From the IMG/VR virus record IMGVR_UViG_3300032236_002285, positions 372,001 through 436,000 of that record: a stretch of 64,000 bases of DNA; one strand, given 5' to 3'. A program made the translations under genes and the position numbers. Positions within the stretch are counted from its first letter, which is position 1; each line of letters starts with the position of its first letter. This document shows positions 1-64,000 of this stretch, piece by piece. Under the pieces are notes generated by a model, which was not told where the DNA came from, made no database searches, and saw only the letters and a list, made by a program, of their open reading frames with translations.

Positions 1-107
1 GATCAAGTGGCTCATCAGGCTCTTCTGGATTAAATGGCACTTCAGGTTCAAGTGGCACTTCAGGTTCAAGCGGAACATCTGGATCAAGTGGTTCATCCGG
101 AACAAGC
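1..107 (+). repeat. 9-nt period coding repeat (GSS/GTS triplets)
   Basis: Repeating ggN-tcN/acN-agt/tcN units, e.g. ggcacttcaggttcaag twice in tandem. Confidence 0.85.
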
Positions 108-1286
108 TACAATGGAACATCAAACTATTTATATGCTACAAGAACTGTAACACAAACAATCGCTTCAGGTACTTGGTCTAATAGAGATATTATATTTAAT
201 ACTAAAAATACTGGTAGTGGTATAACTTATGCGACTGCTAGTGGTATTGCTTCTTTAACAGGTGGTAGAGTTTATAAAATAAATGCTGGTGTTTCTTGGA
301 ATATATTTGCTAGTAATTATGTATTACAAATTGGATTATATGATAGTTCTAATAACTTATTAAGTCCGGTATTTGAAAGTTTACCACCAACATCAACCAG
401 TAACAATGTATCTGAACAGATGCTTGATTTTATATATGCTCCTGTAAGTAATACTGATGTTAAAATTAGAACAACTGGTAATACTACAGCTTTGAGTGGT
501 GAAAATGTTAGAGGTGATGTTGCTACTTTCTTCTCTATTGTTGAAGTTGGTAATAACTCAGGTACAAGTGGTTTACTTTCATTAACTGGTGCGACAAATA
601 ATGGTTTAATTACATTAAATGGTTCAGCTCCTAATGGTACAGTTGAATCTAATCTAACATTTGATGGTACAACTTTAACAGTTACAGGTACGGTGAGTAC
701 TACAAATAACGCTACTTTTGGTGGTCAAATAACAATTGGTAAAACAACTGCTGCACTTAATGAAGGAGGTCAGATTGATTTAGCAACTGCACCAAGTGGT
801 GGTTTAACTGGTAGTACTGTTACTTTAGATATTTATGCTGATAAATTTAGAATATTTGAAGCTGGTGGTAATAATAGAGGTGTTAGTATTGACCTTAGTA
901 AGGCTCCTAATACTGTTGGTGGTGAATTGATGTGGAAAACTGGTGGTTATGTGAATGCGGGTTCGTATGTAACTTTAGATAACTTAAAAGCAACAGTAAC
1001 AACATCGGGTAATCGTGGGTTAAGTTTGGCTACTGTAGCAGGAACAGTTAGTAGTACAATAAGTGGTTCATATGCACTCTATGCTGGTGGTATCAGTGGT
1101 ACATCTAATGCTTTAACAATAACAACAACAGCAAGTAGTTCATTATTTAGTTGGAACTTTACTGGTCAAGGTGACACAGCAACATATATTATTAATGATA
1201 CGACAAATAGTAGAGTATATCGTATAATATTAATGATAGGTGGTAGTTATAATAATAACTTGATTACAATTGAAAGATTAGTTTAA
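3..1286 (+). CDS. Tail fibre/adhesin-like structural protein, 5'-truncated by the window, with Gly-X-X (GSS/GTS) repeats followed by G/T/S/N-rich beta domains
   Basis: The frame of ORF 420..1286 has no stop back to position 3 and reads SSGSSGSSGLNGTSGSSGTSGSSGTSGSSGSSGTS, so the real start lies upstream of the window. Confidence 0.7.
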   Translation, partial: SSGSSGSSGLNGTSGSSGTSGSSGTSGSSGSSGTSYNGTSNYLYATRTVTQTIASGTWSNRDIIFNTKNTGSGITYATASGIASLTGGRVYKINAGVSWNIFASNYVLQIGLYDSSNNLLSPVFESLPPTSTSNNVSEQMLDFIYAPVSNTDVKIRTTGNTTALSGENVRGDVATFFSIVEVGNNSGTSGLLSLTGATNNGLITLNGSAPNGTVESNLTFDGTTLTVTGTVSTTNNATFGGQITIGKTTAALNEGGQIDLATAPSGGLTGSTVTLDIYADKFRIFEAGGNNRGVSIDLSKAPNTVGGELMWKTGGYVNAGSYVTLDNLKATVTTSGNRGLSLATVAGTVSSTISGSYALYAGGISGTSNALTITTTASSSLFSWNFTGQGDTATYIINDTTNSRVYRIILMIGGSYNNNLITIERLV

Positions 1287-1292
1287 CATTTT

Positions 1293-1301
1293 TAATATAT
1301 A
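1293..1301 (+). promoter_or_regulatory. TAATATATA box, putative phage late promoter heading the tagged-protein array
   Basis: The same 9-mer recurs upstream of more than 10 genes in the window. Confidence 0.7.
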
Positions 1302-1323
1302 AGAAAGAAATAATATTTACAAT

Positions 1324-2088
1324 ATGAAATACTTAAAAAGATTTAACGAAGAACTTAAACCAAGTACATATATGTCTGCTGCTAAAAAGCTAACAGCAAT
1401 TGGTCATACAGGTAGAGCCAATGCTCTAAAAGATTGGGCGAATGAAACTGAAAAAAGAGAAGAGATGTCTAAGTGGAAGGATCGTTTACAAGACTATGGT
1501 CTTTTTGGTTCTTATAAGATGAATATTGTTAATCCAGAAACTGAAGAAAAATTTACAGGTGATTTTTACTTAGATATTAATTTTGATGAAATGGCATTTG
1601 AGGATAGCTTTGAATATGAGAAAGAAAATAATCCAGATAATATTAAAGGTGTTTCTATTTTATTTTTTATTGGTTTAATTCCAACATCTGAAGAAACACT
1701 TAGAAAATGTATGGAGATTATGCCTTGTGCAGAGTTTGGTAATGGTATGTTCTGGGGTATGAGTTGTGGTTTAGACTTACAAATTCTAAACGATAGATTA
1801 ACATTTACTAAATTCAGTTTAGATGATTATGATGATAACCTATCAGGTAATGTTTCTTTTGCTGATAGAGCTTCTGCTGGTAAATTCAAAACTTTATTAA
1901 AGAATATATTTAGTAATCCAGAATTAAACTATCCAAGTGGATATACAGATGTTGAATATATGTACCAAAAATTAGAACAAGTAGTTTGTATTAGACAATC
2001 ATTCTCATCTGATTATGGATTTGAATTAAAACAAGTGGCTGATTTTATTAATGCTCAGTCACCAAATACAATGTATAAAACTATTTAA
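1324..2088 (+). CDS. N-tagged hypothetical protein, paralog family A
   Basis: Starts MKYLKRFNEE. Shares SAAxKLxxxGH, G-x-FY, FxG, RxxAxxFK and a terminal YK with 2440 and 4675. Confidence 0.8.
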   Translation: MKYLKRFNEELKPSTYMSAAKKLTAIGHTGRANALKDWANETEKREEMSKWKDRLQDYGLFGSYKMNIVNPETEEKFTGDFYLDINFDEMAFEDSFEYEKENNPDNIKGVSILFFIGLIPTSEETLRKCMEIMPCAEFGNGMFWGMSCGLDLQILNDRLTFTKFSLDDYDDNLSGNVSFADRASAGKFKTLLKNIFSNPELNYPSGYTDVEYMYQKLEQVVCIRQSFSSDYGFELKQVADFINAQSPNTMYKTI

Positions 2089-2089
2089 T

Positions 2090-2440
2090 ATGAAACACTT
2101 AAAGAAATATGAAACCTTTAGTCCATATGATGATGAGCCACTAACAAGAGCGGAAGAAATCTTTGGAAAACAAACAAGATTAGAAAAACAATTTTCTGAA
2201 ATTATGATAGATGGTTTATCTAGCGACGATGTTGATGTTGCTCACTATTGGTCTACAATTAATGCTATTGTGGTAAATATAAAAGAAGATAAACTTCTTG
2301 ATGAAACATCAATTAAAGAATTACAACACAGAGTAGTAGAAGGTGAAAACCCAACAGAAGTTATAAATGATATTTGTTCAAGAATAAAAAAGCCTACTAG
2401 TGAAGTACAAAGACTATTAAAAAAACTAAATTCATTTTAA
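2090..2440 (+). CDS. N-tagged hypothetical protein
   Basis: Start moved to the internal Met (MKHLKKYETF) just after the upstream stop codon. Confidence 0.75.
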   Translation: MKHLKKYETFSPYDDEPLTRAEEIFGKQTRLEKQFSEIMIDGLSSDDVDVAHYWSTINAIVVNIKEDKLLDETSIKELQHRVVEGENPTEVINDICSRIKKPTSEVQRLLKKLNSF

Positions 2441-3261
2441 TGAAACATCTTAAAAGTATTAATGAATTAAAATCAAGCACTTTTAGAAATGCTGCTACTA
2501 AATTGAAGCAGTTAGGTCATATTAGAAGAAGTCAAGAAATTGAATCTCATGCTATTGATGTTGAGGAGAGAGAAGAAAAAGCAAGAATTGAACAAAGAAC
2601 TAAATGGTTAAAAGAACAAGCACCATTTAGATTACAATATTATAAAACAAAATATAACTCAGCCACTAAATCACATGAAAAGGATTTATTATGTGAAGGT
2701 AACTTTTATATAGAACCTTCTTTTGATGATGGTTGGTTCTCAGATTCAGGATATGATTATAGAGGTGAAGGTGGTAGATATAGTTTATTTATGTACTTTG
2801 AATTTGGTACTACTCCAGCTGATGTGGAAACTGCAAATACTTGGAAATCAATTGAATCTAAGTTATCAGAAGAAGCATATGATGGAATTTATTATGGTAC
2901 AAGATTAGGTATTGAAATTATACCAGAAGGTAATGCTTCAGTTGTTTCTAATGGTAAATGTTACTGGGAGTCAAGAGATAATGATATTTTTATCTTTGCT
3001 AATAGATCAGAAGCTATGAGATTTAAGAAACTTTTAATAGAAGCTCTTGAAGGTAAAATTGAATGGGGTAAAAACAAATGGAATGTGAAAGGTATTATAT
3101 CTTGTTTTGATAGATACTTTTTAAACGATGCTAATTATATACAAAGAAAAATAGATAAAGGTGAAACTCCTGAAGAACCTCTTTTTACAAAAGAAGATAT
3201 GCCTAAATTAATTAACACTCTTAAAACAGGGTTAAGTGTAAATCAATTATATAAAAACTAA
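2440..3261 (+). CDS. N-tagged hypothetical protein, paralog family A
   Basis: MKHLKSINELKSSTFRNAATKLKQLGH; TAATG start/stop coupling. Confidence 0.8.
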   Translation: MKHLKSINELKSSTFRNAATKLKQLGHIRRSQEIESHAIDVEEREEKARIEQRTKWLKEQAPFRLQYYKTKYNSATKSHEKDLLCEGNFYIEPSFDDGWFSDSGYDYRGEGGRYSLFMYFEFGTTPADVETANTWKSIESKLSEEAYDGIYYGTRLGIEIIPEGNASVVSNGKCYWESRDNDIFIFANRSEAMRFKKLLIEALEGKIEWGKNKWNVKGIISCFDRYFLNDANYIQRKIDKGETPEEPLFTKEDMPKLINTLKTGLSVNQLYKN

Positions 3262-4190
3262 TGAGATATTTAAAAACATATGAACTATTTGGATTTGGTT
3301 CTAAGAAATCAAAAACTTGGCAAGAAAAGTTCCAAGACATATACAATTGGTATTTAAAGAATAAAGATAAAAAAGATATCCGATCTATTGATTTACCACA
3401 TGCTGATGTTAAAGATGACTCTTTATCAATATCACAAGGTTTAGATAATCATTTGGTTTTCTATGGTAAAATAAAAGGTGGTAACAGACATATGGAATTA
3501 GTTGATTTCTCTGAAGCTGATTATGCTGATCCAAAATCAACAAAAGGTGTTTATCCAATCACTCAAGAAGTTTATGATGAGTATGAGAAAAAGATTCAAG
3601 AGATATCAGATTGGTTAGATGCTAGAAGTGAAAAAGAGTTTGGTAAGTCAGATAGTATTATTTCAGATGATGGTGAATTAAACTTAGATTTTGATGAAGC
3701 GGATTTAGCTTTAGAAGAAATAAATGATAAGATAAAATCTGAATTAGATATCATTGGTAAAGAATATGAATTTGAAATGTCTTACCATCTTTGGACATCT
3801 AAATCAACAAATGAATTAATAGTTGAAAGAATACAATTAGCTATTGATGACTTAAAATTTGGTTTTGGTGGTAATAGATTTTATTGTCAATTATTCACAA
3901 AAGATCCATTCGGTGAAAGAGCTGATATCTGGTTAGAGTCATATTCCTCTTCAGAGTATTATGACTTTGATGAACACAAGTGGCCTTATAGTGATGATAA
4001 AGATAAGATTATTAGAATGTCAACTATTAAAAAAGAGATGACTAGAAAAGAAGAAAGAGATTTTGAAAAGAATAGAAAATATCCTTATGCTTTTGCTTAT
4101 GATATTACACCTTGTAAATGGGAATCTATGGAGCTAGTAAAAGAGATTACTTCTCTATTACAACAAATGAATGATAGTATAAAGAAATGA
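3261..4190 (+). CDS. N-tagged hypothetical protein
   Basis: MRYLKTYELFGF; translationally coupled to neighbours. Confidence 0.8.
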   Translation: MRYLKTYELFGFGSKKSKTWQEKFQDIYNWYLKNKDKKDIRSIDLPHADVKDDSLSISQGLDNHLVFYGKIKGGNRHMELVDFSEADYADPKSTKGVYPITQEVYDEYEKKIQEISDWLDARSEKEFGKSDSIISDDGELNLDFDEADLALEEINDKIKSELDIIGKEYEFEMSYHLWTSKSTNELIVERIQLAIDDLKFGFGGNRFYCQLFTKDPFGERADIWLESYSSSEYYDFDEHKWPYSDDKDKIIRMSTIKKEMTRKEERDFEKNRKYPYAFAYDITPCKWESMELVKEITSLLQQMNDSIKK

Positions 4191-4678
4191 GATACTTAGA
4201 AAAATTCAAATCATTTGAAAATGTTTCTGTTATAAATTCATATATTCAAGATATAAATGATATTTTACTAGAATTAAGTGATTATAACTGGGTTATTCTA
4301 GTTGACTATGTTCCAAAAAGATGGGAAAATCCAAGTGCAAACTATACAATAAAATCCGACTACATCGGTGTAGTTATCAAAAAGAAGCAAAATAAATCAC
4401 AATCAAGATATCCAGAAGGATCTGAGTTCAAATTCTCTGATGTTTCTGATTATATACATAGAATAGTAGATTATTTTATGACAAATGACTATAGAATTAG
4501 GATTTGTGAATTAAATAATGCTTGGTACAATGGTATGCCAGGTCACTCAGAGAAAGGTATATGGTCTGATTGGACCGATTCAGAGATGCCTGAATTAGAT
4601 AAAAACATTTTGGGCATAGAAATTAATATATACTTACAAGGTGCTAACCTTGACGATTTTAAATATAAATTTAGATGA
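4187..4678 (+). CDS. N-tagged hypothetical protein, paralog family B
   Basis: MRYLEKFKSFE; DINDILLELSD helix resembles segments in 5454, 5864 and 6309. Confidence 0.75.
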   Translation: MRYLEKFKSFENVSVINSYIQDINDILLELSDYNWVILVDYVPKRWENPSANYTIKSDYIGVVIKKKQNKSQSRYPEGSEFKFSDVSDYIHRIVDYFMTNDYRIRICELNNAWYNGMPGHSEKGIWSDWTDSEMPELDKNILGIEINIYLQGANLDDFKYKFR

Positions 4679-5454
4679 GATACTTAAACAAATATAATGA
4701 AGAGTTGAAGTCAGATGTTTATAAATCTGCTGCTGATAAATTAACAAAATTAGGTCATATTAAAAGACCTGAAGAGTTAATGAAGTGGCATGAAATCACT
4801 AAGCAAAAAGAAATTGATGCTTCTAAATTAGCAACTCTTAAAGATTGTGAACAAATGGGTGTTTATCAACTTTCTCTTTCATATAGAAAAGGTGGTCAAG
4901 ATTTTAAGTATAAAGGTGATTTCTATATCAATCTTTCTTTTGACGGCTATAATTTAGATGAACAATACCCAGAGTGGAAAGAAGGTCAAGGTAATCTTTG
5001 GATTAGCTTTAGTTTTGGTGTTATACCTGTAGATGATGAAGGTAAAGAGTTTTGTAAGAATGTAGTAGAATCAATAATCGGATTGGGTGGTGATAAAATA
5101 ACTTATTGGTTAGGTGCTTTTTGGTTAAATATAAGTAAATCAATAGAAATAAATCCTTCTACAGGATTACCAGCAGAAGAATTGAAATTCGTACCAGAAA
5201 ATAAAAGTTACTTTGAAGAGTATGAAGGTAGTTGGCACTTAGATAATAGAGCATCTGCTATAAAATTCAAAAATACTTTATATCAAATATTTAGTGGTGA
5301 TATTATTATAAGAGAAACACCGAGTGTTCCAGGTGGAATGAAAGAGCAAATAATAGATGAACTTTGTAATAATAGAGGTCACGATATTGATGAGTTTGAA
5401 GCTATTATGAACTCTATTAAAGTTCTGAATATAAATAAATTGTATAAAGATTAA
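4675..5454 (+). CDS. N-tagged hypothetical protein, paralog family A
   Basis: MRYLNKYNEELKSDVYKSAADKLTKLGH. Confidence 0.8.
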   Translation: MRYLNKYNEELKSDVYKSAADKLTKLGHIKRPEELMKWHEITKQKEIDASKLATLKDCEQMGVYQLSLSYRKGGQDFKYKGDFYINLSFDGYNLDEQYPEWKEGQGNLWISFSFGVIPVDDEGKEFCKNVVESIIGLGGDKITYWLGAFWLNISKSIEINPSTGLPAEELKFVPENKSYFEEYEGSWHLDNRASAIKFKNTLYQIFSGDIIIRETPSVPGGMKEQIIDELCNNRGHDIDEFEAIMNSIKVLNINKLYKD

Positions 5455-5867
5455 TGAAACACTTAAAAACATTTGAATCACTATATGAACTACCGGTTAT
5501 TTTAGAGTTAAAAGATATGGCTCTTGAACTAACTGATATGTTTTTTAATGTTCAAATATTCAAGGATAATCCAAAACAAAAGAACTATAACGGCATCATA
5601 GATGTTGAATATGATGTTAGTGTTATAATTACATATGATAAAGGTTTGGGAATTTTTGGATATGGTAACTTTACAATGATAGATGACTTAAAAAGTTTCT
5701 TATTCAGAGCTATCGGTTATATGAAAGATAATGGCTATCAATTTGAAACTCATTCAAATATGGGTAGCTTACATTTTACTGATGATGGTAGAGTAATCAT
5801 TTCCAGCGGTGAAGCAAGAGCAAACTACCCATCATTCACAATGATAAATATATTATTTAAAAAATGA
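5454..5867 (+). CDS. N-tagged hypothetical protein, paralog family B
   Basis: MKHLKTFE; ELKDMALELTD. Confidence 0.75.
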   Translation: MKHLKTFESLYELPVILELKDMALELTDMFFNVQIFKDNPKQKNYNGIIDVEYDVSVIITYDKGLGIFGYGNFTMIDDLKSFLFRAIGYMKDNGYQFETHSNMGSLHFTDDGRVIISSGEARANYPSFTMINILFKK

Positions 5868-6331
5868 GATACTTAAAAACATATGAAGGTTTGTTTGATT
5901 TCTTTAAGAAAAAGAAATCTAATAATGAATATAATGACATGATGGATAAGCAATCATATCTTAAAATTCATTTAGAAGATGTAAAAGATTGTTTTATTGA
6001 TTTATGCTCTTATAATTCTTATGATCTAAAAGCATTTATTAGTGGTGGTGAAATACAAGTTAATATTTATCCACTTAAAGATAAATTTATGAAACTTGAA
6101 GATTTGATGGAAACTTTTAGATTTACTGACTCATATATAACCGACTTAGGATTGAAAATTATTAGATACGAATTGTATATTAGTGGTAAATATGATGGTA
6201 TCAATTATATGGGAGATATCTATTATGATAAAATTTGGGAATTGGAACAAGCCCTGGATGAAGAAGGAACTAAACACATAGAAAGTTTATTAATAAGAAT
6301 TAAAAAATATGAAATACTTAAAACGATTTAA
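5864..6331 (+). CDS. N-tagged hypothetical protein, paralog family B
   Basis: MRYLKTYEGLF; EDVKDCFIDL. Confidence 0.75.
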   Translation: MRYLKTYEGLFDFFKKKKSNNEYNDMMDKQSYLKIHLEDVKDCFIDLCSYNSYDLKAFISGGEIQVNIYPLKDKFMKLEDLMETFRFTDSYITDLGLKIIRYELYISGKYDGINYMGDIYYDKIWELEQALDEEGTKHIESLLIRIKKYEILKTI

Positions 6332-6677
6332 TGAATCATCCGACTTTAATCCTGAAGAAATAATGAAAGAATTAACTCTTGAATTATTAGATGCTGGTTT
6401 ACAAGTTAATATTTATTCTGGTCAGTATAAATATTCTAATCATCCAAAATTTGAAGGTGAGTTACATGTTGAGATAACAGATAATGATAAAGTGTTTTGT
6501 AAAAACTATCCTGAAGATGATATGGATTGGTTATATGGTAAACCTATTATTATGAATTTCTTTGATGAACTAACCGATTTTGGTTTAATAAGAGACAAAG
6601 ATTATAAAGTATATGGTGGTGGACTAGGAGTTAATTTAGTCTTCCAGAAAGGTGGACTTAAAAAAGTTAAACTATAA
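6309..6677 (+). CDS. N-tagged hypothetical protein, paralog family B
   Basis: MKYLKRFNE; EIMKELTLELLD. Confidence 0.75.
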   Translation: MKYLKRFNESSDFNPEEIMKELTLELLDAGLQVNIYSGQYKYSNHPKFEGELHVEITDNDKVFCKNYPEDDMDWLYGKPIIMNFFDELTDFGLIRDKDYKVYGGGLGVNLVFQKGGLKKVKL

Positions 6678-6701
6678 CCTGAAAATCTTTCAGGTTTTTT
6701 T
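6676..6701 (+). terminator. Rho-independent terminator
   Basis: Hairpin aacctgaaa-atc-tttcaggtt followed by a T-run. Confidence 0.75.
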
Positions 6702-6727
6702 ATTATCTTTGCTGAATATATAGGTAT

Positions 6728-7897
6728 ATGAAATTAAAAAGATATAATCAATTTTTAGAATCTAAATCTGATATGTGGGACATTATTCCACAATCAGTTA
6801 AAGAGTTACATGAATTATTTCAATCAGCTGGTAAGAAACTTTACTTAGTTGGTGGTTCAGTGCGTGACTTCTTAACTGGTGATAAGCCAAAAGATTTTGA
6901 CCTAGCAACTGACGCACTTCCGGATGAAGTATTAGAAATCGTTGGTGATCAATTTAGAACTAACCTTCAAGGTAAGGCATTTGGTGTAGTTGTTGTTTAC
7001 ACTAAAGAAGTTCCAGAAGGAATGGAGATTGCTACATTCAGACAAGATGTTAGTAAAGGTCGTAACCCAGAAGTTAAACTAGGTGTTACTATTGAAGATG
7101 ATGTTAAACGTAGAGATCTAACATACAACTCTCTTTTTTATGATTTAGATACAAGACAAATCGTTGACTTAGTTGGTGGTAAAGAAGATTTACAATCTGG
7201 TGTTACTAGAATGGTTGGTGATCCAATTGAAAGATTTGATGAAGATTCATTAAGAATTTTAAGAGCATTTAGATTTGCTTCAAGATACGAACATCCTTTA
7301 CATAAAGATACTGAGAAGGCAATTGAGAAAAGAAAACAACTTCAAAACATTGACCCAGAAACTGGTGAAATGAAAAGAATTTCTCAAGAAAGAGTTTGGG
7401 AAGAAATGAAGAAAGCTTGGAAACAAGCCAAAGATTATAGATACTATTTATCATTCTTTACTAAGTTTGATATGTGGGAAGAAGTATTTCCAGGTGCTAA
7501 CATCAATACTAACTTAGTTGATAGTAAAGATTTTGTAGTTGTTATTGCTAACTTATTTAAGAACGAAAGTCCTATTGGATTGGCTGACAAGTTGGCTCAA
7601 GAATATAAGATTGAATTAGAGTTGGCGACTAAAGTAGCTTTCTTAATTTCTTTATTAAATTTCAAAGTAGAAGATGTATTTGACATCTACAAGAAAAGAC
7701 AACAATGTGCTATCACTGATGCTACTATTTTAGAGTGGTTGAAAGTGGAAGGTATTGATACTAATGAACTAATTAAGTTTGTTGAATACAGACCAAGTGT
7801 ATCGGCTCAAGAACTAATGTCTCAAGGATTCAAGGGTAAAGAACTTGGAATTGAAATCAAAAGATTAGAGGTAGAAAAATTTAAACAAATGTTATGA
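6728..7897 (+). CDS. cca: CCA-adding tRNA nucleotidyltransferase (class II, PolyA_pol family) with N-terminal tag
   Basis: Motifs LYLVGGSVRD..KDFDLAT, EIATFR, RRDLTYNSL and EDSLRILRAFRF. N-terminus MKLKRYNQFLE. Confidence 0.9.
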   Translation: MKLKRYNQFLESKSDMWDIIPQSVKELHELFQSAGKKLYLVGGSVRDFLTGDKPKDFDLATDALPDEVLEIVGDQFRTNLQGKAFGVVVVYTKEVPEGMEIATFRQDVSKGRNPEVKLGVTIEDDVKRRDLTYNSLFYDLDTRQIVDLVGGKEDLQSGVTRMVGDPIERFDEDSLRILRAFRFASRYEHPLHKDTEKAIEKRKQLQNIDPETGEMKRISQERVWEEMKKAWKQAKDYRYYLSFFTKFDMWEEVFPGANINTNLVDSKDFVVVIANLFKNESPIGLADKLAQEYKIELELATKVAFLISLLNFKVEDVFDIYKKRQQCAITDATILEWLKVEGIDTNELIKFVEYRPSVSAQELMSQGFKGKELGIEIKRLEVEKFKQML

Positions 7898-8298
7898 AAA
7901 AATTCACAGAAAGTATTGAATCTATAAAAAAAGTACCATCAGAAACTTTAAAGTATTTTGACCTATTTCCTCTATTAAAAGGTTTAGAGTCAGAGAGACC
8001 TGGTATTAAAGAAAGAGTTTGGGAATGGATGTGTGATGAATGGGATGCTGCCTTTAAGCCATATAATGGTAGAATTTCAAGTATTAATTTATTTTTCTAT
8101 GGTATTGGTGATGAATATCCGAATGATTATTTGAATCAATATCCTGATGAACTTGAACATTGTAAAAAGATACACCCTGAAGCTTTTGTAGAAGGTTCAA
8201 AGGAAAAAGAACTAAGATTAGATTTGAATCTAATCTGGTCAGTATATGAAGAAGAGATTGAAGATCCAGAATCTTTTAGTGTAAAGGTTTTTTGGTAA
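7894..8298 (+). CDS. Hypothetical protein with a weak N-tag (MKKFTE)
   Basis: ATGA overlap with cca. Confidence 0.7.
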   Translation: MKKFTESIESIKKVPSETLKYFDLFPLLKGLESERPGIKERVWEWMCDEWDAAFKPYNGRISSINLFFYGIGDEYPNDYLNQYPDELEHCKKIHPEAFVEGSKEKELRLDLNLIWSVYEEEIEDPESFSVKVFW

Positions 8299-8315
8299 AA
8301 AAAAATTATAAATTA

Positions 8316-9289
8316 ATGAGACATTTAAAAACATTCAAACTATTTGAAGAAGCGGTTCCGAAACCGTTAAAAAAGTTTCCTACAGAACCGGCTGTTCATT
8401 GGAATTATCTAATGAAAGTTCTAGAAGATGCTGGTATTAACCCACATGATGGTTTAGTGAAAGGACAGAGAGATACTTATTTTCAGGACTTTTTGCTAAA
8501 TGTGCTAGTAGAGATAATGTTGTTTTCCCTAATATGTTAGACATTGAAGGTTGGTCTAAAGAAGGTCAAAGTGATGCTAGATATAAGAATTTTATCTTTG
8601 GTGAATCTGTGTTTCTTTTACCAATAAGCTACGATGGTTCTAATGATGCGGTAGAAGCAGTTCAAAAGAAAAAGAGCTTTCTTGATAATATGAGAGATTT
8701 CGCCAGACAAATGGGTAAATCTAAAGCAGAGGAAGATAAGTTTGTTCAAGATGCTGAGAAACATACACATTTTGGACCAAGTGGATACGACTGGGCTAAC
8801 CCAGCACTTAAAGTTATTCATGATAAATTAGGACAATATTACAGGAATGATAAATTAAGAGTTTGGTTCCCTAAAGATAGAGATTATGATCCTTGGGAAG
8901 GTATGGACTATCCACATAAATATAATGTAGTTGGTGATTTAGATAGACCAAATGGTGTTTATTTCCTTTCTGATATTGAGAAGTTTATTGATGATAAATA
9001 TGGTATTAAAGATGAACTATTCTATAAGTTTATTATTGATAATCAATATATTGAAGGTCGTTATTGGGAAAGAGTTTGGTCTCTTTCAACTGAAGATGAA
9101 AATGGGAAAGATACTGGAAATAAACTTCAGAAATCCAACTTTGGTCAATATGGAATGGAACCAACTGAAAACATTCTTGATATGTTGAATATCATAGAGC
9201 ATGAGTTTGGTGATGAAATTCAATCAACTGATTATGAAGGATTCCCAATCTATGTAGATTATTACAAAAAAGTAGAACCAAAATATTAA
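8316..9289 (+). pseudogene. N-tagged gene split by a 1-nt frameshift in the T5 run at 8490-8494 (assembly error, pseudogene or slippage)
   Basis: The MRHLKTFKLFEE frame stops at 8540, while the downstream frame is open from 8450. One extra T gives a continuous ...YFQDFFAKCASRDNVVFPNMLDIEG... Confidence 0.6.
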
Positions 9290-9290
9290 T

Positions 9291-9755
9291 ATGACTTATT
9301 ACTTAACATACTTAAAAGACACAATTGGCAACAATTATGTAGGAATTAATATTCCTGAAGCTATTGTTGAACCACATTTAGAAAAACTAAAAGAGATTTT
9401 AGGTGAAGAAGATTTTCAAATCTTTACACAAAATCAAAAGATGAGAGACCACGGTCACTATCATATCACCGTTATTAATGTAATGGATTGTAACCGCCTT
9501 TCAAAAGAAATGGGTATGGCTAACTTTGTTAAGTCAGTTGAACTTGCTTTTGAGTACCCAGTAGAAGATTTAGAAATGTTAGGTGTTGGTAAAGCTTCTA
9601 AGAACGATAATACGGCTTACTTTATAGTTTGTTCATCTGATAGTTTAGATGCTGTTAGAACTCGTTTTAACCTACCTAAACAAGACTTCCACGTTACTTT
9701 GGGATTCAATGCTAAGGATGTATTTGGTGTTCCAAAAAATGAGGTAATATTTTAA
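9291..9755 (+). CDS. 2H phosphoesterase family protein
   Basis: Two HxT motifs (YHITV, FHVTLG) about 75 aa apart. Confidence 0.8.
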   Translation: MTYYLTYLKDTIGNNYVGINIPEAIVEPHLEKLKEILGEEDFQIFTQNQKMRDHGHYHITVINVMDCNRLSKEMGMANFVKSVELAFEYPVEDLEMLGVGKASKNDNTAYFIVCSSDSLDAVRTRFNLPKQDFHVTLGFNAKDVFGVPKNEVIF

Positions 9756-9806
9756 AACTTTTCTTCTTTTAAAGAATAAGAAAAAATAAAAATAATAAAT
9801 TAAAAT

Positions 9807-10085
9807 ATGGAATTGTATAACTATTATAGCCTTGATGAATGTCCAGAAAGAAAGGTTATTAAAAAAAGACTAACACAACTTCAAGATGAAGGTAGAATTG
9901 AATTTGAAATAGATGGTGATGTTCTTAAATTAACTGATTTGGATTTAGATGAAAATGAAGTTGCTGAATTAATTGAAATGTTTGATAAATATGATGCTTT
10001 TCCTTATCCAGATTATGAAGAAGGATTGGATGATGAAGAAGAGGATGACGACTACTACGATAATTACGATGAAGATGATTATTAA
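9807..10085 (+). CDS. Small, highly acidic protein
   Basis: D/E/Y-rich C-terminal tail. Confidence 0.7.
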   Translation: MELYNYYSLDECPERKVIKKRLTQLQDEGRIEFEIDGDVLKLTDLDLDENEVAELIEMFDKYDAFPYPDYEEGLDDEEEDDDYYDNYDEDDY

Positions 10086-10097
10086 TACTTAATAAAA

Positions 10098-10682
10098 ATG
10101 ATTAAAATAGGAATTACGGGAGAAATGGGAAGCGGGAAAACCTTCTGTTCTAAGATATTTGAACAATTGGGAGTTCCTGTTTTTTATTCTGATGATATTT
10201 CAAAGTCTATAGTAAATACAAACAAAGCTTTGAAGCAAGAACTAACTCAAGAGTTTGGTAATATTTATGATGAAAATTCAATGATAGTTCCAAAACTACT
10301 AAGAGATATTGTATTTGTTAAAGGTGGTGAGCAAAAGCTAAAAATGTTGAATAAAATAATTCATCCTTATGTATTTAATGAATTTGAATTGTTCTGTAAT
10401 AAAAACTCTAGCAGTCCTTATATTATTGCTGAAACCGCACTTCTTTATGAAAGTAACATGAGAAGATATGTTGATAAAGTTATTTATGTTTGTGTAGAAG
10501 AGCAAACAAGAATCCAAAGAACATTCAAAAGAAGTGGTTATTCTGAACAAGAATATAAAGAAAGAATGAAATATCAGATTAATCCAGAAACAAAGAAAAA
10601 ACTATCAAATTTCATTATTTATAATAATGATGGTGATGATGTTAATAAACAAATTTTAGAAATACATAATACTTTAAAATAA
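10098..10682 (+). CDS. coaE: Dephospho-CoA kinase
   Basis: IGITGEMGSGKT Walker A; LNKIIHPYV, ETALLYE, IIYNN. Confidence 0.9.
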   Translation: MIKIGITGEMGSGKTFCSKIFEQLGVPVFYSDDISKSIVNTNKALKQELTQEFGNIYDENSMIVPKLLRDIVFVKGGEQKLKMLNKIIHPYVFNEFELFCNKNSSSPYIIAETALLYESNMRRYVDKVIYVCVEEQTRIQRTFKRSGYSEQEYKERMKYQINPETKKKLSNFIIYNNDGDDVNKQILEIHNTLK

Positions 10683-10714
10683 AAAAGACCAATCATTGAT
10701 TGGTCTTTTTTTTT
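10681..10714. terminator. Bidirectional terminator between convergent coaE and pit
   Basis: aaaaaagaccaatca-t-tgattggtctttttt. Confidence 0.85.
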
Positions 10715-10724
10715 ATTTTTAATA

Positions 10725-11786
10725 CTATCCAAATATATATCTAAATAGTAGGAATAATCCACCAGACATTACAATAGTGACAGGTAATGTTAATAACCAA
10801 GCAGATAATATAGTTTTGATTGTGTTTGTTTTTAAGTTAGTAACACCTTTGGAAGCCACCATTGAGCCAGCAATACCTGAACTTAAAATATGAGTTGTTG
10901 AAACTGGTAATTTAAACCAAGTAGATAAACCAATTGTTATAGCACCAACCAATTCAGCGGAAGCTCCTTGAGCATATGTTAGATGTGTTTTACCAATTTT
11001 CTCACCAATTGTAACAACAATTCTTTTCCAACCAATCATTGTTCCAAGACCAAGTGAAGCAGCAACCATCCACATAACCCAAGTTGGTGGGTGTGAAATC
11101 GTATCTAATGTATAAGCCGCAGGTAAGAAAGCCATTAGAATAATCATCACCAAGCCTATTCCTTTTTGTCCATCATTTCTACCGTGAAAGAATGATACTA
11201 AAGATGATGTTGTGAATAAAGTGGCTCTAATCCAAAACGGAGGTGGATTAACACCATCCGGTTCTTCAAATACATCTTTTCTTTTAACTACTTTTCTCAA
11301 GAACCACATTAGGAAGATAACTAAGCTGAAACCTAAAAGTGGTGATAAAACTAATGCTTTACCTATATCAATTGCTTTACCCCAATTAACTACATCAATA
11401 CCAGAATATAATGAGTAACCAACACCAACACCAAGTATTGAACCTATAAGAGTGTGAGATGATGAGGCGGGAATACCTTTATACCATGTGATTAGATTCC
11501 AGAAGATAGCAGTTGTGAGTAGAGCTGTAACCATCTGAATAACATGAGATGTGTTAGCATCTGTTAAAATTTCCTTTGGTATAAGACCAACGATTGCCAT
11601 TGTAACACCAACGCCACCAGTTATCAGACCTAGAAAGTTCATAAGACCTGACCAAACAACGGCTGTTGTTGGTTTAAGAGATTTTGTATAAATTACCGTT
11701 GCTACGGCATTTGCTGTGTCGTGAAATCCATTAACGAATTCATAAGCACAGGCTAATAATAGAAATAATACTAATAAGAATGTCAT
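10725..11786 (-). CDS. pit: Inorganic phosphate transporter, PiT family
   Basis: NGFHDTANAVAT, GIPASSSHTLIG, HGRNDGQK, LPVSTTH; many transmembrane segments. Confidence 0.92.
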   Translation of the reverse strand: MTFLLVLFLLLACAYEFVNGFHDTANAVATVIYTKSLKPTTAVVWSGLMNFLGLITGGVGVTMAIVGLIPKEILTDANTSHVIQMVTALLTTAIFWNLITWYKGIPASSSHTLIGSILGVGVGYSLYSGIDVVNWGKAIDIGKALVLSPLLGFSLVIFLMWFLRKVVKRKDVFEEPDGVNPPPFWIRATLFTTSSLVSFFHGRNDGQKGIGLVMIILMAFLPAAYTLDTISHPPTWVMWMVAASLGLGTMIGWKRIVVTIGEKIGKTHLTYAQGASAELVGAITIGLSTWFKLPVSTTHILSSGIAGSMVASKGVTNLKTNTIKTILSAWLLTLPVTIVMSGGLFLLFRYIFG

Positions 11787-11798
11787 AATTTATTGTTT

Positions 11799-12638
11799 TT
11801 ATTTTTTAGTGAAAATTTTATTAAAGTTTTCAAATATAATGTATGCTTGTAAGATATTATTTTTTTCTAAATAATCAATAGTACCATATCTATTAGCATA
11901 TTGTAGACCATAACCTAACTCGAATCTCATAGGAACAGACATTTTTGGTTTATAACCTAATAAACAGAATGTTCTATTTTGGTCCCAAATTTTATTATCA
12001 GCTACATTCTTACCAACTGAGATAAACATCTCATTCCAAGTAGTTATATAAAATGTATTATCTTCTAACTTTTTATGATTTAGAGGAACAATTGCTCTTA
12101 CAAAATATCTAATTCTTCCTTTTTGAGCACTTGGTAAGTAATCATCACCTAATGAATATCCTAAACCCGTAGATGTATTATCAACCTTGTTACCCATAAA
12201 TCTATATTCAAATCTATACCTTTGATCAATAATAACTCTACCGATCTTATTACTTAATGTTACTTGAGGACATATTCTAAACTCTGGTTGGATCTTTGGC
12301 TTTCCACCACCTTCTAAAGAAGATGTATAAGTTTCCCAGAATCCAATAGGAGAAAGAGAAAATCTAACATTATCATTTAATTGATAATGAACCCATGGTC
12401 TATAAACATGTTGATATGGGTTCTCAAATATGTTTTTTGAAGTAGATAGATTACTTGGATCAGAACATCTGCGATATTGATAATCTAATTGCCACTTCCA
12501 TTTGTTTTTGATACTACCATTGATAACCGTCTCTGTCCAAAAAGAGTAACGATTAAATGATTGTCTTGTACTTTGTGCGTTTGATGCTATTGAAATTAAC
12601 AATAAAGCAACAACTAATAGTTTTTTCATTTTTTTCAT
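11799..12638 (-). CDS. DUF2490-like outer-membrane beta-barrel protein
   Basis: Signal peptide MKKLLVVALLLISIASNAQ; DYQYRR, RYRFEYRF, NEMFI, WDQNR and ELGY strand motifs. Confidence 0.75.
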   Translation of the reverse strand: MKKMKKLLVVALLLISIASNAQSTRQSFNRYSFWTETVINGSIKNKWKWQLDYQYRRCSDPSNLSTSKNIFENPYQHVYRPWVHYQLNDNVRFSLSPIGFWETYTSSLEGGGKPKIQPEFRICPQVTLSNKIGRVIIDQRYRFEYRFMGNKVDNTSTGLGYSLGDDYLPSAQKGRIRYFVRAIVPLNHKKLEDNTFYITTWNEMFISVGKNVADNKIWDQNRTFCLLGYKPKMSVPMRFELGYGLQYANRYGTIDYLEKNNILQAYIIFENFNKIFTKK

Positions 12639-12696
12639 TTTTATTTTTATAATCTATATATGATGTGTATTATTTACTATTTTATAAAAAAATCAG

Positions 12697-12767
12697 TTAA
12701 CAATTTGATAACTATTAATTAATATCGATATCTATTGAGTTTCACTCTATTATTATCAAATTGTTAA
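12697..12767. promoter_or_regulatory. 15-bp perfect inverted repeat upstream of the DUF2490-pit operon
   Basis: ttaacaatttgataa at 12697-12711 and ttatcaaattgttaa at 12753-12767. Confidence 0.6.
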
Positions 12768-12798
12768 GTTTATTTGTTATAGAAATTATTATCATAAA

Positions 12799-12830
12799 TT
12801 TGTCTAATTGAAAAATCTTTCGTATCTTTG
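12799..12830 (+). promoter_or_regulatory. Bacteroidota sigma70-type promoter (putative early)
   Basis: TTTG-N20-TATCTTTG. Confidence 0.8.
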
Positions 12831-12889
12831 TATTCACAAAGGACGGGAACTAAGTAAGAGAAAAATAAAATAAAAAATCTCTTAAAAAT

Positions 12890-12920
12890 TTTGACAGAAT
12901 AAAAAAGTTCCTTATCTTTG
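12890..12920 (+). promoter_or_regulatory. Bacteroidota sigma70-type promoter (putative early)
   Basis: TTTG-N19-TATCTTTG. Confidence 0.8.
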
Positions 12921-12964
12921 TATAACAAATCAGATAAATAACCACTACTAAAAATAAAAATATT

Positions 12965-13588
12965 ATGGCTACAAACTTATTCGCAAAAGCTAAAAAATCA
13001 GCACCAGCTAAAACAACTAAAGCTAAAGACCAGAAGGTTCGTCTTACCGTTGAAGACGCTAACTTCTTCGCTAATGTTCAAAAACTTGAAGAATTGAACG
13101 ACCAGATGAAAGCTGCTAAAGCTAAAGCTGATATGATTTCTGATGAAATTCGTGATGTGGCTAAAGAAGCTTGGCTTAAACAATACGAAACAACTGGTAA
13201 AAACCCTGAGTCAGTTATGGTTTGCCAAGAAAGTGGCTTAGATGTGGCTCAACTTATGTTTGTACCTACTGACAAGTATATTACAATCACTGAAGCTCGT
13301 GCTGAAGAACTTCGTGAAGCATATGGTGATGAAATCGTTACAGAAGATACAACTTTTGGATTCGATGCCACTATGATTGAAAAATATGGAGAAATTCTTT
13401 CTCGCCTTATTGAAGAATCTAATGAGATTGATGAAAAAGATAAGGAAAAAATTATCACTGCTAAAACTTCATACTCTGTTGCTAAAGGTACTATTGATAA
13501 CTTTACTAAGTATGGTGATGTAAACGAAGTGATGGATGCTGTAAAACCAGTAGTAGCACTTAAAAACGTAGAAATTATCAAAGGATAA
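12965..13588 (+). CDS. Hypothetical protein, probably early and highly expressed
   Basis: Two tandem host-type promoters upstream; GCT/CGT/AAC-biased codons. Confidence 0.8.
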   Translation: MATNLFAKAKKSAPAKTTKAKDQKVRLTVEDANFFANVQKLEELNDQMKAAKAKADMISDEIRDVAKEAWLKQYETTGKNPESVMVCQESGLDVAQLMFVPTDKYITITEARAEELREAYGDEIVTEDTTFGFDATMIEKYGEILSRLIEESNEIDEKDKEKIITAKTSYSVAKGTIDNFTKYGDVNEVMDAVKPVVALKNVEIIKG

Positions 13589-13635
13589 TAAACTTTATGA
13601 AAGTGAGAGAATATACATCTTTCACTTTCAAACCT

Positions 13636-13721
13636 GGCCGGGTGGTGGAACTGGTAGACACGCAGGACTTAAAATCCTGTGGACCGAAAGGTCCGTGCGG
13701 GTTCGATTCCCGCCCCGGCTA
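13636..13721 (+). tRNA. tRNA-Leu(TAA), CCA not encoded
   Basis: Acceptor stem GGCCGGG/CCCGGCT; anticodon arm CAGGA-CTTAAAA-TCCTG; long variable arm; GGTTCGATT T-loop; followed by CAA. Confidence 0.95.
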
Positions 13722-13734
13722 CAAAAAAATATAT

Positions 13735-13806
13735 GGTTCCATCGTTCAAAGGATAGGACATCTGCCTTCTAAGCAGAGAATCTAGGTTCGATTCCTAGTG
13801 GGACTA
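13735..13806 (+). tRNA. tRNA-Arg(TCT), CCA not encoded
   Basis: Acceptor stem GGTTCCA/TGGGACT; anticodon arm TCTGC-CTTCTAA-GCAGA; followed by CTA. Confidence 0.95.
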
Positions 13807-13810
13807 CTAA

Positions 13811-13840
13811 AAAAAAGAGACACTTAAAGTGTCTCTTTTT
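13811..13840. terminator. Bidirectional terminator
   Basis: aaaaagagacactt-a-aagtgtctcttttt. Confidence 0.8.
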
Positions 13841-14360
13841 CTTTTATTTCATGGTGTATCTCTCTGTGACAATTAGCACAAACTAATATACACTTATCCA
13901 ATTCATTTTTTATTCTATCATCAAACTTATACTTCTTTAGATTTGATGGATTGAAATCTTTCTCATTTGGATCTAAATGATGAAAATCTAAAGCACCTTG
14001 GTACTTATTATACCCACATCTTGAACAACAACCACCTTTATAATCTATCATTTGAGATTTAATTTTTCTATTTCTTTCCATAGTTTGCTCGGTTGTACAA
14101 CTTTTACAATATGTTGCGCTATTTGCCTTACCTCTTCTCTGATGAAAGTTTTCAGTTTTAACATCACACTTACATCTTGGACAAAATCTTGTTTCACCAT
14201 ATTCGGTCTTTTCTAAAAATTTAAATGTTTTATAAGATGATTTTAATGAATACTTATCTTTCCAGTATCTAATAGTTGTTAATGACTTCCCAGTTAGTTT
14301 ACAAATTTTATTTAACGAAAGACCCTCTTGTAGGTATTTTTCTAATACTTCTTTTTCCAT
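13824..14360 (-). mobile_element. HNH homing endonuclease with an N-terminal HTH and Zn fingers, inserted in the tRNA region
   Basis: CSRCGY..ALDFHHLDP...CILVCANCHREIH; N-terminal GLSLNKICKLTGKSLTTIRYW; antisense to its neighbours; TAATATATA box at 14398-14406 (-). Confidence 0.85.
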
Positions 14361-14425
14361 AGTTTAGTGTATTTTATTTTTATTTTATCCTTTTAACTAT
14401 ATATTAAAAAATATTTTTCCTTTTT

Positions 14426-14457
14426 CTTGTTTTATAAACTTTCTCGCTTTATATTTG
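14426..14457 (+). promoter_or_regulatory. Bacteroidota sigma70-type promoter
   Basis: CTTG-N20-TATATTTG. Confidence 0.65.
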
Positions 14458-14485
14458 TAAAACAATTCAGAACAATAAAAGAAAT

Positions 14486-14752
14486 ATGAAACGAATTAAT
14501 TTAGTATTACTTTTTGGTGCTATGCTTGTTTTTAGCTTAGGTTATATGACATCCCGTGTTATGTACACACCAGATAACTATACTAGAGTTATGTTTGAGA
14601 ATGACTCATTGAGGTTTACTAATCTTCAAAAAGATAGTACCATCTTTGAAATCTCAGAAGAAAAGTTATACTTCTCAACTCAGCTTGATGAAATGTATGA
14701 TGAGCTTGAATTTAAAAATAAAGAAATTGATTCATTGAGTAAAAAAAAGTAA
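14486..14752 (+). CDS. Small membrane-anchored coiled-coil protein
   Basis: N-terminal hydrophobic segment followed by a charged helical region. Confidence 0.7.
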   Translation: MKRINLVLLFGAMLVFSLGYMTSRVMYTPDNYTRVMFENDSLRFTNLQKDSTIFEISEEKLYFSTQLDEMYDELEFKNKEIDSLSKKK

Positions 14753-14823
14753 GTGTGCCTCGTCAAGCCTCTTGTCTTGAACAACGTAACGAGTGGGGAA
14801 GGTTAACACTGACGCACCCAATC

Positions 14824-14897
14824 GGTCCCTTAGCTCAGTTGGTTAGAGCAACTCGCTCATAACGAGAAGGTCGGTGGTTCGAGCCCGCCAGGGACCA
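14824..14897 (+). tRNA. tRNA with CAT anticodon, probably Ile2 (lysidine type), CCA not encoded
   Basis: Acceptor stem GGTCCCT/AGGGACC and TAGCTCAG..GGTTAGAGCA resemble ileX-type tRNAs; loop CTCATAA; followed by CAA. Confidence 0.9.
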
Positions 14898-14916
14898 CAA
14901 AAAAAAAGAGTTAACT

Positions 14917-15099
14917 ATGGATTTCATGTTTACAAAAGAACAGATTGATATTTTGAAGCAACTACAAAAAAAATATCCAAATGATATGGAGTATGGTGCT
15001 TCTATAAGGTCGAAATTTATAGATGAATCTTTTACAAGAGCAATTCCAAATGATATGGAACTTGGAAAAGAATTCAGAAAAATATTTCAAAATTTATAA
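14917..15099 (+). CDS. Small protein with a duplicated PNDMExGxxxR motif
   Basis: PNDMEYGASIR and PNDMELGKEFR. Confidence 0.7.
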   Translation: MDFMFTKEQIDILKQLQKKYPNDMEYGASIRSKFIDESFTRAIPNDMELGKEFRKIFQNL

Positions 15100-15106
15100 A
15101 ATAAAT

Positions 15107-15137
15107 TTTGTTAGTTCAAAAAAAGTTACTACATTTG
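15107..15137 (+). promoter_or_regulatory. Bacteroidota sigma70-type promoter
   Basis: TTTG-N19-TACATTTG. Confidence 0.8.
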
Positions 15138-15167
15138 TATAAATAATTAAAAACAAAAAAATCAGAT

Positions 15168-16301
15168 ATGGCTGAAATGACTAAATCTACAATGCCTCAA
15201 TCAATGGTTGAGAATCTTTCAAAGTTAACTGCGAAAGAACGTAAATACTTTGCCGTGATGTGGGCTAAGTATGGTGTATTAAACATTACATCTAAACCCG
15301 GTGTTGCGAAGTCTGCTATTGGTAAATCAATTGCCGATAAAATGAACTTCCGTTATATGGACTTACGTTTATCAATGGTTGACGAAACTGACGTAGGTTT
15401 GTACCCAGCTGTTAACGAAATTGAAGTTGATGGTAAAATGGTAAAATGTTTGGACTTCGTTGTTCCTCGTTGGGCAATTGAAGCTAACAAACAACCAACC
15501 ATCATTCACTTTGAAGAGTTGAACCGTGCTTCTCAGCAAGTTCGTAATGCCGCTCTTCAAATCTTACTTGAGCGTCAAATTGGTGTTGATTTCAAATTCA
15601 ACGATAATGTTTTGATGATGTCTTCTGGTAACTTAGGTGACGAAGACGGAACAGACGTTGAAGAATTTGACTCTGCTTTGAATAACCGTTTGGTTCACAT
15701 CAACCACACCTTGAGTGTAGAAGAATGGTTAGGTGACTTTGCTGTTGCTAATTGTCACAAGTTAATCACTTCTTTCATTAAAGCTCACCCAGAGCAAATG
15801 TATAAGTCAAGTGAGAACACTAAAGCTTACGCTACTCCACGTTCTTGGACTATGATGTCTAAGTTCATCACTGAAAACTTTGGTCAAGATGCTTCACCTC
15901 GTGATTTCTTACCTTTGTTGAAAGAAGTAGCAAGTGGTTACCTTGGTAACTCTGCTGTGAAGTTTGTTCAATACTGCGAAGATATGTTGAATATCTCTAT
16001 CAACGATGTAATCAACAACTACGATGGTATCAAGAAAGACCTTGAGAAATACAACCGTGATAAGAACTCTGAATTGATTCAATCATTGAAAGAGATTGAC
16101 ATCACCAAGTTGAATAAGAAACAACTTGACAACGTTGTAAAATTCTTGAACAACGTGGGTGACGATGAAAAGACAGCTTACTTGCTTTACATCTTAGATA
16201 ACATCGCAGATGTAACAAACCCAACCTTGAAAGCTTTCTTGCTTCAGTTCGAAGACCTTCTTCGCACTATCAAGAAAATCAACAAGCCTGGTAGTAAGTA
16301 A
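15168..16301 (+). CDS. MoxR/dynein-like AAA+ ATPase
   Basis: Variant Walker A SKPGVAKS; DLRLS; Walker B IIHFEELNRA; SGN; ALNNRL; TPRSW. Confidence 0.85.
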   Translation: MAEMTKSTMPQSMVENLSKLTAKERKYFAVMWAKYGVLNITSKPGVAKSAIGKSIADKMNFRYMDLRLSMVDETDVGLYPAVNEIEVDGKMVKCLDFVVPRWAIEANKQPTIIHFEELNRASQQVRNAALQILLERQIGVDFKFNDNVLMMSSGNLGDEDGTDVEEFDSALNNRLVHINHTLSVEEWLGDFAVANCHKLITSFIKAHPEQMYKSSENTKAYATPRSWTMMSKFITENFGQDASPRDFLPLLKEVASGYLGNSAVKFVQYCEDMLNISINDVINNYDGIKKDLEKYNRDKNSELIQSLKEIDITKLNKKQLDNVVKFLNNVGDDEKTAYLLYILDNIADVTNPTLKAFLLQFEDLLRTIKKINKPGSK

Positions 16302-16323
16302 TCGGAACAGCCAATCTGAATTC

Positions 16324-16358
16324 AAGGGGGTATCATGAACTTGATATCCCCTTTTTTT
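16324..16358 (+). terminator. Rho-independent terminator
   Basis: aagggggtatca...tgatatcccc followed by T7. Confidence 0.8.
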
Positions 16359-16359
16359 C

Positions 16360-16387
16360 TAAACAAAATATCCATATATAGATATAA
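16360..16387 (+). promoter_or_regulatory. TAAAC-N18-TATAA motif (putative middle promoter)
   Basis: The same spacing occurs at six gene-upstream sites. Confidence 0.65.
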
Positions 16388-16392
16388 CTAAT

Positions 16393-16650
16393 ATGGAAAT
16401 GTATCAAGTTCAACTGGTTCTAATTAACAAATTCGGTGAGTTCAAGGGCAAGCCTGCCGAAATCGATGAAGAAACATTACAGAGTTTGATTGAAATGTCT
16501 AAGACATTTTATATGAGCGGTGGATTTGAACTAACCTGCGAAGATAATAAATATGTTATATTCGCCCCTGAAATAGTAAAAGAATCTATTTTGGTAATAA
16601 ATAAAAAACTAATATCTGTTAACACAGAACAAGAAGAAGAAAATGTATAG
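16393..16650 (+). CDS. Hypothetical protein
   Basis: ORF directly after the promoter motif, coupled to the next gene. Confidence 0.7.
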   Translation: MEMYQVQLVLINKFGEFKGKPAEIDEETLQSLIEMSKTFYMSGGFELTCEDNKYVIFAPEIVKESILVINKKLISVNTEQEEENV

Positions 16651-17293
16651 AGCTAAATTCAAGAAGTTTGGTGGAGAATATATCCCAGACATCATACAAT
16701 ACTTAAAAGAAGCTATTGAAGCTGACCCAACGATCACTATTACCGTTGGTTGCGACTCTATTCAAAAGAGACGTAGAACCGTTTATGCTATAACTCTGAT
16801 GTTGTATAATCAAGACATTAGAAGAGGTGCGCATGTTGTTTTCTTCCGTGAGTCTTGTACTAAGATAAGAGATAATAACGAAAGACTTTACAAAGAAGCT
16901 CAATATCTACACGATGTTGCTACTTTTTTAGATAAGGAACTTTCTGACTTCTATGTTAGAAAAGACTTAACAGAAATTGAAAGAAAAAGATATAAGTTTC
17001 ACTTAGCAAAATGTAATGGTGAATACTCTGATATTCCGGTTCACTATGAAGATGGTGTTATGAAGGCTTTGAGTTTAAACCATGCTGATAATGTTGATTT
17101 CAGACTTGTTGATATTCATATTGATTTTAACCCATCAGAAGGAACAAAGAATGAAAGAGGTGTTAGTAAGAATAAATCTTATGCTTCTTATAAGTCTTAT
17201 GTACCTTGGTTAAGAGGTTTAGGTTTCAGAACCTGGGCTAAACCATCTGCTTTTGGTGCTACAACTGCTGCTGACCTTTTATTACAAGACTAA
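16643..17293 (+). CDS. RNase H-like YkuK (DUF458) family protein
   Basis: ITVGCDS, RLYKEA, IHIDFN, KPSAFGATTAAD. Confidence 0.75.
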   Translation: MYRAKFKKFGGEYIPDIIQYLKEAIEADPTITITVGCDSIQKRRRTVYAITLMLYNQDIRRGAHVVFFRESCTKIRDNNERLYKEAQYLHDVATFLDKELSDFYVRKDLTEIERKRYKFHLAKCNGEYSDIPVHYEDGVMKALSLNHADNVDFRLVDIHIDFNPSEGTKNERGVSKNKSYASYKSYVPWLRGLGFRTWAKPSAFGATTAADLLLQD

Positions 17294-17294
17294 T

Positions 17295-17603
17295 ATGTTC
17301 CAGATAAACTCAATGTTATTAATTAAGATGGGTTGGACAGAATACAAATGGGGTTATTCTAATAGCCCCTTTTTTGATGATCCAAATTTAGTTAAGTTTT
17401 ATATAAGAAAAGAAACTAAATACATTATTATAAAAGAAATTGAAAGAAAGAAACAAATATTAAAAAATTCATATAAATTTGTAGTTGGTGATAAAGAAAT
17501 TTATTTCAACTCAAATATGGAGTTATTAAAATTAGTTATTAATCACGAAGCTTGTAACGAAGAATATAAAAGACACTTTAAACTAAATAGAATATTAAAA
17601 TGA
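17295..17603 (+). CDS. C-tagged hypothetical protein
   Basis: Start moved to MFQ after the upstream stop; ends KRHFKLNRILK. Confidence 0.7.
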   Translation: MFQINSMLLIKMGWTEYKWGYSNSPFFDDPNLVKFYIRKETKYIIIKEIERKKQILKNSYKFVVGDKEIYFNSNMELLKLVINHEACNEEYKRHFKLNRILK

Positions 17604-18193
17604 AAAAAGAAGTAAAAATATTAGGCTTATCATATAGCCAATCAAACACTGGATCATATGTGGTTGTTCTTTCTGAGAAGAAAGGTAAACGTAAATTACC
17701 TATAGTAATCAAGCCATCTGATGCTCAACAAATCGCACTTAAAATTGAAGGTGTTAAATCACCAAGACCCTTAACACATGACTTATTTAAAAGTGTTGTT
17801 GAAGCTTACACTATCGATGTTCAAGAAGTTTATATCTATGCTATACTCGAAGGTGTTTTCTATACGAAGTTAATTACATCCAACGGTTTAGATGAAGTTG
17901 AGATTGAATGTACTGCGGGTGATGGTATTGCTCTTTCGATTGTATTTGATTGTCCTTTGTATGCTTCTAAAGAAGTTTTAGAAATGTCAGGTGTTTATAT
18001 AAACGATGATGGTTCTACAATGAGTAACTCTGAAGTCGAAGTTGAAGATGATGAAGACTATGTAGAAGAACCAAAAAGGGTTGTATCTATTGAGAATCTA
18101 CAACATATGATGGAAGAAGCGCTTCGTAACGAAGAATATGAAATTGCGGCTGAAATCCGTGATAGAATTGCTAAGATGAAAGAGCAACAATAA
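17600..18193 (+). CDS. Bifunctional nuclease (DUF151) with a C-terminal UVR domain
   Basis: RKLPIVI, PRPLTHDL, EGVFY, and EEYEIAAEIRD. Confidence 0.88.
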   Translation: MKKEVKILGLSYSQSNTGSYVVVLSEKKGKRKLPIVIKPSDAQQIALKIEGVKSPRPLTHDLFKSVVEAYTIDVQEVYIYAILEGVFYTKLITSNGLDEVEIECTAGDGIALSIVFDCPLYASKEVLEMSGVYINDDGSTMSNSEVEVEDDEDYVEEPKRVVSIENLQHMMEEALRNEEYEIAAEIRDRIAKMKEQQ

Positions 18194-18207
18194 AATAAAG
18201 ATTAATA

Positions 18208-19041
18208 ATGATTAGCTATATCGGTGGTAAAAGTAAAATAGGATGTTGGATTAGAAATTATATTCCTAATAATATAGAAACTTATGTAGAGCCTTTTAGT
18301 GGTGCTTTCTGGGTTTTCTTTAAATTAAATACTCCGAGTTTTAAAAACCTTAAAACCGTTGTTTATAATGATGTCAACCCACTAAATGTAAACCTTTTCT
18401 TATGTTTGAAAGAATATAAGAAGTTCTGGGAAATGACTCAAAACACACCTATTGAGAGTAAGGAGTTATTTGATAAATGTAAATCAGATATCTTTGATAC
18501 TGATTTTGTATTAGATATGAATAACCCTAACTTTGATATTGCTTTCAAGTATGCTTATGTGTTAAGTCAAGTTTGGTCAGGTACTGACCCAAGAAAAGGA
18601 AATCTTATTCTAAAAGGTGGTTATGAAGGTAAAGATGGTACTTACAAATCTAAGTTTGAAATCTTTAGAAGTAAACTAATTGATCCTAAATGGCAAAAAT
18701 ATCTTGACTCAATTACTAATATTGAGAATATGGATTTTGAAGATGTTGTTAAAAAATACGACTCACCAACAACTTATTTTTATTGTGACCCACCATACTT
18801 CAAAACCGAAGACTACTATATCAACCATAGTTTTGGTATTCAAACACATGAAAGATTGGCTAACTGCTTAAAATCTATTCAAGGTAAGTTTTCACTGAGT
18901 TACTATCATTTTGATTTATTAGATGAATGGTTTCCGGTAACAGAATACACTTGGAAAAATAAAGAGTTTGCTAAAACAGCAATGGCTGTTCCAGGAAAAG
19001 CTCAAACCAAAGGTATAGAGCTCTTAATAATGAACTATTGA
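18208..19041 (+). CDS. Dam-like (D12 class) N6-adenine DNA methyltransferase
   Basis: YIGGKS, YVEPFSG, YND, DPPY, ELLIMNY. Confidence 0.9.
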   Translation: MISYIGGKSKIGCWIRNYIPNNIETYVEPFSGAFWVFFKLNTPSFKNLKTVVYNDVNPLNVNLFLCLKEYKKFWEMTQNTPIESKELFDKCKSDIFDTDFVLDMNNPNFDIAFKYAYVLSQVWSGTDPRKGNLILKGGYEGKDGTYKSKFEIFRSKLIDPKWQKYLDSITNIENMDFEDVVKKYDSPTTYFYCDPPYFKTEDYYINHSFGIQTHERLANCLKSIQGKFSLSYYHFDLLDEWFPVTEYTWKNKEFAKTAMAVPGKAQTKGIELLIMNY

Positions 19042-19042
19042 T

Positions 19043-19387
19043 ATGATACTTTTAACCAGTCAGTTATTATTTGAAAACTCTAAAACTTGGCCAAATCGTC
19101 TACAACGGATATTAACATCAATTGTTTATGATGAAACTGGCAATAGATTTGTTAAAATAAGTCAAAAAATATCAGCTGAGCTAACACAAGATTTATCATC
19201 ATCTAACCCCATCGTTGATATTATGGATGTAATTAATTTAGATTATGTAGATTATGTTTTCAATGAAGAAGAAATTGAAGAAATATTTGAAATGGTAGAC
19301 GATGTTCCGGATAATGATATAGTTAGAAAAGCAAAAGAATTTATTGTTTCTTATAGAAGAAATAAAAAAATAGACAAATTATTATGA
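19043..19387 (+). CDS. C-tagged hypothetical protein
   Basis: Ends RRNKKIDKLL. Confidence 0.7.
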   Translation: MILLTSQLLFENSKTWPNRLQRILTSIVYDETGNRFVKISQKISAELTQDLSSSNPIVDIMDVINLDYVDYVFNEEEIEEIFEMVDDVPDNDIVRKAKEFIVSYRRNKKIDKLL

Positions 19388-19698
19388 GGTACAAAAAGAT
19401 AATTAAGGAATGGAATGAAGCAACGCCTAAAGAAGTTTGGGAAGGAGTTAGAGATAATTTTCTTTTTGGATTTATTGGTGCAACACTGGTTGTATTTATT
19501 GCAACTAAAATAGATTTCGCAGTTTTGATTGGATACTTTACCTACTATATGTTTATGGGTAGAATTGTTAACCGTCCTAAATATGTAACTGACTTAGGTA
19601 AGTTAATTGTATTTCCAATACCATCAGCGATAGGTGCTTTCACCGGATATAAAATATCATACTTGATGATAGAATTTATAAGTCAAGTATTAAAATAA
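19384..19698 (+). CDS. Small membrane protein
   Basis: About three hydrophobic segments. Confidence 0.7.
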   Translation: MRYKKIIKEWNEATPKEVWEGVRDNFLFGFIGATLVVFIATKIDFAVLIGYFTYYMFMGRIVNRPKYVTDLGKLIVFPIPSAIGAFTGYKISYLMIEFISQVLK

Positions 19699-19726
19699 AA
19701 AACCCTCATTGATTGAGGGTTTTTTT
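19697..19726. terminator. Bidirectional terminator
   Basis: aaaaaaccctca-ttgat-tgagggttttttt. Confidence 0.85.
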
Positions 19727-20285
19727 ATTCATCATAAGTAAAATTCATACTTATTATTATTCTCTTTTGATTACTTAGATTCTTTGTAACACAATGTGGT
19801 AGTGTTGAATCAAATAATATAAATTTACCAGTCTCGGCTTTTTCAGTGTACATTCTTGAAACAAATGGATTCTCATCACATTTGAAAACTATATCACCGC
19901 TATTTTCCGGCACATCAACATAATAAACGGCACTTACTTTAGCACCTGCTTGATAATTATAATGAGTAGCGTGGTCGTGCCAGTTTGTACTTTCATTATG
20001 TTCATGTACAACCGCCCAAACAACTTCATTGATATCTTGTGACGGTACTGGTTTAAGTTTATCTCCATATTGTTGATAAAACTTATCCATAATAGTATTC
20101 ATTAGATTTTTTACTTCTGGATAGAAATCTAATCTAATGTCTTCATTTCTTATACTTTCTGGATCTTCTTCCATAAATTTACCTTCTTCATAGTTTCTTA
20201 GGATATTTGCTTTAAGTTTAGCATTATCTATATTATCTAAATAACCAGTAAGATATTCAACCGTGTGTAAAACTTTAACTTCCAT
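19725..20285 (-). CDS. 2OG-Fe(II) oxygenase-like protein (TIGR02466-like)
   Basis: WHDH, SAVYYV, FILFDSTLPHCV, RIIISMN. Confidence 0.8.
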   Translation of the reverse strand: MEVKVLHTVEYLTGYLDNIDNAKLKANILRNYEEGKFMEEDPESIRNEDIRLDFYPEVKNLMNTIMDKFYQQYGDKLKPVPSQDINEVVWAVVHEHNESTNWHDHATHYNYQAGAKVSAVYYVDVPENSGDIVFKCDENPFVSRMYTEKAETGKFILFDSTLPHCVTKNLSNQKRIIISMNFTYDE

Positions 20286-20286
20286 A

Positions 20287-21144
20287 TTACATTGATAATG
20301 CTTTGCTAAATCCGTTGGGACAAGTTGATGTACAAATTAATGTAGCAACAACTGGTGCCACTGCTGCGCCGATAGCGATACCAACACCAGCTGGTGTAGC
20401 CCAAAGAGCCGCACAATCTAAACTATAATATATGCAGTTGGAAATTACATTTTTTAATAACTTAGCATTTACAGAACCTTTAACACCCGGTATTAATAAG
20501 AAAGCATCAACACAAACTTCAGCCATTGCTGTTGCAACCGCCATCTTAGCCGCCATATCTGCTGTATATAATACAGGAGTAGCCATAAATGACAATGAAG
20601 TTGATGTAATTGTTCCAGGATCACCAGGAGCTGGTTTTGGAGTGAAGTAAGTAACAACACCTAAAGAGATTGCTGATGTTAAAGCAAGACGACAAGCGTT
20701 CTCATCTAACCATTGATAAGCTTCTTCAGCAACATCTTTAAGAACTTCAACACCTGCGATTACTTGTTTTTCAACTTGTCTACTTAGATCATTAAATTCT
20801 TTTGATGTTGTGTCTAGGCCAGCTTTAGCCAATTCTTCTGTACTTTTAAGAACGGTAGCTTGTATAGACTCGGTTCTTTTAATTGTATCATTTGCAAAAT
20901 CAACAGCGTAATTATAAGTATCTTTTGTGATATCAATAACTTTATTTGTTGTATCTACAATTGCATTACCAGCGTCTACAGCTGTTTTTTCAATTGCATT
21001 ACCTGCATCTGTTGTAGTTTTTTCAATCGCTTTGCCGGTATCAGTGGCTGTTTTTTCGATTGCTTTACCGGTATCTTTAGCACCTTTATCGATTGCTTTA
21101 CCGGCATCTTTGAATCCTTTACTGATAGATTTTCCCCATCCCAT
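20287..21144 (-). CDS. Protein with N-terminal 11-aa amphipathic repeats and a hydrophobic, Cys-containing C-terminal domain
   Basis: About five copies of D[AT]G[KN]AI[DE]Kxxx (33-nt repeat). Confidence 0.75.
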   Translation of the reverse strand: MGWGKSISKGFKDAGKAIDKGAKDTGKAIEKTATDTGKAIEKTTTDAGNAIEKTAVDAGNAIVDTTNKVIDITKDTYNYAVDFANDTIKRTESIQATVLKSTEELAKAGLDTTSKEFNDLSRQVEKQVIAGVEVLKDVAEEAYQWLDENACRLALTSAISLGVVTYFTPKPAPGDPGTITSTSLSFMATPVLYTADMAAKMAVATAMAEVCVDAFLLIPGVKGSVNAKLLKNVISNCIYYSLDCAALWATPAGVGIAIGAAVAPVVATLICTSTCPNGFSKALSM

Positions 21145-21232
21145 TTCGTTTATAATTATTTTTTATAATTTATATATCTAATGAGGTGAAGTCTGTTTTT
21201 TAATAAATAAATTATAAAATTATAAATTGTCT

Positions 21233-21463
21233 ATGAAATTTAAAATTGGAGATGTCGTAATTAAAACCACAGGTGGTAATAAAATGACGGTATCTGATAA
21301 TATAAAAGACGGTGTTTATAAATGCCTTTGGTTCGTTGAAAGTTCTTTAAACGAATCAATATTTAAAGAAGAAGATATCGTTACTCTGAGTGAGTATAAA
21401 AGATTTCTAAAAACAGAAGAAAGAGAAGATAAAATTAATCAGCTACTTAAAGATTCCAATTAA
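21233..21463 (+). CDS. DUF2158/YodC-like small beta-barrel protein with C-tag
   Basis: MKFKIGDVVIKTTGGNKMTV...CLWF; ends EREDKINQLLKDSN. Confidence 0.75.
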   Translation: MKFKIGDVVIKTTGGNKMTVSDNIKDGVYKCLWFVESSLNESIFKEEDIVTLSEYKRFLKTEEREDKINQLLKDSN

Positions 21464-22235
21464 CATTAGTTAATTTAGGTTCTGTATAAAGAGCACTAGA
21501 ATAGTACCCATCAAATACTTCTCTGTATTTTTCCATCCACTCATCAATATTAGGAATATTCATTTCTTCCATTTTTCTACCTAACCCAGTGGACATATAA
21601 GCTTGTAGCTCATCTGGTAAAACGTGATCAGCATAACCATATTCAGTGATACATTTAAACATAGAATCCTTAACAACACTATCACATTCATTATTTAATT
21701 GAGTCATTGCTGATTTATATTCTGGTAATGTAAAGTACATAGCATGAGCAAATTCGTGTTCAAGTAAATGATTAGCCAACTCATCAACACCTAAAAGATA
21801 ATAATTATGATCTCCCTCAACTTCTTTAATAGCTGATATAATAGATAACATTATTTTATCATAGGTATTAATTTCATCCTCAGGTACATTAAACATACAC
21901 TCTTCTAAAACATTAGATGGAATATTAAATCCAGACCAATCAGAACCATAAGTAAACTCTTGTTTACCATAATGTTGCTTGTAGATATCCATATACTTTG
22001 ATACCTTAAATTGTTTACCAATTATCTCATCAAATGCTGATTCATAAAACTCTTGAGATCTCATAAAAACCATAGCTCTAGAATGAGAATCATTAATCTT
22101 AACGGCCCAAATATGTTGACCACAATGATATAACTCAATTTTATTTAAGAAGTCTTCAGTTTTAGGAGCCAATAAGTGAGATGGGTCCGTAATTAATTTT
22201 TCTAAAAATAGTTTGTATGTTTTAATTATTCTCAT
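21447..22235 (-). CDS. N-tagged putative zinc metallopeptidase
   Basis: MRIIKTYKLFLE; HEFAH plus a downstream DELQAY. Confidence 0.65.
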   Translation of the reverse strand: MRIIKTYKLFLEKLITDPSHLLAPKTEDFLNKIELYHCGQHIWAVKINDSHSRAMVFMRSQEFYESAFDEIIGKQFKVSKYMDIYKQHYGKQEFTYGSDWSGFNIPSNVLEECMFNVPEDEINTYDKIMLSIISAIKEVEGDHNYYLLGVDELANHLLEHEFAHAMYFTLPEYKSAMTQLNNECDSVVKDSMFKCITEYGYADHVLPDELQAYMSTGLGRKMEEMNIPNIDEWMEKYREVFDGYYSSALYTEPKLTNVNWNL

Positions 22236-23305
22236 AATCTTGTATTATTTTTTAATGAATATAGTTTTATTATGTTTTTTTGTAATTTTTCACCAGAACG
22301 ATTGATTCTTTTTTGAATAAATGATAAAAACTTATCAACCGACATTGATCTAATAGCTTCTCCTGATAATGTAGGCTTATCTTGTTTATAAGCAATTGAC
22401 TCTTCTCTTCTATTTATTAACTCATTAGCGAGTCCGTTTTTCATTCTCTTCAACATCATATCAACATCAGCATCTGGATAAACACTTAGGATTTTATCAG
22501 ACATTTTTTGCTTAAAAGTTTTAGCATCAAATTCTTTCATTCTTTTTGCGAATCTCCAAGTTGGTGCTTTTTCTTTTACCTCTTCTATATCATATCTTTT
22601 AACATAAGGCCAAGCATCTTGAGTCATTGCGTTCATCTCATGTGGTTCACTCCAATAAATATAAAAGCCAATCTCATCATACCATATTTTCCAAATATCT
22701 TTTCTTATTTTAGCTCTATTAACATCTAAACCAAAAGTAACATCAGTTGATAACTGACCTTTATTTTTCTTCATTCTATTCCAACCTTCATATCCATGAT
22801 TTAACTCATGTGTTATAGAGGATTCAACTTCAATTGATAAACCCTCTCTATCATTAAATGAATCAGAAATAACAGCACCAATTTCAAGTACCAAGTGAAT
22901 AGTAACATCAGATCTATCATCAATACTAGGTCTAATTTCTGAACCACCTTCTTCTCCAATATTATAACAAGCACCAGTTCCAACAAATTTCTTTAATAAT
23001 CCTGTAGTTGGAAACCTTTTATTATAATTATCATCAGTCATTACTTTTATTGAATAAGTAACCTTCATTGATGAAATAGGGTATTTGGGCCAAAATTCAC
23101 TATTAATAAATAACGATAAGTCTTCTTTATTATACTCCTTTATAACTGAGTAATCTCTATTATCATTCTTATCGGCTAATTCATCTTCCTTAATAAATGA
23201 ATCAAAGCACTGATTAAACTCGTCTAATAGGAACTGATTATAAATTAGAGTAGCTTCTGCTACACCATGTGCTTCAAATAATTGATATGATTTTATATGT
23301 TTCAT
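22232..23305 (-). CDS. N-tagged putative zinc metallopeptidase
   Basis: MKHIKSYQLFE; HELNH plus a downstream EMNA; TAATATATA box 5 nt upstream. Confidence 0.6.
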   Translation of the reverse strand: MKHIKSYQLFEAHGVAEATLIYNQFLLDEFNQCFDSFIKEDELADKNDNRDYSVIKEYNKEDLSLFINSEFWPKYPISSMKVTYSIKVMTDDNYNKRFPTTGLLKKFVGTGACYNIGEEGGSEIRPSIDDRSDVTIHLVLEIGAVISDSFNDREGLSIEVESSITHELNHGYEGWNRMKKNKGQLSTDVTFGLDVNRAKIRKDIWKIWYDEIGFYIYWSEPHEMNAMTQDAWPYVKRYDIEEVKEKAPTWRFAKRMKEFDAKTFKQKMSDKILSVYPDADVDMMLKRMKNGLANELINRREESIAYKQDKPTLSGEAIRSMSVDKFLSFIQKRINRSGEKLQKNIIKLYSLKNNTRL

Positions 23306-23425
23306 TTCGTTATATATTAAAATAGATTAAGAATTTTTCCGGTTTGTATTGAAATAACTTCTTTAGAAATATTTGTATTTTCATTAAAAGTGTACCAACG
23401 CTTAATCATATAATATATATTAAAT

Positions 23426-23770
23426 ATGAAACTTGATATCAATGAAATTTACCACAATTATATTGTGAGAGTTGTAGTATTTGCTCTCTTTACTTTTAAG
23501 AGACAGATAAGACAACCTAATATTTATAAGATGTCTGTTATAGCTTTTACTATTAAAAGATTGCCTTGGAAAATTAATTTAGTAATTGATACAGGATTAA
23601 AACTAGATAAAGAAGATGAAAGAGAAATACTACTTAATGAAATATTAGAAGGTATTGAAACAGATTATTTATCAACCGTTACCGTTACATTTATCACACC
23701 ACTAAAAGAAGTTACTATGAGTGTGGATTTAAGTGATGAAGAAAAATACGAACACTATCTTTATTCTTAA
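23426..23770 (+). CDS. Hypothetical protein with an internal C-tag-like helix
   Basis: TAATATATA at 23411-23419; internal EREILLNEIL. Confidence 0.65.
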   Translation: MKLDINEIYHNYIVRVVVFALFTFKRQIRQPNIYKMSVIAFTIKRLPWKINLVIDTGLKLDKEDEREILLNEILEGIETDYLSTVTVTFITPLKEVTMSVDLSDEEKYEHYLYS

Positions 23771-25008
23771 TACTCAAAATTAACTTCAGCTCTTCTGTAG
23801 TTTAAGTCAAATGAACTAAATCCAAAGATATCACAGATTCTTTGAAATTTATCCTCACAACTTTCTTCAGATGGTAGTTGACCATCATAAGCATAAGAGC
23901 TAAATTCTATTTTAGTTTCTGAGTCGCCTATTTTTAGACTATCTACTCTGAATCCTAATTTTTCAATTTCATATTTTAAATCAACTTCGTCGGGTAATTC
24001 AAAGTTATCATGTTGAATACTTGGTCTACTGAATTCAAAAAATATATTAAATACTTTATTAACTTCAAAACCAGATAAAGTCCAACCATCATCTCCTAAT
24101 CTACCTACTGCAGATTGCATATTTTCTAATATAACCATTAAGTTATTATAAGTGGCATCTTTAGGTGAATAAACAATACTGAACTTACTAACGGTTTTAT
24201 TTTTAGATACAAGAACTGGTTTGAAATTTTGATATCTTATATTTTTTTCAAGATAATCTGAGTATGTCATATTACCGGTAGAAGACTTGAAGGTAATCTT
24301 TTCACCTTCATCAATAAAGTCCAACATAGTATCAACTATCTTATCAACTTCATTGTGTGTATCAGTTGATTCTTTGATAAAAGAAACATATTTATCAACC
24401 TTTCTTTTCTTTAATTTACCATTATCAAACTTATAGTATTTATACTTACCATCTTTATTAAGAACCACATAAAAAGAATCGGGTTTAATATATTTTAGAT
24501 AAGACTTTGTTGTTTGTAATTGAGTTGAGTAAACATAATCAATATAATCTTCATCTGCTTTATGACCACCCATCTCACCTCTTGTTAGGTTTTGCTTTTT
24601 AGCTGTTGACAAATCAATTAAAATAAGAATAAAAATAACATTATAACCATACTTGTGAGCATCCTTAGTAATCTCAAAAATGTTTTTATCATTTGATCCG
24701 GTTGTATCGTAGATAAAGTTTTGACCGGTTCTTAAATATGATTTTAGATGTGTAATATTTAATTCTGATGCGCCTTGATGATATTTAGATTTATCTTTAC
24801 TAAGTATATATGAAACATCATCGGTTGAAAACTTTCTAATATTAGAATTATAAGGCAAGATATTGTTATTAGCAAATGTAGATTTACCAGAGCCTGGAAT
24901 GCCAAGTAAAACTATACCTAGCTTTTCCTTTTGTCTAATATCGGGTATAGGATCATTCTTTGACCACTCTTCATTTATAAACCCTTCAAAATTGTTAATA
25001 ACTCTCAT
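23767..25008 (-). CDS. N-tagged P-loop kinase (zeta-toxin/AAA_33-like) fused to a second module
   Basis: GIPGSGKST, FIYDTTGS; an internal tag-like KYVSFIKES precedes the C-terminal module. Confidence 0.75.
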   Translation of the reverse strand: MRVINNFEGFINEEWSKNDPIPDIRQKEKLGIVLLGIPGSGKSTFANNNILPYNSNIRKFSTDDVSYILSKDKSKYHQGASELNITHLKSYLRTGQNFIYDTTGSNDKNIFEITKDAHKYGYNVIFILILIDLSTAKKQNLTRGEMGGHKADEDYIDYVYSTQLQTTKSYLKYIKPDSFYVVLNKDGKYKYYKFDNGKLKKRKVDKYVSFIKESTDTHNEVDKIVDTMLDFIDEGEKITFKSSTGNMTYSDYLEKNIRYQNFKPVLVSKNKTVSKFSIVYSPKDATYNNLMVILENMQSAVGRLGDDGWTLSGFEVNKVFNIFFEFSRPSIQHDNFELPDEVDLKYEIEKLGFRVDSLKIGDSETKIEFSSYAYDGQLPSEESCEDKFQRICDIFGFSSFDLNYRRAEVNFEY

Positions 25009-25038
25009 CTTGATATATATTAAATTTTAGGTAATCAT

Positions 25039-25069
25039 TTTGTTTTTGATAAAAAATTACTTATCTTTG
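25039..25069 (+). promoter_or_regulatory. Bacteroidota sigma70-type promoter
   Basis: TTTG-N19-TATCTTTG. Confidence 0.8.
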
Positions 25070-25085
25070 TGTAAATAATTTAGAT

Positions 25086-25943
25086 ATGAAAGGTTTTAGA
25101 CCATATAACAAGGCAGATATTTTCAACACACTTGATAATATCACAATCACTAAAAATGAAAACAACCAGGTTATCACCAGTTATGGCGGTCGAGTAATCA
25201 ACATTACCAATGTCTCTAATCGTTACGAGATATTTGATATTGTTAAGTATCTAAAGGATAAAATTGAATCTATCGAAAAAAACTTTACCATAAGTAAATA
25301 CTCTCTTGGTCTTACAAGAGGTCGCCAATCACTAACTTTAGTTTCTGATGAAGTAGAAGTTGGTGGTGTTAAGTTTCATAAAACCTTTTACATTCTAAAC
25401 TCAACTGATAAATCTCGTAGACTTCACTTCAGTGCTGGTCTACATTCTGATAAATTTTATTTTATTGGCGCTAATAATGTTGGTTTGACTAAACTACATT
25501 TAAAAGGTGTTACACAAGCCGCAGAGGATGCTTCTGCTGCTCTTAATGGTGAAACATTTGATGAGCAAATTGAATCACTAAATTCATTAGTAGGACATCG
25601 TATTCAATTTTCTAAAATTCGTCAAGTAATTCTTGGTGATAAGCAAGATGTTCCACAAATTAATCACCGTAAGTTTGATGCTTTTAAGAACTCTATTAGA
25701 TATGCTAGCTCTGATAATAAAATCACTTTAACCAGTGACCAAAGAAATCAGTTGTTTACAGAGTCGGAAAAGCTTACTACTATTCAACATGATTTTTATA
25801 TTGATGCTTTCTTTGCTTTTCAAATTTATATGAGATTGTTTAATAAGCAAGATGCTCATATTATCAAGAATGAAACGGCTCGTATTATGAAAATAACTCA
25901 ATGGGCGGTTCGTAATAACGTTTTAGAATCACTTGGTATCTAA
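25086..25943 (+). CDS. DUF932-like protein with C-tag
   Basis: VSNRYEI and YILNSTDKS..HFSAGL..KLH resemble DUF932 motifs; ends RNNVLESLGI. Confidence 0.55.
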   Translation: MKGFRPYNKADIFNTLDNITITKNENNQVITSYGGRVINITNVSNRYEIFDIVKYLKDKIESIEKNFTISKYSLGLTRGRQSLTLVSDEVEVGGVKFHKTFYILNSTDKSRRLHFSAGLHSDKFYFIGANNVGLTKLHLKGVTQAAEDASAALNGETFDEQIESLNSLVGHRIQFSKIRQVILGDKQDVPQINHRKFDAFKNSIRYASSDNKITLTSDQRNQLFTESEKLTTIQHDFYIDAFFAFQIYMRLFNKQDAHIIKNETARIMKITQWAVRNNVLESLGI

Positions 25944-26155
25944 TGAAATTTGACCACGATATATTATTTCAGTTCCTATCAGAGGAAGATCAAAAATCAT
26001 TTATGGTTTGGGACAATGTTATTATTAACTATGCCGGAAACATTTTGGCAACTTTCAGATCACCATTTGATGAGAGAATTGTAATACCATTTGAAGAATA
26101 CCAAATGAAGTTGAAACAAAAAGAAAGAGAAATTAAGTTAAATAAAATATTATAA
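25943..26155 (+). CDS. C-tagged hypothetical protein
   Basis: Ends EREIKLNKIL. Confidence 0.7.
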   Translation: MKFDHDILFQFLSEEDQKSFMVWDNVIINYAGNILATFRSPFDERIVIPFEEYQMKLKQKEREIKLNKIL

Positions 26156-26156
26156 A

Positions 26157-26660
26157 ATGTTAAGAGAAGATAATTCAGGGTTTGTTCATTTCCCGTTGCC
26201 ATCTAAAATGATAAACCGTTTAGAAACCGGTAAAACATTTGTGTATCTTGTAGCATTTGATGCTGAAGATGTTTCAAACAATGCTTATGAGTTATCTAAT
26301 CTTAGGTTGGTTTTACCCGGTACTTTCATTGCTGATGATATTAGTATGAGAGCTAAACCAAAAGGTGGTAAAATGTCAATTGATGAATTGATTAAGAATA
26401 ATCTAAAAGATGATGAATATGATAATCTTTATTTCCCAAATTCAGGTGATAAAGATGATCTTAAAAAAATGATGTCTATTCCTTTAACAACTTGTATCTG
26501 TATGGGTTGGTCTGAATATACATTTGATATAAAAGATGATTTAGGGTTTTGGAGTGCTTCATTCCGTGACTTAACCAATGAGGGTAGAAAACTTTACTAC
26601 TCAATAAAAAAGTTACACAATAATAAAGAAGTTAGAATTCTAACATTTAGCAATATTTAA
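26157..26660 (+). CDS. Hypothetical protein
   Basis: ORF within the operon. Confidence 0.7.
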   Translation: MLREDNSGFVHFPLPSKMINRLETGKTFVYLVAFDAEDVSNNAYELSNLRLVLPGTFIADDISMRAKPKGGKMSIDELIKNNLKDDEYDNLYFPNSGDKDDLKKMMSIPLTTCICMGWSEYTFDIKDDLGFWSASFRDLTNEGRKLYYSIKKLHNNKEVRILTFSNI

Positions 26661-26692
26661 CTTGCTAAATTAAAAATTAAGAATTAAATTTG
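26661..26692 (+). promoter_or_regulatory. Bacteroidota sigma70-type promoter
   Basis: CTTG-N20-TAAATTTG. Confidence 0.65.
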
Positions 26693-26705
26693 TAAAAAAA
26701 TATTT

Positions 26706-28112
26706 ATGCCATACGAAAGAAAAACATTTGATTTAGTCATATCTGAAGAGTTGAGGAGTGTGTTATCAGAAATTGAGTCTGATTCACAGGTAGCAAAATT
26801 GTTGCTAAAGAAAAGACATGATAAAGATGATTTGGTCGAAGACCCAATCAATTTTATTTCAGTTGCGCATGATAAAACAAAAATCTCTTATCTAACTACA
26901 GATAGGATTGCTAAAATTGAAGATCCTTCTCAATATTGGTCTTCTTCTCGTAGATTTGCCGCTAAGCCAGGTGGATTTATCTCAAAACTATTCAAAGATA
27001 TTCCAGCTAAAGAGGTAGAGAAATTCTCTAATCTTTATCGCGCTCAATCCAATAAACCTAAATTTGAATTAAAAATAGTTGAGGGTGGTGAAATCCTTAA
27101 ATACTATCATTATAAGTCTTATCTTGATGAAAGAGGTACGCTTGGTGCTTCTTGTATGAAACACGATAGTTGTCAAAACTTCCTTGATATCTATATAAAC
27201 AATAATAACATCGTTAAGATGTTAGTTATGTTAAATAATGATGGTATGTTGATGGGTCGTGCTCTTCTTTGGAATTTTGATAGTAATAAAATTATGGATC
27301 GTATTTATACGATTTCTGATGAAGAACTTGTTTTCCATTTCAAGAAATGGGCAACTGACAATGGCTATCTTTATAAATCAGAACAAAACTGGTACAACAC
27401 TCTTAATTTTGAAAACCTTTCAACATCTAAACAAGAGTTGAAGCTTAAAATTAAATTGAATAACTCTTCTGTTAGAAGGTTTCCTTATGTTGATACTTTC
27501 AAGTTTTTAGACGAAGAAAATGGCTTATTACTAAACTATATACCAGATGGTGATTTTAGAACTTTGTGTGCTTCTGATGGTAGTAAGTATGGCTCTGACT
27601 ATTTAATATTTGATGGCATTGATAGAGTGTTGAGACATAGAGGTGATAGTGTTTATCTAAGATATTTAGATATCAGAACACATGCTAATAATGCTCGTTA
27701 CTCTGATATTAATGATGAATATATCTTACACAAAGATTGTAACTATGATGAAGATTTAGGTGATTATATCTTCAACAAGAATAACGATAAGTATAATAAT
27801 GCTGAAAGAATTCAAGAAAGAAGAGACTATCTTAAAAATAGAAGAGAAGAGATGGAAAAAAGAGAATCTTCAAGTAGGTCTAAAAAAAGAAATAGCTGGA
27901 TAGAAGAAATTATCAATAATAATGACTTATCAGATGAAGGTATCCGTGAGGTATATAATCGCATGACAAGCATGACTGGTATTCCGCGAGGTTATTTTGG
28001 AAGCTTTGATTATTTTGATGCTAGTGATATTTCTATAAGAGAAGAAAGACAAGAAACTCAATCTGAAGATCATTCGGAACCAACTCAAGAAACAGAAATA
28101 ACTGAACTATAA
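26706..28112 (+). CDS. Conserved phage protein of unknown function
   Basis: SCM...GRALLW...MDRIY...FPYVDTF motif string, recognised from memory of phage proteins. Confidence 0.65.
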   Translation: MPYERKTFDLVISEELRSVLSEIESDSQVAKLLLKKRHDKDDLVEDPINFISVAHDKTKISYLTTDRIAKIEDPSQYWSSSRRFAAKPGGFISKLFKDIPAKEVEKFSNLYRAQSNKPKFELKIVEGGEILKYYHYKSYLDERGTLGASCMKHDSCQNFLDIYINNNNIVKMLVMLNNDGMLMGRALLWNFDSNKIMDRIYTISDEELVFHFKKWATDNGYLYKSEQNWYNTLNFENLSTSKQELKLKIKLNNSSVRRFPYVDTFKFLDEENGLLLNYIPDGDFRTLCASDGSKYGSDYLIFDGIDRVLRHRGDSVYLRYLDIRTHANNARYSDINDEYILHKDCNYDEDLGDYIFNKNNDKYNNAERIQERRDYLKNRREEMEKRESSSRSKKRNSWIEEIINNNDLSDEGIREVYNRMTSMTGIPRGYFGSFDYFDASDISIREERQETQSEDHSEPTQETEITEL

Positions 28113-28115
28113 AAC

Positions 28116-28140
28116 AAAACCCTCGTCAAGAGGGTTTTTT
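28116..28140 (+). terminator. Rho-independent terminator
   Basis: aaaaccctc-gtcaa-gagggtttttt. Confidence 0.8.
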
Positions 28141-28193
28141 ATTTTAAACTTTATCACTATTTCCGTATAAAACATAAAAATATAGTATGATAG

Positions 28194-28946
28194 ATGATAG
28201 AATTGCTACGCAATCAACTAGAGTGTTTTAACGACTTACAATTTGAATTTGATCCTAAATTACATAGATATACATACGAAGGTGAGCCTTTTGTTTCTGT
28301 AACTCGATTCATACAACAATTTCACAAGCCATTTGAACAAGACTATTGGTCTAAAGTAAAAGCCGATCAGGCCGGTGTTCCACAAGATTGGATATTAGCC
28401 GAATGGAAAAAATTAAATGATTATGCTAATGAAGTTGGTACCGACACTCACCAATGGATTGAAGATTACTTTAATCAAATTTGGAAACCTCTTCCTAATA
28501 ACTTAGATGTTATACACCGTATTAATAAATTTAATAAGATTTATGCTAAACATCTTTATAAACTTGAGCCTCTAAAGTTTGAGGTGAGAGTATTTTCAAA
28601 AAGATGGAAAATAGCCGGAATGATTGACTCTTTATTTGTTTATAGAGGAAAGATTTACATTCTTGACTGGAAAACAAATAAAGACTTTACAGATAATAAC
28701 CATAAGAAAGGCACCTATGAGAAACTACTTGCGCCTTTTCAAGATTACTATAAAAATCATCTAAACGAATACTCAATACAACTATCTATGTATGCCTTAA
28801 TTTTAGAAGAGTGGGGCTTTCAAGTAGGTGGCGCTTACATAGTTCATATTGGACCTGGTGATGAAGAAGCAGAACTATATAAAGTAGTTGACATGAGAGA
28901 CAACCTAAAATTATTTTTAAATGGATCTATACAGGAGTCTAACTAA
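28194..28946 (+). CDS. PD-(D/E)XK superfamily exonuclease
   Basis: SVT, GTDTHQWIE, IAGMID, ILDWKT, YSIQLSMY. Confidence 0.85.
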   Translation: MIELLRNQLECFNDLQFEFDPKLHRYTYEGEPFVSVTRFIQQFHKPFEQDYWSKVKADQAGVPQDWILAEWKKLNDYANEVGTDTHQWIEDYFNQIWKPLPNNLDVIHRINKFNKIYAKHLYKLEPLKFEVRVFSKRWKIAGMIDSLFVYRGKIYILDWKTNKDFTDNNHKKGTYEKLLAPFQDYYKNHLNEYSIQLSMYALILEEWGFQVGGAYIVHIGPGDEEAELYKVVDMRDNLKLFLNGSIQESN

Positions 28947-29226
28947 TAGTGATGATTTTTTAAACTACTTCTGTGATGTATTAGAAGATAATATATCAAC
29001 TAAAGCAGGTTATAAGGTTAATATTAGTTTCAAGAAACATGACATGTCTATATTCTTTTTTATAGATGGATCGTCTATACTACAAGTAATACCTGATAAA
29101 GATTTACAATATACATATGCTCACGTTCCTTCTTATGAGAAGGAGATAAGACATTCAATTGGAGTAGCCGAGAAACAATATAAGAGAGATAAAACGATAG
29201 AAGAGATCATAAAAAAAGAGAGTTAA
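28921..29226 (+). CDS. C-tagged hypothetical protein
   Basis: Ends KRDKTIEEIIKKES. Confidence 0.65.
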   Translation: MDLYRSLTNSDDFLNYFCDVLEDNISTKAGYKVNISFKKHDMSIFFFIDGSSILQVIPDKDLQYTYAHVPSYEKEIRHSIGVAEKQYKRDKTIEEIIKKES

Positions 29227-29242
29227 TTTAACTCTCTTTTTT
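29211..29242. terminator. Bidirectional terminator
   Basis: aaaaaagagagttaa-t-ttaactctctttttt. Confidence 0.8.
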
Positions 29243-29261
29243 ATTTTTAGTATGTTTTGTA

Positions 29262-29744
29262 TTAAACATTTGGCTCAACTACTTCACCAGAAGCTACCTC
29301 TGTATAAAATAATCCTTTTTGTTTAATAACATCCAAGATAGTATTAGTAGCATCAATTCTATCTGTGTTAAAGATAACTTCCATCTTACCCATAACTAAA
29401 TCAATAGAGTTTTGGTTAGCCCACTCATCGATGATAACCGACAATTGATCATAAACACTTGTATTTAGATCTTCTGACATTTGCTTAAGTTGAGTTTTAA
29501 ATTCAGTATCAGCTTTCATTAGAGTATCTTGGATTTGTTTGAATTTCTCCATATCTCTTTTTTGAGATACTTCATCTACAATAAGACCTGATTGAGATCT
29601 TGTAATGATTGCTTGCATTTCTTTTCTAGAAGGTTCAACACTCTCCAACATTCTTCTTTTTTCAGATTCAATGTTTTTGTAACCATCAACATATGGTTGA
29701 AAATTTCTTGTTAAAACTTCAAAGTCTATTACTCTTAATTCCAT
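29262..29744 (-). CDS. OmpH/Skp-like chaperone without a signal peptide
   Basis: LRVIDFEVL, long coiled coil, IIDEWANQNSIDLVM, DATNTIL; TAAAC-N18-TATAA at 29763-29790 (-). Confidence 0.7.
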   Translation of the reverse strand: MELRVIDFEVLTRNFQPYVDGYKNIESEKRRMLESVEPSRKEMQAIITRSQSGLIVDEVSQKRDMEKFKQIQDTLMKADTEFKTQLKQMSEDLNTSVYDQLSVIIDEWANQNSIDLVMGKMEVIFNTDRIDATNTILDVIKQKGLFYTEVASGEVVEPNV

Positions 29745-29787
29745 TTAAAATATTTTTTCTTATTATAGATTAAATTGATATAAATGT

Positions 29788-30339
29788 TTAAGAAAGAAGA
29801 TAATCAACAGCTATTTTATATCTGTTTAATAAATTAGTATCTTCTGAGTAAGCAGCATCTGTTGTATCAACAATAATACTAGATGTTGCACCTTGTTTTG
29901 TGACTTCTAAATAAGTTACTCTTGATCCGATTACTTTAGCAAATTGTTTATTTTGTAGATAGTAACTAGAATCTGGAGAGAATTGATCTACCTCAACTAT
30001 CTGACCAATTGTTTGATTTGTTGAATCTAAATGAATATCAAATCCCATTTGATAAAGACTTTTCTTATCCATTAAAGCTTTTATTTTCTTTGATACAGAT
30101 GGGTTTGTTTGGAATAAAATACTTTCCCATGTTTTGTTTTTAACATCAACTATACTTTGAAAATCGGTAATATCAATACTATATTTGTAATATAATGTCA
30201 ATTCAAAATAATTATAATCACCTTTTGTAATTAAGTCATCTATCAATGTATGATACTCATAGATGTATTCTCTGCCTTTAGTAGCAAGTTTATCTATTTG
30301 AGAATATATTTTATTAATTTTCTTTTTATCTGGACTCAT
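29788..30339 (-). CDS. Hypothetical protein (putative late)
   Basis: TAATATATA box 4 nt upstream (30344-30352). Confidence 0.7.
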   Translation of the reverse strand: MSPDKKKINKIYSQIDKLATKGREYIYEYHTLIDDLITKGDYNYFELTLYYKYSIDITDFQSIVDVKNKTWESILFQTNPSVSKKIKALMDKKSLYQMGFDIHLDSTNQTIGQIVEVDQFSPDSSYYLQNKQFAKVIGSRVTYLEVTKQGATSSIIVDTTDAAYSEDTNLLNRYKIAVDYLLS

Positions 30340-30351
30340 ATCTTATATATT

Positions 30352-30380
30352 AAAAAATCCGAACTTGTGATTCGGATTTT
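30352..30380 (-). terminator. Rho-independent terminator
   Basis: aaaatccgaa-cttgtga-ttcggatttt with an A-run on the plus strand. Confidence 0.75.
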
Positions 30381-30383
30381 AAT

Positions 30384-31511
30384 TTATTTAGCTTCTTCGC
30401 CACCTAATTGTTTTTCAATTTCGGTTATCTTATCTTTATTTGCTTCTGGTTCTTGATATAGTTTAGCTATATCATCTAACTTTTTAATCGCTTCAGGATT
30501 TTTAGTTTTTACATCTGCTAAAGTTTTAACTAAATCTTCTTGACCTTCTGCTTTTTCAACCTCACCTTCAGCTTTCATAAGTATGTCAGCTATAGTTTTA
30601 GTAAAGTCAGCACCTTCAAAAGAAACTTTATCACCTTCAATTTTAGAAATCTTTTTAATTCCAATTTCATCAGTTTGAAGTTCTTTCATTTTACCTTCAT
30701 TTGTTTTTTTCTTATCGTCATCTGTTAAAGCATCCCATTTAGCCTGGTCAAATTTATCTCTTTTATAAACTACGGTATCACCTACTTTATAATCCTGAGT
30801 CGCACCCGCTCCACCAAATGTTATTTTTTTAGCCTCAAGATTTTTATTCAACTCGTCTATCGTTATAGCTTTTTCAAACTTAACCAATTGAGGAATTAAA
30901 GTTTTTTCAACCCAATTTATAATTGCGTCTTTTTTCTTTTTACCATCATTTGCTGCCGCTAATAACTTTTTAACATCAGGAAGATGTGTAGTATCCTTTA
31001 AGTCAACATTAATCTTTTTAGGATCAACTTTACCATCAGTTGGGCCACCAGCAAATTTATATTGAGCTATTGCCTTATTTCTAATTGTTTCAAAAACATA
31101 TTGAGTATCAGCAGGTAACCAGTTCATTGGTTCACCTTTTTTTGGTGGATATTTTTTATTAAGAGCATCTAACATTGGTTTTAATCCTTGTTTTCCTAAA
31201 GCACCTGTTTCTGGATTAAGTATACCATCAACAAGAGTTAAACAATCTTGATCATTAGCCTCTGGTCTTTTTTTGAACTCCTCCATTTGTTGTTTAAACA
31301 TATAAGAATCATCTGTTGGATTTAAGGTATTTGTGCTTATCCATTTTGTTATATCTTCTTGCTTAGGATTTGCACCAAGCTTGTCTAATTCGGCAATAGC
31401 TTTATTCCAAAGATTCTTAAAAAAGTTAATAACACCACCTAATAATTCTTCATTAACAGGCTCCGTGTTTTTTAGTTTTCTATGAGACTCGAATGTTTTA
31501 ATATACTTCAT
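30384..31511 (-). CDS. N-tagged Lys/Glu-rich protein, probably virion-associated
   Basis: MKYIKTFE...VNEELLG. Confidence 0.75.
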   Translation of the reverse strand: MKYIKTFESHRKLKNTEPVNEELLGGVINFFKNLWNKAIAELDKLGANPKQEDITKWISTNTLNPTDDSYMFKQQMEEFKKRPEANDQDCLTLVDGILNPETGALGKQGLKPMLDALNKKYPPKKGEPMNWLPADTQYVFETIRNKAIAQYKFAGGPTDGKVDPKKINVDLKDTTHLPDVKKLLAAANDGKKKKDAIINWVEKTLIPQLVKFEKAITIDELNKNLEAKKITFGGAGATQDYKVGDTVVYKRDKFDQAKWDALTDDDKKKTNEGKMKELQTDEIGIKKISKIEGDKVSFEGADFTKTIADILMKAEGEVEKAEGQEDLVKTLADVKTKNPEAIKKLDDIAKLYQEPEANKDKITEIEKQLGGEEAK

Positions 31512-31602
31512 AAATTAATAATTTATTTATTTAGTGTATATATTTATTTTCTTAAACCAAATACTTAAATTTTCATATAAACTTCAAATAACTAATTTTA
31601 TA

Positions 31603-32073
31603 ATGGAACAAATCAATTCACTTAATCAAGTCGCTGACTTTCACAGGACATTTAATGCACCTATTTTAGATACACCTCAAATCCCATCTGAACAAAGATG
31701 CCAACTTCGTGTTAATCTTTTACAAGAAGAATTAAATGAACTATCACAAGCTATTAAAGACAATGATATTGTAGAAATCGCAGATGCTCTTTGTGATATT
31801 CAATACGTTCTTTCCGGTGCTGTATTAGAATTTGGCTTAGGTGAAAAATTTGTTGAGTTATTCAATGAAGTTCAAAGAAGTAATATGTCTAAAGCTTGTT
31901 CAACTGAAGAAGAGGCTCAAAGAACTTTAGAACACTATAAACAAAAAGATGGCACTGAAGGTTACTACAAACAAGTAGGAGATAAATGGGTTGCTTATAG
32001 AAACGGTGATGATAAAGTATTAAAATCAGTTGGGTATTCAGCTGCAAATATAAAGGGGATGTTGAATGATTAG
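31603..32073 (+). CDS. MazG-like/PRA-PH nucleoside triphosphate pyrophosphohydrolase
   Basis: VADFHRTF, LLQEELNEL, EIADALCDIQYV, EVQRSNMSK; start moved to MEQ after TAAAC-N18-TATAA (31553-31580). Confidence 0.85.
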   Translation: MEQINSLNQVADFHRTFNAPILDTPQIPSEQRCQLRVNLLQEELNELSQAIKDNDIVEIADALCDIQYVLSGAVLEFGLGEKFVELFNEVQRSNMSKACSTEEEAQRTLEHYKQKDGTEGYYKQVGDKWVAYRNGDDKVLKSVGYSAANIKGMLND

Positions 32074-32392
32074 TGATTATGTTGAATACAAACTAAGACT
32101 AAAAGTAACAACTCATCTTAGATTAGCCGGGCTTGATACTAATGTTGATATATCATCATTGGTTGAAAAGGTTAAAGAAATGGGTGACTATAAAATAAGT
32201 TGGCAAGAGAATATACCAGTTGCTATAAATATGTTTGACTTTCCACATAAAGTAGAAGTTGATTTTGGTAAGTACTTTATTTTAAACGAAGATGGTAGTT
32301 TTAAGCAGCAACTTTATTCATCAGAGTTTATAGATTTTTCTCTAAAAGAAATGAGAGAATATAGATTAAGTAAAATATTAAAAGAGTTATGA
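32066..32392 (+). CDS. C-tagged hypothetical protein
   Basis: Ends MREYRLSKILKEL. Confidence 0.7.
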   Translation: MISDYVEYKLRLKVTTHLRLAGLDTNVDISSLVEKVKEMGDYKISWQENIPVAINMFDFPHKVEVDFGKYFILNEDGSFKQQLYSSEFIDFSLKEMREYRLSKILKEL

Positions 32393-33381
32393 AAACAATC
32401 TTAGTAACAGGTGGATCAGGTTATATTGGATCACACACGGTAGTAGAGTTATTAAAAAACCCAGAATATGATGTTATCATTGTTGATAACTTCTCAAATT
32501 CAAACCCAGAGATAGTTAACCGTCTTTATGAGGTAACTCAAAGACCTATAAAAATCTACCACAGAGATTGTAGAGATCAATTAGATGATATTCTTTCTCA
32601 ACATAAAGTAGATGGTATTATTCACTTTGCTGCTTATAAGTCTGTTGGTGAATCAGTTGAAAGTCCAATACAATACTATGATAATAATATTAATTCTTTG
32701 TTGAATATGTTAGATACTGCTAAGTATTTTGGTATTAAAAACTTTGTATTCTCTTCTTCTTGTGCTCTTTATGGTAATCTAAAAGAACTACCAGCAACAG
32801 AAGAGTCTCCACTATCTGAGCCAGAGTCACCTTATGCCAATACTAAATTAATGGGTGAACAAATTCTGAAGGATTTTTCAAAAGCCAATCCAGATATAAA
32901 AATTATATCTTTAAGATACTTTAATCCGGTTGGCGCTCACGAATCTGGTCTAATAGGTGAATCACCAATTAACAAACCAAATAATATCCTACCAGTAATT
33001 TGCAACTCAGCAGAAACTAAAGAAGAAATGTTAGTTTTTGGTGGTGATTATCCAACAAAAGATGGGACTTGTATTAGAGATTATGTTCATGTTTCTGATA
33101 TTGCTGAAGCTCATGTTAAAGCTTTTGAATATTCAAGTGATAAACCCTATGATGTTTTTAACTTAGGATCAAATAATGGCGTTTCAGTCTTAGATATAAT
33201 AAACTCATTTGAAAGAGTTAATAATGTTAAGGTTAATTATAAGATAAGTGATAGAAGAGAAGGTGATATTATTCAGATATATTCCGATTCAAGTAAAGCA
33301 AAGATAATTGGTTGGGAACCAAAAAGAAGTGTTGATGATATGGTTTCAAGTGCTTGGAAATGGTATAAAAATAAAATTTAA
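32389..33381 (+). CDS. galE: UDP-glucose 4-epimerase
   Basis: ILVTGGSGYIGSHT, HFAAYKSVGES, YANTK, LRYFNPVGAH, DGTCIRDYVHV. Confidence 0.95.
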   Translation: MKTILVTGGSGYIGSHTVVELLKNPEYDVIIVDNFSNSNPEIVNRLYEVTQRPIKIYHRDCRDQLDDILSQHKVDGIIHFAAYKSVGESVESPIQYYDNNINSLLNMLDTAKYFGIKNFVFSSSCALYGNLKELPATEESPLSEPESPYANTKLMGEQILKDFSKANPDIKIISLRYFNPVGAHESGLIGESPINKPNNILPVICNSAETKEEMLVFGGDYPTKDGTCIRDYVHVSDIAEAHVKAFEYSSDKPYDVFNLGSNNGVSVLDIINSFERVNNVKVNYKISDRREGDIIQIYSDSSKAKIIGWEPKRSVDDMVSSAWKWYKNKI

Positions 33382-33406
33382 TTAAAATATTTTGTATATT
33401 TGCATT

Positions 33407-33769
33407 ATGAATATTTCCAATCGAGAAAAGAAAAGACGACAACATTCAAAAGAATTAAACTCTTTTAGAAATAAAATGGGTAAACATATTGTTTGGTTTG
33501 ACTCTTTGTCAACAACGAAGCAATATGATTTGCTATTTGGTTGGAAAAGAGAGAAGAAAACAAACAAGTTACAATCACCTGAAGAAAAAACAATCTTGAG
33601 ACCAACCTATGTTGGTTACAGAAGAAAAATGGTAAAACAAAAAATCACTTCTTATCCAGCGTCACTTAAACACTTTATAATTAAATGTAGAATGAACCCA
33701 AATTTCCAACCTCATAAAACAAGAGTTAGGGATGCGGCAATCGATATACTTTTAAATAACAAAAAATAA
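33407..33769 (+). CDS. Basic C-tagged hypothetical protein
   Basis: TATATTTG at 33395-33402 precedes the ATG at 33407; ends RDAAIDILLNNKK. Confidence 0.65.
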   Translation: MNISNREKKRRQHSKELNSFRNKMGKHIVWFDSLSTTKQYDLLFGWKREKKTNKLQSPEEKTILRPTYVGYRRKMVKQKITSYPASLKHFIIKCRMNPNFQPHKTRVRDAAIDILLNNKK

Positions 33770-33782
33770 TAAAAAATATAGT

Positions 33783-34745
33783 ATGAAAATCTTTAGTGGA
33801 TCATCAAGTCAAGTTCTCACAGATCAGATTTGTGAAATTTTAAATCAAGAGTTGAAAAGTTTCTCCTCAATGGGTATCACCAACGGTGAAATTAAACCAG
33901 GTAAATTACAAATTGATAAATTCTCAGATGGTGAGATTTTACCATTATTCAATGAATCAGTTAGAGACGAGCATGTTTTCTTTGTCAGTACAACAAATAG
34001 TTCTGATAATATTGTTGAAACACTTCTTGTAATTGATGCCGCTAAAAGAGCTGGTTGTAAATCATTTACTTTAATTGCGCCATTTCAAGGCTATTCTCGT
34101 CAAGATAAAACAGACCATCTTCGTTCATCAATTGGTTCTAAAATGCTGGCGGATGTTTTAACATCCGCAGGTATGACAAGAATTATGACAATTGACTTAC
34201 ACGCATCAGCTATTCAAGGTTTTTATAATGTTCCTGTTATTCACTTAAATGGTAACAAAATCTTTATTGATTATATTAAAGATCACAAAATTGAAGATTT
34301 AACAATTGTGGCACCAGACCAGGGAGCCGTTAAAAGAGCTTCTGATTTTTGTAAAGCTTTTCCAGATGCTACTTTTGCTATGATTAATAAGAAAAGAATT
34401 AAACCAAATGAAGTTCACTCAATGGAATTGGTCGGTGATGTTAGTGGTCGCAATGTTGTTATCGTTGATGATATGGCAGATACGCTAGGTACAATGAAAA
34501 AAGCCGCTGAACTTCTTATGAAAAATGGTGCTAAATCAGTTAGGGCAATTGCCACACATGGTGTTTTAAGTGGTAAAGCATATGAAAACTTAGAATCATC
34601 TGTTTTAACTGAGTTGTTAGTATCAGACTCTATTCCAGCTAAAGCTTCACCTAAATTAAAAGTTATATCTTGCGATAGACTTATTGCTAAATCTATTTGG
34701 GGTTTGGTTAATAGAGTAAGTATTCATGAACTAAATGTAATTTAA
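33783..34745 (+). CDS. prs: Ribose-phosphate pyrophosphokinase
   Basis: KFSDGE, YSRQDK, IDLHA, VAPDQG, VIVDDMADT, ATHGVLSG. Confidence 0.95.
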   Translation: MKIFSGSSSQVLTDQICEILNQELKSFSSMGITNGEIKPGKLQIDKFSDGEILPLFNESVRDEHVFFVSTTNSSDNIVETLLVIDAAKRAGCKSFTLIAPFQGYSRQDKTDHLRSSIGSKMLADVLTSAGMTRIMTIDLHASAIQGFYNVPVIHLNGNKIFIDYIKDHKIEDLTIVAPDQGAVKRASDFCKAFPDATFAMINKKRIKPNEVHSMELVGDVSGRNVVIVDDMADTLGTMKKAAELLMKNGAKSVRAIATHGVLSGKAYENLESSVLTELLVSDSIPAKASPKLKVISCDRLIAKSIWGLVNRVSIHELNVI

Positions 34746-35368
34746 TGAGTTACTTAAATGAAATAAAAGCTTATATGAGAGATATTAATCTTGACATCCT
34801 AATGAATTGCCCGGATGTCAAGATTGATATTTCTAAACGATACAAAAATAAGTTTCGTCTTTTTTATCCAAGCCGTAAACTTATTAAGTATGTAACTAAT
34901 ATCGGTGGTGTACTAACCGGTTCAAGAGCTATTCGTTGTTATACAATTGGTGGTAAACCAATTCTTGAAAGAAAAGTAGATGATTGGGATTTTATTGTTA
35001 CTCTTGATATGGCTTTTAAGATTTGCGCAGATATGGGTATAGATGAAATTCCACAAGTTGATAACGTAATAAGTATTAGAAATCAAAGAATGTGGAGACA
35101 TCCTGATTACTCTGAAGCTTATCGAGTTGGTCCAGTTGATGTTCAATTAATTGTGAAAGAAGAACTTCCAGACTATACAGAGATTGATGGTGTTAGAATT
35201 TCTAACTTTGGTTATTCAGTTTCACAAAAAATTGGATTGACTACCGAGTTACAAAGTAAACTTACTGGTGAAAAATCTGAATATGATGAACACTATCACA
35301 AACACATTTCTGATATGAAAGAAATGATTATAAAATTTAATAGTTTAAAATGGAAACAACCGGCGTAG
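34745..35368 (+). CDS. Putative nucleotidyltransferase-fold protein with an N-terminal C-tag-like helix
   Basis: LTGSRA...DDWDF (GS plus DxD); MRDINLDIL near the N-terminus. Confidence 0.55.
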   Translation: MSYLNEIKAYMRDINLDILMNCPDVKIDISKRYKNKFRLFYPSRKLIKYVTNIGGVLTGSRAIRCYTIGGKPILERKVDDWDFIVTLDMAFKICADMGIDEIPQVDNVISIRNQRMWRHPDYSEAYRVGPVDVQLIVKEELPDYTEIDGVRISNFGYSVSQKIGLTTELQSKLTGEKSEYDEHYHKHISDMKEMIIKFNSLKWKQPA

Positions 35369-36261
35369 CAAATATATTAGACGGTAAATTAGTATCTAAC
35401 CACATACTTGATGGTGTTAGAGAGAATGTTGATAAACATGTAAATGAATCAAAAGAAAAGTTAGGCTATACAATCGCAAGACCAAGTATGGCTATCGTTC
35501 TTGTTGGTAACAATCCTGCTTCTGAATCATATGTTAAAGGCAAATTAAAAGCTTGTGAGAAAGCCGGTATCAATCATCATCTAATTAGATTTGATGAATC
35601 AATATCTGCTTTTGATTTATTAACAGAAGTTAAGAACTTAAACAAATCTTCTTATGATGGTTTCATTGTTCAACTTCCTTTACCAGAACATATCAAACCA
35701 GAGCCAATTATCAATGAGATAAGTGCTTACAAAGATATTGATGGGTTTCATCCACTTAACTTTGGTAAGATGGCTTTAGGTCAAAAAGCAATGAGACCAG
35801 CAACTGCTTATGGTATTCTAAAGTTGTTAGAGTATTATCAACTTGAAACAAAAGGTAAACATGTGGTTGTTATTGGTCGTTCAAATATTGTCGGTAAACC
35901 TATTTCTATTATGCTTGGTAATGACTTTAACATCGGACGAGCTACTGTTACCTCATGTGATATTAACACTCCCAAATCGCTTCTAATTGAAGAATGTCAA
36001 AAAGCAGATATCGTTATTGTAGCTGTTGGTAAGCCTTGTTTAGTAACGGCTGATATGATTAAAGAAGGTGCTGTTGTGATTGATGTTGGTATTAATAAAT
36101 TAGAATCAGGTAAGTTAGTTGGTGATTGTGACTTTGGCGCGATTGCTGAGAAAGCAAGTTGGGTTACTCCGGTACCAGGCGGTGTTGGACCAATGACTAT
36201 ATCTGGTTTGATTCTAAATACTTATGAAGCTTGGAAAATGAAAAACTTTATCAATGAATAA
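35350..36261 (+). CDS. folD: Methylenetetrahydrofolate dehydrogenase/cyclohydrolase
   Basis: VQLPLP, KDIDGFHP, VVIGRSNIVGKP, VIDVGIN, TPVPGGVGPMT. Confidence 0.95.
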   Translation: METTGVANILDGKLVSNHILDGVRENVDKHVNESKEKLGYTIARPSMAIVLVGNNPASESYVKGKLKACEKAGINHHLIRFDESISAFDLLTEVKNLNKSSYDGFIVQLPLPEHIKPEPIINEISAYKDIDGFHPLNFGKMALGQKAMRPATAYGILKLLEYYQLETKGKHVVVIGRSNIVGKPISIMLGNDFNIGRATVTSCDINTPKSLLIEECQKADIVIVAVGKPCLVTADMIKEGAVVIDVGINKLESGKLVGDCDFGAIAEKASWVTPVPGGVGPMTISGLILNTYEAWKMKNFINE

Positions 36262-36499
36262 AGTAATGTGTGTTAGTAATAAGGGTTGGGAACCTCTTCC
36301 GATAACAATCGGTAAGATTTATGATGTTATTAGGTTAGAGAATATACCATTCTCACCACATAGGTATGATGATCCAAGTGGTCCTTTTTATTTAATCAAG
36401 TGTGACAATAAAGAATTAAAACATATTGATGCTAATAGATTTCGTGAGTTAACATTAGATGAGAAAAGAGAATTAAAACTTGAAGATTTGGGAATATGA
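36254..36499 (+). CDS. C-tagged small beta-rich protein
   Basis: TIGKIYDV..YLIKCD..; ends KRELKLEDLGI. Confidence 0.75.
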   Translation: MNKVMCVSNKGWEPLPITIGKIYDVIRLENIPFSPHRYDDPSGPFYLIKCDNKELKHIDANRFRELTLDEKRELKLEDLGI

Positions 36500-36825
36500 T
36501 GCTAAATTGTAGCAGTGAAGAGTCTAAACAAGTGTGTCAAATTATTAATGAATTTGACAAACATAGAGAAAATTATATAAAAGTTTTTAATGTTGAGTTA
36601 ACAAAAGGTAAAGTTTCTAATAGAATACATATCGGTGCACCATTAAGACAAGTAGAAGTTAATTGTTTTAAAGTAAGACATTCAAGTGAATTTGCTTACA
36701 ATAAAGTTTCAACTGGTACACGATATATCTATGAAGGTGATATATTATACACAGAGATTTATAAATGGTATAATAGACATCTACGAGACAATAAATTAGA
36801 AGAATTATTTAATGGAATTTTATAA
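36496..36825 (+). CDS. C-tagged hypothetical protein
   Basis: Ends LRDNKLEELFNGIL. Confidence 0.7.
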   Translation: MMLNCSSEESKQVCQIINEFDKHRENYIKVFNVELTKGKVSNRIHIGAPLRQVEVNCFKVRHSSEFAYNKVSTGTRYIYEGDILYTEIYKWYNRHLRDNKLEELFNGIL

Positions 36826-37105
36826 CTTATTTAAGTTAGTATTTTCAATTGTAATTTATATTATATTATCACCAATCATTATTCCTATTTTATTAATCAA
36901 TGAAGTAAGATGGAATAAAGGTGTTTGTAGAAAGTGTAACTCTGATAGATATGATTTAGATTTCAGACCAGATAAGTTTATTAACCATCACTATGTTTGT
37001 AAGAAGTGTGGATATAGATTCTTATCATCAAGACATAGAATTCAACCGAGTAATAATCAATTAAAAACTCTGATAAGAGAAAATAAGATAAATAAAATAT
37101 TATAA
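36812..37105 (+). CDS. C-tagged membrane-anchored Zn-ribbon protein
   Basis: TM helix, CRKC..CKKC; ends IRENKINKIL. Confidence 0.7.
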   Translation: MEFYNLFKLVFSIVIYIILSPIIIPILLINEVRWNKGVCRKCNSDRYDLDFRPDKFINHHYVCKKCGYRFLSSRHRIQPSNNQLKTLIRENKINKIL

Positions 37106-37106
37106 A

Positions 37107-37370
37107 ATGATTTACCCATCAAGAATAAAAGGTCAGGAATATCCTCTTAGTAAAGGGGATATTGTTGTTTGTATAACTGAGAATTTTGGTGAGTTTACTT
37201 TTGGTAAAAAATATACTTTATACTCTGACTTTGATGGTAATACTTTACCAATTACATCAGATTTAGGTAATCAACCATTACCTTGTTACTACGCACCAAC
37301 TGGATATTATTTTCTACCTCTTCATATCTGGAGAGAATTAAAAATAAACAAAGTATTAGAAAATGAGTAA
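37107..37370 (+). CDS. C-tagged small beta-rich protein
   Basis: GDIVVCI..FTFGKKY; ends WRELKINKVLENE. Confidence 0.7.
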   Translation: MIYPSRIKGQEYPLSKGDIVVCITENFGEFTFGKKYTLYSDFDGNTLPITSDLGNQPLPCYYAPTGYYFLPLHIWRELKINKVLENE

Positions 37371-37542
37371 AGTGACAAAAGAAGAACTTGAAAGATATAA
37401 AAAAATCTTAGCAAATGAAATATCAGCTTTTTTAAAAGAATGTCCAATTTGTAAACAAAAGTTCAAAGATTTTTTAGATATCAAAATCATTTGCACTAAT
37501 TGTGATAGAGAAGAGAAACTAAACAAAGTATTAGAAAAATGA
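37363..37542 (+). CDS. C-tagged 59-aa Zn-finger protein (absent from the ORF track)
   Basis: MSKVTKEELERYKKILANEISAFLKECPICKQKFKDFLDIKIICTNCDREEKLNKVLEK; fills the gap and overlaps both neighbours. Confidence 0.75.
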   Translation: MSKVTKEELERYKKILANEISAFLKECPICKQKFKDFLDIKIICTNCDREEKLNKVLEK

Positions 37543-37763
37543 TAAAAGTAGGAGATAGAGTTAGAAACATCAGAGTAGAAGTATATAAAGATGAACCTAT
37601 AATTGTGATTGATAAATCTTGGAGAGATAGATATCATATTAAATACCTAAATGTTTATACGGTTCAGAATACAAATATGTTATCTTGGGTTGATGAAGGT
37701 GATATAACTTTAGATATAGAATATTATAGAAATCTTAAATTAGAAAAATTATTAAATGAATAA
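37539..37763 (+). CDS. C-tagged small beta-rich protein
   Basis: MIKVGDRV; ends YRNLKLEKLLNE. Confidence 0.7.
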   Translation: MIKVGDRVRNIRVEVYKDEPIIVIDKSWRDRYHIKYLNVYTVQNTNMLSWVDEGDITLDIEYYRNLKLEKLLNE

Positions 37764-38757
37764 TATAAACGATTTTATTAAAACCTTATCAATTAAAGAT
37801 AAGAAGACGCTTTCACAGAAAGGTCTTAAACTTGTAGAAGAAGTAGGTGAGCTAGCAAGAGTTATTTTACCTTATGATTCTGCTCACGGAACTAATCATA
37901 GATTTATTGACAGAGAAGCAATACTTGAAGAAGTAGTTGATGTTTATCTAACAAACATTTCAATTGCTCACTCATTAGGATTCACTGATGAGGAGTTTAA
38001 TGATATGTTGAGTAAGAAGTCAGAGAAGTGGTCTCAGTTACAAGCAAGTGAGGAAAAGGCTGAGTTCCCTCTACCTTTTGAAATTCATGTAACAATTGAA
38101 TCACCTAGTTCTATTGATAAATTCAAACAATCTTGTTCTTTAATTGAAGTTAAACCGATTGTAATTGATTTAGAGATTAATGATGGCTCTATTATTAAAG
38201 ATGTTATGACATCTTCTAAACACTTTGGTGATAACAGAACAGCTTATGAAGAATCAAAAAGAATCTGTAGAGAGTTAGAACTACAAGGTTTTAGAGTTTT
38301 GAGAAATAAAATAGAAAGTGTGCCTTGGCATCCAGCCGCTCCGGTTATTTCAACTGGTAAAGAGATTCCAAATGGTTGTTACTTTGAGGCACACATTGGT
38401 GTTGTTATTAAACCTGAAGAAAAAGATAAATTAAGTGACTTTGTTAAATATCTTGTGAAAACATCTTGCCTATTTAAGTCTGAATACTTATCAAAAAATA
38501 CAATTCCATTGTCAGGAACAGCCAAACTATCACAAAATTTCTTTAAGAAGTCTAAAGATGGTAATGAGTTTATCAATATGTTAACTTATAGAAGTAATAA
38601 ATGTGGTTCTGATAACTTCAAACTAGAAGTTGAGAGTATTAAAAATAGCTTACAAGAAGAAGGATTTGAATTTGAAAAAGTTGAAGTTGAATACGCTGTG
38701 TATGATACAAATGTAACACACGACGCAAAATGGATTTTAGGATATGAAGTCGCTTGA
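37756..38757 (+). CDS. MazG-like pyrophosphohydrolase domain fused to an unknown domain
   Basis: KLVEEVGELA..EEVVDV; C-terminal part has FEIHVT and YFEAHI motifs. Confidence 0.7.
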   Translation: MNNINDFIKTLSIKDKKTLSQKGLKLVEEVGELARVILPYDSAHGTNHRFIDREAILEEVVDVYLTNISIAHSLGFTDEEFNDMLSKKSEKWSQLQASEEKAEFPLPFEIHVTIESPSSIDKFKQSCSLIEVKPIVIDLEINDGSIIKDVMTSSKHFGDNRTAYEESKRICRELELQGFRVLRNKIESVPWHPAAPVISTGKEIPNGCYFEAHIGVVIKPEEKDKLSDFVKYLVKTSCLFKSEYLSKNTIPLSGTAKLSQNFFKKSKDGNEFINMLTYRSNKCGSDNFKLEVESIKNSLQEEGFEFEKVEVEYAVYDTNVTHDAKWILGYEVA

Positions 38758-39133
38758 TATTAGAACTATACAAAATTGGGTAAATCAAACACAAGTTGTT
38801 TGGTTACCTGACTTTGCTGAGATATTAGATATATCTTTTGATGAATGGGGTAGTAATTTAAACATACTATATCAGTTTGACTATCAGTTAGCCGGTACCA
38901 ATCAAAAAATGTTTAACATTTGGATAATGGATTCTAAAAACATATGTCCACCACCAGGTGACTTTTATAAATTCTTTGGAACAGTTGAAAAAAGATTTTC
39001 AGAAGTAAATTTGGCTAATGCTAATAACGGTAGAACAATCACGGTTGATACAGTAACAAAGTGTTATATTTTTATAGAAGAAGTAAAAACAATTGCTGAA
39101 AACAGAGAAGAAAAATTAAACGAAATACTATGA
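38744..39133 (+). CDS. C-tagged hypothetical protein
   Basis: Ends NREEKLNEIL. Confidence 0.7.
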   Translation: MKSLDIRTIQNWVNQTQVVWLPDFAEILDISFDEWGSNLNILYQFDYQLAGTNQKMFNIWIMDSKNICPPPGDFYKFFGTVEKRFSEVNLANANNGRTITVDTVTKCYIFIEEVKTIAENREEKLNEIL

Positions 39134-39474
39134 CAAAAATATATTTAGCCATTCCGTATTCAAGATACGAAGAAAAAAGTTTTAAGTTAGCCAATGAAAT
39201 TGCGGCTCAGTTAATTAACATGGGACACGTTGTTTTCTCACCAATCAGTATGTCACATCCGATTGCTGTTCACGGCAATCTAAAAGGTGACTGGGAAACC
39301 TGGAAAAGAATTGATTTTGAATTCATTAAGTGGTGTGATGAGGTAGTAGTTGTAAACTTTGATGAAGAAGCTGTTGCTAATTCAACTGGTGTTCAAGGTG
39401 AATTAGAATTTGCTAAAGAACTTGGTAAAAATATCAGATATTACTATGACAGGCCACGAGTGGAAAATAACTGA
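39130..39474 (+). CDS. DUF1937 / nucleoside 2-deoxyribosyltransferase-like protein
   Basis: KIYLAIPYS, VFSPISMSH, STGVQGELEFAKELGK. Confidence 0.75.
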   Translation: MTKIYLAIPYSRYEEKSFKLANEIAAQLINMGHVVFSPISMSHPIAVHGNLKGDWETWKRIDFEFIKWCDEVVVVNFDEEAVANSTGVQGELEFAKELGKNIRYYYDRPRVENN

Positions 39475-39475
39475 T

Positions 39476-39730
39476 ATGATTGAAAAAGGATTGGTCAGCT
39501 ATGTTAAAGGTGAAAAGGTTGTCTTATTCCGCAGAAAATCAAATGGTTATCCGAAAGGAATCAAAGATGGTGTTGAATACACTATAAGAGGAATCTATGG
39601 TGAAGGTATTGAAGTTGCTTTAAATTCTTCTGATGGTGTGGGTTGGTTACAATCCATAAAAGTCCACAAGACATATATGATACCTAAATATGCCTTGAGA
39701 GATATAAATCTTAAAAAACTTCTTAATTAA
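39476..39730 (+). CDS. C-tagged small beta-rich protein
   Basis: Start moved to just after the upstream stop; ends LRDINLKKLLN. Confidence 0.65.
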   Translation: MIEKGLVSYVKGEKVVLFRRKSNGYPKGIKDGVEYTIRGIYGEGIEVALNSSDGVGWLQSIKVHKTYMIPKYALRDINLKKLLN

Positions 39731-40455
39731 TTTCTTTTTGGTTGCTTACCATCATACCTTTTACCATCTTTAAATCTTGTTGAAGTTCTAACACCAGCAT
39801 CATGTAAAATTCTACTGGTTATCATAATAGTTAAACCTTCCTCTTCAGATATTTCTTTAATGGTTTTACCATTTTCATATTTAGATATTACAGAATTTAT
39901 TTTATCATCTTCAAGTTTTATAGAGTTTGTTAATTTAACCATATCTTTATCTATATTAATATTATTTGATTTAAAAAATCTTGATAGTCTTTGTCTTGAT
40001 ATATTATATTTTTTAGAAATTTCTCTAATTGATATTTTATTATTTAGATAATCATCTAATATAGATTTTGATATAATTCCTGATATATCTACATAATAGT
40101 TTTCAGAGTCATATCCTTTTGAAGTTAGTTGCTGTTTTATTATATCAAGCCTTCTTGGGTTATTAGATATAGTATCACCACCATCACCGCCCGTAGATGT
40201 ATTATATCCATTTTTTATAGAGTCATATTTTAAAATAAATTCTATTTCTTTTTGATTTATTATGTCTATATCCTCTGTCTCAAAAATAATTTCCCATTTT
40301 ATTGAATCAAAGCCATATTTATTTATAGCATTTGTAAGTTTTGTATTATAATATCGTGTACTATAAGAGTGTTTGATTTTTCTACTATCAAAGTCTTTAC
40401 TTTTACCAATATAAACTTTACCATTTGGAAATTCTGCTTTATATATAACAAACAT
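39727..40455 (-). mobile_element. GIY-YIG homing endonuclease with C-terminal HTH repeats
   Basis: VIYK..NGKVYIGKS..R, AINKYG, E, GYNTSTGGDGG; antisense insertion; TAATATATA box 4 nt upstream. Confidence 0.85.
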
Positions 40456-40515
40456 AGATTATATATTAAACAAAGTGAACTCTTAGAACTATAATTAAAA
40501 AAACATAATAAATAG

Positions 40516-41694
40516 ATGCCAAAATTAATTTTAAATACTATCGTTAAAGATGAATCACATTGTATTTTAACAATGTTAAAATCAGCTATACAAATATCAG
40601 ATGCTATAGTTATAGCAGACACTGGTTCTACTGATGGAACACAAGAAATAATTAGAAAATTTGGAGAGGAAAATAATATTCCAACATATGTCGTTGAAAG
40701 ACCATTTGATGACTTTGAGAAAAGTAGAAATTTTGGAATGGAGAAGGCAAGAGAAATTGTAAAAGAGTTAGGTTGGAATCCAAATGATTGTTGGACTTGG
40801 TGGTGTGATGCTGATGAAACTATTATAGTTGATTCAAAGTTTGATAAAAAACAATTTGTTAATGACCTTTATATGATAAACACATACATAGGTCAAATGA
40901 AATATACAAGAAATACATTTGCTAGAGTTTCAAAACCTTTTAGGTTTTATGGTCCAATTCACGAGTTCATTGTTTGTGATGACCAAAACATCACATCTGG
41001 TTTAGCAACTGATATTCACGTTGATGTTAAGATGATTGGTGCTTCTTGGCAAGGTGATATCCCAACTAAATATAAGAACCACGCTTTTGTATTAGAAAAG
41101 TACATTGATGCTAATCGTCAAGATCCTCGTTGGATTTTCTATACAGCTCAGTCATATCACGACTCTGCTTCTATTCCTGATAATAAAGAAGAAAATGAAG
41201 AAAGATTGCGTAGAGCAATGAAGTATTACAAAGAACGTGTTAATAGACCGGATGGTTATGCTGAAGAGGTTTACTATTCACAGTTCCGTATTGGTACTAT
41301 TATGCGTGCTATGGAAGAACCTTGGAACTTAACACACCAAGAGTTATTGAAAGCTTATAATATGGATCCAATGAGAGGTGAATCTATTAAGATTATCATT
41401 GATTACTACTTACAAATGAATGAGTGGAATATGGCTTATTTATATTCTAAGTTTGCTAAATTAAACTTCCACGGTAAGAATCCTTATCCTAATAGATTAT
41501 TATTTGTTGATGAAGCTCTTTATGTTTGGAAATTTGCTGAAGCTCACGCCGCTTCTTGTTTCTACACAGGTAGAATGGATGAGGCTAAAGCATCATTTAC
41601 TGAGATAATGCAAATATCTAAAACAAGTCCTCAGTACTTTACACCAGAAGATATGGCTAAGATCCAACAAAACGCACAATTCTTCTTAAAGTAA
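40516..41694 (+). CDS. Family 2 glycosyltransferase with a TPR-like C-terminus
   Basis: IVKDES, DTGSTDGT, DFEKSRN, DADE, GPIHE; TAAAC-N18-TATAA at 40467-40494. Confidence 0.85.
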   Translation: MPKLILNTIVKDESHCILTMLKSAIQISDAIVIADTGSTDGTQEIIRKFGEENNIPTYVVERPFDDFEKSRNFGMEKAREIVKELGWNPNDCWTWWCDADETIIVDSKFDKKQFVNDLYMINTYIGQMKYTRNTFARVSKPFRFYGPIHEFIVCDDQNITSGLATDIHVDVKMIGASWQGDIPTKYKNHAFVLEKYIDANRQDPRWIFYTAQSYHDSASIPDNKEENEERLRRAMKYYKERVNRPDGYAEEVYYSQFRIGTIMRAMEEPWNLTHQELLKAYNMDPMRGESIKIIIDYYLQMNEWNMAYLYSKFAKLNFHGKNPYPNRLLFVDEALYVWKFAEAHAASCFYTGRMDEAKASFTEIMQISKTSPQYFTPEDMAKIQQNAQFFLK

Positions 41695-41695
41695 A

Positions 41696-42175
41696 ATGGT
41701 AAAGATAATAGTAGCAATGTCTGAGAATAGAGTTATTGGAAACAATAATGAATTGATATGGAAACTATCATCTGACCTCAAACGATTCAAAGAGTTAACT
41801 ACAGGACATCCGGTTGTGATGGGTAGAAAGACCTATGAATCAATTGGTAGACCTCTTCCTAATAGAAGAAACATAATCATAACAAGAAATTCAGAATATG
41901 AAGTTGAAGGTTGTGAGATTGTTTCTTCATTAGAAGAGGCTTTACTTTTAACAGGTAGCAACTGTTTTATTATAGGTGGTGGAGAAATCTATAAACAATC
42001 ATTAGAAATAGCTGATAAGATATATCTAACAGTAGTTCATAAAGACTTTGAAGGTGATACATCATTTCCAGAATTGGATGAAACCTGGGCCAAGTTAGAT
42101 GTCAAAGACTTCACATCTGATGAGAAGAATGAATATGATTATTCATTTATTGAATACGAAAGATATCAGTTTTAA
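41696..42175 (+). CDS. folA: Dihydrofolate reductase
   Basis: VIGNNNELIW, DLKRFK, VMGRKTYESIGRPLPNRRNII, IIGGGEIY, GDTSFP. Confidence 0.95.
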   Translation: MVKIIVAMSENRVIGNNNELIWKLSSDLKRFKELTTGHPVVMGRKTYESIGRPLPNRRNIIITRNSEYEVEGCEIVSSLEEALLLTGSNCFIIGGGEIYKQSLEIADKIYLTVVHKDFEGDTSFPELDETWAKLDVKDFTSDEKNEYDYSFIEYERYQF

Positions 42176-42205
42176 AATAAGAAACCCATTCATTTCTGAA
42201 TGGGT
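42176..42205 (-). terminator. Terminator hairpin between convergent genes
   Basis: acccattca-tttc-tgaatgggt with a T-rich tail on the minus strand. Confidence 0.65.
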
Positions 42206-42236
42206 CAGTCAAGGGATGCTATCCTAAGAGGGGTTC

Positions 42237-42767
42237 TTATTTACAAGATTTTATAATAGAAGAAATCTCAGCTTTAATTTTACCTAACTCTTCATATCCT
42301 AATTCTTTAGGGAATTTATTACCTACTTTCTTAACACCAACATAGTCAGCTCTAAACATTACTTGACCAACGTGTTCATCACAACAATGAATCTCCAAGT
42401 CATCACCTACTTGTTTAGTTTTACAATCTTTATTTGATTCAATAATATCTTTGATTTTCTTTCTGAAAGAATCTCTCTTATCAGCTTTAACTTCTTTATG
42501 TTTATCTTTAGTTCTTACTGACTTCTCAGCAACACCTTCACCTAACCAACTTGGTTTGCCCATACCATCTTGCCAACCACCTTTTGAGTCAGAGTCATCA
42601 TATCTTTCATCATCTCTTGGATACATTCCATCTGGATCTTCTTTCTGAGATCTTTTTATTCTTTTTTCTCTTTTCTCAGCATCCTCTTTAGCTTTGTGTG
42701 GAAAATTAGAGATAGCTGTTTTTTCTGCTGGAGATAACTCCTCATTAAATCTCTTTAAGTATTTCAT
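42237..42767 (-). CDS. N-tagged charged protein
   Basis: MKYLKRFNEEL. Confidence 0.75.
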   Translation of the reverse strand: MKYLKRFNEELSPAEKTAISNFPHKAKEDAEKREKRIKRSQKEDPDGMYPRDDERYDDSDSKGGWQDGMGKPSWLGEGVAEKSVRTKDKHKEVKADKRDSFRKKIKDIIESNKDCKTKQVGDDLEIHCCDEHVGQVMFRADYVGVKKVGNKFPKELGYEELGKIKAEISSIIKSCK

Positions 42768-42813
42768 ATTTTAATATGTATTTTTATAATGTATATATAA
42801 AATTTTACTGCAT

Positions 42814-42837
42814 AAAAAAACTCACCGAAGTGAGTTT
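42814..42837 (-). terminator. Rho-independent terminator
   Basis: aaactcac-cgaa-gtgagttt (UUCG loop on the minus strand) with a T7 tail. Confidence 0.8.
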
Positions 42838-42843
42838 CTTAAA

Positions 42844-43494
42844 TTATTTACTTAAAAGTTTTATTAAGTCTTCTGTGATTTTAGTAATCATCTTTTTACC
42901 TTCAACTTCTAATAAAGGAATGTTTTTAACCATTGAGTATTTATCATTACCATCAACAACTATTTTAGAAATAGCTTCAATGAACTTTTTATCTTTACCA
43001 TATTTCTTAGTATAGTATCCTTTTAACTCGTTAACGAATTTAGATAAATCAACACCTTCTTTGTAGTTATATTTAACCATTTGAAGTTCGTTGTCTTGCT
43101 TCTCAACCATAATATACCAAATAGACTTCTTAGAAACTTTAACATTCTCAAGGAAGTTATAAGCTTTAGATGCTTTAGTATTCTTAGGGAACTTAGCAAC
43201 CTTACCAGTGAAGTTTACATTTTCATGTGTTTTATCACCTTTCATTTCAATATCATTTTCAAATTCATCTTCGTCAGAAGGTAAATCTACCGTTTGATCT
43301 TGAGGAATCAAGTTTTTTCTTGAAGCTGGTTTTTCGATTTTTTTAGAATCTTTAGGCACATTAGGATTTGCTGGCAAATCTGAATCAGTAGCCGGTTGAG
43401 CGTCTAACGAAGGATTAACCTCTTCAATCTTAGATTTGCTCTTGATATCTGAGAATTTCTTAAATCCAACAATCTTTTTGTTTTCTTCTGCCAT
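42844..43494 (-). CDS. Putative late protein with a tag-like segment (KKIVGFKKF)
   Basis: TAATATATA at 43519-43527. Confidence 0.7.
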   Translation of the reverse strand: MAEENKKIVGFKKFSDIKSKSKIEEVNPSLDAQPATDSDLPANPNVPKDSKKIEKPASRKNLIPQDQTVDLPSDEDEFENDIEMKGDKTHENVNFTGKVAKFPKNTKASKAYNFLENVKVSKKSIWYIMVEKQDNELQMVKYNYKEGVDLSKFVNELKGYYTKKYGKDKKFIEAISKIVVDGNDKYSMVKNIPLLEVEGKKMITKITEDLIKLLSK

Positions 43495-43559
43495 TTGATT
43501 TTATTACGTTTTGTCTATTATATATTAAATAAATTATTTAGTTTTCTTGATTTTTAAAA

Positions 43560-43811
43560 TTATCTTTGTCTATAGTGATATTTGTCTACCATATAGTTCT
43601 TCCAGTTCTTCATAATGTTCATTTGGTCAAACAAAATAGCTACCAATGGTTGCATTTTATTTAGCCAATTATTCATTAAGTCATTTTGAAAAATGTAAGG
43701 TGACAAAGACTTATCAAGTATAACCTCATCATATTTCACAAAATTAGTATCATCATCATGAAGATGTTTCATATGATATAATTCTGGTAACTGATTCTTT
43801 TCGTATAACAT
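43560..43811 (-). CDS. Small putative late protein downstream of the baseplate gene
   Basis: TAATATATA box 4 nt upstream (43816-43824). Confidence 0.7.
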   Translation of the reverse strand: MLYEKNQLPELYHMKHLHDDDTNFVKYDEVILDKSLSPYIFQNDLMNNWLNKMQPLVAILFDQMNIMKNWKNYMVDKYHYRQR

Positions 43812-43824
43812 ATCTTATATATTA

Positions 43825-45555
43825 TTAAACAGCGGGTCTGTTTTTAGCATCTATAGTTCCTTTCTTAATAATATTAACAGATTTCAAACCATTGCCATCT
43901 ATATCATCAGAATAATAAACACCATTTCTATCAAACCAACCACCTCTAATAATAGGAATTTCATTTGGTTCGAATATGATATCACCTAAAATAGGATCAA
44001 GACCTTTAACATCACTATATGAATAATCAGGATTCATGTTAGAAATTGATATATCAGTTTGGTAACTTGAGTTATACATATTTAATTTATTTTGAGCATC
44101 GGTCATTGCTTGTGTATGATAATCCTCATTCTTTTTAGATATAATTTGAATATCAACTGAGTGAATATCTTGTATGCTTGAAAGAGCTCTAATTAAATCT
44201 AATTTAGGTATTCTATCAATTCTGGTTAAATTCAAAAAGTAATCAGAAATAGCTTGTAATATTTGAGAATTAACAGAATCATCTAAAGCATCTGAATAAG
44301 ACATCACATAGACATTCATCACATAATATGATAAGTCAGGTGATTTAATTCTATACTTCTTAGTTAATTGTAAGTTACCACCCGCCTTCAAATAAGTATC
44401 TATCTTTGATATCTCATAAGCATCTAAACTAAAAGCCGCAATATCAATCGTAAAATAATCAGAATCTGGACTTTTGAACAATTTAATATTTGGTGTTGCC
44501 ACTATGAAAATTGTTCCTGTTTGCTCATAAGCATTAACATGTGAGAAAACACCTAATTTTTTAATCTCATAAGCATATTGTTGAGGCAAACCTAATACGA
44601 AGTTATTAGAAGCAATAGGAAGAATGTTTTTAGTAAACATCAAATCCTCTTTATCAGCGCCAAAATTAATATCAGTGTAAATATCAACATCAAATACTTT
44701 TGTTATATCTAGTGTGTCACCATTACCATCAAATACATCTTCTACAAACTTCCAATCATTTCTAGTTCTTCTGAAGATATTACCATTAGAACCATTAGTT
44801 TTTAAGTAGTTAATTTGTATTACAGAACCTATTGGAGGAATAGCACCGAATCCACTATTACCAAATACAACATCAATACCACCGTTGAATCCAGTTCTAA
44901 CAACACAAGCGTTTTCATCTGGAATCATCTCCCAAATGTGTTTTTTTATTGACCAATAAACACCATTAACTAAAACTTCAACATTAAAATTTTCGACATC
45001 TTGATTAGCTGACTCTGAAAAGTTAAAAGTTTGTAAAGAAGTTCCATCACCTGTTCTAGTATTTTGAACCCACTCACCTTGAATTATTGGTAAGAAAAAT
45101 TGATAGTTAGGAGTTATTTTATGACTAACTCTTTCAGTACCTATATTAAGAATATAACTTAAACTATTAGTTATGTTTTTAATTCTGGTTCTATTTATAA
45201 TAACAACTCTACCACCTGGTATATCAGTTCCTAAATCTACATTACTTTTCAATGTCAGCCTTAATGTACCAGTAGCACTAATAGCTCTACCTGGATTATG
45301 ACCAGCAAAAATAGCAGCATTTCTAATAATTCTTTCATTTATTGAGTTATTATCACCAAGATCAAACTGATTAATAGCATTCTTCAAATATAAGAATGAC
45401 AACTGATGTAGATTTTCTAAAACAGATAAAATCTGACCATAAGGTGATGCAGGACTATAAAGGATGTTGCCTTTATTATGCTCGTTTCTAAGGAAAGTTT
45501 CTATATCAGCTTTGATATTTGAGTATGTAATCTGTATGAAATTATTTAATGCCAT
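43825..45555 (-). CDS. Baseplate wedge subunit (T4 gp6-like)
   Basis: YSNIKADI..L, LYLKNAINQ, GHNPGRAISA, VVFGNSGFGAIP..G..I.INYLKTNG..GN, GADKED. Confidence 0.75.
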   Translation of the reverse strand: MALNNFIQITYSNIKADIETFLRNEHNKGNILYSPASPYGQILSVLENLHQLSFLYLKNAINQFDLGDNNSINERIIRNAAIFAGHNPGRAISATGTLRLTLKSNVDLGTDIPGGRVVIINRTRIKNITNSLSYILNIGTERVSHKITPNYQFFLPIIQGEWVQNTRTGDGTSLQTFNFSESANQDVENFNVEVLVNGVYWSIKKHIWEMIPDENACVVRTGFNGGIDVVFGNSGFGAIPPIGSVIQINYLKTNGSNGNIFRRTRNDWKFVEDVFDGNGDTLDITKVFDVDIYTDINFGADKEDLMFTKNILPIASNNFVLGLPQQYAYEIKKLGVFSHVNAYEQTGTIFIVATPNIKLFKSPDSDYFTIDIAAFSLDAYEISKIDTYLKAGGNLQLTKKYRIKSPDLSYYVMNVYVMSYSDALDDSVNSQILQAISDYFLNLTRIDRIPKLDLIRALSSIQDIHSVDIQIISKKNEDYHTQAMTDAQNKLNMYNSSYQTDISISNMNPDYSYSDVKGLDPILGDIIFEPNEIPIIRGGWFDRNGVYYSDDIDGNGLKSVNIIKKGTIDAKNRPAV

Positions 45556-45566
45556 AAAGCTATTTA

Positions 45567-45899
45567 TTATTTATTTACTTCTTTTAAGTAATCTTCAGAA
45601 AACCTATTTTTTTCAAAGATTTCTTTAATATCAGATGTGATATCATCAACACTTGAAAATCTTTCAACAAAATCTGAACTTTCATTAAGTGGATTTTCTG
45701 AATATCTCCAAGGGAAACTATAATTCTCTAAATCTTTCTTAGTCATAATCATTTTGACCTCTTTACCTTCATTGATAACAGAAACCTCAATGTAACTACC
45801 ATATTTTAAGTTTGATTTTTCTTCTATTTTAATCTCTGCGTTATAAAACTGCGAAAGAAGATCGCTATGAATCTTATTAATATTATATTTCAAGTCCAT
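45567..45899 (-). CDS. Hypothetical protein (putative late)
   Basis: TAATATATA at 45920-45928. Confidence 0.7.
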   Translation of the reverse strand: MDLKYNINKIHSDLLSQFYNAEIKIEEKSNLKYGSYIEVSVINEGKEVKMIMTKKDLENYSFPWRYSENPLNESSDFVERFSSVDDITSDIKEIFEKNRFSEDYLKEVNK

Positions 45900-46007
45900 T
45901 TTTATTAATTTATTTTATTTATATATTAAATTGGAGCCACCACTTACTTATTTTTTAATAAAAGAGTTTCAATAATAAATATATACTCCTATAAAATATA
46001 ATTAAAG

Positions 46008-46727
46008 ATGGATATAAAAGATATAGCAGACCTTTTAGGTAAATACGGTTTTAAAGGAACCTTATTTGCTGTTTTTGTTTTTTTACTGGTTACTATGTTG
46101 AAAAGCAACTGGTTTAGTGGTGTAATGAGTAAGTTGTCTGATAAGTTTGTTGAAAAGTTTATGAGAAGCAAGGTTAAAGAAGTTAACTCTCATGTTAAAT
46201 CAATTACTGACTCTGATATAACAAATCATGATATATTCAACTATATTGACTTCTGGACTTATTCTAAGGTTCCTACTATTCAATTCTCAACTGAGTATAG
46301 AACCGTAGTATTTAGAAAATATTTAACAATATATCTTAAATCATACAAAAAGAAAATATCAGATTTTGTAAATAGCAAAGAATATCAAGCTATGGATGAT
46401 GCTAAGGTTTGGAAAGCGTTACTTGATTTAATTAATCAAATTGTCTTTGATTACGAAAGAGAGATGATAGATGCTGGTTTACCTAAGATTGTTGTTGATA
46501 AAATGAAGGCTAAAAACAATGATACAATTACTTTAACAATAGATTTAATTGAGGGTATTTGTAACTCACAATTTTATGATTCGGATAAAAACTTCTTAAA
46601 AGTTTATTCTATTCTAAATATTTTATTATCAGTTTTAGAAAATACAATTTCTAATTCCGAAAATGTTTGTAATTCTATTAACGGTCAGTTAAAAGGATTA
46701 AAATTTGATGGAAAAATTGAACCGTAA
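46008..46727 (+). CDS. Single-pass membrane protein, possibly holin-like
   Basis: One N-terminal TM helix followed by a soluble helical domain; AAATATATA upstream. Confidence 0.5.
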   Translation: MDIKDIADLLGKYGFKGTLFAVFVFLLVTMLKSNWFSGVMSKLSDKFVEKFMRSKVKEVNSHVKSITDSDITNHDIFNYIDFWTYSKVPTIQFSTEYRTVVFRKYLTIYLKSYKKKISDFVNSKEYQAMDDAKVWKALLDLINQIVFDYEREMIDAGLPKIVVDKMKAKNNDTITLTIDLIEGICNSQFYDSDKNFLKVYSILNILLSVLENTISNSENVCNSINGQLKGLKFDGKIEP

Positions 46728-46731
46728 TGAA

Positions 46732-47169
46732 ATGAAACACTTAAAATCATATAAGATCTACGAAAGTGATAATGTTTGTACTACTTGTAACGGAACTGGT
46801 GAAGTAGATAGAGAGATTAATATGTGGGGTGATATGGGTAGATATGAGTGTGAGGATTGTAATGGAACTGGTAAACTAAGCACTCAATCATTTACAAAAG
46901 ATTTAAGATCATTCACAGATGAATCTCAATCAGAATTGAAATCATTACTGGATAAGTATGAAATAAAATACGGCGCTGTTTTACCTAAAGTTGAAAGATA
47001 TTCTGATAATCATGAAGATGTTGAGAAGGTAGAAATAGAAGCTCAGTTATACTCAACTTCTACATTAACTAAAGAATTACTTGAAGAAATAAATGAAAAA
47101 TATGTTGATTATAATATTCATTTTGATACTTACAATCACTTATATCTAATGGTTTATAAACTTTACTAA
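46732..47169 (+). CDS. N-tagged protein with a DnaJ-type CxxCxGxG zinc finger
   Basis: MKHLKSYKIYE; CTTCNGTG and CEDCNGTG. Confidence 0.75.
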   Translation: MKHLKSYKIYESDNVCTTCNGTGEVDREINMWGDMGRYECEDCNGTGKLSTQSFTKDLRSFTDESQSELKSLLDKYEIKYGAVLPKVERYSDNHEDVEKVEIEAQLYSTSTLTKELLEEINEKYVDYNIHFDTYNHLYLMVYKLY

Positions 47170-47711
47170 TCCATAAAATCATAAATATCATCTGGTAAAA
47201 ATTCTGGATCAGTTATTTTTAAATCATAGTCTCTAAAGTCTCCGAAGTCAATATCATCAGCATCTAGTCTTCTTGTAATTGAGTCATTTTTATCTTGTCG
47301 TCCTAATAGTCTTGACTCTCTAACCTCTCTATCAATATCAAGATAAACAACAAAGCAACCTTCTCTCATCTCAGGTGTTAAGTTAGTAAACTCACCAGGT
47401 GTCATAATAAATACTTGTGACTCATTGAATTCTTGTAAGGTTATACCATAGTACCATGTTTCTGGTTCTCTACCATCAGGTGTAACATAAAATGTTTGGT
47501 AAGCTAAAAATTTATTTTCATTTATAGATTGTGTAAACTCATAATCAGATACAAAATTGTAAGTAATACCTTGTTCTTCATTTAGTCTTTGAGGTCTTGT
47601 TGTCCATTTAAGACAAGCTTTTAATCCTTTTTCAACAAGCTTTCTCATTAAGAAGTCCTTACCTGAACCAGATTTACCTAAAATAATTAGTTTCTCATTT
47701 TTAACATTCAT
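47166..47711 (-). CDS. gmk: Guanylate kinase-like protein
   Basis: GKSGSGKD, TTRPQRLNE..G..YNFVS, WYYG; TAAAC-N18-TATAA at 47735-47762 (-). Confidence 0.8.
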   Translation of the reverse strand: MNVKNEKLIILGKSGSGKDFLMRKLVEKGLKACLKWTTRPQRLNEEQGITYNFVSDYEFTQSINENKFLAYQTFYVTPDGREPETWYYGITLQEFNESQVFIMTPGEFTNLTPEMREGCFVVYLDIDREVRESRLLGRQDKNDSITRRLDADDIDFGDFRDYDLKITDPEFLPDDIYDFMD

Positions 47712-47804
47712 TATATTGTTAATAAATTTATTAATTATAATTTGTAAATATGAAAAAGTTTAAGTATTGAATTTTTAATATATACTAAAAACAAATAATA
47801 ATAT

Positions 47805-48848
47805 ATGTCAGTTGGTACAAAATATGCTACAGCCTTTACGAATGGTGTTACAATTCCAGGTTTTACTAATATTGGTAAAGTTGCCATAGATACAAACCCA
47901 GGTGTCGGAGATTATACACTCGGTAACTTTGTTGGTGGTATAAATGGCTCATATGACTACACTTCATATATTATTATATCTGATACAACTACAGCTCTTA
48001 TTGATAATAGAAGCACTGGTAATCACACGGGTTCGGCTTTACCTAATCAACCAACATTTTTTGCTTCTAAATTTAAAACTGATGAAAGTTTTTTAAGAAT
48101 GGTTAATAGACTACCAGCAAGATCAGGTCAAACTGCTTTTACTGATCCTTTATTAGCTTCTTCCTGGCTTAGGTCAAATGGTTATTGGACTACTTATGTA
48201 ACACCGGTACTATCATTAGATGCTGGTAACCCAGCAAGTTACCCAGGAACCGGAAATACATGGACTGATACTATTGGTGGTAAAACATTCAATTTATATA
48301 ATGGCGTTGGTTACGATCCAAACAATGGTGGTAAGTTTTATTTTTATGCACCAGCGGGTCAATATGCTGAGTGTAATACAAGTTTACCTGATTTAAATAC
48401 TTGGTCAGTTGGTGTTTGGCACTATTATACTGGTCAAAATATTGGTTCTGGTATGTGTATTGTAACTGAAGTTTACCCAGGAGTAAATAATAATATAAAC
48501 TACTCTTTAGGAGATAACGATACTGGCGGTGATATAAGTGCAGGATTTTTTGATGGCGCTTGGAGAGTAAGTAATCCTTATAGTTTAACACCTAATAATT
48601 GGTATTATATCGTTGGTACCTATGATGGTAGTACAATTAGTCTTTATGTTAATGGTAGTCTAGTACAATCAAATAATTATAATGGTTACCCAATATCATC
48701 CCAGGGTGGTATAAGATTAATGAGAAGATGGGATAATCCTGATTATTGGGATGGTTATTTATCTACGGTTGATATTTATGATCAAGCATTAGATTCATCA
48801 AAGATATCATCTATCTTTAATTCAACTAAATCAAGATTTGGTTTGTAA
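47805..48848 (+). CDS. LamG/concanavalin A-like domain virion protein
   Basis: LDAGNPASYPGTGNTWTD, WYYIVGTYDG..ISLYVNG, IYDQAL..FNSTKSRFGL; TAATATATA at 47776-47784. Confidence 0.85.
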   Translation: MSVGTKYATAFTNGVTIPGFTNIGKVAIDTNPGVGDYTLGNFVGGINGSYDYTSYIIISDTTTALIDNRSTGNHTGSALPNQPTFFASKFKTDESFLRMVNRLPARSGQTAFTDPLLASSWLRSNGYWTTYVTPVLSLDAGNPASYPGTGNTWTDTIGGKTFNLYNGVGYDPNNGGKFYFYAPAGQYAECNTSLPDLNTWSVGVWHYYTGQNIGSGMCIVTEVYPGVNNNINYSLGDNDTGGDISAGFFDGAWRVSNPYSLTPNNWYYIVGTYDGSTISLYVNGSLVQSNNYNGYPISSQGGIRLMRRWDNPDYWDGYLSTVDIYDQALDSSKISSIFNSTKSRFGL

Positions 48849-48850
48849 TA

Positions 48851-49096
48851 TTATCTAATTGGTTTGTAATTAGGAATAGCACCTTTGTAATTAGTGTTAC
48901 CTTTTCTGATTTCTTCATGTTCAGCTTCTACTGCTGCTTGATATTCAGGATCATTCTTTTCATCCTGTTTACAATTCATACAAATAACATCTTCATTAAA
49001 CATAGACATTGTAGTAACACCATTAGTTGGCTCACCACATCTATCACAGATAGATTTATTCATTTCAAATGATTCGTATGTTTTTAAGTGTTTCAT
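48851..49096 (-). CDS. N-tagged Zn-finger protein
   Basis: MKHLKTYESFE; CDRC..MSMFN..ICMNCK. Confidence 0.75.
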   Translation of the reverse strand: MKHLKTYESFEMNKSICDRCGEPTNGVTTMSMFNEDVICMNCKQDEKNDPEYQAAVEAEHEEIRKGNTNYKGAIPNYKPIR

Positions 49097-49608
49097 TATT
49101 TCTTAATAGTATTGATATCATTCTTTTGAAAGTCATCAAAACTCATAACTTTCTTTTCACCATTTTTAGATTGACCTGATGTGAAATCTTGTTTTTTAGC
49201 AAAAACACTTTTAAGAGCTTTTAAGTCTAATTTTTTAGTTCTTGATTTCTTACCGGTTCTTGGTCCGTGGTCATTACCCATTGGTGCTGGTATTTTCTGA
49301 AATACTCTATTAGCACCACTTGGATTATAAGGAACATCAACATCACCTGAACCTGTTGTACCACCGTGAGATGCCCAACTTGTACCAATTGTAGCACCTG
49401 CTAAACCTGAAGGTTGAGCATTAACAACAGCACCCATACCACCAACAGCTGGACCACCAGTAGCAGAAGTACCACCACCATCTTCAAGAAGACTTTCTCT
49501 GTTTGATATTTTCTCACAAAGTTTCAAATACCCTTCTTCAGAAGAAAGATTTTCTTTTTCCATTGTTTCTTTTAAAAGATGTAATTGGTATAATGATAAT
49601 TGATTCAT
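49096..49608 (-). CDS. Gly-rich putative late protein, possibly head-associated
   Basis: LLEDGGGTSA; C-terminal KKVMSFDDF; TAATATATA at 49614-49622. Confidence 0.7.
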   Translation of the reverse strand: MNQLSLYQLHLLKETMEKENLSSEEGYLKLCEKISNRESLLEDGGGTSATGGPAVGGMGAVVNAQPSGLAGATIGTSWASHGGTTGSGDVDVPYNPSGANRVFQKIPAPMGNDHGPRTGKKSRTKKLDLKALKSVFAKKQDFTSGQSKNGEKKVMSFDDFQKNDINTIKK

Positions 49609-49689
49609 AAACTTATATATTAAATATTAAACTCACTATTTTGTTTTCAACAAAAGCAGTGACTAATTATATATAAACTACCTATTTGT

Positions 49690-50322
49690 ATGAGCAAGAT
49701 AAAACAACTTGAGATTAAAAAACTATTGAAAGAGTTAGATTTTATTGAATCTGATTATAACTATAAAAGTGAAATAATAAATGAGGCTGATAGTAATTTC
49801 ATTAAAACGGTTAATGATCTACTTGAAGAGCATCCATTATTAAAAGAGGTATTTGACAAAAAAATTAATAGTAAGCTAGATCAAATATTTGAAAAAAAAT
49901 CAGAACAGATAAAAGAAAAGATTGAAGTTGATATCGAAAAAGAAAATCAAGAGGAAGTATTTGAAGATGTTATAATTGAAAAGTTTGTAGATGATAAGGT
50001 TAAAAAACTTTATAGAGAAATAGCTAAACTAACACATCCAGATAGAGTCAGTAATAAAAAACTAAACGACCTGTATATTAAAGCAACCGATTGCTATCAT
50101 AACAATGATAGACCCGGAACTTATACTATTTGTGATGAGTTAGATATAGACTATGAACCAGATGATTCAGATAATCAAATGATAAGTAGTAAGATTTCTA
50201 GCATTAAAGGTAAGATTAATTTCATAGAATCAACTATGACTTGGAATTGGTACCACTCAAATGATGAAAAAGAAAAAGAACAAATGGTGTTAAGATATAT
50301 TAAAAATAGATTAGATAATTGA
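49690..50322 (+). CDS. J-domain-like co-chaperone
   Basis: VKKLYREIAKLTHPDR (HPD motif). Confidence 0.7.
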   Translation: MSKIKQLEIKKLLKELDFIESDYNYKSEIINEADSNFIKTVNDLLEEHPLLKEVFDKKINSKLDQIFEKKSEQIKEKIEVDIEKENQEEVFEDVIIEKFVDDKVKKLYREIAKLTHPDRVSNKKLNDLYIKATDCYHNNDRPGTYTICDELDIDYEPDDSDNQMISSKISSIKGKINFIESTMTWNWYHSNDEKEKEQMVLRYIKNRLDN

Positions 50323-50943
50323 TATTTTAACTTTTCTTTCGTTTAATAATGATTGTAACTCATCTTTTCTGAAAAATCTCTTATAAATATCGTTTTCCTT
50401 ATCAAGGTTTTGAAGTTCCCAAGTATTACCATCAGCTGTTGTGTAGATATAATTCTCGTCACCATCTGCAACTTCAATAGTTTTAGATGAAAGTTTATCA
50501 TAAAACTTTTTAACATCACCATTAATTTGAAATAGTTTAACATCTTCCCAGTCTTTATTAGTTTCATTCCATGTTTGAAAAGCAATATAAACAGGGTTTT
50601 CTAGTTCATTGGAATTAATATCATAAATAAACATCCATTTACAAGGTTTATTGACAAATGTTTGATAATCTTCTGTATTTTGAACTGGTGACTTTTTCAA
50701 ACCTAAAGAAGATAGAGAATTAATAAATTCTATGTTATCTGATAAAAAGTCTAAAGTAAGTCTACCTTGATAAAAATCTTTAGGTAATTTTAAAGTATCA
50801 AAAATATCTTTTTCTTCAGCTGAAATAGCCGAAAGAAGCACATCATGCCATATATTCATCGATTCTAGTATATCAACTGACATAGTAACCAAGTCGATAA
50901 CTAAAGATTCTTTGAATTGTTTGTATGTTTTTATTGTCTTCAT
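50311..50943 (-). CDS. N-tagged hypothetical protein
   Basis: MKTIKTYKQFKE. Confidence 0.75.
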   Translation of the reverse strand: MKTIKTYKQFKESLVIDLVTMSVDILESMNIWHDVLLSAISAEEKDIFDTLKLPKDFYQGRLTLDFLSDNIEFINSLSSLGLKKSPVQNTEDYQTFVNKPCKWMFIYDINSNELENPVYIAFQTWNETNKDWEDVKLFQINGDVKKFYDKLSSKTIEVADGDENYIYTTADGNTWELQNLDKENDIYKRFFRKDELQSLLNERKVKISII

Positions 50944-50960
50944 AAAAAAAGAATTAATAC

Positions 50961-50980
50961 TTTTAATATATATATTAAAA
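50961..50980. promoter_or_regulatory. 20-bp palindrome containing back-to-back TAATATATA boxes
   Basis: ttttaatatatatattaaaa lies between two divergent N-tagged genes. Confidence 0.75.
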
Positions 50981-50998
50981 TACTACATCACAAATCGA

Positions 50999-52372
50999 AT
51001 GAAATGGTTGAGAGGTTATAAATTATTCAAAGAAGCTAAGCAAGAAAAATCTTATAAGAATTTAATTAATGAGATATGTACTTGTATGGTACTCTTAAAC
51101 AATGAATTCTTAGATAATTTATTAGATAGAGGATTGAAAGCAAGATATTCTGAAAACTCAGAAATATTTGTTACTGACTTAAAAAATTTGTTATTAGCTA
51201 AGAATAGATTGAATTTAGGTAAGTTTGAAGGTGATACTTGTATTGCTGATGATGAGCTAGCAAAGGTTAATATGGCTTTTGATGGTATTGAGTTTGATAT
51301 TGAGAAAGATTGGGATAAATTAGTTTCTGCTAGAACAACTGCTAGAAATATTATTGATAAGTTATTATTAGATTCTAAACTAAAACCAGAGATGATTAAA
51401 AATATCTACTGGATTGGTCCTAATAAAGATACCGATCATGAGGAAGATATAGTTATAGAAGATAAAAATGGTCAACAATATAGTTTTTACTTAAATAAAA
51501 ATCTTGCTACACAAAAAACTGCTTCATTTAGTTTATTTGCTGATGACTTGATTGGTGCTGATATTGATAAATTATATAAAGATGAGTATTTACCTAAATG
51601 GGATAAATTAACTCAAGAATGGATTAGATTAATCTATGAGAATGCTAATAAAAATATTCAACAATTAATTGAGAAGTTTATTGACCCTAAAAGAATTGAT
51701 ACAATTGGTTATTTTGAATACTATGACATAAGACATAAAGACCCAAAATTCAAACACTTAGGTGAATTTGTTAGAGAGTTTGAAAAGAATATTTTAAAGT
51801 TTTCAGATTTAATGTCTGAAATATGGAAGAATAAAGATAATTGCTTTATGGACTCAAATAGAGTTACTAAGGAATGGATGGAAGTTAAAATAGTTATTCT
51901 TAACTCTAAAATTCTTGAGAATCTATTAACAACAAGTCTTAAATCAAATCATGTTGATGATATTCAAAAAGTTGAAGATAGTTGGAAATTGGCTGGTGGA
52001 ACCGTTAAGATGAAACTATTTAAGACTTTAGTTGAAAAAATGGGTTGTCTAGAAAGACCTGTTTACTTCTTGGGTAAAAATGGTGACATCTTTAATCTAG
52101 TCCCATCAAGAGAATTCTTTAGAGAAAACTATGATGACTTAAATATTAAATTTGATTATCATGTTAACTTTAATGTTAGTGACGAAGAAGAGAATAATGA
52201 TTTCACAATTAAAATAAAACTAGAGTTAGATGACAACACATTGATAGATATGTTTGTTATAGTTAAATTCTCTGGTGGTGAAATGTCTGGTAAATTATCA
52301 GCTAAATATAAATTTGATATCGCTGATAACTTTAATTATTTAATTTCCAAAAAACAATCTAGTGTTGAATAA
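50999..52372 (+). CDS. N-tagged hypothetical protein
   Basis: Start moved to MKWLRGYKLFKE, downstream of the palindrome. Confidence 0.75.
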   Translation: MKWLRGYKLFKEAKQEKSYKNLINEICTCMVLLNNEFLDNLLDRGLKARYSENSEIFVTDLKNLLLAKNRLNLGKFEGDTCIADDELAKVNMAFDGIEFDIEKDWDKLVSARTTARNIIDKLLLDSKLKPEMIKNIYWIGPNKDTDHEEDIVIEDKNGQQYSFYLNKNLATQKTASFSLFADDLIGADIDKLYKDEYLPKWDKLTQEWIRLIYENANKNIQQLIEKFIDPKRIDTIGYFEYYDIRHKDPKFKHLGEFVREFEKNILKFSDLMSEIWKNKDNCFMDSNRVTKEWMEVKIVILNSKILENLLTTSLKSNHVDDIQKVEDSWKLAGGTVKMKLFKTLVEKMGCLERPVYFLGKNGDIFNLVPSREFFRENYDDLNIKFDYHVNFNVSDEEENNDFTIKIKLELDDNTLIDMFVIVKFSGGEMSGKLSAKYKFDIADNFNYLISKKQSSVE

Positions 52373-52423
52373 ATTTTAGGAATACATGATATAAAAATAT
52401 ATATCTAAAATTCTTAAAATTAA

Positions 52424-55400
52424 ATGGCTTTACCTGGTTTATTTCCACTTTACCCCGATCCAATACCAATGAAATATCAAGTTTCATTAGGTCTACCGCC
52501 TCTTCCGGTAAGTGAAATAACTAAGTCAATTGGTATAACTTCATCAAGCTCATTTTTAGTTCCTAATATTGAATATCTTCAAAAGTTTATTGAAGGTGAT
52601 TTAGGAATTGCTGATAAGGCAGTAAAAGAAACATTATATAAAAACTTTAATGACCCTATTGCTCAGAATAATGATAAAGTATTCAAAAGCTATGCTAGTC
52701 TAAATCAAATTGACATACCAGATATTAATAAGTATAAAGTAGATGGTAAAATAAAATTCCCTAAAGAAGATGTAACAGCTCCTAATTTAGATGGCATTGG
52801 ATTCAAAGCATTTGAGAAAACCATTATGACTTCTATCTTTGAAACTCAGAAACCATATCTTGAAGTTGCTAAATTAGTTATTGCTAATGTTGCTAAAATA
52901 GAAGACATAACCGCAAGAGTCATGCCTTTATTGGGTGTTCCTCTTAAAACTAAATCGCTAAAACCAACAGGTAATAGTGGTGCGGGTGATAGACCTAAAG
53001 CAATTGGTTATCAAAATGGTGATGAGTTAAAGAAAGCTCTTTCTCAATTACAAACACTAACTAATCAAGGATCAAAGATAAAAATAGATAAAAATGGTAA
53101 TGCTACTCAAAGTATAACACCAACCGGAACAGCAAGCGTTTCGGGTAACGGTGATAATACAAACTGGCAGATACTATCAAGTGTTTATTCAACTGGTAAA
53201 TTCATACCAGGCATAGACTATCAATATACTTATATTGATTTACCAAGCCAAACAAAGAACACACCAGAAACAGCTGACTTAAATTTAGGAGATGATGATC
53301 CATATAGTGGTTATAAACCAGAGAGAATAATATTGGGTATATTTAGATCGGATGGAACGCCATTAGATCCTAATGAATATCTAAAGACTATTGGTTCAAA
53401 TGGCAATAATATAACATATAATGAAACAAATTTCAAAAGAGCTGATTGGGTATTAAAATCACCGAAGTGGCATTTACCACCATATCTTTCAGATACAAGA
53501 TCGGCTATTTACTCTTGGCCGGCATTTGGCTCACCAACATATAAGTGGAAAGGTCCTTTATTATTAACTCAAGATAGTAAGACGAAACCAGCGGATGGTT
53601 GGGAAATAATGAAATATGAAAAAGGAGATAAGAATGTAATTACCGGAGATGACGCTATCGAAGGTGACCCAATAATAACTGGGTTTGATACTAATCAAAT
53701 TAATGAGTATAAGTCTTATTTTACCGATACGGTTAAATATAAAATGAATCAATCTGATGGTTTAGAACAAACAGAAAAAGATCAATATTCTAATGAAATA
53801 ATTAGCAAACTAAATATTCAATCACATCTTCAAAATGTTTACTTATATGGTCAATCAAAGTCATCTGTTTACAAACAAATTAATAATAAACCGGCTTACC
53901 CTGAATCATTAAAAATATCTTTTAAGCCTTTTCAGATATATTCAGCATCGGCTTCTCAAGATGTTAATCTTGCTGCTTATAATAAATCAGTGGGTTTACA
54001 ACCAGGATTTATTTGGATTGATCCAGAATCTGATTATGAAACAAAGATAATAAGAGTTGATCCTACAACTAAAATTGCTTTTGAAGAGGGAAAAGGTCAG
54101 CCTCAAATTTCATCAACAATTAAATCATTTGTTAAAAACAAAGCCAGTTTTAGTATATCTAATGGTCAAAACTTTAATATTGATATTCAAAAGAACGGCT
54201 TAGTAACGGAATCATTTACAAATGTTAATCAGTATGTTCTTGAAAATTGGAATTATAATTCAGATACTAATTTACCACCAGAAAATAGATTTGAGAATAC
54301 TAACTTTTATAACATCTCTATTTGGTCAACAACACCTACAAAAGACTATGTTAATAAATCAGGAACAATAGAATTAAATCCTGACTCCTACTATCGTGAG
54401 TTAGTTAGAGAAAATGATAAATGGCTATATAAATCATATATCTATGATAGCAATGGTGATAAATCTTATGTCGTGATATCAGATGGTGATATACTACTTA
54501 ATGATAATATGAAAACTAGAGTTAGAATTCAAAATGGTTATATTATAAGATGGTATTATGCTTATAATAGAGTATTTAATGCTACAAACCTACCCGCATT
54601 TGGAAAAGGAAGAAACTTAGTATTAAACTACACAAACGATTTGGATTCAAATTCTAACTTAATCATAAACACAACAGATACTGATATACCTTTATATCAA
54701 TTAAAAGTCGAAAATAGTGATTTTCCTTATGGTAAAATTATAGACCCATCAAAAATAACTAACGACAACTTAATTAAAGACCAATTATTCTCAAAAGGTA
54801 AGTATGGTCATGGTGATGCTGAAAATCCACAAGAGATAGAAGTTATACAAAGATATATGCTAACTGATTTAGACACAGAGTCTTATTATATCATAGAGGG
54901 AGTTTTAACAGAAAAAAATACACAAACTGACACGGTACCTTCAACAGGCGGCGCTGCGTCCGGTGGTGGTTATTATAGACTACCACATGCTTTAGGTGCG
55001 ACTAAAGTTTTCTTATCTTTATTAGTAGATATCTTTTCAAAGTTAATACCTCAAATAACTAAGATGATAGCTCTTTTCAAAAATCCAGGAAGTTTTATAA
55101 TAGACATTATACAAAGAAAGTTAGGTGAAGGTTTTTCTATTTTTTCTAAACAATCATTTGATACATTTGAAAAGGCAAAATCTATTTCAAATAAGAAAGT
55201 TGATAGCACCAATAGAGTATCCGATAAGGTTAATAGGCTTAAAGATACATTTAAAAACTCACCATTATCTAATGTGGTTTATGTTGATAAAAAAGGTAAT
55301 TACAAATTTTTACTTGATGGTGTAGCTATGTTACCATTTGAGATGTTTGGTTTAAGTATTCCTTTTGGTGCTGATTTGAACTTTTCTAATTTACCTGATG

Positions 55401-56719
55401 TGCCTATAAAATTAATAACAGATGTTAAAACAGCAAAAGCTAAAAATATTCAAGACTTCTTAAAACCTAAGTTAAAAGAATTTAACGGACCAGGTAGTAC
55501 CGGTGTTGCGCCAACAGGAGCAGGAAAGCTAGCACCTGGATTAAATATCTCAGATATAAAGTCAATTAAAGATGATCCTATTTATAATACTAATGTAAAT
55601 AATGGTAAAACCAATCCTAATGATTATCAGATTATTGATGTTAAATATTCAACTGGTTCTTATATAAATGGTGTGAATTATAATTATATTTATATTAATC
55701 AAGATGAAGATAAAATATTAACTGATGCTAATAATTTAGTAAATACTCCTAATGAAGCGGTCGATTTACCTAAGGCTCAAAAAACTTTACAGGATTTGAA
55801 TGATGCTCAAAAGAAAGACCCTACAAATGAGGCAATAAAAGATATGATTAATAAACTTAAAAATAAGTTAGCAAATCTTTCTGATAATACTCAACCAATT
55901 ATTAAAATGTTATTAGGCTTTGTTACAATACCTGTAAAAATAATTGGTGGTATAATAAGTTGGTTAATGGACTTTTTCAAAAGTCTAACAAATCCACTAA
56001 CACTACCTGCTAAAATAGCAGAATTATTATCTTTTAGTTGGCTCATGAAGTTTTTCACACCTATTGGTATGATGGAACTTATAGGATTTAAGTTTGAACC
56101 AGCTAAACTAGCAGAGTGGCTTGCCTTGGTTAAGGTACCAAGTGTAAAACCACCTAATATATCACCTAAAATACCAGATGGTTTTGATTTACCAAGTGCT
56201 CATTATTACAAGGATGCAACACCAAAAGGTAGATTTTTAATACCAGATGATTTTGATATAGCTGACTTAAATATGGTAATTGCTGCTCCGTTTATTCCTA
56301 AATTACCAACCTATACAGCTAGACAATTCAGAGAGAATCCAACAAGACCTATTAAGTTAATATTGCCTTTTCTTTGTTTCTTTGAAAAAATAATAAATGG
56401 TATAATTGATTTTATTTGGTCAACATTAGGTATAGAAGCTTTAATACCAGCACCTCATATAAAATTATGTAGTAATTCAGTAAATCCTAGTATAAGTGAT
56501 GCTGTTAAGATAGCTGATGACTTGAAGAAAACGGGAACTGAACCGGTTGCTACAGGTGGTACCTTTAGTAATGGTAGTAGCACTAATATACCAACAGATG
56601 CTGGGTTTTTATATGATATAACTCTTGATAATGGGACCGTAGTAAAAGGTTTAAACTATGAAGAAATGCAAAAGTATATTAAAGACCATGAGAATATTGG
56701 TTATGATTTTAAATTCTAA
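52424..56719 (+). CDS. Large (1431 aa) putative late, probably structural protein
   Basis: AAATATATA upstream; internal duplication YSTGKFIPGIDYQYTYI / YSTGSYINGVNYNYIYI; hydrophobic helical segments. Confidence 0.7.
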   Translation: MALPGLFPLYPDPIPMKYQVSLGLPPLPVSEITKSIGITSSSSFLVPNIEYLQKFIEGDLGIADKAVKETLYKNFNDPIAQNNDKVFKSYASLNQIDIPDINKYKVDGKIKFPKEDVTAPNLDGIGFKAFEKTIMTSIFETQKPYLEVAKLVIANVAKIEDITARVMPLLGVPLKTKSLKPTGNSGAGDRPKAIGYQNGDELKKALSQLQTLTNQGSKIKIDKNGNATQSITPTGTASVSGNGDNTNWQILSSVYSTGKFIPGIDYQYTYIDLPSQTKNTPETADLNLGDDDPYSGYKPERIILGIFRSDGTPLDPNEYLKTIGSNGNNITYNETNFKRADWVLKSPKWHLPPYLSDTRSAIYSWPAFGSPTYKWKGPLLLTQDSKTKPADGWEIMKYEKGDKNVITGDDAIEGDPIITGFDTNQINEYKSYFTDTVKYKMNQSDGLEQTEKDQYSNEIISKLNIQSHLQNVYLYGQSKSSVYKQINNKPAYPESLKISFKPFQIYSASASQDVNLAAYNKSVGLQPGFIWIDPESDYETKIIRVDPTTKIAFEEGKGQPQISSTIKSFVKNKASFSISNGQNFNIDIQKNGLVTESFTNVNQYVLENWNYNSDTNLPPENRFENTNFYNISIWSTTPTKDYVNKSGTIELNPDSYYRELVRENDKWLYKSYIYDSNGDKSYVVISDGDILLNDNMKTRVRIQNGYIIRWYYAYNRVFNATNLPAFGKGRNLVLNYTNDLDSNSNLIINTTDTDIPLYQLKVENSDFPYGKIIDPSKITNDNLIKDQLFSKGKYGHGDAENPQEIEVIQRYMLTDLDTESYYIIEGVLTEKNTQTDTVPSTGGAASGGGYYRLPHALGATKVFLSLLVDIFSKLIPQITKMIALFKNPGSFIIDIIQRKLGEGFSIFSKQSFDTFEKAKSISNKKVDSTNRVSDKVNRLKDTFKNSPLSNVVYVDKKGNYKFLLDGVAMLPFEMFGLSIPFGADLNFSNLPDVPIKLITDVKTAKAKNIQDFLKPKLKEFNGPGSTGVAPTGAGKLAPGLNISDIKSIKDDPIYNTNVNNGKTNPNDYQIIDVKYSTGSYINGVNYNYIYINQDEDKILTDANNLVNTPNEAVDLPKAQKTLQDLNDAQKKDPTNEAIKDMINKLKNKLANLSDNTQPIIKMLLGFVTIPVKIIGGIISWLMDFFKSLTNPLTLPAKIAELLSFSWLMKFFTPIGMMELIGFKFEPAKLAEWLALVKVPSVKPPNISPKIPDGFDLPSAHYYKDATPKGRFLIPDDFDIADLNMVIAAPFIPKLPTYTARQFRENPTRPIKLILPFLCFFEKIINGIIDFIWSTLGIEALIPAPHIKLCSNSVNPSISDAVKIADDLKKTGTEPVATGGTFSNGSSTNIPTDAGFLYDITLDNGTVVKGLNYEEMQKYIKDHENIGYDFKF

Positions 56720-56771
56720 TAAACATTTTAGTAAGCTTCATATATAACTAAAAACATAAATTAAATTAAAA

Positions 56772-56993
56772 ATGGGAAAAGCAGCAAAAGAACACCGTAA
56801 GAAAGTTCAAGCAAGAAACAATCGCATCAATCAACAAAAGCAAAAAGTGCAAAAGATGCAAAAAGATTTTATCATGAATTTGATTAAGCAAGAGCAAGAA
56901 AAAGGAATGTTTGAGAATAATCCAAGTATTACACCAATGCCGGGATTGAATGGACCAGCAATCGATACAACAATAGAAGGACCTTCTATCTAA
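56772..56993 (+). CDS. Small basic protein
   Basis: TAAAC-N18-TATAA at 56720-56747. Confidence 0.7.
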   Translation: MGKAAKEHRKKVQARNNRINQQKQKVQKMQKDFIMNLIKQEQEKGMFENNPSITPMPGLNGPAIDTTIEGPSI

Positions 56994-56999
56994 TACTAT

Positions 57000-57179
57000 T
57001 TAAAATAAAAAAAAGGCTTTGCTTGGTTGAACTAATTTAGTTCTCTCAAACAGAGCCTTATTTATTTTAGCAACAAGATATTTTCTTGCTAGTTCCGTCT
57101 TAGGACAAGATGGCTTTTCCATCTTACACTTAATAAGGTACCAATTTGCTAAAAGAATCGAATCTATGTCTTGTTTCAT
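57000..57179 (-). CDS. 59-aa hypothetical protein (absent from the ORF track)
   Basis: MKQDIDSILLANWYLIKCK...; fills the gap; TTATATATA box upstream. Confidence 0.5.
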   Translation of the reverse strand: MKQDIDSILLANWYLIKCKMEKPSCPKTELARKYLVAKINKALFERTKLVQPSKAFFLF

Positions 57180-57237
57180 TTAATATTTAAACTTTTAATG
57201 AGATTATATATAAAAAAATAAAATCAATTTTCTTATT

Positions 57238-58323
57238 TTGAAAAATAAATCTACATACACAACACCTACACTGAATCTTAATGTAAATAAAGATGATGCT
57301 GAATTAAATGACTTTTTATATTGTTGGGAACAATTTGGAACTCGTCCTAATAAAATAGTTATACATAATACATACTCAACAAAGCCATTTAACCAGCTTT
57401 TATCAGAGTTAATAATTGAAAAAAATTATTTTACAGAGATTTTACCAGCAGAAGATGAGTTTGTCATCAATGATAAAATGTTTGTTAAAATAACAGATGA
57501 AGTTTATTGCGCATATGTGGTTGTTGATAGAAAACATGAAAACTCTATTATCAGCGAACTAACATTCTTTTACAAATCAGAAGAAGATTTCAAAACTATT
57601 CAAGAAATTGTAGAAGATCTAAATACTTGCACACTTAATTTTCAAGAAGAAGAATCTAATAATCTAAATACAATTGCGCTAAGCACTACCAGTGGTTTAG
57701 AAATAGAGCCTATTGAAATGTCTGAGCTAGATATTGATAATTTTGATTTGTATTACACAAAGAGTACCGGTAAAGATATTAACAAACTAGTAAAAGAGAT
57801 TAAAAAATCTGATAAAGGTTTAAGTATATTATACGGTGAAAGAGGAACAGGTAAAACATCAGTTATTAACTTCTTAGCATCTAAACTTGATAGAATTGTA
57901 ATATTCATACCAAATAGTATGATTGAACACACTATAAACAATCCAGAGTTTAGAAAATTCTTAAAAAGATATACCAAACCGGTAATTGTAATTGATGATT
58001 GTGAGATGATGTTTCATGAATATTTTAATAAATCAAATATGTTTGTAAATAATCTTTTACAAATGGTAGATGGTTTCTTATCTGATTCAATGGAGGTAAA
58101 TGTAGTTGCTATATTTAATGTTAATAGTGATGATGAAATAGACCATTCTCTTTTAGAGTCAAATAACTTGATAAGAGTTATTGAATTTGATCATTTATCA
58201 TCTGAAGAAGCAACGGATTTATCTGAATTTATAGGATACAAAAAGCAATATAAAAACAAAACAAAGGTTTTAGATATAATAAGGAATAGAAAACCAAAGG
58301 ATGTGAAGGAGTTTGGTTTGTAA
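57238..58323 (+). CDS. AAA+ ATPase
   Basis: Walker A GERGTGKT; Walker B IVIDDCE; NLLQMVDG. Confidence 0.8.
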   Translation: MKNKSTYTTPTLNLNVNKDDAELNDFLYCWEQFGTRPNKIVIHNTYSTKPFNQLLSELIIEKNYFTEILPAEDEFVINDKMFVKITDEVYCAYVVVDRKHENSIISELTFFYKSEEDFKTIQEIVEDLNTCTLNFQEEESNNLNTIALSTTSGLEIEPIEMSELDIDNFDLYYTKSTGKDINKLVKEIKKSDKGLSILYGERGTGKTSVINFLASKLDRIVIFIPNSMIEHTINNPEFRKFLKRYTKPVIVIDDCEMMFHEYFNKSNMFVNNLLQMVDGFLSDSMEVNVVAIFNVNSDDEIDHSLLESNNLIRVIEFDHLSSEEATDLSEFIGYKKQYKNKTKVLDIIRNRKPKDVKEFGL

Positions 58324-58340
58324 AAAAAATATATATACAC

Positions 58341-58682
58341 ATGATTTCAGAACTAAAAGATGACGAAATATTAGATTTCTTGATGACTTCCGACTTCGAA
58401 GATGATTATTCTCCAACAGAGCTAAAATATCTATTGGTTAAATGGAGATATTTTTACAGACTTCAAAACGGTGCGTTAGAAAGAAGGTCAGTTGATTTAG
58501 AAGGTAAAATAAGAATTTTAGAAGAAAAAGTTAATGCTCAAGAAAGAGAGAAAACAAATCTTCAAATTCAATTAGCTGATAGTCAAAACACCATCGATAG
58601 TATGAAAAACAGAAATCTTACCTTCAAGGAAAGATGGTCTGGAAAAATTATTCTAAAAGAAGATGAAAATACAAGAGTTTAA
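58341..58682 (+). CDS. Coiled-coil hypothetical protein
   Basis: Heptad pattern; LTFKERWSGKI near the C-terminus. Confidence 0.7.
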   Translation: MISELKDDEILDFLMTSDFEDDYSPTELKYLLVKWRYFYRLQNGALERRSVDLEGKIRILEEKVNAQEREKTNLQIQLADSQNTIDSMKNRNLTFKERWSGKIILKEDENTRV

Positions 58683-59787
58683 AAAACTAGAAGAGAAAAT
58701 AACGGGTCAAGACTTCAATAGAGGTTATAAAAACATTAATACTTTAATGCTTATACTTTCTATTTTTGGACACTTTGCCTCTATTTTCTTGGCTTATTTT
58801 ATGGTTTCTAAAGTTTTATCAGGTGCTATGACTGATAACCCTGTTGCTGTGTTCATAGCTTCAATCGTAATCCTTTCTGGATTAGAGTTATTAAAAAGAG
58901 ATATCTTTGATAAATTCAGTATTCAATACTTGAAATTCAAATCATTTACAAAAGAAGTTTTACCGCTTTTTATTTTAAGTGTTGCTATTATAAGTATATC
59001 TTTCTACTCATCTATATCAGGTGCTAAAGAGTTTTCATCTAAAGCCGCAGTGATTGAGCAAAACAAAAAAGAAGTGGTTAGTCAGTTTGCTGATAGTTTA
59101 ACTAAAATTTATGATGCTAAAGTATCTGAAATTGATAGTGAAATTAAATCAGATAAAGATAAAATTGATGCTAAAGATAAAGAACAAACAGATCTTGAAG
59201 CTATTCAACCACCTACTCGTTCTCAAAGATCTAGAATTAAAGACTTAAAAGATGAGAAGACTATTTTAAGAAATGAGATTACTAAATTTGAAAGTGATCA
59301 AAATAATATTAAAGCTGAGCTTGCTACTAAGTTAAAAGAACATGAAACTGAAGTAAGTAAAGATGCTGATAGTAAAAAGAAAGATAACAGCTCTAACTCT
59401 TTAGCATTTGTTTTAATATCAACTTTGATTGAATTGGTTATCTTAGCTGGTGTTTATTTCAATGAGTATTATAAATTCAGATCGTATAGAGAATTTAGAA
59501 ATAAAATTGAAAAAGATCCTAACTATCAAAAATGGATGCTTTACGACCAAATGTTACACATTGTTTACACAGAAGATTCTAAAATGAATCAAAAACTACC
59601 AGCTAATAAAGGTATTGCTGATATGTGTAAAGTAAATGATATCATTGTTATGCCTAAAGATATCACAGATTTCTTAAAAGTTATGAACGGTCTTGGTATT
59701 ATTAAAACATCTGGTTCAACTAGGTATATAAATAAGCAAAGAGATTTAGCTTTTGAGATTTTAAGAAGACATTTTAATATTCAATAA
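58663..59787 (+). CDS. Membrane protein with a long coiled coil
   Basis: Three N-terminal TM helices, a coiled coil, then a fourth TM helix. Confidence 0.7.
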   Translation: MKIQEFKKLEEKITGQDFNRGYKNINTLMLILSIFGHFASIFLAYFMVSKVLSGAMTDNPVAVFIASIVILSGLELLKRDIFDKFSIQYLKFKSFTKEVLPLFILSVAIISISFYSSISGAKEFSSKAAVIEQNKKEVVSQFADSLTKIYDAKVSEIDSEIKSDKDKIDAKDKEQTDLEAIQPPTRSQRSRIKDLKDEKTILRNEITKFESDQNNIKAELATKLKEHETEVSKDADSKKKDNSSNSLAFVLISTLIELVILAGVYFNEYYKFRSYREFRNKIEKDPNYQKWMLYDQMLHIVYTEDSKMNQKLPANKGIADMCKVNDIIVMPKDITDFLKVMNGLGIIKTSGSTRYINKQRDLAFEILRRHFNIQ

Positions 59788-59788
59788 T

Positions 59789-60595
59789 ATGTATATAGAT
59801 TCTGTAATGAATTACACGGGAAGTAAATTCAAGCTACTTGAACAATTACTTCCCGTTTTTGATTATACAAAACCTTACTTTGTAGATGTATTTGCCGGTG
59901 GTGGCTCAATCTACACAAATGTCGTTGATAAGTATCAAAAGGTATTAGTCAATGATGTTATATCTGATTTAGTCGGAATACATCAAAATCTTCTATTAGG
60001 AGACGAAATTATTCAAACAACTAAAGAACTATGCCCGGGTAAAAATAACCCAACCAAGTTCGCCGAATTGAGAAATTCATACAATTTAGAACCAACACCT
60101 GCTAAACTTTGGGCTTTGATGTTATCATCAACTAATAATATGATGAGGTTCAATCAAAAGTTCAAGTATAATCAAACTTATGGTGATAGAGGTTGGAATG
60201 CTAACACTGATAAGAAGGTAGAAACATTTACTAATCATATCAGACAATACAAAGAAAGGATTAAATTCATTTCTAAACCATTTGATCAGATAGAGATATC
60301 TTCAAATAAAATTATGTTTTATTGTGATCCGCCATACAAAAACTCAAATGCTGGTTATAACGCATATTGGAAAAATGAAGATGAGGATAAGTTATATGAA
60401 TATCTAAAAAAAATAGACAACCATGGTTCTTCATTTATGGTATCTGGAGTTTTAAAACATAATAATATTGAATCTGAGTTGTTAAAAAAACTGATATCAG
60501 ATGGATATAAGTATAAAGAGTTAAGATTTGATTATAATAAGGTCTCAAGAGTTGGTAAAAAAGAAACAACGGAGATTATAGTTATGAACTATTAG
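59789..60595 (+). CDS. Dam-like N6-adenine DNA methyltransferase (T4 Dam-like)
   Basis: NYTGSKFKLL, FVDVFAGGGS, RFNQKF.YN, DPPY, EIIVMNY. Confidence 0.9.
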   Translation: MYIDSVMNYTGSKFKLLEQLLPVFDYTKPYFVDVFAGGGSIYTNVVDKYQKVLVNDVISDLVGIHQNLLLGDEIIQTTKELCPGKNNPTKFAELRNSYNLEPTPAKLWALMLSSTNNMMRFNQKFKYNQTYGDRGWNANTDKKVETFTNHIRQYKERIKFISKPFDQIEISSNKIMFYCDPPYKNSNAGYNAYWKNEDEDKLYEYLKKIDNHGSSFMVSGVLKHNNIESELLKKLISDGYKYKELRFDYNKVSRVGKKETTEIIVMNY

Positions 60596-60683
60596 ATATA
60601 TTTAAATATATTGATCCTCCCTATTAAAAATCCAAAGAAAGCGCACTTTTTAATATATAAACCATAAAAAATAAAAATAAATT

Positions 60684-60899
60684 ATGGAATACTTAGACAA
60701 ATACGATAAATTGGTTAAGTTACTTACAGAAGATTTTGAGATTGAAGGTAAGAATTTTAATCTAAAAGATGACTTTGAAAAGTTCTTCGTAAAAGGCAAC
60801 AAAACTGCAGGCACTCGTATTAGAAAAGCAATGCAAGAGTTAAAGAAATTATCTCAAGAAGTTAGAAATGATGTTCAAGAGTATAAAACTAAAATCTAA
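60684..60899 (+). CDS. Histone H1-like (Hc1 family) nucleoid protein
   Basis: DFEKFFVKGNKTAGTRIRKAMQELKKLSQEVRNDVQ; TAATATATA at 60651-60659. Confidence 0.8.
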   Translation: MEYLDKYDKLVKLLTEDFEIEGKNFNLKDDFEKFFVKGNKTAGTRIRKAMQELKKLSQEVRNDVQEYKTKI

Positions 60900-60911
60900 T
60901 GAAAAGATATT

Positions 60912-60938
60912 AAAACCCATCTCAAAAAGATGGGTTTT
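60912..60938 (+). terminator. Rho-independent terminator
   Basis: aaaacccatct-caaaa-agatgggtttt. Confidence 0.8.
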
Positions 60939-60976
60939 GCTTTTTAATATATAATTATACAAATAAGATTTATAAT

Positions 60977-61561
60977 ATGAAAAAGTTCAGTAACATATCA
61001 AACGTAAAGGTTTCAGAAGAACCTAAAATAGAAGTTAAACAATTAAACGAAGAAGAAATGTTTAAGGTTAAGGTAATGAACCTTATGGAACAACTTCTTT
61101 CTGTAAGAACTTATGGCCCGGTTGATAGATATCTAAGAGCCGGTAACATTAAAGTTGTTGGTAAAGAAATGTTTTTAGAAGCTTTAATGGACTTACTAAA
61201 AGATAAATCTTCAAAAGATGAAAAGAAAATATTAGAATCACTTAAAGCTGAAGTTTCCAACTGGGAAGTGATTGATTCTAAAATTGATGAAGTAAATCAA
61301 AAAATTGCTGAGAATCAAGAAAAGGATAAAATGATTCCTCATAGAAACAAGCTCAAATCTCTTTATAATAACTACGGTCAAGACGAAGAAATGTTTATGA
61401 ACATGGTTCAAGAAGCTTGTAACAAAATTACAAATAGCGAAACAGCTTATTTAAGAGGTTTAACAGCCGAATATATGGCTAATGAAGGTAAATACCCAAA
61501 AGAAGTATTTGCTAAAGTATCTGAATTATTTAAAGAAAAATCTAAACAATTAGGCTCATAA
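60977..61561 (+). CDS. Putative late helical protein with a weak N-tag (MKKFS)
   Basis: TAATATATA at 60945-60953. Confidence 0.7.
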   Translation: MKKFSNISNVKVSEEPKIEVKQLNEEEMFKVKVMNLMEQLLSVRTYGPVDRYLRAGNIKVVGKEMFLEALMDLLKDKSSKDEKKILESLKAEVSNWEVIDSKIDEVNQKIAENQEKDKMIPHRNKLKSLYNNYGQDEEMFMNMVQEACNKITNSETAYLRGLTAEYMANEGKYPKEVFAKVSELFKEKSKQLGS

Positions 61562-61568
61562 TTAATTA

Positions 61569-61823
61569 ATGACTGATCTAACAGACAATCAACTTGAAAA
61601 GCTTTATGCTATGTCTGAAATCCACTACAAATGGTTCCAGATATATTCTCCTGAGACTAAATATGAAGATGTTTTAAAGCTTAATCATATAAAGATGTTA
61701 AGTATAATGGAAGGTTGTTCTGATTGTTCAGAAGATATGTTAGATTTTATTTTTGATGCTATTATTAGAGATTATAAAGAAATGTTAAATGATTATTCAA
61801 TTGGCTTAGACGATATTATCTAA
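61569..61823 (+). CDS. Hypothetical protein
   Basis: ORF within the operon. Confidence 0.6.
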   Translation: MTDLTDNQLEKLYAMSEIHYKWFQIYSPETKYEDVLKLNHIKMLSIMEGCSDCSEDMLDFIFDAIIRDYKEMLNDYSIGLDDII

Positions 61824-62186
61824 GTTCTTTCTTCTGCGATACTTTTGTTTTGACTTTTCCACTTCATCTTCGTTGTTTCCGTACATATAGTTATAATAAT
61901 AAAGAAGTGTTGCGTCTTGTAAGTTTTCTTTAATACAATCATCACAAATAGCAATCACGAATTGATCACCATCATGTGTTGAACCATAACCAGCGTCAAT
62001 GATATGAATTATACCATTATCAATCATTTCATTATTGACATTAACCAAACTACCATCTTCTCTTCTTTCTCTTTTCCAAATAACATCCTCTTCACTTTGA
62101 GGGGGTGAATCTTCAGTTGAGATTTTAGAACCCATTCTTGGTGTATAAGGAATTACATTATTTTTCTTACAACAGATGCAATACAT
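61806..62186 (-). CDS. C-tagged Zn-binding protein
   Basis: CICC...AGYGSTHD..ICDDC; ends RRRKNLDNIV. Confidence 0.7.
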   Translation of the reverse strand: MYCICCKKNNVIPYTPRMGSKISTEDSPPQSEEDVIWKRERREDGSLVNVNNEMIDNGIIHIIDAGYGSTHDGDQFVIAICDDCIKENLQDATLLYYYNYMYGNNEDEVEKSKQKYRRRKNLDNIV

Positions 62187-62335
62187 TAGTTAAATATCTT
62201 TTTAATTTTTTTCATTCTTTTCTTTTCTCTACTTAATGGTCTGTTATAAGTTATAATAGAAGATATTCTTGTTTCTAAATTAGGTAGAAACCTTATTTTA
62301 GCACCTGGCTTTAACTCAAAGAATTCTTTTTTCAT
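62186..62335 (-). CDS. C-tagged 49-aa protein (absent from the ORF track)
   Basis: MKKEFFELKPGAKIRFLPNLETRISSIITYNRPLSREKKRMKKIKKIFN; coupled to both neighbours. Confidence 0.7.
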   Translation of the reverse strand: MKKEFFELKPGAKIRFLPNLETRISSIITYNRPLSREKKRMKKIKKIFN

Positions 62336-62517
62336 ATATCAAATATGTTTTTAATTTTTTTCATTCTTCTGCTTTGCTTAGAAGGAAACTTCATTGTCAT
62401 AAAAGATGGATAAATAATTCTATCGTAGTTTTTAATACTATCTTGAATTTTACCCTTCTGTTCTTTTCTAAGTGATGCTAGTTCTTCTAACATCTTCTTC
62501 ATTTGTTCTTCGTTCAT
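62332..62517 (-). CDS. C-tagged small protein
   Basis: Ends RRMKKIKNIFDI. Confidence 0.7.
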   Translation of the reverse strand: MNEEQMKKMLEELASLRKEQKGKIQDSIKNYDRIIYPSFMTMKFPSKQSRRMKKIKNIFDI

Positions 62518-62657
62518 AGATTAAACAAGTTCTTTATTTTCTCTTTTCTTTTTGTTCGTCTTGATGGTAGAATAGTTACTGAATGTGTTAAAGAGGATAT
62601 ACCACCTTGTAATCCACTTGGTAAAGTAAAAACAAAATCAAAATTCTTTATATTCAT
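62514..62657 (-). CDS. C-tagged 47-aa protein (absent from the ORF track)
   Basis: MNIKNFDFVFTLPSGLQGGISSLTHSVTILPSRRTKRKEKIKNLFNL; ATGA overlaps on both sides. Confidence 0.7.
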   Translation of the reverse strand: MNIKNFDFVFTLPSGLQGGISSLTHSVTILPSRRTKRKEKIKNLFNL

Positions 62658-63496
62658 TTCTCTGCTACTTTTCTAAAGTCAGTTAAGATAGTGTTTCTTA
62701 GTTCTCTGAACTCTTCATCTAATTCCTCCCAAGTCCATCTTTTTCTTTTAATCTTATCCCAAATAAAGTTAGCACAAGAAAAATCTGTAATACGACCTGA
62801 CGTTGCTATTTGAGTAGCAAACATAGGAATTCTCAATGAGTGAAAAAGAGATTTAACTCCGGTGTGGTATTCGTCAGTTAGTTCTAATTTCTTTTTGCAC
62901 TTGACCCAGCTATTAGAACTTATATGAGAAGTTGCGTGTCTGAGTTTAGCTAAGTTGATTTTGAAATTATCAAACTTGATAGTTTCTTTTAACTTAGCCC
63001 AATCTGGTGCCCAAATACATTCTAGATTGTTTATACGATGCCATTCTAAATCAGCTTTGAACTTATCAGGAGTGTAAACGTGAATGTTGAATAAACCATT
63101 ACGAATCTCAGTTGATTCAACAGAGTTGTTAGCGATCATAATAATATCCCAATCAGAATCAGAGGTAGCTGTTCCGTATACCTGAGACCCGAAGATGTAC
63201 ACGTTAAAGACCCGACTTGGGTGTATCTTTGATGCTTTAATTATTGTTTCTAATGTTGGTATCATTATCTTATCTATTTTAATATTTCTTACTGCTGATG
63301 GATCTAAACTCTCTAAAATCCCCTCAATACAATCTTGACAAAGAATTGAAACTCCACCATCTAATGTGTGTATAGAAGCACACTTCACAACGTGAGAGTC
63401 ACAACCATCACATATCTTATTATCATCAACAAACATTAGAGATGCTTTAAGTACTTGTGGTCTTTCTGGAAACTTAGATAAGTGTATTTTTCTCAT
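62654..63496 (-). CDS. Pol-beta-type nucleotidyltransferase fused to an N-terminal Zn-finger/tag module
   Basis: YIFGSQVYGTATSDSDWDIIMI; KSLFHSLRI; N-terminal CDGC..CQDC then RNIKIDKI-M. Confidence 0.8.
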   Translation of the reverse strand: MRKIHLSKFPERPQVLKASLMFVDDNKICDGCDSHVVKCASIHTLDGGVSILCQDCIEGILESLDPSAVRNIKIDKIMIPTLETIIKASKIHPSRVFNVYIFGSQVYGTATSDSDWDIIMIANNSVESTEIRNGLFNIHVYTPDKFKADLEWHRINNLECIWAPDWAKLKETIKFDNFKINLAKLRHATSHISSNSWVKCKKKLELTDEYHTGVKSLFHSLRIPMFATQIATSGRITDFSCANFIWDKIKRKRWTWEELDEEFRELRNTILTDFRKVAEK

Positions 63497-63714
63497 ATTC
63501 CTAATTCTTTTAACTTGTCGTCTCTTAATTTACTAAGCAATTCATACTTACTACGAATGAATCTTGTTTCACCAATACAATTACCATTATCATCTTCTAA
63601 ATCAAGACCTCTAATGTCATCATCACCTGTAATAGTGAACTGATGTCCTTTCTTATATACTTTACCGTTAAATTCAAAGTCCTCTAAAAAAACTACTCTG
63701 TCTCCAATTCTCAT
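63493..63714 (-). CDS. C-tagged small beta-rich protein
   Basis: MRIGDRVVF; ends LRDDKLKELGI. Confidence 0.75.
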   Translation of the reverse strand: MRIGDRVVFLEDFEFNGKVYKKGHQFTITGDDDIRGLDLEDDNGNCIGETRFIRSKYELLSKLRDDKLKELGI

Positions 63715-63953
63715 TTTAATATTTTATTTATTTGTTGTTCTCTAAATTCTTCTAACGTCATAAAATGTTTAGCATCCATCTTCCTAAACTTACCATCATC
63801 ACACTTGATAACATATGATGGTGCTACAGGTTTTAATGTAACTGGATCATAAATAACAGGAGTCAATTCACACTCATAAAAGCTACCTGGCTTTACATAG
63901 TAAGCCATTTCATCAACTGGTGATATAGTATCTTTAAGATAGAGTGTAGCCAT
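63711..63953 (-). CDS. C-tagged small beta-rich protein
   Basis: YVIKCDDG..HFMTLEEFREQQINKILK; TATCTTTG at 63958-63965 (-). Confidence 0.75.
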   Translation of the reverse strand: MATLYLKDTISPVDEMAYYVKPGSFYECELTPVIYDPVTLKPVAPSYVIKCDDGKFRKMDAKHFMTLEEFREQQINKILK

Positions 63954-63976
63954 TTTACAAAGATAGTTATTTTTAT

Positions 63977-64000
63977 TTAGATTCCTAATTCACTTAACTT
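63977..64000 (-). CDS. 3' end of another C-tagged gene (truncated by the window)
   Basis: Reads ...KLSELGI-stop. Confidence 0.55.
   Translation of the reverse strand, partial: KLSELGI

What the first reader, a model, noticed from the sequence alone, without database searches (positions are those of the whole stretch)
1293..63965. Three promoter classes partition the genes and track the two protein tags
Class 1 matches the established Bacteroidota sigma70 consensus (T)TTG-N19/20-TAnnTTTG at 12799, 12890, 14426, 15107, 25039 and 26661, with the -7 box alone at 6704, 33395 and 63958(-). Class 2 is TAAAC-N18-TATAA (separate finding). Class 3 is TAATATATA at 1293, 14398(-), 23311(-), 23411, 25014(-), 30344(-), 40460(-), 43519(-), 43816(-), 45920(-), 47776, 49614(-), 50964 (both strands), 60651 and 60945, upstream of baseplate, LamG and N-tagged genes. 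Class 3 is a single box like the T4 late promoter TATAAATA but differs in sequence. Inference: an early/middle/late programme using host RNA polymerase with one or two phage sigma factors.
Basis: partly seen in the sequence, partly recalled or inferred. Interest (0 to 1): 0.75.

Follow-up and report, generated by a model that had tools for sequence, protein, structure and literature searches.

The report
Three promoter classes, huge Bacteroidota phage
This 476-kb uncultured phage carries three distinct, strongly non-random promoter motifs that fit a host-sigma to phage ECF-type sigma to T4-gp55-like sigma cascade; this is a familiar kind of phage timing circuit, but with a new late-promoter sequence and unusually many predicted leaderless genes.

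Summary
Every listed site exists. Across the 476-kb genome all three motifs concentrate in the 6% of DNA that is intergenic. They point at the downstream gene and avoid convergent gaps. The two bipartite motifs are enriched only at one spacer length.

- Class 1 (TTG-N19/20-TAnnTTTG) is the Bacteroidota primary-sigma promoter.
- Class 2 (TAAAC-N17/18-TATAA) has an ECF-like -35 element.
- Class 3 ((T)TAATATATA) is a single box.

No RNA polymerase gene was found. Outside the window lie exactly two sigma genes:
- An ECF-type sigma sits in an operon behind a class 1 promoter.
- A 121-aa T4 gp55 homologue sits behind a class 2 promoter (PHROG hit; family profile to PDB 7d7c gp55, E 2e-9; fold TM 0.76).

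Gene functions fit the order. Class 1 drives tRNAs, helicases and ligases. Class 2 drives replication genes. Class 3 drives capsid, sheath, baseplate and LamG genes. N-tagged genes follow class 3 and C-tagged genes follow class 1 (odds ratios 9 and 6).

One addition: all three classes sit either 4-5 nt or about 17-26 nt before the ATG. This predicts that 27-44% of promoter-proximal genes are leaderless.

Timing and start sites remain untested. The metatranscriptome contigs gave no 5' ends.

The parts
12800..12830 (+). Class 1 promoter (TTG-N20-TATCTTTG), the upstream member of a tandem pair before gene 12965-13588 and tRNA-Leu/Arg
12891..12920 (+). Class 1 promoter (TTG-N19-TATCTTTG), 44 nt before ATG 12965; the 5'UTR carries CCACTAC
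14427..14457 (+). Class 1 promoter, 28 nt before gene 14486-14752; tRNA-Met lies downstream
15108..15137 (+). Class 1 promoter, 30 nt before ATPase gene 15168-16301
25040..25069 (+). Class 1 promoter, 16 nt before C-tagged gene 25086-25943; the -33 and -7 boxes are conserved in LR745206
26662..26692 (+). Class 1 promoter, 13 nt before gene 26706-28112; the -7 box is conserved in LR745206
6704..6711 (+). Class 1 -7 box alone (TATCTTTG), followed at 6714 by the class 3 variant GAATATATA, 5 nt before ATG 6728
33395..33402 (+). Class 1 -7 box alone (TATATTTG), 4 nt before ATG 33407 (predicted leaderless); heads the operon with PRPP synthetase and FolD
63958..63965 (-). Class 1 -7 box alone (TATCTTTG), 4 nt before ATG of gene 63711-63953 (predicted leaderless); heads a minus-strand unit that includes a C-tagged gene
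16360..16387 (+). Class 2 promoter TAAAC-N18-TATAA, 5 nt before ATG 16393 (predicted leaderless); the operon includes RNaseH-like and Dam-type methyltransferase genes
28145..28170 (+). Class 2 variant (N16), 23 nt before gene 28194-28946, behind a terminator hairpin
29763..29790 (-). Class 2 promoter, 18 nt before the OmpH-like gene 29262-29744
31553..31580 (+). Class 2 promoter, 22 nt before ATG 31603, the likely true start of the ORF called from GTG 31534
40467..40494 (+). Class 2 promoter, 21 nt before glycosyltransferase gene 40516-41694
47735..47762 (-). Class 2 promoter, 23 nt before gene 47166-47711
56720..56747 (+). Class 2 promoter, 24 nt before gene 56772-56993; its -10 region overlaps a TATATA core
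57188..57213 (+). Class 2 variant (N16) overlapping a TTATATATA box, 24-25 nt before AAA-ATPase gene 57238-58323; the class is ambiguous
1293..1301 (+). Class 3 box, 22 nt before N-tagged gene 1324-2088; heads a run of N-tagged paralogues
4624..4632 (+).
14398..14406 (-). Class 3 box, 37 nt before the HTH-protein gene 13824-14360
23311..23319 (-). Class 3 box, 5 nt before ATG of N-tagged gene 22232-23305 (predicted leaderless)
23411..23422 (.). Palindromic class 3 element TAATATATATTA. The + copy lies 6 nt before ATG 23426. It is fully conserved in LR745206.
25014..25022 (-). Class 3 box, 5 nt before ATG of kinase-like gene 23767-25008 (predicted leaderless); back to back with class 1 promoter 25040
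30344..30352 (-). Class 3 box abutting a terminator hairpin, 4 nt before ATG of gene 29788-30339 (predicted leaderless)
40460..40468 (-). Class 3 box, 4 nt before ATG of GIY-YIG endonuclease gene 39727-40455 (predicted leaderless)
43519..43527 (-). Class 3 box, 24 nt before gene 42844-43494
43816..43824 (-). Class 3 box, 4 nt before ATG of gene 43560-43811 (predicted leaderless)
45920..45928 (-). Class 3 box, 20 nt before gene 45567-45899; this unit continues into baseplate-wedge gene 43825-45555
47776..47784 (+). Class 3 box, 20 nt before the LamG (Laminin_G_3) virion protein gene 47805-48848
49614..49622 (-). Class 3 box, 5 nt before ATG of gene 49096-49608 (predicted leaderless); N-tagged gene 48851-49096 follows
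50964..50977 (.). Overlapping class 3 boxes on both strands. The + box is 26 nt before ATG 50999 (likely true start of the ORF called from 50912). The - box is 25 nt before gene 50311-50943.
60651..60659 (+). Class 3 box, 24 nt before gene 60684-60899
60945..60953 (+). Class 3 box behind a terminator hairpin, 23 nt before gene 60977-61561
52395..52403 (+). Class 3 variant AAATATATA, 20 nt before the 1431-aa gene 52424-56719
42792..42800 (-). Class 3 variant TTATATATA, 24 nt before N-tagged gene 42237-42767
45977..45985 (+). Class 3 variant AAATATATA, 22 nt before gene 46008-46727
31537..31545 (-). Class 3 variant AAATATATA, 25 nt before N-tagged gene 30384-31511
58327..58337 (+). Class 3 variant AAATATATATA, 3-5 nt before ATG 58341 (predicted leaderless); the unit runs into Dam-type methyltransferase gene 59789-60595

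Best explanation
The window comes from a 476-kb uncultured phage related to the 'Mahaphage' clade, whose members are predicted to infect Bacteroidota. The phage appears to transcribe all its genes with the host RNA polymerase core, re-targeted in three steps.

1. Class 1 promoters (TTTG at -33, TAnnTTTG at -12 to -5) are read by the host primary sigma. They drive tRNAs, helicases, ligases, nucleotide-metabolism genes, many small C-tagged proteins, and the operon that holds a phage ECF-type sigma.
2. That sigma, which has only regions 2 and 4, reads class 2 promoters (TAAAC at about -35, N17/18, TATAA at about -10). These drive replication and nucleotide genes and the gene for a truncated T4-gp55-like sigma.
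3. The gp55-like factor, which has region 2 only, reads class 3 promoters: a single (T)TAATATATA box at about -13 to -5 with no -35 element. These drive capsid, sheath, fibre, baseplate, LamG and N-tagged genes.

Each class is placed in one of two ways. Either the box is 4-5 nt before the ATG, so that transcription would start on the A of the start codon and give a leaderless mRNA. Or it is about 17-26 nt before the ATG, giving a short A-rich leader without a Shine-Dalgarno sequence.

Shown here: the motifs, their statistics, orientation and spacing; the two sigma genes and what lies upstream of them; the functional sorting of genes; and conservation in relatives. Inferred: which sigma reads which box, the start sites, and the temporal order.
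For: Motif reality:
- Spacer-specific intergenic enrichment, strand orientation and depletion from convergent gaps hold for all three classes.

Class 1 is the host type:
- The consensus atTTGg...TAT.TTTGTa equals the Bacteroidota sigma-A motif.
- Transcription-start mapping in Flavobacterium psychrophilum places that motif at -12 to -5 (PMC9723704). Eleven class 1 genes here have the ATG exactly 3-9 nt after TTTG, most often 4 nt.
- Only 1.3% of genes have a Shine-Dalgarno-like 4-mer.
- Relatives of more than 634 kb are predicted to infect Bacteroidetes (PMC7162821).

No phage RNA polymerase:
- Pfam Rpb2_6, Rpb1_2 and T7 RNA_pol found nothing, though the T7 RNA_pol search had no working positive control. 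No protein carries a DFDGD motif. The largest ORFs have no RNA polymerase hit.

Two sigma genes:
- The 262-aa protein has Sigma70_r2 (4.6e-16) and r4_2 (6.8e-11). Its best PDB relatives are ECF SigW and SigE.
- The 121-aa protein hits phrog_234 'late sigma transcription factor' (4e-6). A 40-sequence family profile hits T4 gp55 in 7d7c at E 2.1e-9. The AlphaFold model (pLDDT 87) has 7d7c_F as top Foldseek hit, TM 0.76.

Wiring:
- The ECF sigma sits in the tightly packed operon 205429-211516, which starts 3 nt after the class 1 box at 205395.
- The gp55-like gene follows a terminator plus TAAAC-N18-TATAAC.
- The same class 2 box precedes the gp55-like gene in relatives whose protein is 79% identical, within otherwise different intergenic DNA.
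- The ECF sigma operon in LR745206 also starts with a class 1 box.

Function by class:
- Class 3: gp23-like capsid gene, tail sheath, tail fibre, baseplate wedge, LamG.
- Class 1: helicases, HNH endonuclease, ligases, peptidases, PRPP synthetase/FolD, tRNAs.
- Class 2: DnaB-like helicase, ribonucleotide reductase small subunit, SbcC, Lon-like and ClpP-like proteases.

Protein tags:
- N-tag with class 3: 42 of 48 genes, odds ratio 8.8.
- C-tag with class 1: 32 of 50 genes, odds ratio 6.0.

Geometry:
- Spacing is bimodal in all three classes. 93 of 95 starts at short spacing are ATG. The base before the ATG is a pyrimidine in 81% of these against 55% of other genes.

Conservation:
- TAATATATA is intergenic in 9 of 10 cases in 41 kb of LR745206.
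- Footprints appear at orthologous sites.
- The same box with 4-5 nt spacing occurs in a lineage whose gp55-like protein is only 58% identical, including before a gp25-like baseplate gene.
Against: - There is no direct transcript evidence. Lake metatranscriptome contigs from relatives (85-95% identical) cover the capsid gene and stop at its terminator, but give no 5' ends. One contig runs through the promoter region.
- The class 2 -10 element (TATAA) is not the CGT-type -10 usual for ECF sigmas, and the ECF gene is not auto-regulated from its own class.
- Classes 2 and 3 share the TATA register, and a few sites satisfy both (for example 56720 and 57188).
- The gp55-like protein lacks the C-terminal third of T4 gp55. 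No gp45-type clamp and no gp33-like protein was recognised, so the T4 mechanism cannot be assumed in full.
- In LR745206 a class 3 box lies about 90 nt before the ECF sigma gene, so the order is not strictly linear in every relative.
- Some non-structural genes also sit behind class 3 (GIY-YIG endonuclease, kinase-like ATPase, Dam methylase).
- Genes were called by a simple longest-ORF rule.
- The tag statistics count tandem paralogues within one operon as separate observations.
- Very divergent RNA polymerases would escape the searches used.
Confidence: 0.7

Rival explanations
1. There are only two phage-specific systems. Classes 2 and 3 would be one promoter family with a TATA(A/T)A core read by a single phage factor. 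TAAAC would be an optional upstream enhancer or activator site. The second sigma would then serve something else.
For: The two classes share the same register relative to the ATG: TATATA+4 and TATAA+5 put TATA at the same place. Six genes score as both classes, and several class 2 sites contain TATATAA.
Against: TAAAC enrichment is strictly spacer-specific: 23 of 42 sites are intergenic at N17/18, against 0-1 at most other spacers and 4 at N16. The 143 TAATATATA sites show no C at the matching upstream position, 13 of 143, which is background. The gene functions differ: replication genes against virion genes. The genome holds two structurally different sigmas, one with a -35-reading region 4 and one without.
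Confidence: 0.12
2. Class 3 is read by an unrecognised phage RNA polymerase, or by a modified host holoenzyme, rather than by the gp55-like protein. AT-rich single-box promoters of phiKZ-like and AR9-like non-virion polymerases would be the model.
For: Five ORFs of 1351-1943 aa and one of 987 aa have no family or structure match at all. Divergent phage polymerases escape Pfam. The sigma-to-motif assignment is inference only.
Against: No beta or beta-prime domain was found, and no DFDGD catalytic motif exists anywhere in the proteome. A bona fide gp55 homologue is present and is very highly conserved: 79-97% identity across hundreds of relatives. The box resembles the T4 late box in type and position. 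Several of the large ORFs are themselves behind class 3 boxes, as virion proteins would be.
Confidence: 0.1
3. The boxes are not promoters. They would be translation-initiation or RNA-processing signals, or operator sites for a repressor, placed at fixed distance from start codons.
For: A box 4-5 nt before the ATG occupies the position of a ribosome-binding site. No transcript 5' ends are available.
Against: The same two spacing modes occur for class 1, which is the experimentally defined Bacteroidota sigma-A promoter with a known distance to the start site (PMC9723704). The second mode (17-26 nt) does not fit a ribosome-binding site. The boxes follow terminators, occur in both orientations in divergent gaps and are absent from convergent gaps. 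Class 1 sites also precede tRNA genes.
Confidence: 0.04

Closest known systems
Bacteriophage T4 late transcription (gp55 with gp33 and gp45; late promoter TATAAATA at about -13 to -6)
   Same: A single AT-rich -10-type box without a -35 element lies in front of virion genes. The genome has a gp55 homologue: phrog_234, a family-profile hit to 7d7c gp55 at E 2e-9, and fold TM 0.76. The capsid gene is gp23-like and the baseplate wedge is gp6-like.
   Different: The box is TAATATATA, not TATAAATA. The sigma is 121 aa against 185 aa and lacks the C-terminal third. From memory, that third carries the clamp-binding tail in T4. No gp45-type clamp or gp33 was recognised. The middle class uses a phage sigma rather than MotA/AsiA. 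About 44% of the boxes abut the ATG.
Bacillus phage SPO1 sigma cascade (host sigma A, then gp28, then gp33/34)
   Same: The logic is successive replacement of the sigma on the host core enzyme, with each sigma gene placed behind the preceding promoter class. This comparison is from my own knowledge of the system.
   Different: The host phylum and promoter sequences differ. The last factor here is of the T4 gp55 type, not a two-protein SPO1-type sigma. No experiment has been done.
Bacteroidota primary-sigma promoters (-33 TTTG / -7 TAnnTTTG)
   Same: The class 1 consensus, the spacer of 19-20 nt and the inferred distance to +1 match the motif mapped at -12 to -5 in F. psychrophilum (PMC9723704).
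   Different: None in the motif itself. In the phage, 34% of class 1 genes are predicted leaderless, against 5.5% of mRNAs in F. psychrophilum.
ECF (group 4) sigma promoters
   Same: The sigma has regions 2 and 4 only, and its closest solved relatives are SigW and SigE. The -35 element contains the AAC core and the spacer is 17-18 nt. The AAC hallmark is from my own knowledge.
   Different: The -10 element is TATAA rather than the CGT-type box (PMC9723704 uses a CGT box to recognise ECF promoters). No anti-sigma was identified. The sigma gene is not behind its own promoter class.

Membership tests
Bacteroidota sigma-A promoter (class 1) | -7 box TAnnTTTG with a -33 TTTG about 19-20 nt upstream | tested here: met
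   45 of 89 N19/20 matches are intergenic, against 0-1 at most other spacers and 4 at N16. The consensus is atTTGg...TAT.TTTGTa.
Bacteroidota sigma-A promoter (class 1) | The box lies at -12 to -5 relative to the mapped start site | tested here: inconclusive
   No start-site data exist. Indirectly consistent: 7 genes have the ATG exactly 4 nt after TTTG, which puts the A at +1 (PMC9723704).
Bacteroidota sigma-A promoter (class 1) | Transcribed by the host primary-sigma holoenzyme | not testable with these tools
   The host is unknown. This needs in vitro transcription.
T4-type late promoter / gp55 system (class 3) | A gp55-family sigma encoded by the phage | tested here: met
   phrog_234 at 4e-6; family-profile hit to 7d7c gp55 at 2.1e-9 over residues 8-131; Foldseek top hit 7d7c_F with TM 0.76.
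T4-type late promoter / gp55 system (class 3) | A single -10-type box with no -35 element | tested here: met
   The position profile of 143 sites shows information only from -3 to +9 of the box, plus a weak A-tract about 17-20 nt upstream.
T4-type late promoter / gp55 system (class 3) | Consensus TATAAATA | tested here: not met
   The consensus is (T)TAATATATA. TAATATAAA and TAATAAATA variants are not enriched in intergenic DNA.
T4-type late promoter / gp55 system (class 3) | Placed before virion and late genes | tested here: met
   gp23-like capsid, tail sheath, tail fibre, baseplate wedge unit and LamG protein. Some non-structural genes are also behind it.
T4-type late promoter / gp55 system (class 3) | Dependence on a gp33 co-activator and the gp45 sliding clamp | tested here: inconclusive
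   Pfam DNA_PPF found nothing. No gp33-like neighbour was found. The gp55-like protein lacks the C-terminal third. Absence by these searches is weak evidence.
ECF sigma regulon (class 2) | A sigma with regions 2 and 4 only | tested here: met
   Sigma70_r2 and Sigma70_r4_2; closest PDB relatives are SigW, SigH and SigE.
ECF sigma regulon (class 2) | Bipartite promoter with an AAC-containing -35 element and a fixed spacer | tested here: met
   TAAAC-N17/18-TATAA: 23 of 42 intergenic, and 21:0 on the gene strand.
ECF sigma regulon (class 2) | CGT-type -10 element | tested here: not met
   The -10 element is (A/G)TATAA(A/C/T).
ECF sigma regulon (class 2) | This sigma actually reads this motif | not testable with these tools
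   The assignment rests on domain logic and wiring only.
Leaderless mRNAs | The transcript starts at, or within a few nt of, the A of the start codon | tested here: inconclusive
   There is a sharp spacing peak at 4-5 nt in all classes. 93 of 95 of these starts are ATG. The base at -1 is a pyrimidine in 81%. The conserved N-tag peptide begins at that ATG. No 5'-end data exist.

The most novel reading that the evidence does not exclude
A whole clade of huge Bacteroidota phages, with contigs up to 770 kb carrying a nearly invariant 121-aa mini-gp55, runs late transcription from a TAATATATA box using a clamp-independent, truncated gp55. The clade has fused this box, and its early and middle boxes too, directly to the start codon. 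A third to nearly half of promoter-proximal genes would then be translated as leaderless mRNAs. That is far above the roughly 5% reported for a host-phylum member, which hints that the phage favours or reprogrammes leaderless translation during infection.
Probability: 0.35. Interest if true: 0.65.

Novelty: new variant of a known kind. Interest (0 to 1): 0.5.

Why it matters
Nothing is known about how the largest phages regulate their genes, because they are uncultured and known only as sequence. Three points follow.

- The result gives an explicit, testable regulatory map: about 50 early, 30 middle and 180 late promoters, plus two sigma genes and their wiring. This allows genome-wide prediction of early, middle and late genes in this clade from sequence alone.
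- Such a map helps sort hundreds of unknown ORFs into host-takeover candidates (C-tagged, class 1) and virion or packaged candidates (N-tagged, class 3).
- It supplies compact promoter parts and sigma/promoter pairs for Bacteroidota.

The predicted excess of leaderless genes is a separate question about translation during infection of hosts that lack Shine-Dalgarno sequences.

Tried and rejected
1. Transcript evidence. Two run searches were made. No RNA run holds the window itself. Lake metatranscriptomes hold 8-11% of the capsid-gene words. Laying four runs on the capsid locus showed contigs of relatives over the capsid gene and the gene upstream, with depth ending at the terminator. It gave no read starts, so there was no start-site test. 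A depth dip at L024:439-584 is only a divergent acidic repeat inside a gene.
2. A possible fourth motif, AGAGATAA/TAAGAGA, was enriched upstream of genes. It is the coding sequence of the C-terminal ...ERDK... tag of the preceding gene; 66 of 68 copies are coding.
3. Phage RNA polymerase. Pfam beta, beta-prime and T7 families, a DFDGD scan, PHROGs on six large ORFs and PDB sequence searches on three all found nothing. The control genomes for the T7 family also gave no hit, so that particular negative is weak.
4. A single-sequence PDB search with the gp55-like protein found nothing. A family profile was needed.
5. A search for gp45 (DNA_PPF) and for gp33-like neighbours of the sigma genes found nothing.
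6. A weak Sigma70_r4_2 hit in window gene 13824-14360 is only a generic N-terminal helix-turn-helix, not a third sigma.
7. Literature searches for TAATATATA as a promoter, or for gp55 late promoters in Bacteroidetes phages, returned nothing relevant.
8. Complex prediction was not used. gp55-type factors do not bind DNA without core enzyme, and the host core is unknown.

Full report
**Context.** The window is bases 372,001-436,000 of a single 476,236-bp virus contig with 30% G+C. A simple longest-ORF call gives 629 ORFs of at least 50 aa and 94% coding density. Its proteins match uncultured phages of 635-735 kb (LR745206, LR756501-4) and, more distantly, Cellulophaga phages. The genomes over 634 kb were placed in the 'Mahaphage' clade and predicted to replicate in Bacteroidetes (PMC7162821). 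Only 1.3% of genes have a Shine-Dalgarno-like 4-mer at -20 to -5. Upstream regions are A-rich, as in Bacteroidota.

**Are the motifs there, and beyond chance?** Yes.
- TAATATATA occurs at every coordinate listed, plus one unlisted copy at 4624. That is 18 matches against 4.4 expected.
- The six full class 1 sites and the three lone -7 boxes are present. The window has 14 full matches against 4.5 expected, and the six listed are exactly the intergenic ones.
- TAAAC-N18-TATAA occurs six times against 1.0 expected. Two N16 variants also occur.

The whole genome gives stronger tests.
- Only 6.2% of it is intergenic, yet 116 of 143 TAATATATA copies are intergenic.
- For the two bipartite motifs the enrichment is spacer-specific. 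TTG-Nx-TAnnTTTG is intergenic in 45 of 89 cases at N19/20, but in 0-1 cases at N15, N17, N18 and N21-23, and 4 at N16. TAAAC-Nx-TATAA is intergenic in 23 of 42 cases at N17/18, but in 0-1 at most other spacers and 4 at N16.
- Against dinucleotide shuffles of the intergenic DNA itself, the counts are 106 vs 8.6, 41 vs 1.2 and 16 vs 1.5.
- In gaps between co-directional genes the motifs lie on the gene strand 43:1, 20:1 and 21:0. They are nearly absent from convergent gaps.

AT-richness alone cannot produce these orientation and spacer effects.

**Anatomy.**
- Class 1 has the consensus atTTGg-N-TAT(A/C)TTTGTa. This is the Bacteroidota primary-sigma promoter. In F. psychrophilum its -7 box was mapped at -12 to -5 (PMC9723704).
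- Class 2 is (T)TAAAC(a/t)ttt-N-(A/G)TATAA, followed by an A-rich leader.
- Class 3 carries information only in (T)TAATATATA(A/C), plus a weak A-tract about 17-20 nt upstream. TTATATATA, TAGTATATA and GAATATATA are tolerated variants. Changes in the last six bases abolish the intergenic bias.

The distance from box to start codon is bimodal in all three classes.
- Class 3: 58 genes at 4-5 nt, and a second group at about 17-26 nt.
- Class 1: a peak at 4 nt after TTTG.
- Class 2: a peak at 5 nt after TATAA.
- Almost nothing lies between 10 and 15 nt.

With the known geometry of class 1, a 4-nt gap puts +1 on the A of the ATG. The short-spacing genes are therefore predicted to give leaderless mRNAs. 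Four observations fit this:
- 93 of 95 such starts are ATG.
- The base before the ATG is a pyrimidine in 81% of them, against 55% of other genes.
- For N-tagged genes the conserved peptide begins at exactly that ATG.
- The same register places TATATA at -10 to -5 and TATAAn at -10 to -5.

The predicted leaderless share is 34%, 27% and 44% for classes 1, 2 and 3. In F. psychrophilum it is 5.5% of mRNAs (PMC9723704).

**Which enzyme?** No beta, beta-prime or T7-type RNA polymerase was found, and no DFDGD motif. The largest unassigned ORFs have no polymerase match. The genome has two sigma genes, both outside the window.
- G000 209428-210216 encodes a 262-aa protein with Sigma70_r2 and r4_2. Its closest solved relatives are ECF sigmas SigW, SigH and SigE.
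- G000 50240-50605 encodes a 121-aa protein that matches PHROG 'late sigma transcription factor'. A profile of 40 diverse family members hits T4 gp55 (PDB 7d7c) at E 2.1e-9 over gp55 residues 8-131. An AlphaFold model (pLDDT 87) has gp55 of 7d7c as its best structural match at TM 0.76, followed by sigma region 2 domains.
- This small protein is 79-97% identical across hundreds of relatives, on contigs up to 770 kb.

**Wiring.**
- The ECF-type sigma gene lies in a tightly packed operon (205429-211516) headed by an NAD-dependent ligase. The operon starts 3 nt after a class 1 box.
- The gp55-like gene is preceded by a terminator hairpin and then TAAAC-N18-TATAAC.
- In relatives whose protein is 79% identical, the intergenic sequence differs but TAAAC-N18-TATAAC is again in front of the gene.
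- In LR745206 the sigma operon also opens with a class 1 box. An extra class 3 box lies about 90 nt before the sigma gene there.

**Do the classes sort genes and tags?**
- Class 3 precedes the gp23-like capsid gene, tail sheath, a tail fibre, the unit holding the baseplate-wedge gene (window 43825-45555) and the LamG protein (47805-48848).
- Class 1 precedes helicases, HNH endonuclease, ligases, peptidases, the PRPP synthetase/FolD operon and tRNAs.
- Class 2 precedes a DnaB-like helicase, ribonucleotide reductase small subunit, SbcC, Lon-like and ClpP-like proteases and glycosyltransferases.
- The two tags are an N-terminal M(K/R)(H/Y)(L/I)K.(Y/F)..FE, on 48 proteins, and a C-terminal ...R(D/E)KKL..LGI, on about 50 small proteins.
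- Walking upstream to the nearest promoter, N-tagged genes are class 3 in 42 of 48 cases (odds ratio 8.8, p 4e-9). C-tagged genes are class 1 in 32 of 50 cases (odds ratio 6.0, p 5e-9) and class 3 in only 7.
- These p-values overstate independence, because paralogues sit in tandem. Among genes with their own promoter, 27 of 29 N-tagged genes are class 3.
- Exceptions exist. A GIY-YIG endonuclease, a kinase-like ATPase and a Dam methylase unit also lie behind class 3.

**Conservation.**
- In 41 kb of LR745206 (about 70% nucleotide identity in genes), 9 of 10 TAATATATA copies are intergenic with the same spacings.
- At orthologous gaps the boxes stand out as conserved islands.
- A lineage whose gp55-like protein is only 58% identical keeps TAATATATA/TTATATATA 4-5 nt before ATGs, including before a gp25-like baseplate gene.

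**Transcripts.** No RNA run holds the window. Lake metatranscriptomes contain relatives of the capsid gene. Their contigs cover the capsid and upstream genes and end at the capsid terminator, but they carry no 5'-end information.

**Conclusion.**
- The system is a sigma cascade of a known kind: T4-type late control combined with SPO1-type sigma replacement. It occurs in a phage group where nothing was known.
- It has its own late box, a shortened gp55, an ECF-type middle sigma with an atypical -10 element, and a striking predicted use of leaderless mRNAs.
- The sigma-to-box assignments, the start sites and the timing remain to be shown.

Noticed in passing
window 1324, 2440, 3261, 4675, 5454, 5864, 6309, 8316, 22232(-), 30384(-), 42237(-), 48851(-); 48 genes genome-wide: A conserved N-terminal peptide M(K/R)(H/Y)(L/I)K.(Y/F)..FE sits on otherwise unrelated proteins, nearly all in class 3 units. 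It recalls the T4 capsid targeting sequence, which is shared by diverse internal proteins (concept: PMC3012670; the T4 sequence MKTYQEFIAE is from memory). These may be proteins packaged into the head and cut after the ..FE.
   Followed up: partly
window 19043, 25086, 25943, 36254, 36812, 38744, 63493(-); dense at G000 436-476 kb on the minus strand: About 50 small proteins end in ...R(D/E)KKL..LGI (or ...ILK) at the very C-terminus. They lie mostly inside class 1 (early) units. Function is unknown; a shared docking or degradation tail is possible.
   Followed up: partly
window 12941-12947; G000 34893, 84736(-), 118415, 317135, 468931(-), 475563(-); L031 about 10510: A short element (A/C)TCACTACA recurs in the 5'UTR just downstream of class 1 promoters, 2-25 nt before the ATG. 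It is also present in relative LR745206. It could be an early-mRNA operator or processing site.
   Followed up: no
whole genome G000: Class 1 promoters are all on the + strand from 35 to 399 kb and all on the - strand from 440 to 476 kb. Class 3 promoters occur on both strands throughout. The switch near 436-440 kb may mark a genome landmark.
   Followed up: no
window 31534-32073 and 50912-52372: Mechanical ORF starts (GTG 31534, TTG 50912) are probably wrong. In-frame ATGs at 31603 and 50999 lie 22 and 26 nt behind a class 2 box and a class 3 box respectively.
   Followed up: yes
G000 218371, 221213, 255496, 271015 (outside the window): A repeated cassette places a class 1 promoter about 50 nt upstream of ACAAAAG(A/G)GACAA(A/T)AACTTTTTAATATATA (class 3). 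This gives tandem early plus late promoters in front of small ORFs. The same cassette precedes the ECF sigma gene in LR745206 (L043:7920-7947).
   Followed up: partly
window 18208-19041 and 59789-60595: There are two D12-class N6-adenine DNA methyltransferase genes, one in a class 2 unit and one in a class 3 unit.
   Followed up: no
window 39727-40455 (-): A GIY-YIG endonuclease with helix-turn-helix repeats (homing-endonuclease-like) lies directly behind a class 3 box with 4-nt spacing. A relative (L049:8534-9235) has a GIY-YIG gene splitting thymidylate synthase, also behind TAATATATA.
   Followed up: no
window 30344-30380 (-), 60920-60953 (+); L024:2958-3010: Very compact terminator, promoter and ATG modules occur. 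The U-tract of an intrinsic terminator hairpin runs straight into TTAATATATA, which is 4-24 nt from the next start codon.
   Followed up: no
G000 1-200 (contig start): The contig begins inside a Gly/Ser-rich tandem repeat coding region, so the assembly probably broke in a repeat. IMG/VR labels the record 'provirus', but nothing in the window looks bacterial.
   Followed up: no

What the first reader, a model, noticed from the sequence alone, without database searches (positions are those of the whole stretch)
1324..6677. Array of nine tagged genes built from two interleaved paralog families
Seen: nine tightly packed genes between one TAATATATA box and one terminator. Family A (1324, 2440, 4675; 254-273 aa) shares ELKxxxxxxAAxKLxxxGH, G-x-FY, FxG and RxxAxxFK. 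Family B (4187, 5454, 5864, 6309) shares a K/N-D/E-xxx-E/D-L helix followed by beta strands. The first 24 nt of 3261 and 5864 differ at only one position, and 1324, 6309 and 42767 all begin AATATGAAATACTTAAA. Inference: a diversifying payload locus analogous to the hypervariable T4 IPI locus, where the conserved tag DNA could seed recombination and swap cargo.
Basis: partly seen in the sequence, partly recalled or inferred. Interest (0 to 1): 0.7.

Follow-up and report, generated by a model that had tools for sequence, protein, structure and literature searches.

The report
Tag-bounded gene cassettes in huge phage
A 476-kb freshwater phage carries nine back-to-back genes that all start with the same short protein tag, which resembles the address label phage T4 uses to load proteins into its head; close relatives differ by whole genes gained or lost at those tags, and about 57 genes across the genome carry the tag.

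Summary
Nine abutting + strand genes (1324-6677) lie between a TAATATATA box (1293) and a hairpin terminator (6676-6696). All begin M-[KR]-[HY]-L-[KNE]-x-[FYI].

Family A (1324, 2440, 4675) is a true paralog family: about 26% identity with the tag removed. Family B is not demonstrable homology; its members share only a helix motif and a small alpha/beta architecture.

The tag is not special to this locus. About 57 genes across the 476-kb genome carry it, including a CCA-adding enzyme, and so do related huge phages. It is kept at the protein level, decays when a fusion makes it internal, and is disordered in AlphaFold models.

Four near relatives carry different combinations of the accessory cassettes g2, g4+B1, B2 and B3+B4, while A1-A2-A3 stay constant. 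All internal breakpoints fall at or inside tag DNA.

The phage has a T4-type head module: a gp23-like capsid protein and a gp21-like protease fused to a scaffold full of [LI]-A-E sites. The tag fits the T4 capsid-targeting-sequence pattern. My best reading (confidence about 0.5) is a variable locus of head-packaged, co-injected proteins. Packaging and cleavage are inferred, not shown.

The parts
1293..1301 (+). TAATATATA promoter-like box, 23 nt upstream of the first ATG
   Evidence: Exact match. Genome-wide, 116 of 143 copies lie within 60 nt upstream of a gene start. The same T[AT]ATATATA box with 20-30 nt spacing precedes the portal, capsid, protease-scaffold, tail-sheath and fibre genes.
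1324..2088 (+). A1: family A paralog, 254 aa, tag MKYLKRFNE
   Evidence: BLASTP with the tag trimmed. 325 homologues found; the 120 listed are 69-100% identical. AF2 model pLDDT 90 with tag residues 2-8 below 50. No known fold.
2090..2440 (+). g2: accessory cassette, 116 aa, tag MKHLKKYETF
   Evidence: Present in L050 and L051, absent in L049 and in the X3 contig. No Pfam or PHROG family.
2440..3261 (+). A2: family A paralog, 273 aa, degenerate tag MKHLKSINELK
   Evidence: Relatives have the canonical MKYLKRFNEELK here.
3261..4190 (+). g4: accessory cassette, 309 aa, acidic (pI 4.9), tag MRYLKTYELF
   Evidence: Present with B1 in L049. Absent in L050, the X3 contig and X6, with the joint 3260->4675 sharing 8 nt.
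4187..4678 (+). B1: accessory small alpha/beta protein, 163 aa, tag MRYLEKFKSFE
   Evidence: Travels with g4. Weak link to the tagged genes at genome 248659 and 249144. Atlas neighbours are only unnamed viral clusters.
4675..5454 (+). A3: family A paralog, 259 aa, tag MRYLNKYNE
   Evidence: In relatives it is fused behind a tagged B-like N-terminal domain and has lost its own MKYLK.
5454..5867 (+). B2: accessory cassette, 137 aa, tag MKHLKTFES
   Evidence: Present in L050 (69% identity), absent in L049 and the X3 contig. The joint 5460->5871 lies inside 12 nt shared by the B2 and B3 tags.
5864..6331 (+). B3: accessory cassette, 155 aa, tag MRYLKTYEG
   Evidence: Present with B4 in the X3 contig, absent in L049 and L050.
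6309..6677 (+). B4: accessory cassette, 122 aa, tag MKYLKRFNES
   Evidence: 58 homologues whose N-termini switch between the short and long tag forms and nearly all end in E-S. AF2 pLDDT 80 with tag residues 1-10 largely below 50. Generic alpha/beta sandwich, Z <= 6.6.
6676..6703 (+). Intrinsic terminator-like hairpin and T-run closing the array
   Evidence: In L049 and L050 a terminator directly follows whichever gene is last.
6728..7897 (+). tRNA CCA-adding enzyme with tag variant MKLKRYNQFLES; conserved right anchor of the locus
   Evidence: PF01743 E 3e-30, phrog_2244 E 4e-59. The tag is kept in all orthologues, including GTG-start versions. Its Ser is encoded by both TCN and AGT.
8316..8540 (+). 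d2: small tagged gene (MRHLKTFKLFEE) within a second indel block, d1-d3 (7894-9289)
   Evidence: The block is absent in L049 and L050.
42237..42767 (-). Distant tagged gene sharing MKYLKRFNEEL and the 17-nt start-region DNA with A1 and B4
   Evidence: No Pfam family.
23767..25008 (-). Tagged (MRVINNFEGF) AAA_33 / zeta-toxin-like kinase, an example of a tagged enzyme elsewhere in the window
   Evidence: PF13671 E 3e-7, PF06414 E 7e-6.

Best explanation
The nine genes form one transcription unit in a huge T4-related phage of freshwater, probably infecting Bacteroidota. A conserved core of family A paralogs (A1, A2, A3) is interspersed with accessory gene cassettes (g2, g4+B1, B2, B3+B4).

Every gene starts with an 8-12 residue tag: M-[KR]-[HY]-[LI]-K-x-[FY]-x(1-3)-[F]-E-[S]. 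I propose that this tag works like the T4 capsid-targeting sequence. It binds the scaffold core of the assembling prohead, so the protein is enclosed. The gp21-like prohead protease then cuts it off after the Glu. The cargo stays in the head and enters the next host together with the DNA.

Because every cassette begins with 20-36 nt of nearly the same tag-coding DNA, recombination between tags can delete, insert or reshuffle whole in-frame genes without scars. This gives the combinatorial variation seen among relatives.

Shown: the array, family A, the genome-wide and clade-wide tag, protein-level selection on the tag, cassette presence/absence with breakpoints at tags, and the T4-type head module.

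Inferred: binding to the scaffold, cleavage, packaging, injection, the role of the cargo, and that recombination (rather than selection for intact genes alone) places the breakpoints at tags.
For: 1. Tag abundance. 57 genes on both strands carry the tag. The strict DNA pattern has 36 hits against 0 for the control. Related genomes give 58 hits (LR745206), 28, 12 and 16 in IMG/VR relatives, and 14 in LR756500, with controls of 0-1.

2. Protein-level selection. Orthologues differ at synonymous sites. K/R, H/Y, L/I and F/Y swaps occur, as do indels of 1-3 residues. Ser is encoded by TCN and by AGT, and GTG-start versions exist.

3. The tag must be N-terminal. In long A3 forms of relatives, a tagged domain is fused in front. 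The now-internal MKYLK is lost while the adjacent NEELK..TY..AA.KL...GH is kept.

4. The tag is not part of the fold. pLDDT is below 50 for A1 residues 2-8 and for B4 residues 1-3 and 5-10, in otherwise confident models.

5. The tag is modular. It sits on unrelated proteins: a CCA-adding enzyme, an AAA_33 kinase, a DeoC aldolase, and OmpA-like and Toprim-like proteins.

6. T4-type head module.
- gp23-like capsid protein, E 6e-27.
- gp21-like domain, E 1e-5, fused to a scaffold with about 13 repeats of YSEY[LI]AENLDKNI, which are [LI]-x-E sites. Its N-terminus reads LIIE-8.
- The PTm1 gene in the same position, just upstream of the capsid gene, is annotated 'prohead core scaffolding protein and protease'.

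7. Fit to the T4 CTS, MKTYQEFIAE. In T4, residues 4 and 7 target, residues 8 and 10 direct processing, and gp21 cuts after L/I-x-E. The pattern M-[KR]-x-hydrophobic-x-x-[FYW]-x(1-4)-E fits the T4 CTS. It also fits 36 of 51 tagged N-termini, 3 of 554 other N-termini and 1 of 2354 internal Met sites. [LIVMF]-x-E ends at residues 8-14 in 70% of tagged and 20% of untagged proteins. E-S occurs there in 43% against 5%.

8. Promoter. The array's box has the form and spacing of those before the portal, capsid, sheath and fibre genes.

9. Cassette variation.
- Window: A1 g2 A2 g4 B1 A3 B2 B3 B4.
- L049: A1 A2 g4 B1 A3.
- L050: A0 A1 g2 A2 A3 B2.
- X3 contig: A1 A2 A3 B3 B4.
- Joints lie at 2105->2479, 3260->4675 and 5460->5871.

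10. Precedent. Giant-phage heads hold about 50 proteins, and paralogous ejection proteins share identical N-terminal propeptides.
Against: - No proteomic or biochemical data exist for this phage.
- The gp21 Pfam hit is below the curated cut-off (22.9 against 27 bits).
- Only 43% of tags have a canonical [LI]-x-E. The family A tags end in F-N-E.
- The cargo is acidic (pI 4.8-6.5), unlike the highly basic T4 IPs.
- Tagged proteins include a metabolic aldolase, an unexpected capsid cargo.
- Tagged genes occur behind both spacing classes of the promoter box, so no single timing class is shown.
- Tag codons show some nucleotide-level bias. ACA makes up 19 of 20 Thr codons, TTA 33 of 42 Leu codons, and codon 3 ends in C more often than expected. 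This leaves room for an mRNA-level role.
- Three of five indel junctions lack a tag on one or both sides, and no hybrid tag was seen.
- The complex prediction gave no answer.
Confidence: 0.5

Rival explanations
1. The tag is a real protein-level N-terminal signal, but for something other than head packaging. Candidates are binding to a phage chaperone or translocase, targeting to the membrane or an assembly site through a short amphipathic helix, or controlled degradation. The array is then a variable set of co-regulated accessory proteins that stay in the producing cell.
For: The evidence for protein-level selection, N-terminal dependence, disorder and modularity applies equally. L4, F/Y7 and F10 fall on one helical face. 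Tagged enzymes such as the DeoC aldolase and the CCA-adding enzyme have obvious cytoplasmic roles. The cargo is acidic.
Against: This does not explain the near-universal Glu (55 of 56 tags have E at residues 8-13) or the enriched hydrophobic-x-E and E-S endings. These match the cleavage logic of T4-type prohead proteases. It also does not explain the fit to the T4 CTS pattern. The acidic residues in the tag argue against binding to anionic membranes (inference).
Confidence: 0.22
2. The conserved element acts mainly at the mRNA or DNA level. It could be a translation-initiation enhancer for a host that uses little Shine-Dalgarno pairing, an operator for a RegA-like translational repressor, or simply a recombination linker. 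The peptide would then be a by-product.
For: Codon choice in the tag is more uniform than genome-wide usage: ACA 95% against 44%, TTA 79% against 56%, and codon 3 ending in C 51% against about 30%. Many genes with a box only 3-8 nt from the ATG, which may be leaderless, have tag-like starts. Tag DNA matches between unrelated genes at 87-97% over 30-46 nt.
Against: Orthologues vary at synonymous sites while keeping the residues. Ser is encoded by two unrelated codon families. Conservative replacements and indels preserve the hydrophobic spacing rather than the bases. Eight of the nine array genes are internal to the operon, with overlapping stop and start codons. A-rich codons in general would serve translation equally well, yet positions 4, 7 and 10 are restricted to L/I, F/Y and F.
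Confidence: 0.1
3. The tag is a relic of common descent. All tagged genes are paralogs of one ancestor that have diverged beyond recognition except at the start, and the tag has no function of its own.
For: Family A and several small tagged proteins are demonstrably paralogous. B1, B2 and B3 share nearest neighbours in language-model space.
Against: The tag sits on a CCA-adding enzyme, a kinase, an aldolase, and OmpA-like and Toprim-like domains of unrelated folds. It is the best-conserved part of otherwise unalignable proteins. It is lost when internal. Both observations indicate selection on the tag itself.
Confidence: 0.05

Closest known systems
[quoted passage not shown]
   Same: Both have a short N-terminal tag shared by otherwise unrelated proteins. 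The pattern is M-K-x-hydrophobic-x-x-aromatic ... E, in a phage with a gp23-type capsid and a gp21-type protease. In T-even phages the internal proteins are described as a highly diverse set with only the CTS conserved. Foreign proteins can be packaged through the tag alone.
   Different: There is no sequence homology to T4 IPs. Here about 57 genes (about 10% of genes) are tagged, against a handful in T4, and enzymes are among them. The cargo is acidic rather than basic. Tags end in F-E-S or F-N-E more often than in a canonical L/I-x-E. The protease is fused to the scaffold. Packaging is untested.
PeSL (promoter-early stem-loop) cassettes that mediate modular shuffling in T4-type phages (PMC2839356)
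   Same: A short conserved sequence repeated at the boundaries of small ORFan genes. Gene-precise insertions and deletions occur between close relatives. T4-type recombination needs less than 50 bp of homology.
   Different: PeSLs are roughly 100-bp intergenic promoter-plus-terminator units. Here the repeated element is the first 20-36 nt of the coding sequence, genes overlap with no intergenic space, and the whole array shares one promoter box and one terminator. Mini-circles were not looked for.
Ejection and inner-body protein paralogs of phiKZ-like giant phages (for example SPN3US gp53/gp54)
   Same: Paralogous head-internal proteins whose N-terminal propeptides are conserved while the rest diverges, with cleavage after Glu by a gp21-related protease. 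The heads hold about 50 protein species.
   Different: Those propeptides are mostly longer than 100 residues and are cut at A/S-x-E. The phage lineage is different, and no genome-wide short tag has been reported there.

Membership tests
T4-type CTS-tagged internal (head-packaged) proteins | N-terminal 10-20 residue tag with the targeting residues at positions 4 and 7 | tested here: met
   L/I at position 4 and F/Y at position 7 (partly by construction of the search pattern). Independent support comes from the B4 orthologue alignment and from positional 3-mer enrichment over all 605 ORFs.
T4-type CTS-tagged internal (head-packaged) proteins | Tag ends in a prohead-protease site, L/I-x-E | tested here: inconclusive
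   55 of 56 tags have Glu at residues 8-13. [LI]-x-E is present in 43% and [LIVMF]-x-E in 70%, against 13% and 20% of untagged proteins. Family A tags end in F-N-E.
T4-type CTS-tagged internal (head-packaged) proteins | Phage encodes a gp21-type prohead protease, a scaffold core and a gp23-type capsid protein | tested here: met
   PF07068 E 6e-27. PF03420 E 1e-5, below the cut-off. The scaffold repeats carry [LI]-A-E. The PTm1 gene in the same position, just upstream of the capsid gene, is annotated as scaffold plus protease.
T4-type CTS-tagged internal (head-packaged) proteins | Protein is physically present in the mature head with the tag removed | not testable with these tools
   No proteomics and no RNA runs. 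The complex prediction gave no answer.
T4-type CTS-tagged internal (head-packaged) proteins | Sequence homology to IPI, IPII, IPIII or Alt | tested here: not met
   No Pfam or PHROG family for any of the nine proteins. No structural match.
T4-type CTS-tagged internal (head-packaged) proteins | Highly basic cargo, as described for T4 IPI-III | tested here: not met
   pI 4.8-6.5 for all nine. 75% of tagged proteins have pI below 6.
Hypervariable payload locus (T4 IPI-locus type) | Gene content differs among relatives between conserved flanks while the tag is kept | tested here: met
   0-9 genes lie between the 84-aa gene or fibre gene and the CCA-enzyme gene. Four close variants carry different cassette combinations.
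PeSL-type mobile regulatory cassettes | Each cassette is flanked by an intergenic promoter plus stem-loop element | tested here: not met
   The genes abut or overlap. There is one upstream box and one terminator for the whole array.
Paralog family A | Significant similarity outside the tag, with a shared motif set | tested here: met
   (E 3e-13 to 1e-8, tag trimmed). (invariant N8, E10, L11, A19 and R182).
Paralog family B | Significant similarity outside the tag among the genes at 4187, 5454, 5864 and 6309 | tested here: not met
   phmmer and iterated HMM searches find none. hhalign probability is below 1%. Only shared neighbours in embedding space and a similar small alpha/beta architecture were seen.

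The most novel reading that the evidence does not exclude
A clade of huge freshwater phages puts a T4-CTS-like address tag on about a tenth of its genes, including RNA-repair enzymes such as a CCA-adding enzyme. It thereby loads a large arsenal of proteins into the capsid for co-injection. The tag's coding DNA doubles as the recombination linker, which makes this an integron-like cassette system for injected proteins.
Probability: 0.35. Interest if true: 0.85.

Novelty: new variant of a known kind. Interest (0 to 1): 0.7.

Why it matters
If the tag is a capsid-targeting signal, it gives a sequence-only way to list the injected proteome of uncultured huge phages. That would be roughly 57 candidates here and about as many in LR745206. 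It would also point to the genes most likely to act in the first seconds of infection: anti-defence, host takeover and tRNA repair. In addition, it would show a way of shuffling genes in which the conserved coding start of each gene serves as the linker. The tag could be tested as a tool for packaging cargo. I found no description of this tag in the literature I could search.

Tried and rejected
- Complex prediction of the protease domain (residues 1-215) with B4 gave no answer. The score was 0.00 and the controls were not run. This is not evidence either way.
- Fold searches of A1 against PDB (Foldseek and VIA wide), AFDB clusters and the Atlas gave nothing above background. Only the N-terminal helical hairpin matched, at Z about 6.
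- B4 matched only generic alpha/beta sandwiches, Z <= 6.6.
- Pfam and PHROGs gave nothing for the nine proteins.
- Close-relative scans of IMG/VR for B1-B4 found no relatives. B4 does have 58 homologues in the large protein collection.
- I first thought the CCA-enzyme tag was lost in L039 and L040. Rejected: it is present with a GTG start.
- I looked for a hybrid tag in L049 A2 as a crossover footprint. Rejected: L050, which keeps g2, has the same A2 tag.
- I tried to separate promoter timing classes (TAATATATA against TTATATATA, near against far spacing). Tagged genes occur in both, so no timing inference was possible.
- Literature searches for the tag strings returned only irrelevant matches.
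- No RNA runs hold the locus.
- The tag is absent in its strict form from Tenacibaculum phage PTm1, Lak-B5, PAU and the 735-kb LR756501. LR756501 has a looser variant.

Full report
**What the sequence is.** The window is bases 372,001-436,000 of a single 476,236-bp viral contig with 29.9% G+C. CheckV estimates it 97% complete. Its major capsid protein is T4 gp23-like (PF07068, E 6e-27). That protein is 69% identical to those of the 634-kb and 642-kb 'uncultured phage' genomes LR745206 and LR756502. It is 52% identical to that of the 735-kb genome LR756501, and about 29% to those of the Prevotella Lak phages and Tenacibaculum phage PTm1. Reads and contigs that hold the locus come from freshwater, aquatic and pond metagenomes. 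This is a huge T4-related phage, probably of a Bacteroidota host.

**The observation.**
- Nine + strand genes start at 1324, 2090, 2440, 3261, 4187, 4675, 5454, 5864 and 6309. They abut or overlap.
- A TAATATATA box sits at 1293, 23 nt before the first ATG. A hairpin plus T-run at 6676-6696 closes the array.
- A second exact copy of the box lies inside the array at 4624.
- None of the nine proteins matches a Pfam or PHROG family.

**Family A is real; family B is not shown.**
- With the first 14 residues removed, the proteins at 1324, 2440 and 4675 still match each other at about 26% identity over about 195 residues, E 3e-13 to 1e-8.
- A1 has 325 homologues in public metagenomes; the 120 listed are 69-100% identical to it. 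It is a conserved gene, not a hypervariable one.
- Its AlphaFold model is confident (pLDDT 90, pTM 0.83) but matches no known fold.
- For the four 'B' genes, phmmer, iterated HMM searches and hhalign find no significant similarity once the tag is removed.
- They share a helix-strand motif after the tag (...L.D...EL.D.G..V...).
- The B4 model and the Atlas models suggest a small alpha/beta sandwich architecture. B1, B2 and B3 also share nearest unnamed viral clusters in embedding space.
- B is therefore at most a structural class.

**The tag is genome-wide and clade-wide.**
- 57 ORFs on both strands over the whole genome begin M-[KR]-[HY]-[LI]-K-x-[FY]-[EKN]-x-F-E-S.
- A strict DNA pattern finds 36 copies against 0 for the reversed control.
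- The protein pattern fits only 1 of 2354 internal Met sites.
- Tagged proteins with recognisable domains include the tRNA CCA-adding enzyme just downstream of the array (6728-7897). The others are an AAA_33/zeta-like kinase, a DeoC aldolase, an OmpA-like protein and a Toprim-like protein.
- The strict pattern occurs 58 times in LR745206. It occurs 28, 12 and 16 times in three IMG/VR relatives and 14 times in LR756500.
- It does not occur in PTm1, Lak-B5, PAU or LR756501. LR756501 has a looser variant, M-x-[KN]-L-[KN]-x-[FY]-K-x-F.

**The tag is a protein-level, N-terminal, detachable element.**
- Orthologous tags differ at synonymous sites while keeping the residues. Replacements are conservative: K/R, H/Y, L/I/V, F/Y/W.
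- Indels of 1-3 residues interconvert a short form (MKYLKRFNES) and a long form (MKYLKSYKLFES) within one orthologous family.
- The closing Ser is encoded by TCN and by AGT. Two CCA-enzyme orthologues keep the tag behind a GTG start.
- In relatives, a tagged B-like domain is fused in front of A3. There the now-internal MKYLK has decayed, while the adjacent family A motif NEELK..TY..AA.KL...GH is intact.
- In both AlphaFold models the tag has pLDDT below 50.
- Some nucleotide-level bias exists in tag codons: ACA, TTA and a C-ending codon 3. An additional mRNA-level role is therefore not excluded.

**The locus varies by whole cassettes, with breakpoints at tags.** In more distant relatives, 0 to 6 genes lie between the same flanks, usually A0-A1-A2-A3 plus different extras. 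Four close variants carry the following genes:

| Variant | Gene order |
|---|---|
| Window | A1 g2 A2 g4 B1 A3 B2 B3 B4 |
| L049 (A1 95% identical) | A1 A2 g4 B1 A3 |
| L050 (A1 83% identical) | A0 A1 g2 A2 A3 B2 |
| X3 contig (same study; A2-B4 blocks about 97% identical at DNA level) | A1 A2 A3 B3 B4 |

- g2 and g4+B1 occur in all four presence/absence combinations. This needs recombination or repeated events.
- The internal joints lie at 2105->2479, 3260->4675 (8 nt shared) and 5460->5871 (12 nt shared). All are at or inside tag-coding DNA.
- Tags of unrelated genes match at 87-97% over 30-46 nt.
- T4-type recombination is reported to need less than 50 bp of homology.

Three caveats apply. 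The right ends of the B2-B4 and B3-B4 indels lie at the stop codon next to the terminator. The separate d1-d3 block (7894-9289) is bounded only by ATGA. No hybrid tag was found. Selection for intact genes could therefore also place breakpoints at starts.

**Link to head assembly.**
- Directly upstream of the capsid gene is a 720-aa protein. Its N-terminal part weakly matches the T4 prohead protease gp21 (PF03420, E 1e-5, below the cut-off).
- Its middle part is a coiled-coil scaffold with about 13 repeats of YSEY[LI]AENLDKNI, each an [LI]-x-E site. It begins MKPVLIIE.
- The PTm1 gene in the same position is annotated 'prohead core scaffolding protein and protease'.
- In T4, the CTS is the first 10 residues, MKTYQEFIAE.
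- Residues 4 and 7 of the CTS direct targeting to the scaffold core, and residues 8 and 10 direct processing. gp21 cuts after L/I-x-E, and foreign proteins are packaged through the tag alone.
- The tag here has L/I at position 4, F/Y at position 7 and a Glu at residues 8-13 in 55 of 56 cases.
- Hydrophobic-x-E and E-S endings are enriched in tagged proteins.
- A pattern that fits the T4 CTS fits 71% of tagged N-termini and 0.5% of the others.
- The array's promoter-like box has the same form and spacing as those before the portal, capsid, protease-scaffold, tail-sheath and fibre genes. This is compatible with synthesis while heads assemble. However, tagged genes elsewhere also sit behind the other spacing class.

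**Best explanation and rivals.**
- Most likely (about 0.5), the tag is a CTS-like address and propeptide. Family A proteins would be conserved head-internal proteins, and the interspersed cassettes variable co-injected cargo. Tag DNA would favour scar-free cassette exchange.
- Rival 1 (0.22): a protein-level signal with another purpose.
- Rival 2 (0.10): an mRNA or DNA-level element.
- Rival 3 (0.05): a relic of common descent.
- Against the best explanation:
  - the cargo is acidic;
  - many tags end in a non-canonical site;
  - one tagged protein is an aldolase;
  - there is no direct evidence of packaging.

**Comparison with what is known.**
- It works like the T4 internal-protein/CTS system and resembles its diverse internal-protein sets. 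It is not homologous to the T4 IPs and differs in scale, cargo type and charge.
- The cassette behaviour resembles PeSL-mediated shuffling, but the repeated element is coding.
- Conserved N-terminal propeptides on paralogous ejection proteins are known in phiKZ-like phages, but those are long.
- I found no paper describing this tag.
- I class it as a new variant of a known kind.

Noticed in passing
window 6728-10682: An RNA-repair-like gene set lies next to the array. It holds the tagged CCA-adding enzyme (PF01743), a 2H phosphoesterase of the 'Swiss Army Knife' type (PF22547, 9291-9755) and a CoaE-like kinase (10098-10682). L050 also has a HAD_SAK_2 gene nearby.
   Followed up: partly
window 10725-12638 (- strand): Host-like phosphate-uptake genes in the phage: a PHO4/PiT-type phosphate transporter and a DUF2490 protein with a signal-peptide-like N-terminus. 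L050 adds a phosphate-selective porin, Porin_O_P.
   Followed up: no
whole genome G000; for example window 23319(-), 25022(-) against 1293(+): The T[AT]ATATATA box sits at two sharply separate distances from the ATG: 3-8 nt and 20-30 nt. The short class would give leaderless or nearly leaderless mRNAs.
   Followed up: partly
genome 245,912-249,536 (loci L014 and L015), outside the window: A second array of six consecutive tagged genes. Some are weakly related to B1 and B4. Similar clusters of tags occur in relatives, for example G001 310.7-317.3 kb.
   Followed up: partly
genome 59,876-62,038 (L005:2876-5038): Protease-scaffold fusion of 720 aa. It has about 13 tandem 13-residue repeats (YSEY[LI]AENLDKNI) and a His/Glu/Asp-rich segment with two CGPM motifs.
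   Followed up: partly
L035:7703-8893, L037:8188-9465, L038:8713-9984: In relatives, A3 is fused behind a 140-165 residue tagged domain that looks like the small 'B' proteins. This is a natural fusion that internalises one tag, and that tag decays.
   Followed up: yes
window 2440-2475: The A2 tag of this genome is degenerate: MKHLKSINELK, with Ile at position 7 and one codon missing. L049, L050, L051 and the X3 contig have MKYLKRFNEELK.
   Followed up: partly
window 1-1286 (genome 369,363-373,286): A 1307-aa fibre-like protein with collagen-type G-x-y repeats lies directly upstream of the array. In several relatives a fourth family A gene (A0) occupies this position instead.
   Followed up: no
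genome 65,967-66,404 (L005:8967-9404): A very acidic 145-aa protein with a tag variant (MKLKKFNQLFE) sits in the head-gene cluster just after the capsid gene. It is a candidate prohead core protein.
   Followed up: no
window 6309-6331: The last 23 nt of B3 are read from the tag DNA of B4 in another frame (…KKYEILKTI*). The X3 variant has a 1-nt insertion at 6301, just before it.
   Followed up: no

Follow-up and report, generated by a model that had tools for sequence, protein, structure and literature searches.

A shared N-terminal peptide on about one in ten proteins of a 476-kb freshwater phage looks like a greatly expanded version of the phage T4 capsid-targeting signal

Why should so many unrelated proteins of one phage begin with the same short peptide? 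The question arose from a window of 64,000 nucleotides (positions 372,001 to 436,000 of IMG/VR record IMGVR_UViG_3300032236_002285), part of a 476-kb phage of the Mahaphage group with a T4-type head, in which the initial annotation listed 20 genes with a common N-terminus and proposed that it is a modular tag loading many enzymes into the head for injection. The observation is confirmed, and proves larger than first described; the proposed meaning is partly supported. A profile of the first 11 residues, M-[KR]-[HY]-[LI]-K-x-[YF]-x-x-F-E, finds 62 gene starts genome-wide, 18 of them in the window, against about 1 expected. The feature is genome-wide rather than a property of the window, and the phage may load dozens of different proteins into its head, although this is inferred from sequence and structure prediction alone.

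All 20 listed starts are real ATG-initiated ORFs on the strands given for them, and 18 carry the strict motif, scoring 14.9-28.3 bits with a position matrix built from the first 11 residues. At the left of the window a promoter-type box, TAATATATA (1293..1301, +), lies 22 nt before the first gene of a nine-gene tagged array. This first ORF (1324..2088, +; 254 aa; MKYLKRFNEELK; 21.3 bits) belongs to a paralogue family with the ORFs starting at 2440 and 4675, and has no PDB fold match. It is followed on the same strand by ORFs at 2090..2440 (116 aa; MKHLKKYETFSP; 19.3 bits; no Pfam family), 2440..3261 (273 aa; MKHLKSINELKS; 19.1 bits), 3261..4190 (309 aa; MRYLKTYELFGF; 23.7 bits; no Pfam family), 4187..4678 (163 aa; MRYLEKFKSFEN; 20.9 bits), 4675..5454 (259 aa; MRYLNKYNEELK; 17.3 bits), 5454..5867 (137 aa; MKHLKTFESLYE; 21.4 bits), 5864..6331 (155 aa; MRYLKTYEGLFD; 19.5 bits) and 6309..6677 (122 aa; MKYLKRFNESSD; 22.0 bits). 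A CCA-adding/poly(A) polymerase-family enzyme comes next (6728..7897, +; 389 aa), whose PolyA_pol head domain (E = 3e-30) starts at residue 38 and whose tag, MKLKRYNQFLES, is a shifted variant with a one-residue deletion and a core score of 17.1 bits. A 74-aa tagged ORF (8316..8540, +; MRHLKTFKLFEE) scores 27.3 bits.

Further along are two tagged ORFs on the opposite strand that contain HExxH, confirmed by inspection, at 21447..22235 (-; 262 aa; MRIIKTYKLFLE; 17.5 bits) and 22232..23305 (-; 357 aa; MKHIKSYQLFEA; 22.6 bits); all 114 homologues of the second start with a tag variant, and it has no PDB fold match. A P-loop kinase of the AAA_33/Zeta-toxin family (23767..25008, -; 413 aa) carries a weak tag, MRVINNFEGFINEE, that is borderline at 7.4 bits in full and 9.3 bits when shifted. 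The remaining members are ORFs at 30384..31511 (-; 375 aa; MKYIKTFESHRK; 19.9 bits), with an orthologue in the Mahaphage relative LR756502 that is also tagged; 42237..42767 (-; 176 aa; MKYLKRFNEELS; 21.3 bits); 46732..47169 (+; 145 aa; MKHLKSYKIYES; 22.5 bits), with a DnaJ-type CxxCxGxG zinc finger found by Pfam; 48851..49096 (-; 81 aa; MKHLKTYESFEM), a small zinc-finger protein with weak ZZ and Lar hits and, at 28.3 bits, the best score in the genome; 50311..50943 (-; 210 aa; MKTIKTYKQFKE; 18.3 bits), with a tagged orthologue in LR756502; and 50999..52372 (+; 457 aa; MKWLRGYKLFKE; 14.9 bits), with a 72% identical orthologue in LR756502. The domains named by the initial annotation were confirmed, by Pfam or, for HExxH, by inspection, although most tagged proteins have no Pfam family. 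Three further starts that it had offered as weaker cases (7894, 58663 and 60977) do not reach any threshold and are not supported.

Chance is excluded as the source of the motif. Genome-wide, 62 of 17,054 ATG contexts score at least 10 bits, against 1 of 35,232 ATA-codon control contexts; all hits lie at true ORF starts, and only 7 of 133,599 internal protein positions score that high. A search for shifted variants added 16 candidates, of which we count about 14 (control 1), among 621 crude gene calls. The tagged proteins are otherwise unrelated, with residues 15 to the end forming 57 BLAST clusters from 62 proteins, and in the LR756502 homologue of T4 RNA ligase 1 the tag is a roughly 22-residue N-terminal add-on relative to the T4 enzyme.

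The constraint is on the peptide and not on the DNA, because synonymous codons vary freely: codon use inside the tag matches that of other N-termini (His CAC 15, CAT 14; Leu uses six codons), and nothing is conserved upstream except a promoter box at variable distance. In two unrelated families with confident AlphaFold (AF2) models, represented by the ORFs starting at 1324 (mean pLDDT 87) and 23305 (mean pLDDT 90), the tag is predicted to be disordered and outside the fold, residues 1-8 having pLDDT below 50 and residues 1-11 no secondary structure. In the first family the tag is also the best-conserved segment, with mean column conservation across 120 homologues of 0.95 against 0.87 for the body, while in the second it is about as conserved as the body (0.78 against 0.72).

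Every Mahaphage relative examined has its own variant of the tag. There are 124 tagged genes in LR756502, and the variants include MKYLKLYEDFS in LR756504, MKYIKEYEEF in LR756500 and MIKKFKLFES in LR756501, as well as KKxLYES in Lak phage and MKTLSKLYEA on about 20 genes of the cultured Sphingomonas phage PAU. The same blind procedure recovers the internal proteins (IPs) of T4. By contrast, Tenacibaculum phage PTm1, with a related head module, has no tag. As with T4 internal proteins, tagged genes evolve fast: 39% have orthologues in LR756502, against 57% of untagged genes, with a median identity of 45% against 56%. The tag is nevertheless retained, at 0.61 identity against 0.40 for the body.

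Every test that could be run computationally favours comparison with the T4 capsid-targeting sequence (CTS). The phage encodes a T4-type portal (phrog_213), a Gp23 capsid protein (PF07068, 92 bits) and a head maturation protease (phrog_207, E = 1e-31) fused to a scaffold; a profile of the clade's protease domains hits the T4 gp21 structure 5JBL at E = 3e-8, with an invariant His and Ser. T4 IPII and IPIII start MKTYQEFIAE, in which published mutagenesis places targeting at residues 4 and 7 and processing at residues 8 and 10 (PMC9026906), and the K5-T6-Y7-x-x-F10 of the tag reproduces K2-T3-Y4-x-x-F7, including the aromatic pair at i and i+3. The scaffold is made of tandem repeats whose heptad, YSEY[IL]AE, matches the YQEFIAE of T4 at 5 of 7 positions, and its density of hydrophobic-x-Glu sites is the highest in the proteome. 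However, tag and scaffold repeats do not visibly co-vary between lineages.

Sites of the type expected for cleavage are also common in the tag. A hydrophobic-x-Glu site is held by 50 of 62 tags, against 35% of other N-termini, and the next residue is mostly Ser, Glu, Ala or Asn. A detail to correct is that there is no single fixed Glu; it lies at position 9 or 11 in most tags, and 12 of 62 lack such a site altogether. The commonest tetrads (IFES, LFEA, IFEA) are the same as, or close to, tetrads in the T4 scaffold protein gp22 (IFES, VFEA, LFES). The capsid protein has a conserved I/L/M-x-E-N site in the same N-terminal region as the LME-N of PAU, whose mature capsid protein is given by published N-terminal sequencing as 520 of 585 residues, which puts the cut at or next to that site.

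In PAU the sister tag sits on genes annotated as scaffolding (gp152) and internal capsid protein (gp142, gp154), and on small genes flanking the portal and protease. These annotations have no homology support in PHROGs and we could not trace their basis.

The initial annotation placed every tagged gene in a unit headed by one type of promoter box, and had named enrichment against promoter class as a check; the claim holds in substance. Tagged genes lie in units headed by T[AT]ATATATA boxes 59 times and in units headed by host-type TAnnTTTG boxes 2 times, while untagged genes split 224 to 221 (Fisher p = 5e-14). The T[AT]ATATATA class lies upstream of 34 tagged and 131 untagged genes, is the most enriched intergenic 8-mer, and heads the portal, protease, capsid, terminase and sheath genes. 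It is a phage-specific promoter-type box, but TAATATATA also heads nrdA and uvsX homologues, so that co-expression with heads is not exclusive and the description of the tagged proteins as 'late' is not shown. The emphasis on enzymes also needs correction, as the recognisable ones (CCA-adding enzyme, P-loop kinase, DeoC aldolase, RNA ligase) carry only weak or shifted tags and most cargo has no known family.

We hypothesize, with moderate confidence, that the peptide is a T4-type capsid-targeting propeptide, hugely expanded. In this view tagged genes are transcribed from the phage's own T[AT]ATATATA promoters together with the head genes, and the disordered tag, through its aromatic pair and the flanking Leu/Ile, docks each protein onto the scaffolding core while the prohead assembles, the core here being the C-terminal half of the protease-scaffold fusion, built from about 11 tandem YSEY[IL]AENLDKNI repeats. 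The gp21-family protease would then cut after a Glu in a hydrophobic-x-Glu site at the end of the tag, as well as cutting the propeptide of the capsid protein and the scaffold repeats, and the mature cargo would stay in the head and probably leave with the DNA at infection. What our analysis establishes is that the tag exists, is N-terminal only, is selected as a peptide, lies outside the (predicted) fold, sits on unrelated fast-evolving proteins, is conserved with lineage-specific variants across the clade, avoids host-promoter units and co-occurs with a T4-type head module; binding to the scaffold, cleavage, residence in the virion and injection are all inferred, for this phage as for its uncultured relatives. 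The number of tagged proteins (62-124) is far beyond any known set of head-internal proteins, and their mature parts are acidic (median pI 5.0), unlike the basic T4 internal proteins, both of which weigh against this reading.

Of the alternatives, it is possible though unlikely that the tag docks onto some other partner made in the phage-promoter phase, such as a chaperone, a degradation adaptor, a membrane site or another assembly, and has nothing to do with the capsid. A disordered, conserved linear motif fits any peptide-in-groove recognition, the promoter class is shared with non-structural genes, and so large a number of tagged proteins is easier to accept for a cytoplasmic hub. However, this does not explain the specific likeness to the T4 CTS core and to the gp22 cleavage tetrads, the PAU tags on and around head-module genes, or why the same blind method recovers the CTS proteins of T4. 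About equally improbable is that the tag does bring proteins into the prohead core, but only for assembly, as auxiliary core or scaffold components or size determinants that are degraded or expelled at maturation and not delivered to the next host. In T4, gp67, gp68 and gp22 are core proteins that the protease cleaves to fragments which leave the head (PMC5694885), the PAU gene annotated as scaffold carries the tag, and many tagged proteins are small and acidic. Against this, tagged sets include a Toprim domain, an OmpA-like peptidoglycan-binding domain, lysozyme, RNA ligase 1, and SET, GNAT and HNH domains, which make sense as enzymes acting in the next cell and not as scaffolding, and confidently predicted globular folds lie behind the tag.

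Two further readings seem very unlikely. The shared start could be a nucleic-acid feature, either an optimised translation-initiation region for leaderless or AT-rich mRNAs or a conserved promoter-plus-5'-end cassette mediating recombinational gene shuffling, as PeSL cassettes do in T4-type phages (PMC2839356); promoter boxes often lie only 4-7 nt before the ATG, tag-coding regions cross-match at 70-93% DNA identity, and tagged genes cluster in arrays (20 adjacent pairs against 6 expected). Yet synonymous sites in the tag vary as freely as elsewhere, substitutions are amino-acid-conservative (K/R, H/Y, L/I, Y/F), tags are kept across genomes of 24-32% GC with lineage-specific peptide variants, tagged genes occur at both box spacings and inside operons without any box, and untagged genes use the same promoters. 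That the tagged proteins are one expanded paralogous family with a well-conserved N-terminal remnant finds some support in the tandem arrays and in paralogues (the ORFs at 1324, 2440 and 4675, plus the gene G000:53888 and the window ORF at 42767, share a further STY-x-AA-x-KL motif), but is opposed by the 57 clusters among 62 proteins, the known unrelated domains behind the tag and the two different predicted folds that exclude it.

The closest known system is the CTS of T4 internal proteins IPI, IPII, IPIII and Alt (Mullaney and Black 1996, as reviewed in PMC9026906 and PMC3012670). Both are short N-terminal peptides on otherwise unrelated, fast-evolving proteins of a phage with gp20/gp21/gp22/gp23-type head assembly, both have the core K-T-[YF]-x-x-F followed by a hydrophobic-x-Glu site, and the T-even internal proteins are described as diverse anti-defence proteins that share only the CTS. 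They differ in scale, with 62-124 genes, or 8-12% of the proteome, against 3-4 in T4; in the four extra residues (M-K-H-L) that precede the shared core; in the unfixed Glu and acidic cargo; in a scaffold that is fused to the protease and built of tandem CTS-like repeats; and in that the T4 case rests on experimental proof, ours on sequence and prediction. The phiKZ-like giant phages (SPN3US, phiKZ, 201phi2-1; PMC5694885) also pack many proteins in the head, with N-terminal propeptides of head and ejection proteins removed after Glu by a gp21-related protease, and the paralogues gp53 and gp54 share an identical 15-residue N-terminus that the authors note is CTS-like. Those propeptides, however, are mostly 80-160 residues long and are not one shared motif across dozens of families, and eight of about 50 SPN3US head proteins are processed, whereas here a single 11-residue motif recurs on 57 families.

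The PAU tag (MKT[LI][ST]xL[YF]E[AS]), for which we found no published description, is a sister system in a cultured phage with a Gp23-type capsid. It ends in L-[YF]-E, but the sequence in front of the Glu differs, the tagged genes are concentrated in the head module rather than dispersed, and the scaffold is a separate tagged protein and not a protease fusion with repeats. The PeSL mobile regulatory cassettes of T4-type phages (PMC2839356, PMC4122927) likewise involve conserved short sequences, including a promoter, at the boundaries of variable genes in plastic genome regions, but PeSLs are non-coding DNA elements, while the conserved part described here is coding and is constrained at the amino-acid level.

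The genome that contains the window is a 476,236-bp IMG/VR virus record with 30% G+C, estimated to be 97% complete; it is classed there as a 'provirus' although it encodes a T4-type head, and no host flank was seen, albeit without a systematic search. Its major capsid protein is 69% identical to that of the 642-kb uncultured phage LR756502, 52-54% identical to those of LR756501/LR756503 (735 kb) and LR756504, 35% to that of LR756500, and 25-29% to those of Lak phages, Tenacibaculum phage PTm1 and Sphingomonas phage PAU. The LR records are the huge phages of the 'Clades of huge phages' study (PMC7162821). We take this group to be that study's 'Mahaphage' clade. Homologues of its genes are common in freshwater metagenomes, and one homologue (P0127) of the tagged protein at window 22232-23305 lies on a JGI contig of 816,658 bp, suggesting a relative with an even larger genome than the 735-kb record.

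The initial annotation reported a shared N-terminal peptide on 20 ORFs of the window, and this observation holds: all 20 starts are real, and 18 match the strict motif. We built a position matrix from the first 11 residues and scanned every ATG in all six frames of the whole genome, with genes called crudely as the first ATG of ORFs of at least 50 aa after greedy removal of overlaps. Sixty-two sites score at least 10 bits and open ORFs of at least 50 aa, whereas the same scan of 35,232 ATA-codon contexts gives one such site, and inside proteins the motif occurs only 7 times in 133,599 positions. Allowing the core to shift by one to three residues adds 16 candidates, of which we count about 14, against 1 in the control; these include the CCA-adding enzyme that starts at 6728 and, marginally, the P-loop kinase that starts at 25008. 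Three further starts that had been proposed as weaker cases (7894, 58663 and 60977) do not qualify. The consensus is M-[KR]-[HY]-[LI]-K-x-[YF]-[ENK]-x-F-E. The feature therefore covers about 10-12% of the predicted proteome and is not special to the window.

The constraint is on the peptide. Within the tag, synonymous codons are used as in other N-termini and in gene bodies (His is CAC 15 times and CAT 14 times, and Leu uses six codons), while the variable positions alternate between similar amino acids (K/R, H/Y, L/I, Y/F). Upstream of the ATG, information content is near zero apart from a promoter-like box at variable distance. On this evidence from synonymous sites and upstream sequence, the tag does not behave as a PeSL-like mobile regulatory cassette, in which conservation would be expected at the nucleotide level independent of coding, with a promoter plus stem-loop. 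Nor does its sequence resemble a Sec/Tat or lipoprotein signal, since it alternates Lys, Glu and aromatic residues and lacks the hydrophobic core of about 10-15 residues after a short basic N-region; signal-like N-termini such as MKKLLFIILLLV form a separate group in the same clustering.

With the first 14 residues removed, all-against-all BLAST places the 62 proteins in 57 clusters, 57 of the 62 being counted as singletons or members of small clusters, and Pfam or PHROGs recognise only a few domains. In this genome these are a Toprim domain (positions 252984-253577 of the whole record), an OmpA-like domain, a DeoC aldolase with a weak tag, a DnaJ-type zinc finger, the CCA-adding enzyme and an AAA_33/Zeta kinase. 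In LR756502 they are a T4-type lysozyme, an RNA ligase 1, SET, GNAT, HNH and Toprim domains, and a carbohydrate-binding module. In the RNA ligase homologue the tag and a linker precede the region that aligns with T4 Rnl1 from its residue 9, so the tag is an add-on. We modelled two unrelated tagged families with AlphaFold2 on alignments of metagenomic homologues, obtaining mean pLDDT of 87 and 90. In both models residues 1-8 have pLDDT below 50 and the first 11-12 residues have no predicted secondary structure, while the two bodies differ in secondary-structure layout, with the tag outside both. In the first family the tag is also the best-conserved stretch (0.95 against 0.87 for the body); in the second, all 114 homologues begin with an allowed variant of it, and the tag is about as conserved as the body (0.78 against 0.72). 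This is the behavior of a linear recognition motif or propeptide. Foldseek against the PDB gave no match with E below 0.04 for either model, and so provided no clue to the function of these two cargo families.

To examine relatives we used a blind test that counts pairs of N-termini sharing at least 6 of 11 residues, with residues 31-42 as control. It gives 268 pairs against 2 in this genome, 1263 against 10 in LR756502, and 124 against 13, 270 against 11 and 67 against 3 in the first 400 kb of LR756504, LR756500 and LR756501, respectively. It gives 38 against 2 in 400 kb of Lak-B5, 110 against 1 in PAU, 9 against 2 in T4 and 2 against 1 in PTm1. Iterated matrices then identify 52-62 tagged genes in this genome and 116-124 in LR756502, both with the consensus MK[HY]LKxYxxFE; 27 in LR756504 (MKYLKLYEDFS), 33 in LR756500 (MKYIKEYEEF) and 15 in LR756501 (MIKKFKLFES), each over 400 kb; 6 or more in 400 kb of Lak-B5 (..KKxLYES); 20 in PAU (MKTLSKLYEA); 4 in T4 (IPII, IPIII, IPI and gp61.1); and none convincing in PTm1. 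T4 serves as a positive control, because the method recovers its known capsid targeting sequence (CTS) proteins. The remaining T4 member, the hypothetical 54-aa gp61.1 (NC_000866: 18966-19130), starts MKTFKEFIKEDM, a CTS-like N-terminus close to that of IPI (MKTFKEFTST), yet it is not annotated as an internal protein. Prevotella phage Lak-B5 (MK250024: 228364-230438 and others) has two N-terminal motif groups, ..QKKxLYESIM.. and MK[VI]Q[VI]R[RHK]xVFETNSSSTHS, the second on four adjacent paralogues. Between this genome and LR756502, tagged genes are less often conserved than untagged ones (39% against 57% with reciprocal best hits) and more diverged (45% against 56% median identity). Where orthologues exist, however, the tag is retained and is more conserved than the body (0.61 against 0.40; 17 of 21 pairs).

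The genome encodes a T4-type portal (phrog_213), a Gp23-family capsid protein (PF07068, 92 bits) and a 720-aa protein whose N-terminal 310 residues are a head maturation protease (phrog_207). The Pfam model PF03420 alone is below its cut-off for this protease (22.9 against 27 bits), and a phmmer search of the PDB with the single domain returned nothing. A profile of the domain from seven phages, with T4 left out, has T4 gp21 as its best PDB match (5JBL, E = 3e-8), and the alignment contains an invariant His73 and Ser128 that we interpret as catalytic. The protease is fused to a C-terminal scaffold half (fusion at 59876-62038 of the whole record, outside the window, or 9876-12035 of the record's locus L017) containing about 11 tandem copies of the 14-aa repeat YSEY[LI]AENLDKNIx (period 42 nt; L017:10739-11186), followed by an acidic His/Glu-rich stretch. 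This scaffold half has the highest density of hydrophobic-x-Glu triplets in the proteome (6.1 per 100 residues against a median of 2.0). The same repeats, counted by eye in relatives, are present in LR756502, LR756501 and LR756504 and degenerate in LR756500, while PTm1, which has no tag, has a different repeat; no co-variation of tag and scaffold between lineages is evident. An endonuclease VII-like gene (phrog_1035) and reversed-strand genes interrupt the portal-protease interval of the head module (56204-59691 of the record). The capsid protein's N-terminal propeptide carries a conserved [ILM]-x-E-N site (INE-N at residues 41-44 here), in the same region as PAU's LME-N. N-terminal sequencing reported for PAU gives a mature protein of 520 of 585 residues, which places the cut at or next to that site (PMC5646251), and the prohead proteases of T4, phiKZ and SPN3US all cut after Glu in a short motif (PMC5694885).

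T4 IPII and IPIII start MKTYQEFIAE, and published suppressor analysis assigns targeting mainly to residues 4 and 7 and processing to residues 8 and 10 (PMC9026906). The tag's K5-T6-[YF]7-x-x-F10 reproduces K2-T3-Y4-x-x-F7; position 7 is Y or F in 51 of 56 seed tags and position 10 is F or Y in 34 of 56, the aromatic spacing of Tyr4 and Phe7 in T4, although this is a resemblance in sequence only. Fifty of 62 tags contain hydrophobic-x-Glu within the first 16 residues, against 35% of other N-termini (p = 4e-12), with the Glu mostly at position 9 or 11 and followed by Ser, Glu, Ala or Asn. The commonest tetrads (IFES, FNES, LFEA, IFEA) are the same as, or close to, those in the T4 scaffold protein gp22, the classic gp21 substrate, which reads LIAEA, IFES, VFEA, LAES, IAEK, LAEN and LFES. 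The scaffold repeat heptad YSEY[IL]AE matches T4's YQEFIAE at five of seven positions, including all four functionally mapped ones with F/Y and I/L exchanges. This last point is a seven-residue resemblance and is a lead rather than proof, but it does suggest that a CTS works by imitating a scaffold segment.

The cultured phage PAU provides a bridge. Here 16-20 genes (JQ362498: 100248-113735 and scattered) start MK[TS][LI][ST]x[L][YF]E, often followed by KLNEA. They include gp152 (annotated 'scaffolding'), gp142 and gp154 (annotated 'internal capsid protein'), gp149 and gp150 between the portal and protease, which is the position of T4 gp67 and gp68, as well as gp153, gp131-133 and gp143-146. 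These annotations come without a stated basis from the depositors; a PHROGs search with ten tagged PAU proteins gave no support by homology, and the PAU capsid paper does not mention them.

Two box types dominate the intergenic regions, T[AT]ATATATA (for example at window 1293-1301) and TAnnTTTG. The latter is the -7 element of Bacteroidota housekeeping promoters, and occurs in the window upstream of 12965, 15168, 25086, 26706 and 33407, among others; it heads about half of the classifiable untagged genes, pointing to a Bacteroidota host and a gene class dependent on host RNA polymerase. Both classes sit at two preferred distances from the ATG, 4-7 nt and about 19-28 nt, the shorter of which implies that many mRNAs are leaderless or nearly so. 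Assigning each gene to the nearest upstream box in its co-directional run, with units inferred by a simple walk along each strand, gives 59 tagged genes in T[AT]ATATATA units and 2 in TAnnTTTG units, whereas untagged genes split 224 to 221 (p = 5e-14). Counting only genes with their own box gives 34 to 2 against 131 to 77. The T[AT]ATATATA box precedes the portal, protease-scaffold, capsid, terminase, sheath, gp4-like and gp25-like genes, but also nrdA and uvsX homologues (T4 gene names being assigned from ORF lengths and the T4 map). It is therefore a phage-specific class shared with head genes, but it is not shown to be late, as the initial annotation had described the tagged proteins. In the window, the galE-like and prs-like block at 31.6-37.4 kb is untagged and partly in a host-type unit, and the coaE-like and folA genes are untagged in phage-type units. 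No RNA run was found to hold the window itself; two freshwater RNA libraries hold only fragments from relatives at 80-95% identity, most of which pile up on the tag-coding region because many different genes share it; no transcript starts could be called, and DNA carry-over cannot be excluded.

The best-supported reading, which we hold with moderate confidence, is a T4-type capsid-targeting propeptide expanded to proteome scale. In this view the tag docks cargo on the scaffold core during prohead assembly, the gp21-family protease clips it after Glu, and the cargo remains in the head and probably enters the next host with the DNA. The analysis itself establishes an N-terminal peptide under selection as a peptide, carried by unrelated proteins, retained with lineage-specific variants among relatives, largely absent from host-type promoter units and accompanied by a T4-type head module; docking, cleavage, residence in proheads and virions, and ejection with the DNA are inferred from sequence and by analogy with T4. 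For any ability of the tag to package a foreign protein there is only the natural experiment of one tag on 57 families and its appearance as an add-on to an RNA ligase 1 homologue. The earlier proposal that such a tag loads many enzymes into the head for delivery at infection is thus supported in part. Against the capsid-targeting reading stand the sheer number of tagged proteins, their acidic mature parts (median pI 5.0), the 12 tags without a clear cleavage site, the non-exclusive promoter class and the lack of any virion data, no proteome having been found for this uncultured phage. The less likely alternatives are that tagged proteins have a role in core assembly without delivery, or that the tag is a docking peptide for another partner. 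A translation or recombination artefact at the nucleic-acid level is very unlikely, a constraint at the DNA level being rejected by the free variation of synonymous sites and the lack of upstream conservation beyond the box. A single paralogous family is rejected by the 57 clusters of bodies and the different Pfam domains behind the tag.

The T4 CTS, and the idea that T-even internal proteins share only a CTS, are established. A literature search found no description of a shared tag in Mahaphages or other huge phages, Lak phages or PAU. Relative to T4, the system described here has the same logic, a recognizably related peptide and the same machinery, but is 15-30 times larger in scale, clade-wide in the largest known phages, and coupled to a scaffold built of CTS-like repeats. 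It is tempting to speculate that huge Bacteroidota phages of the Mahaphage group use one short address peptide to load on the order of 60-120 different proteins into each head, making the virion a mass effector-delivery vehicle. The peptide would mimic the scaffold's own tandem repeat unit (YSEY[IL]AE, the same heptad type as T4's YQEFIAE), so that cargo co-polymerizes with the core and is released by the same protease cuts, and the injected protein set of an uncultured phage could then be read from sequence alone. This extended reading is not excluded, but it remains tentative and in our estimate is less likely than not.

If the tag is a packaging address, about a tenth of the genes of the largest known phages, most of them without known function, would gain a shared cellular address in one step, and would become candidates for the first proteins to act in the host, in anti-defence, host takeover and cell-wall passage. 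Cargo domains such as lysozyme, an OmpA-like peptidoglycan binder, RNA ligase 1, SET, GNAT, HNH and Toprim fit that picture. It would help explain what huge phages do with their very large capsids and genomes, would extend a mechanism known from three or four T4 proteins to a proteome-scale system, and would give a simple sequence rule for predicting injected proteins in metagenomic phages. The tag could also serve as a portable packaging signal for engineering phages of Bacteroidota. The tandem CTS-like repeats of the scaffold suggest how a CTS is recognized, which is still unresolved in T4, and PAU, being cultured, offers an immediate experimental system.

A GIY-YIG (I-TevI-like) homing endonuclease homologue (window 39727-40455, minus strand) lies next to folA (assigned from ORF length and the T4 map). 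The first ~100 nt of the window (1-106) belong to a repeat family of ~100-nt units at 67-81% identity, which are tandem at the start of the record (1-2200) and dispersed at a few other sites (152.6-153.3 kb and 369.6-372.0 kb).
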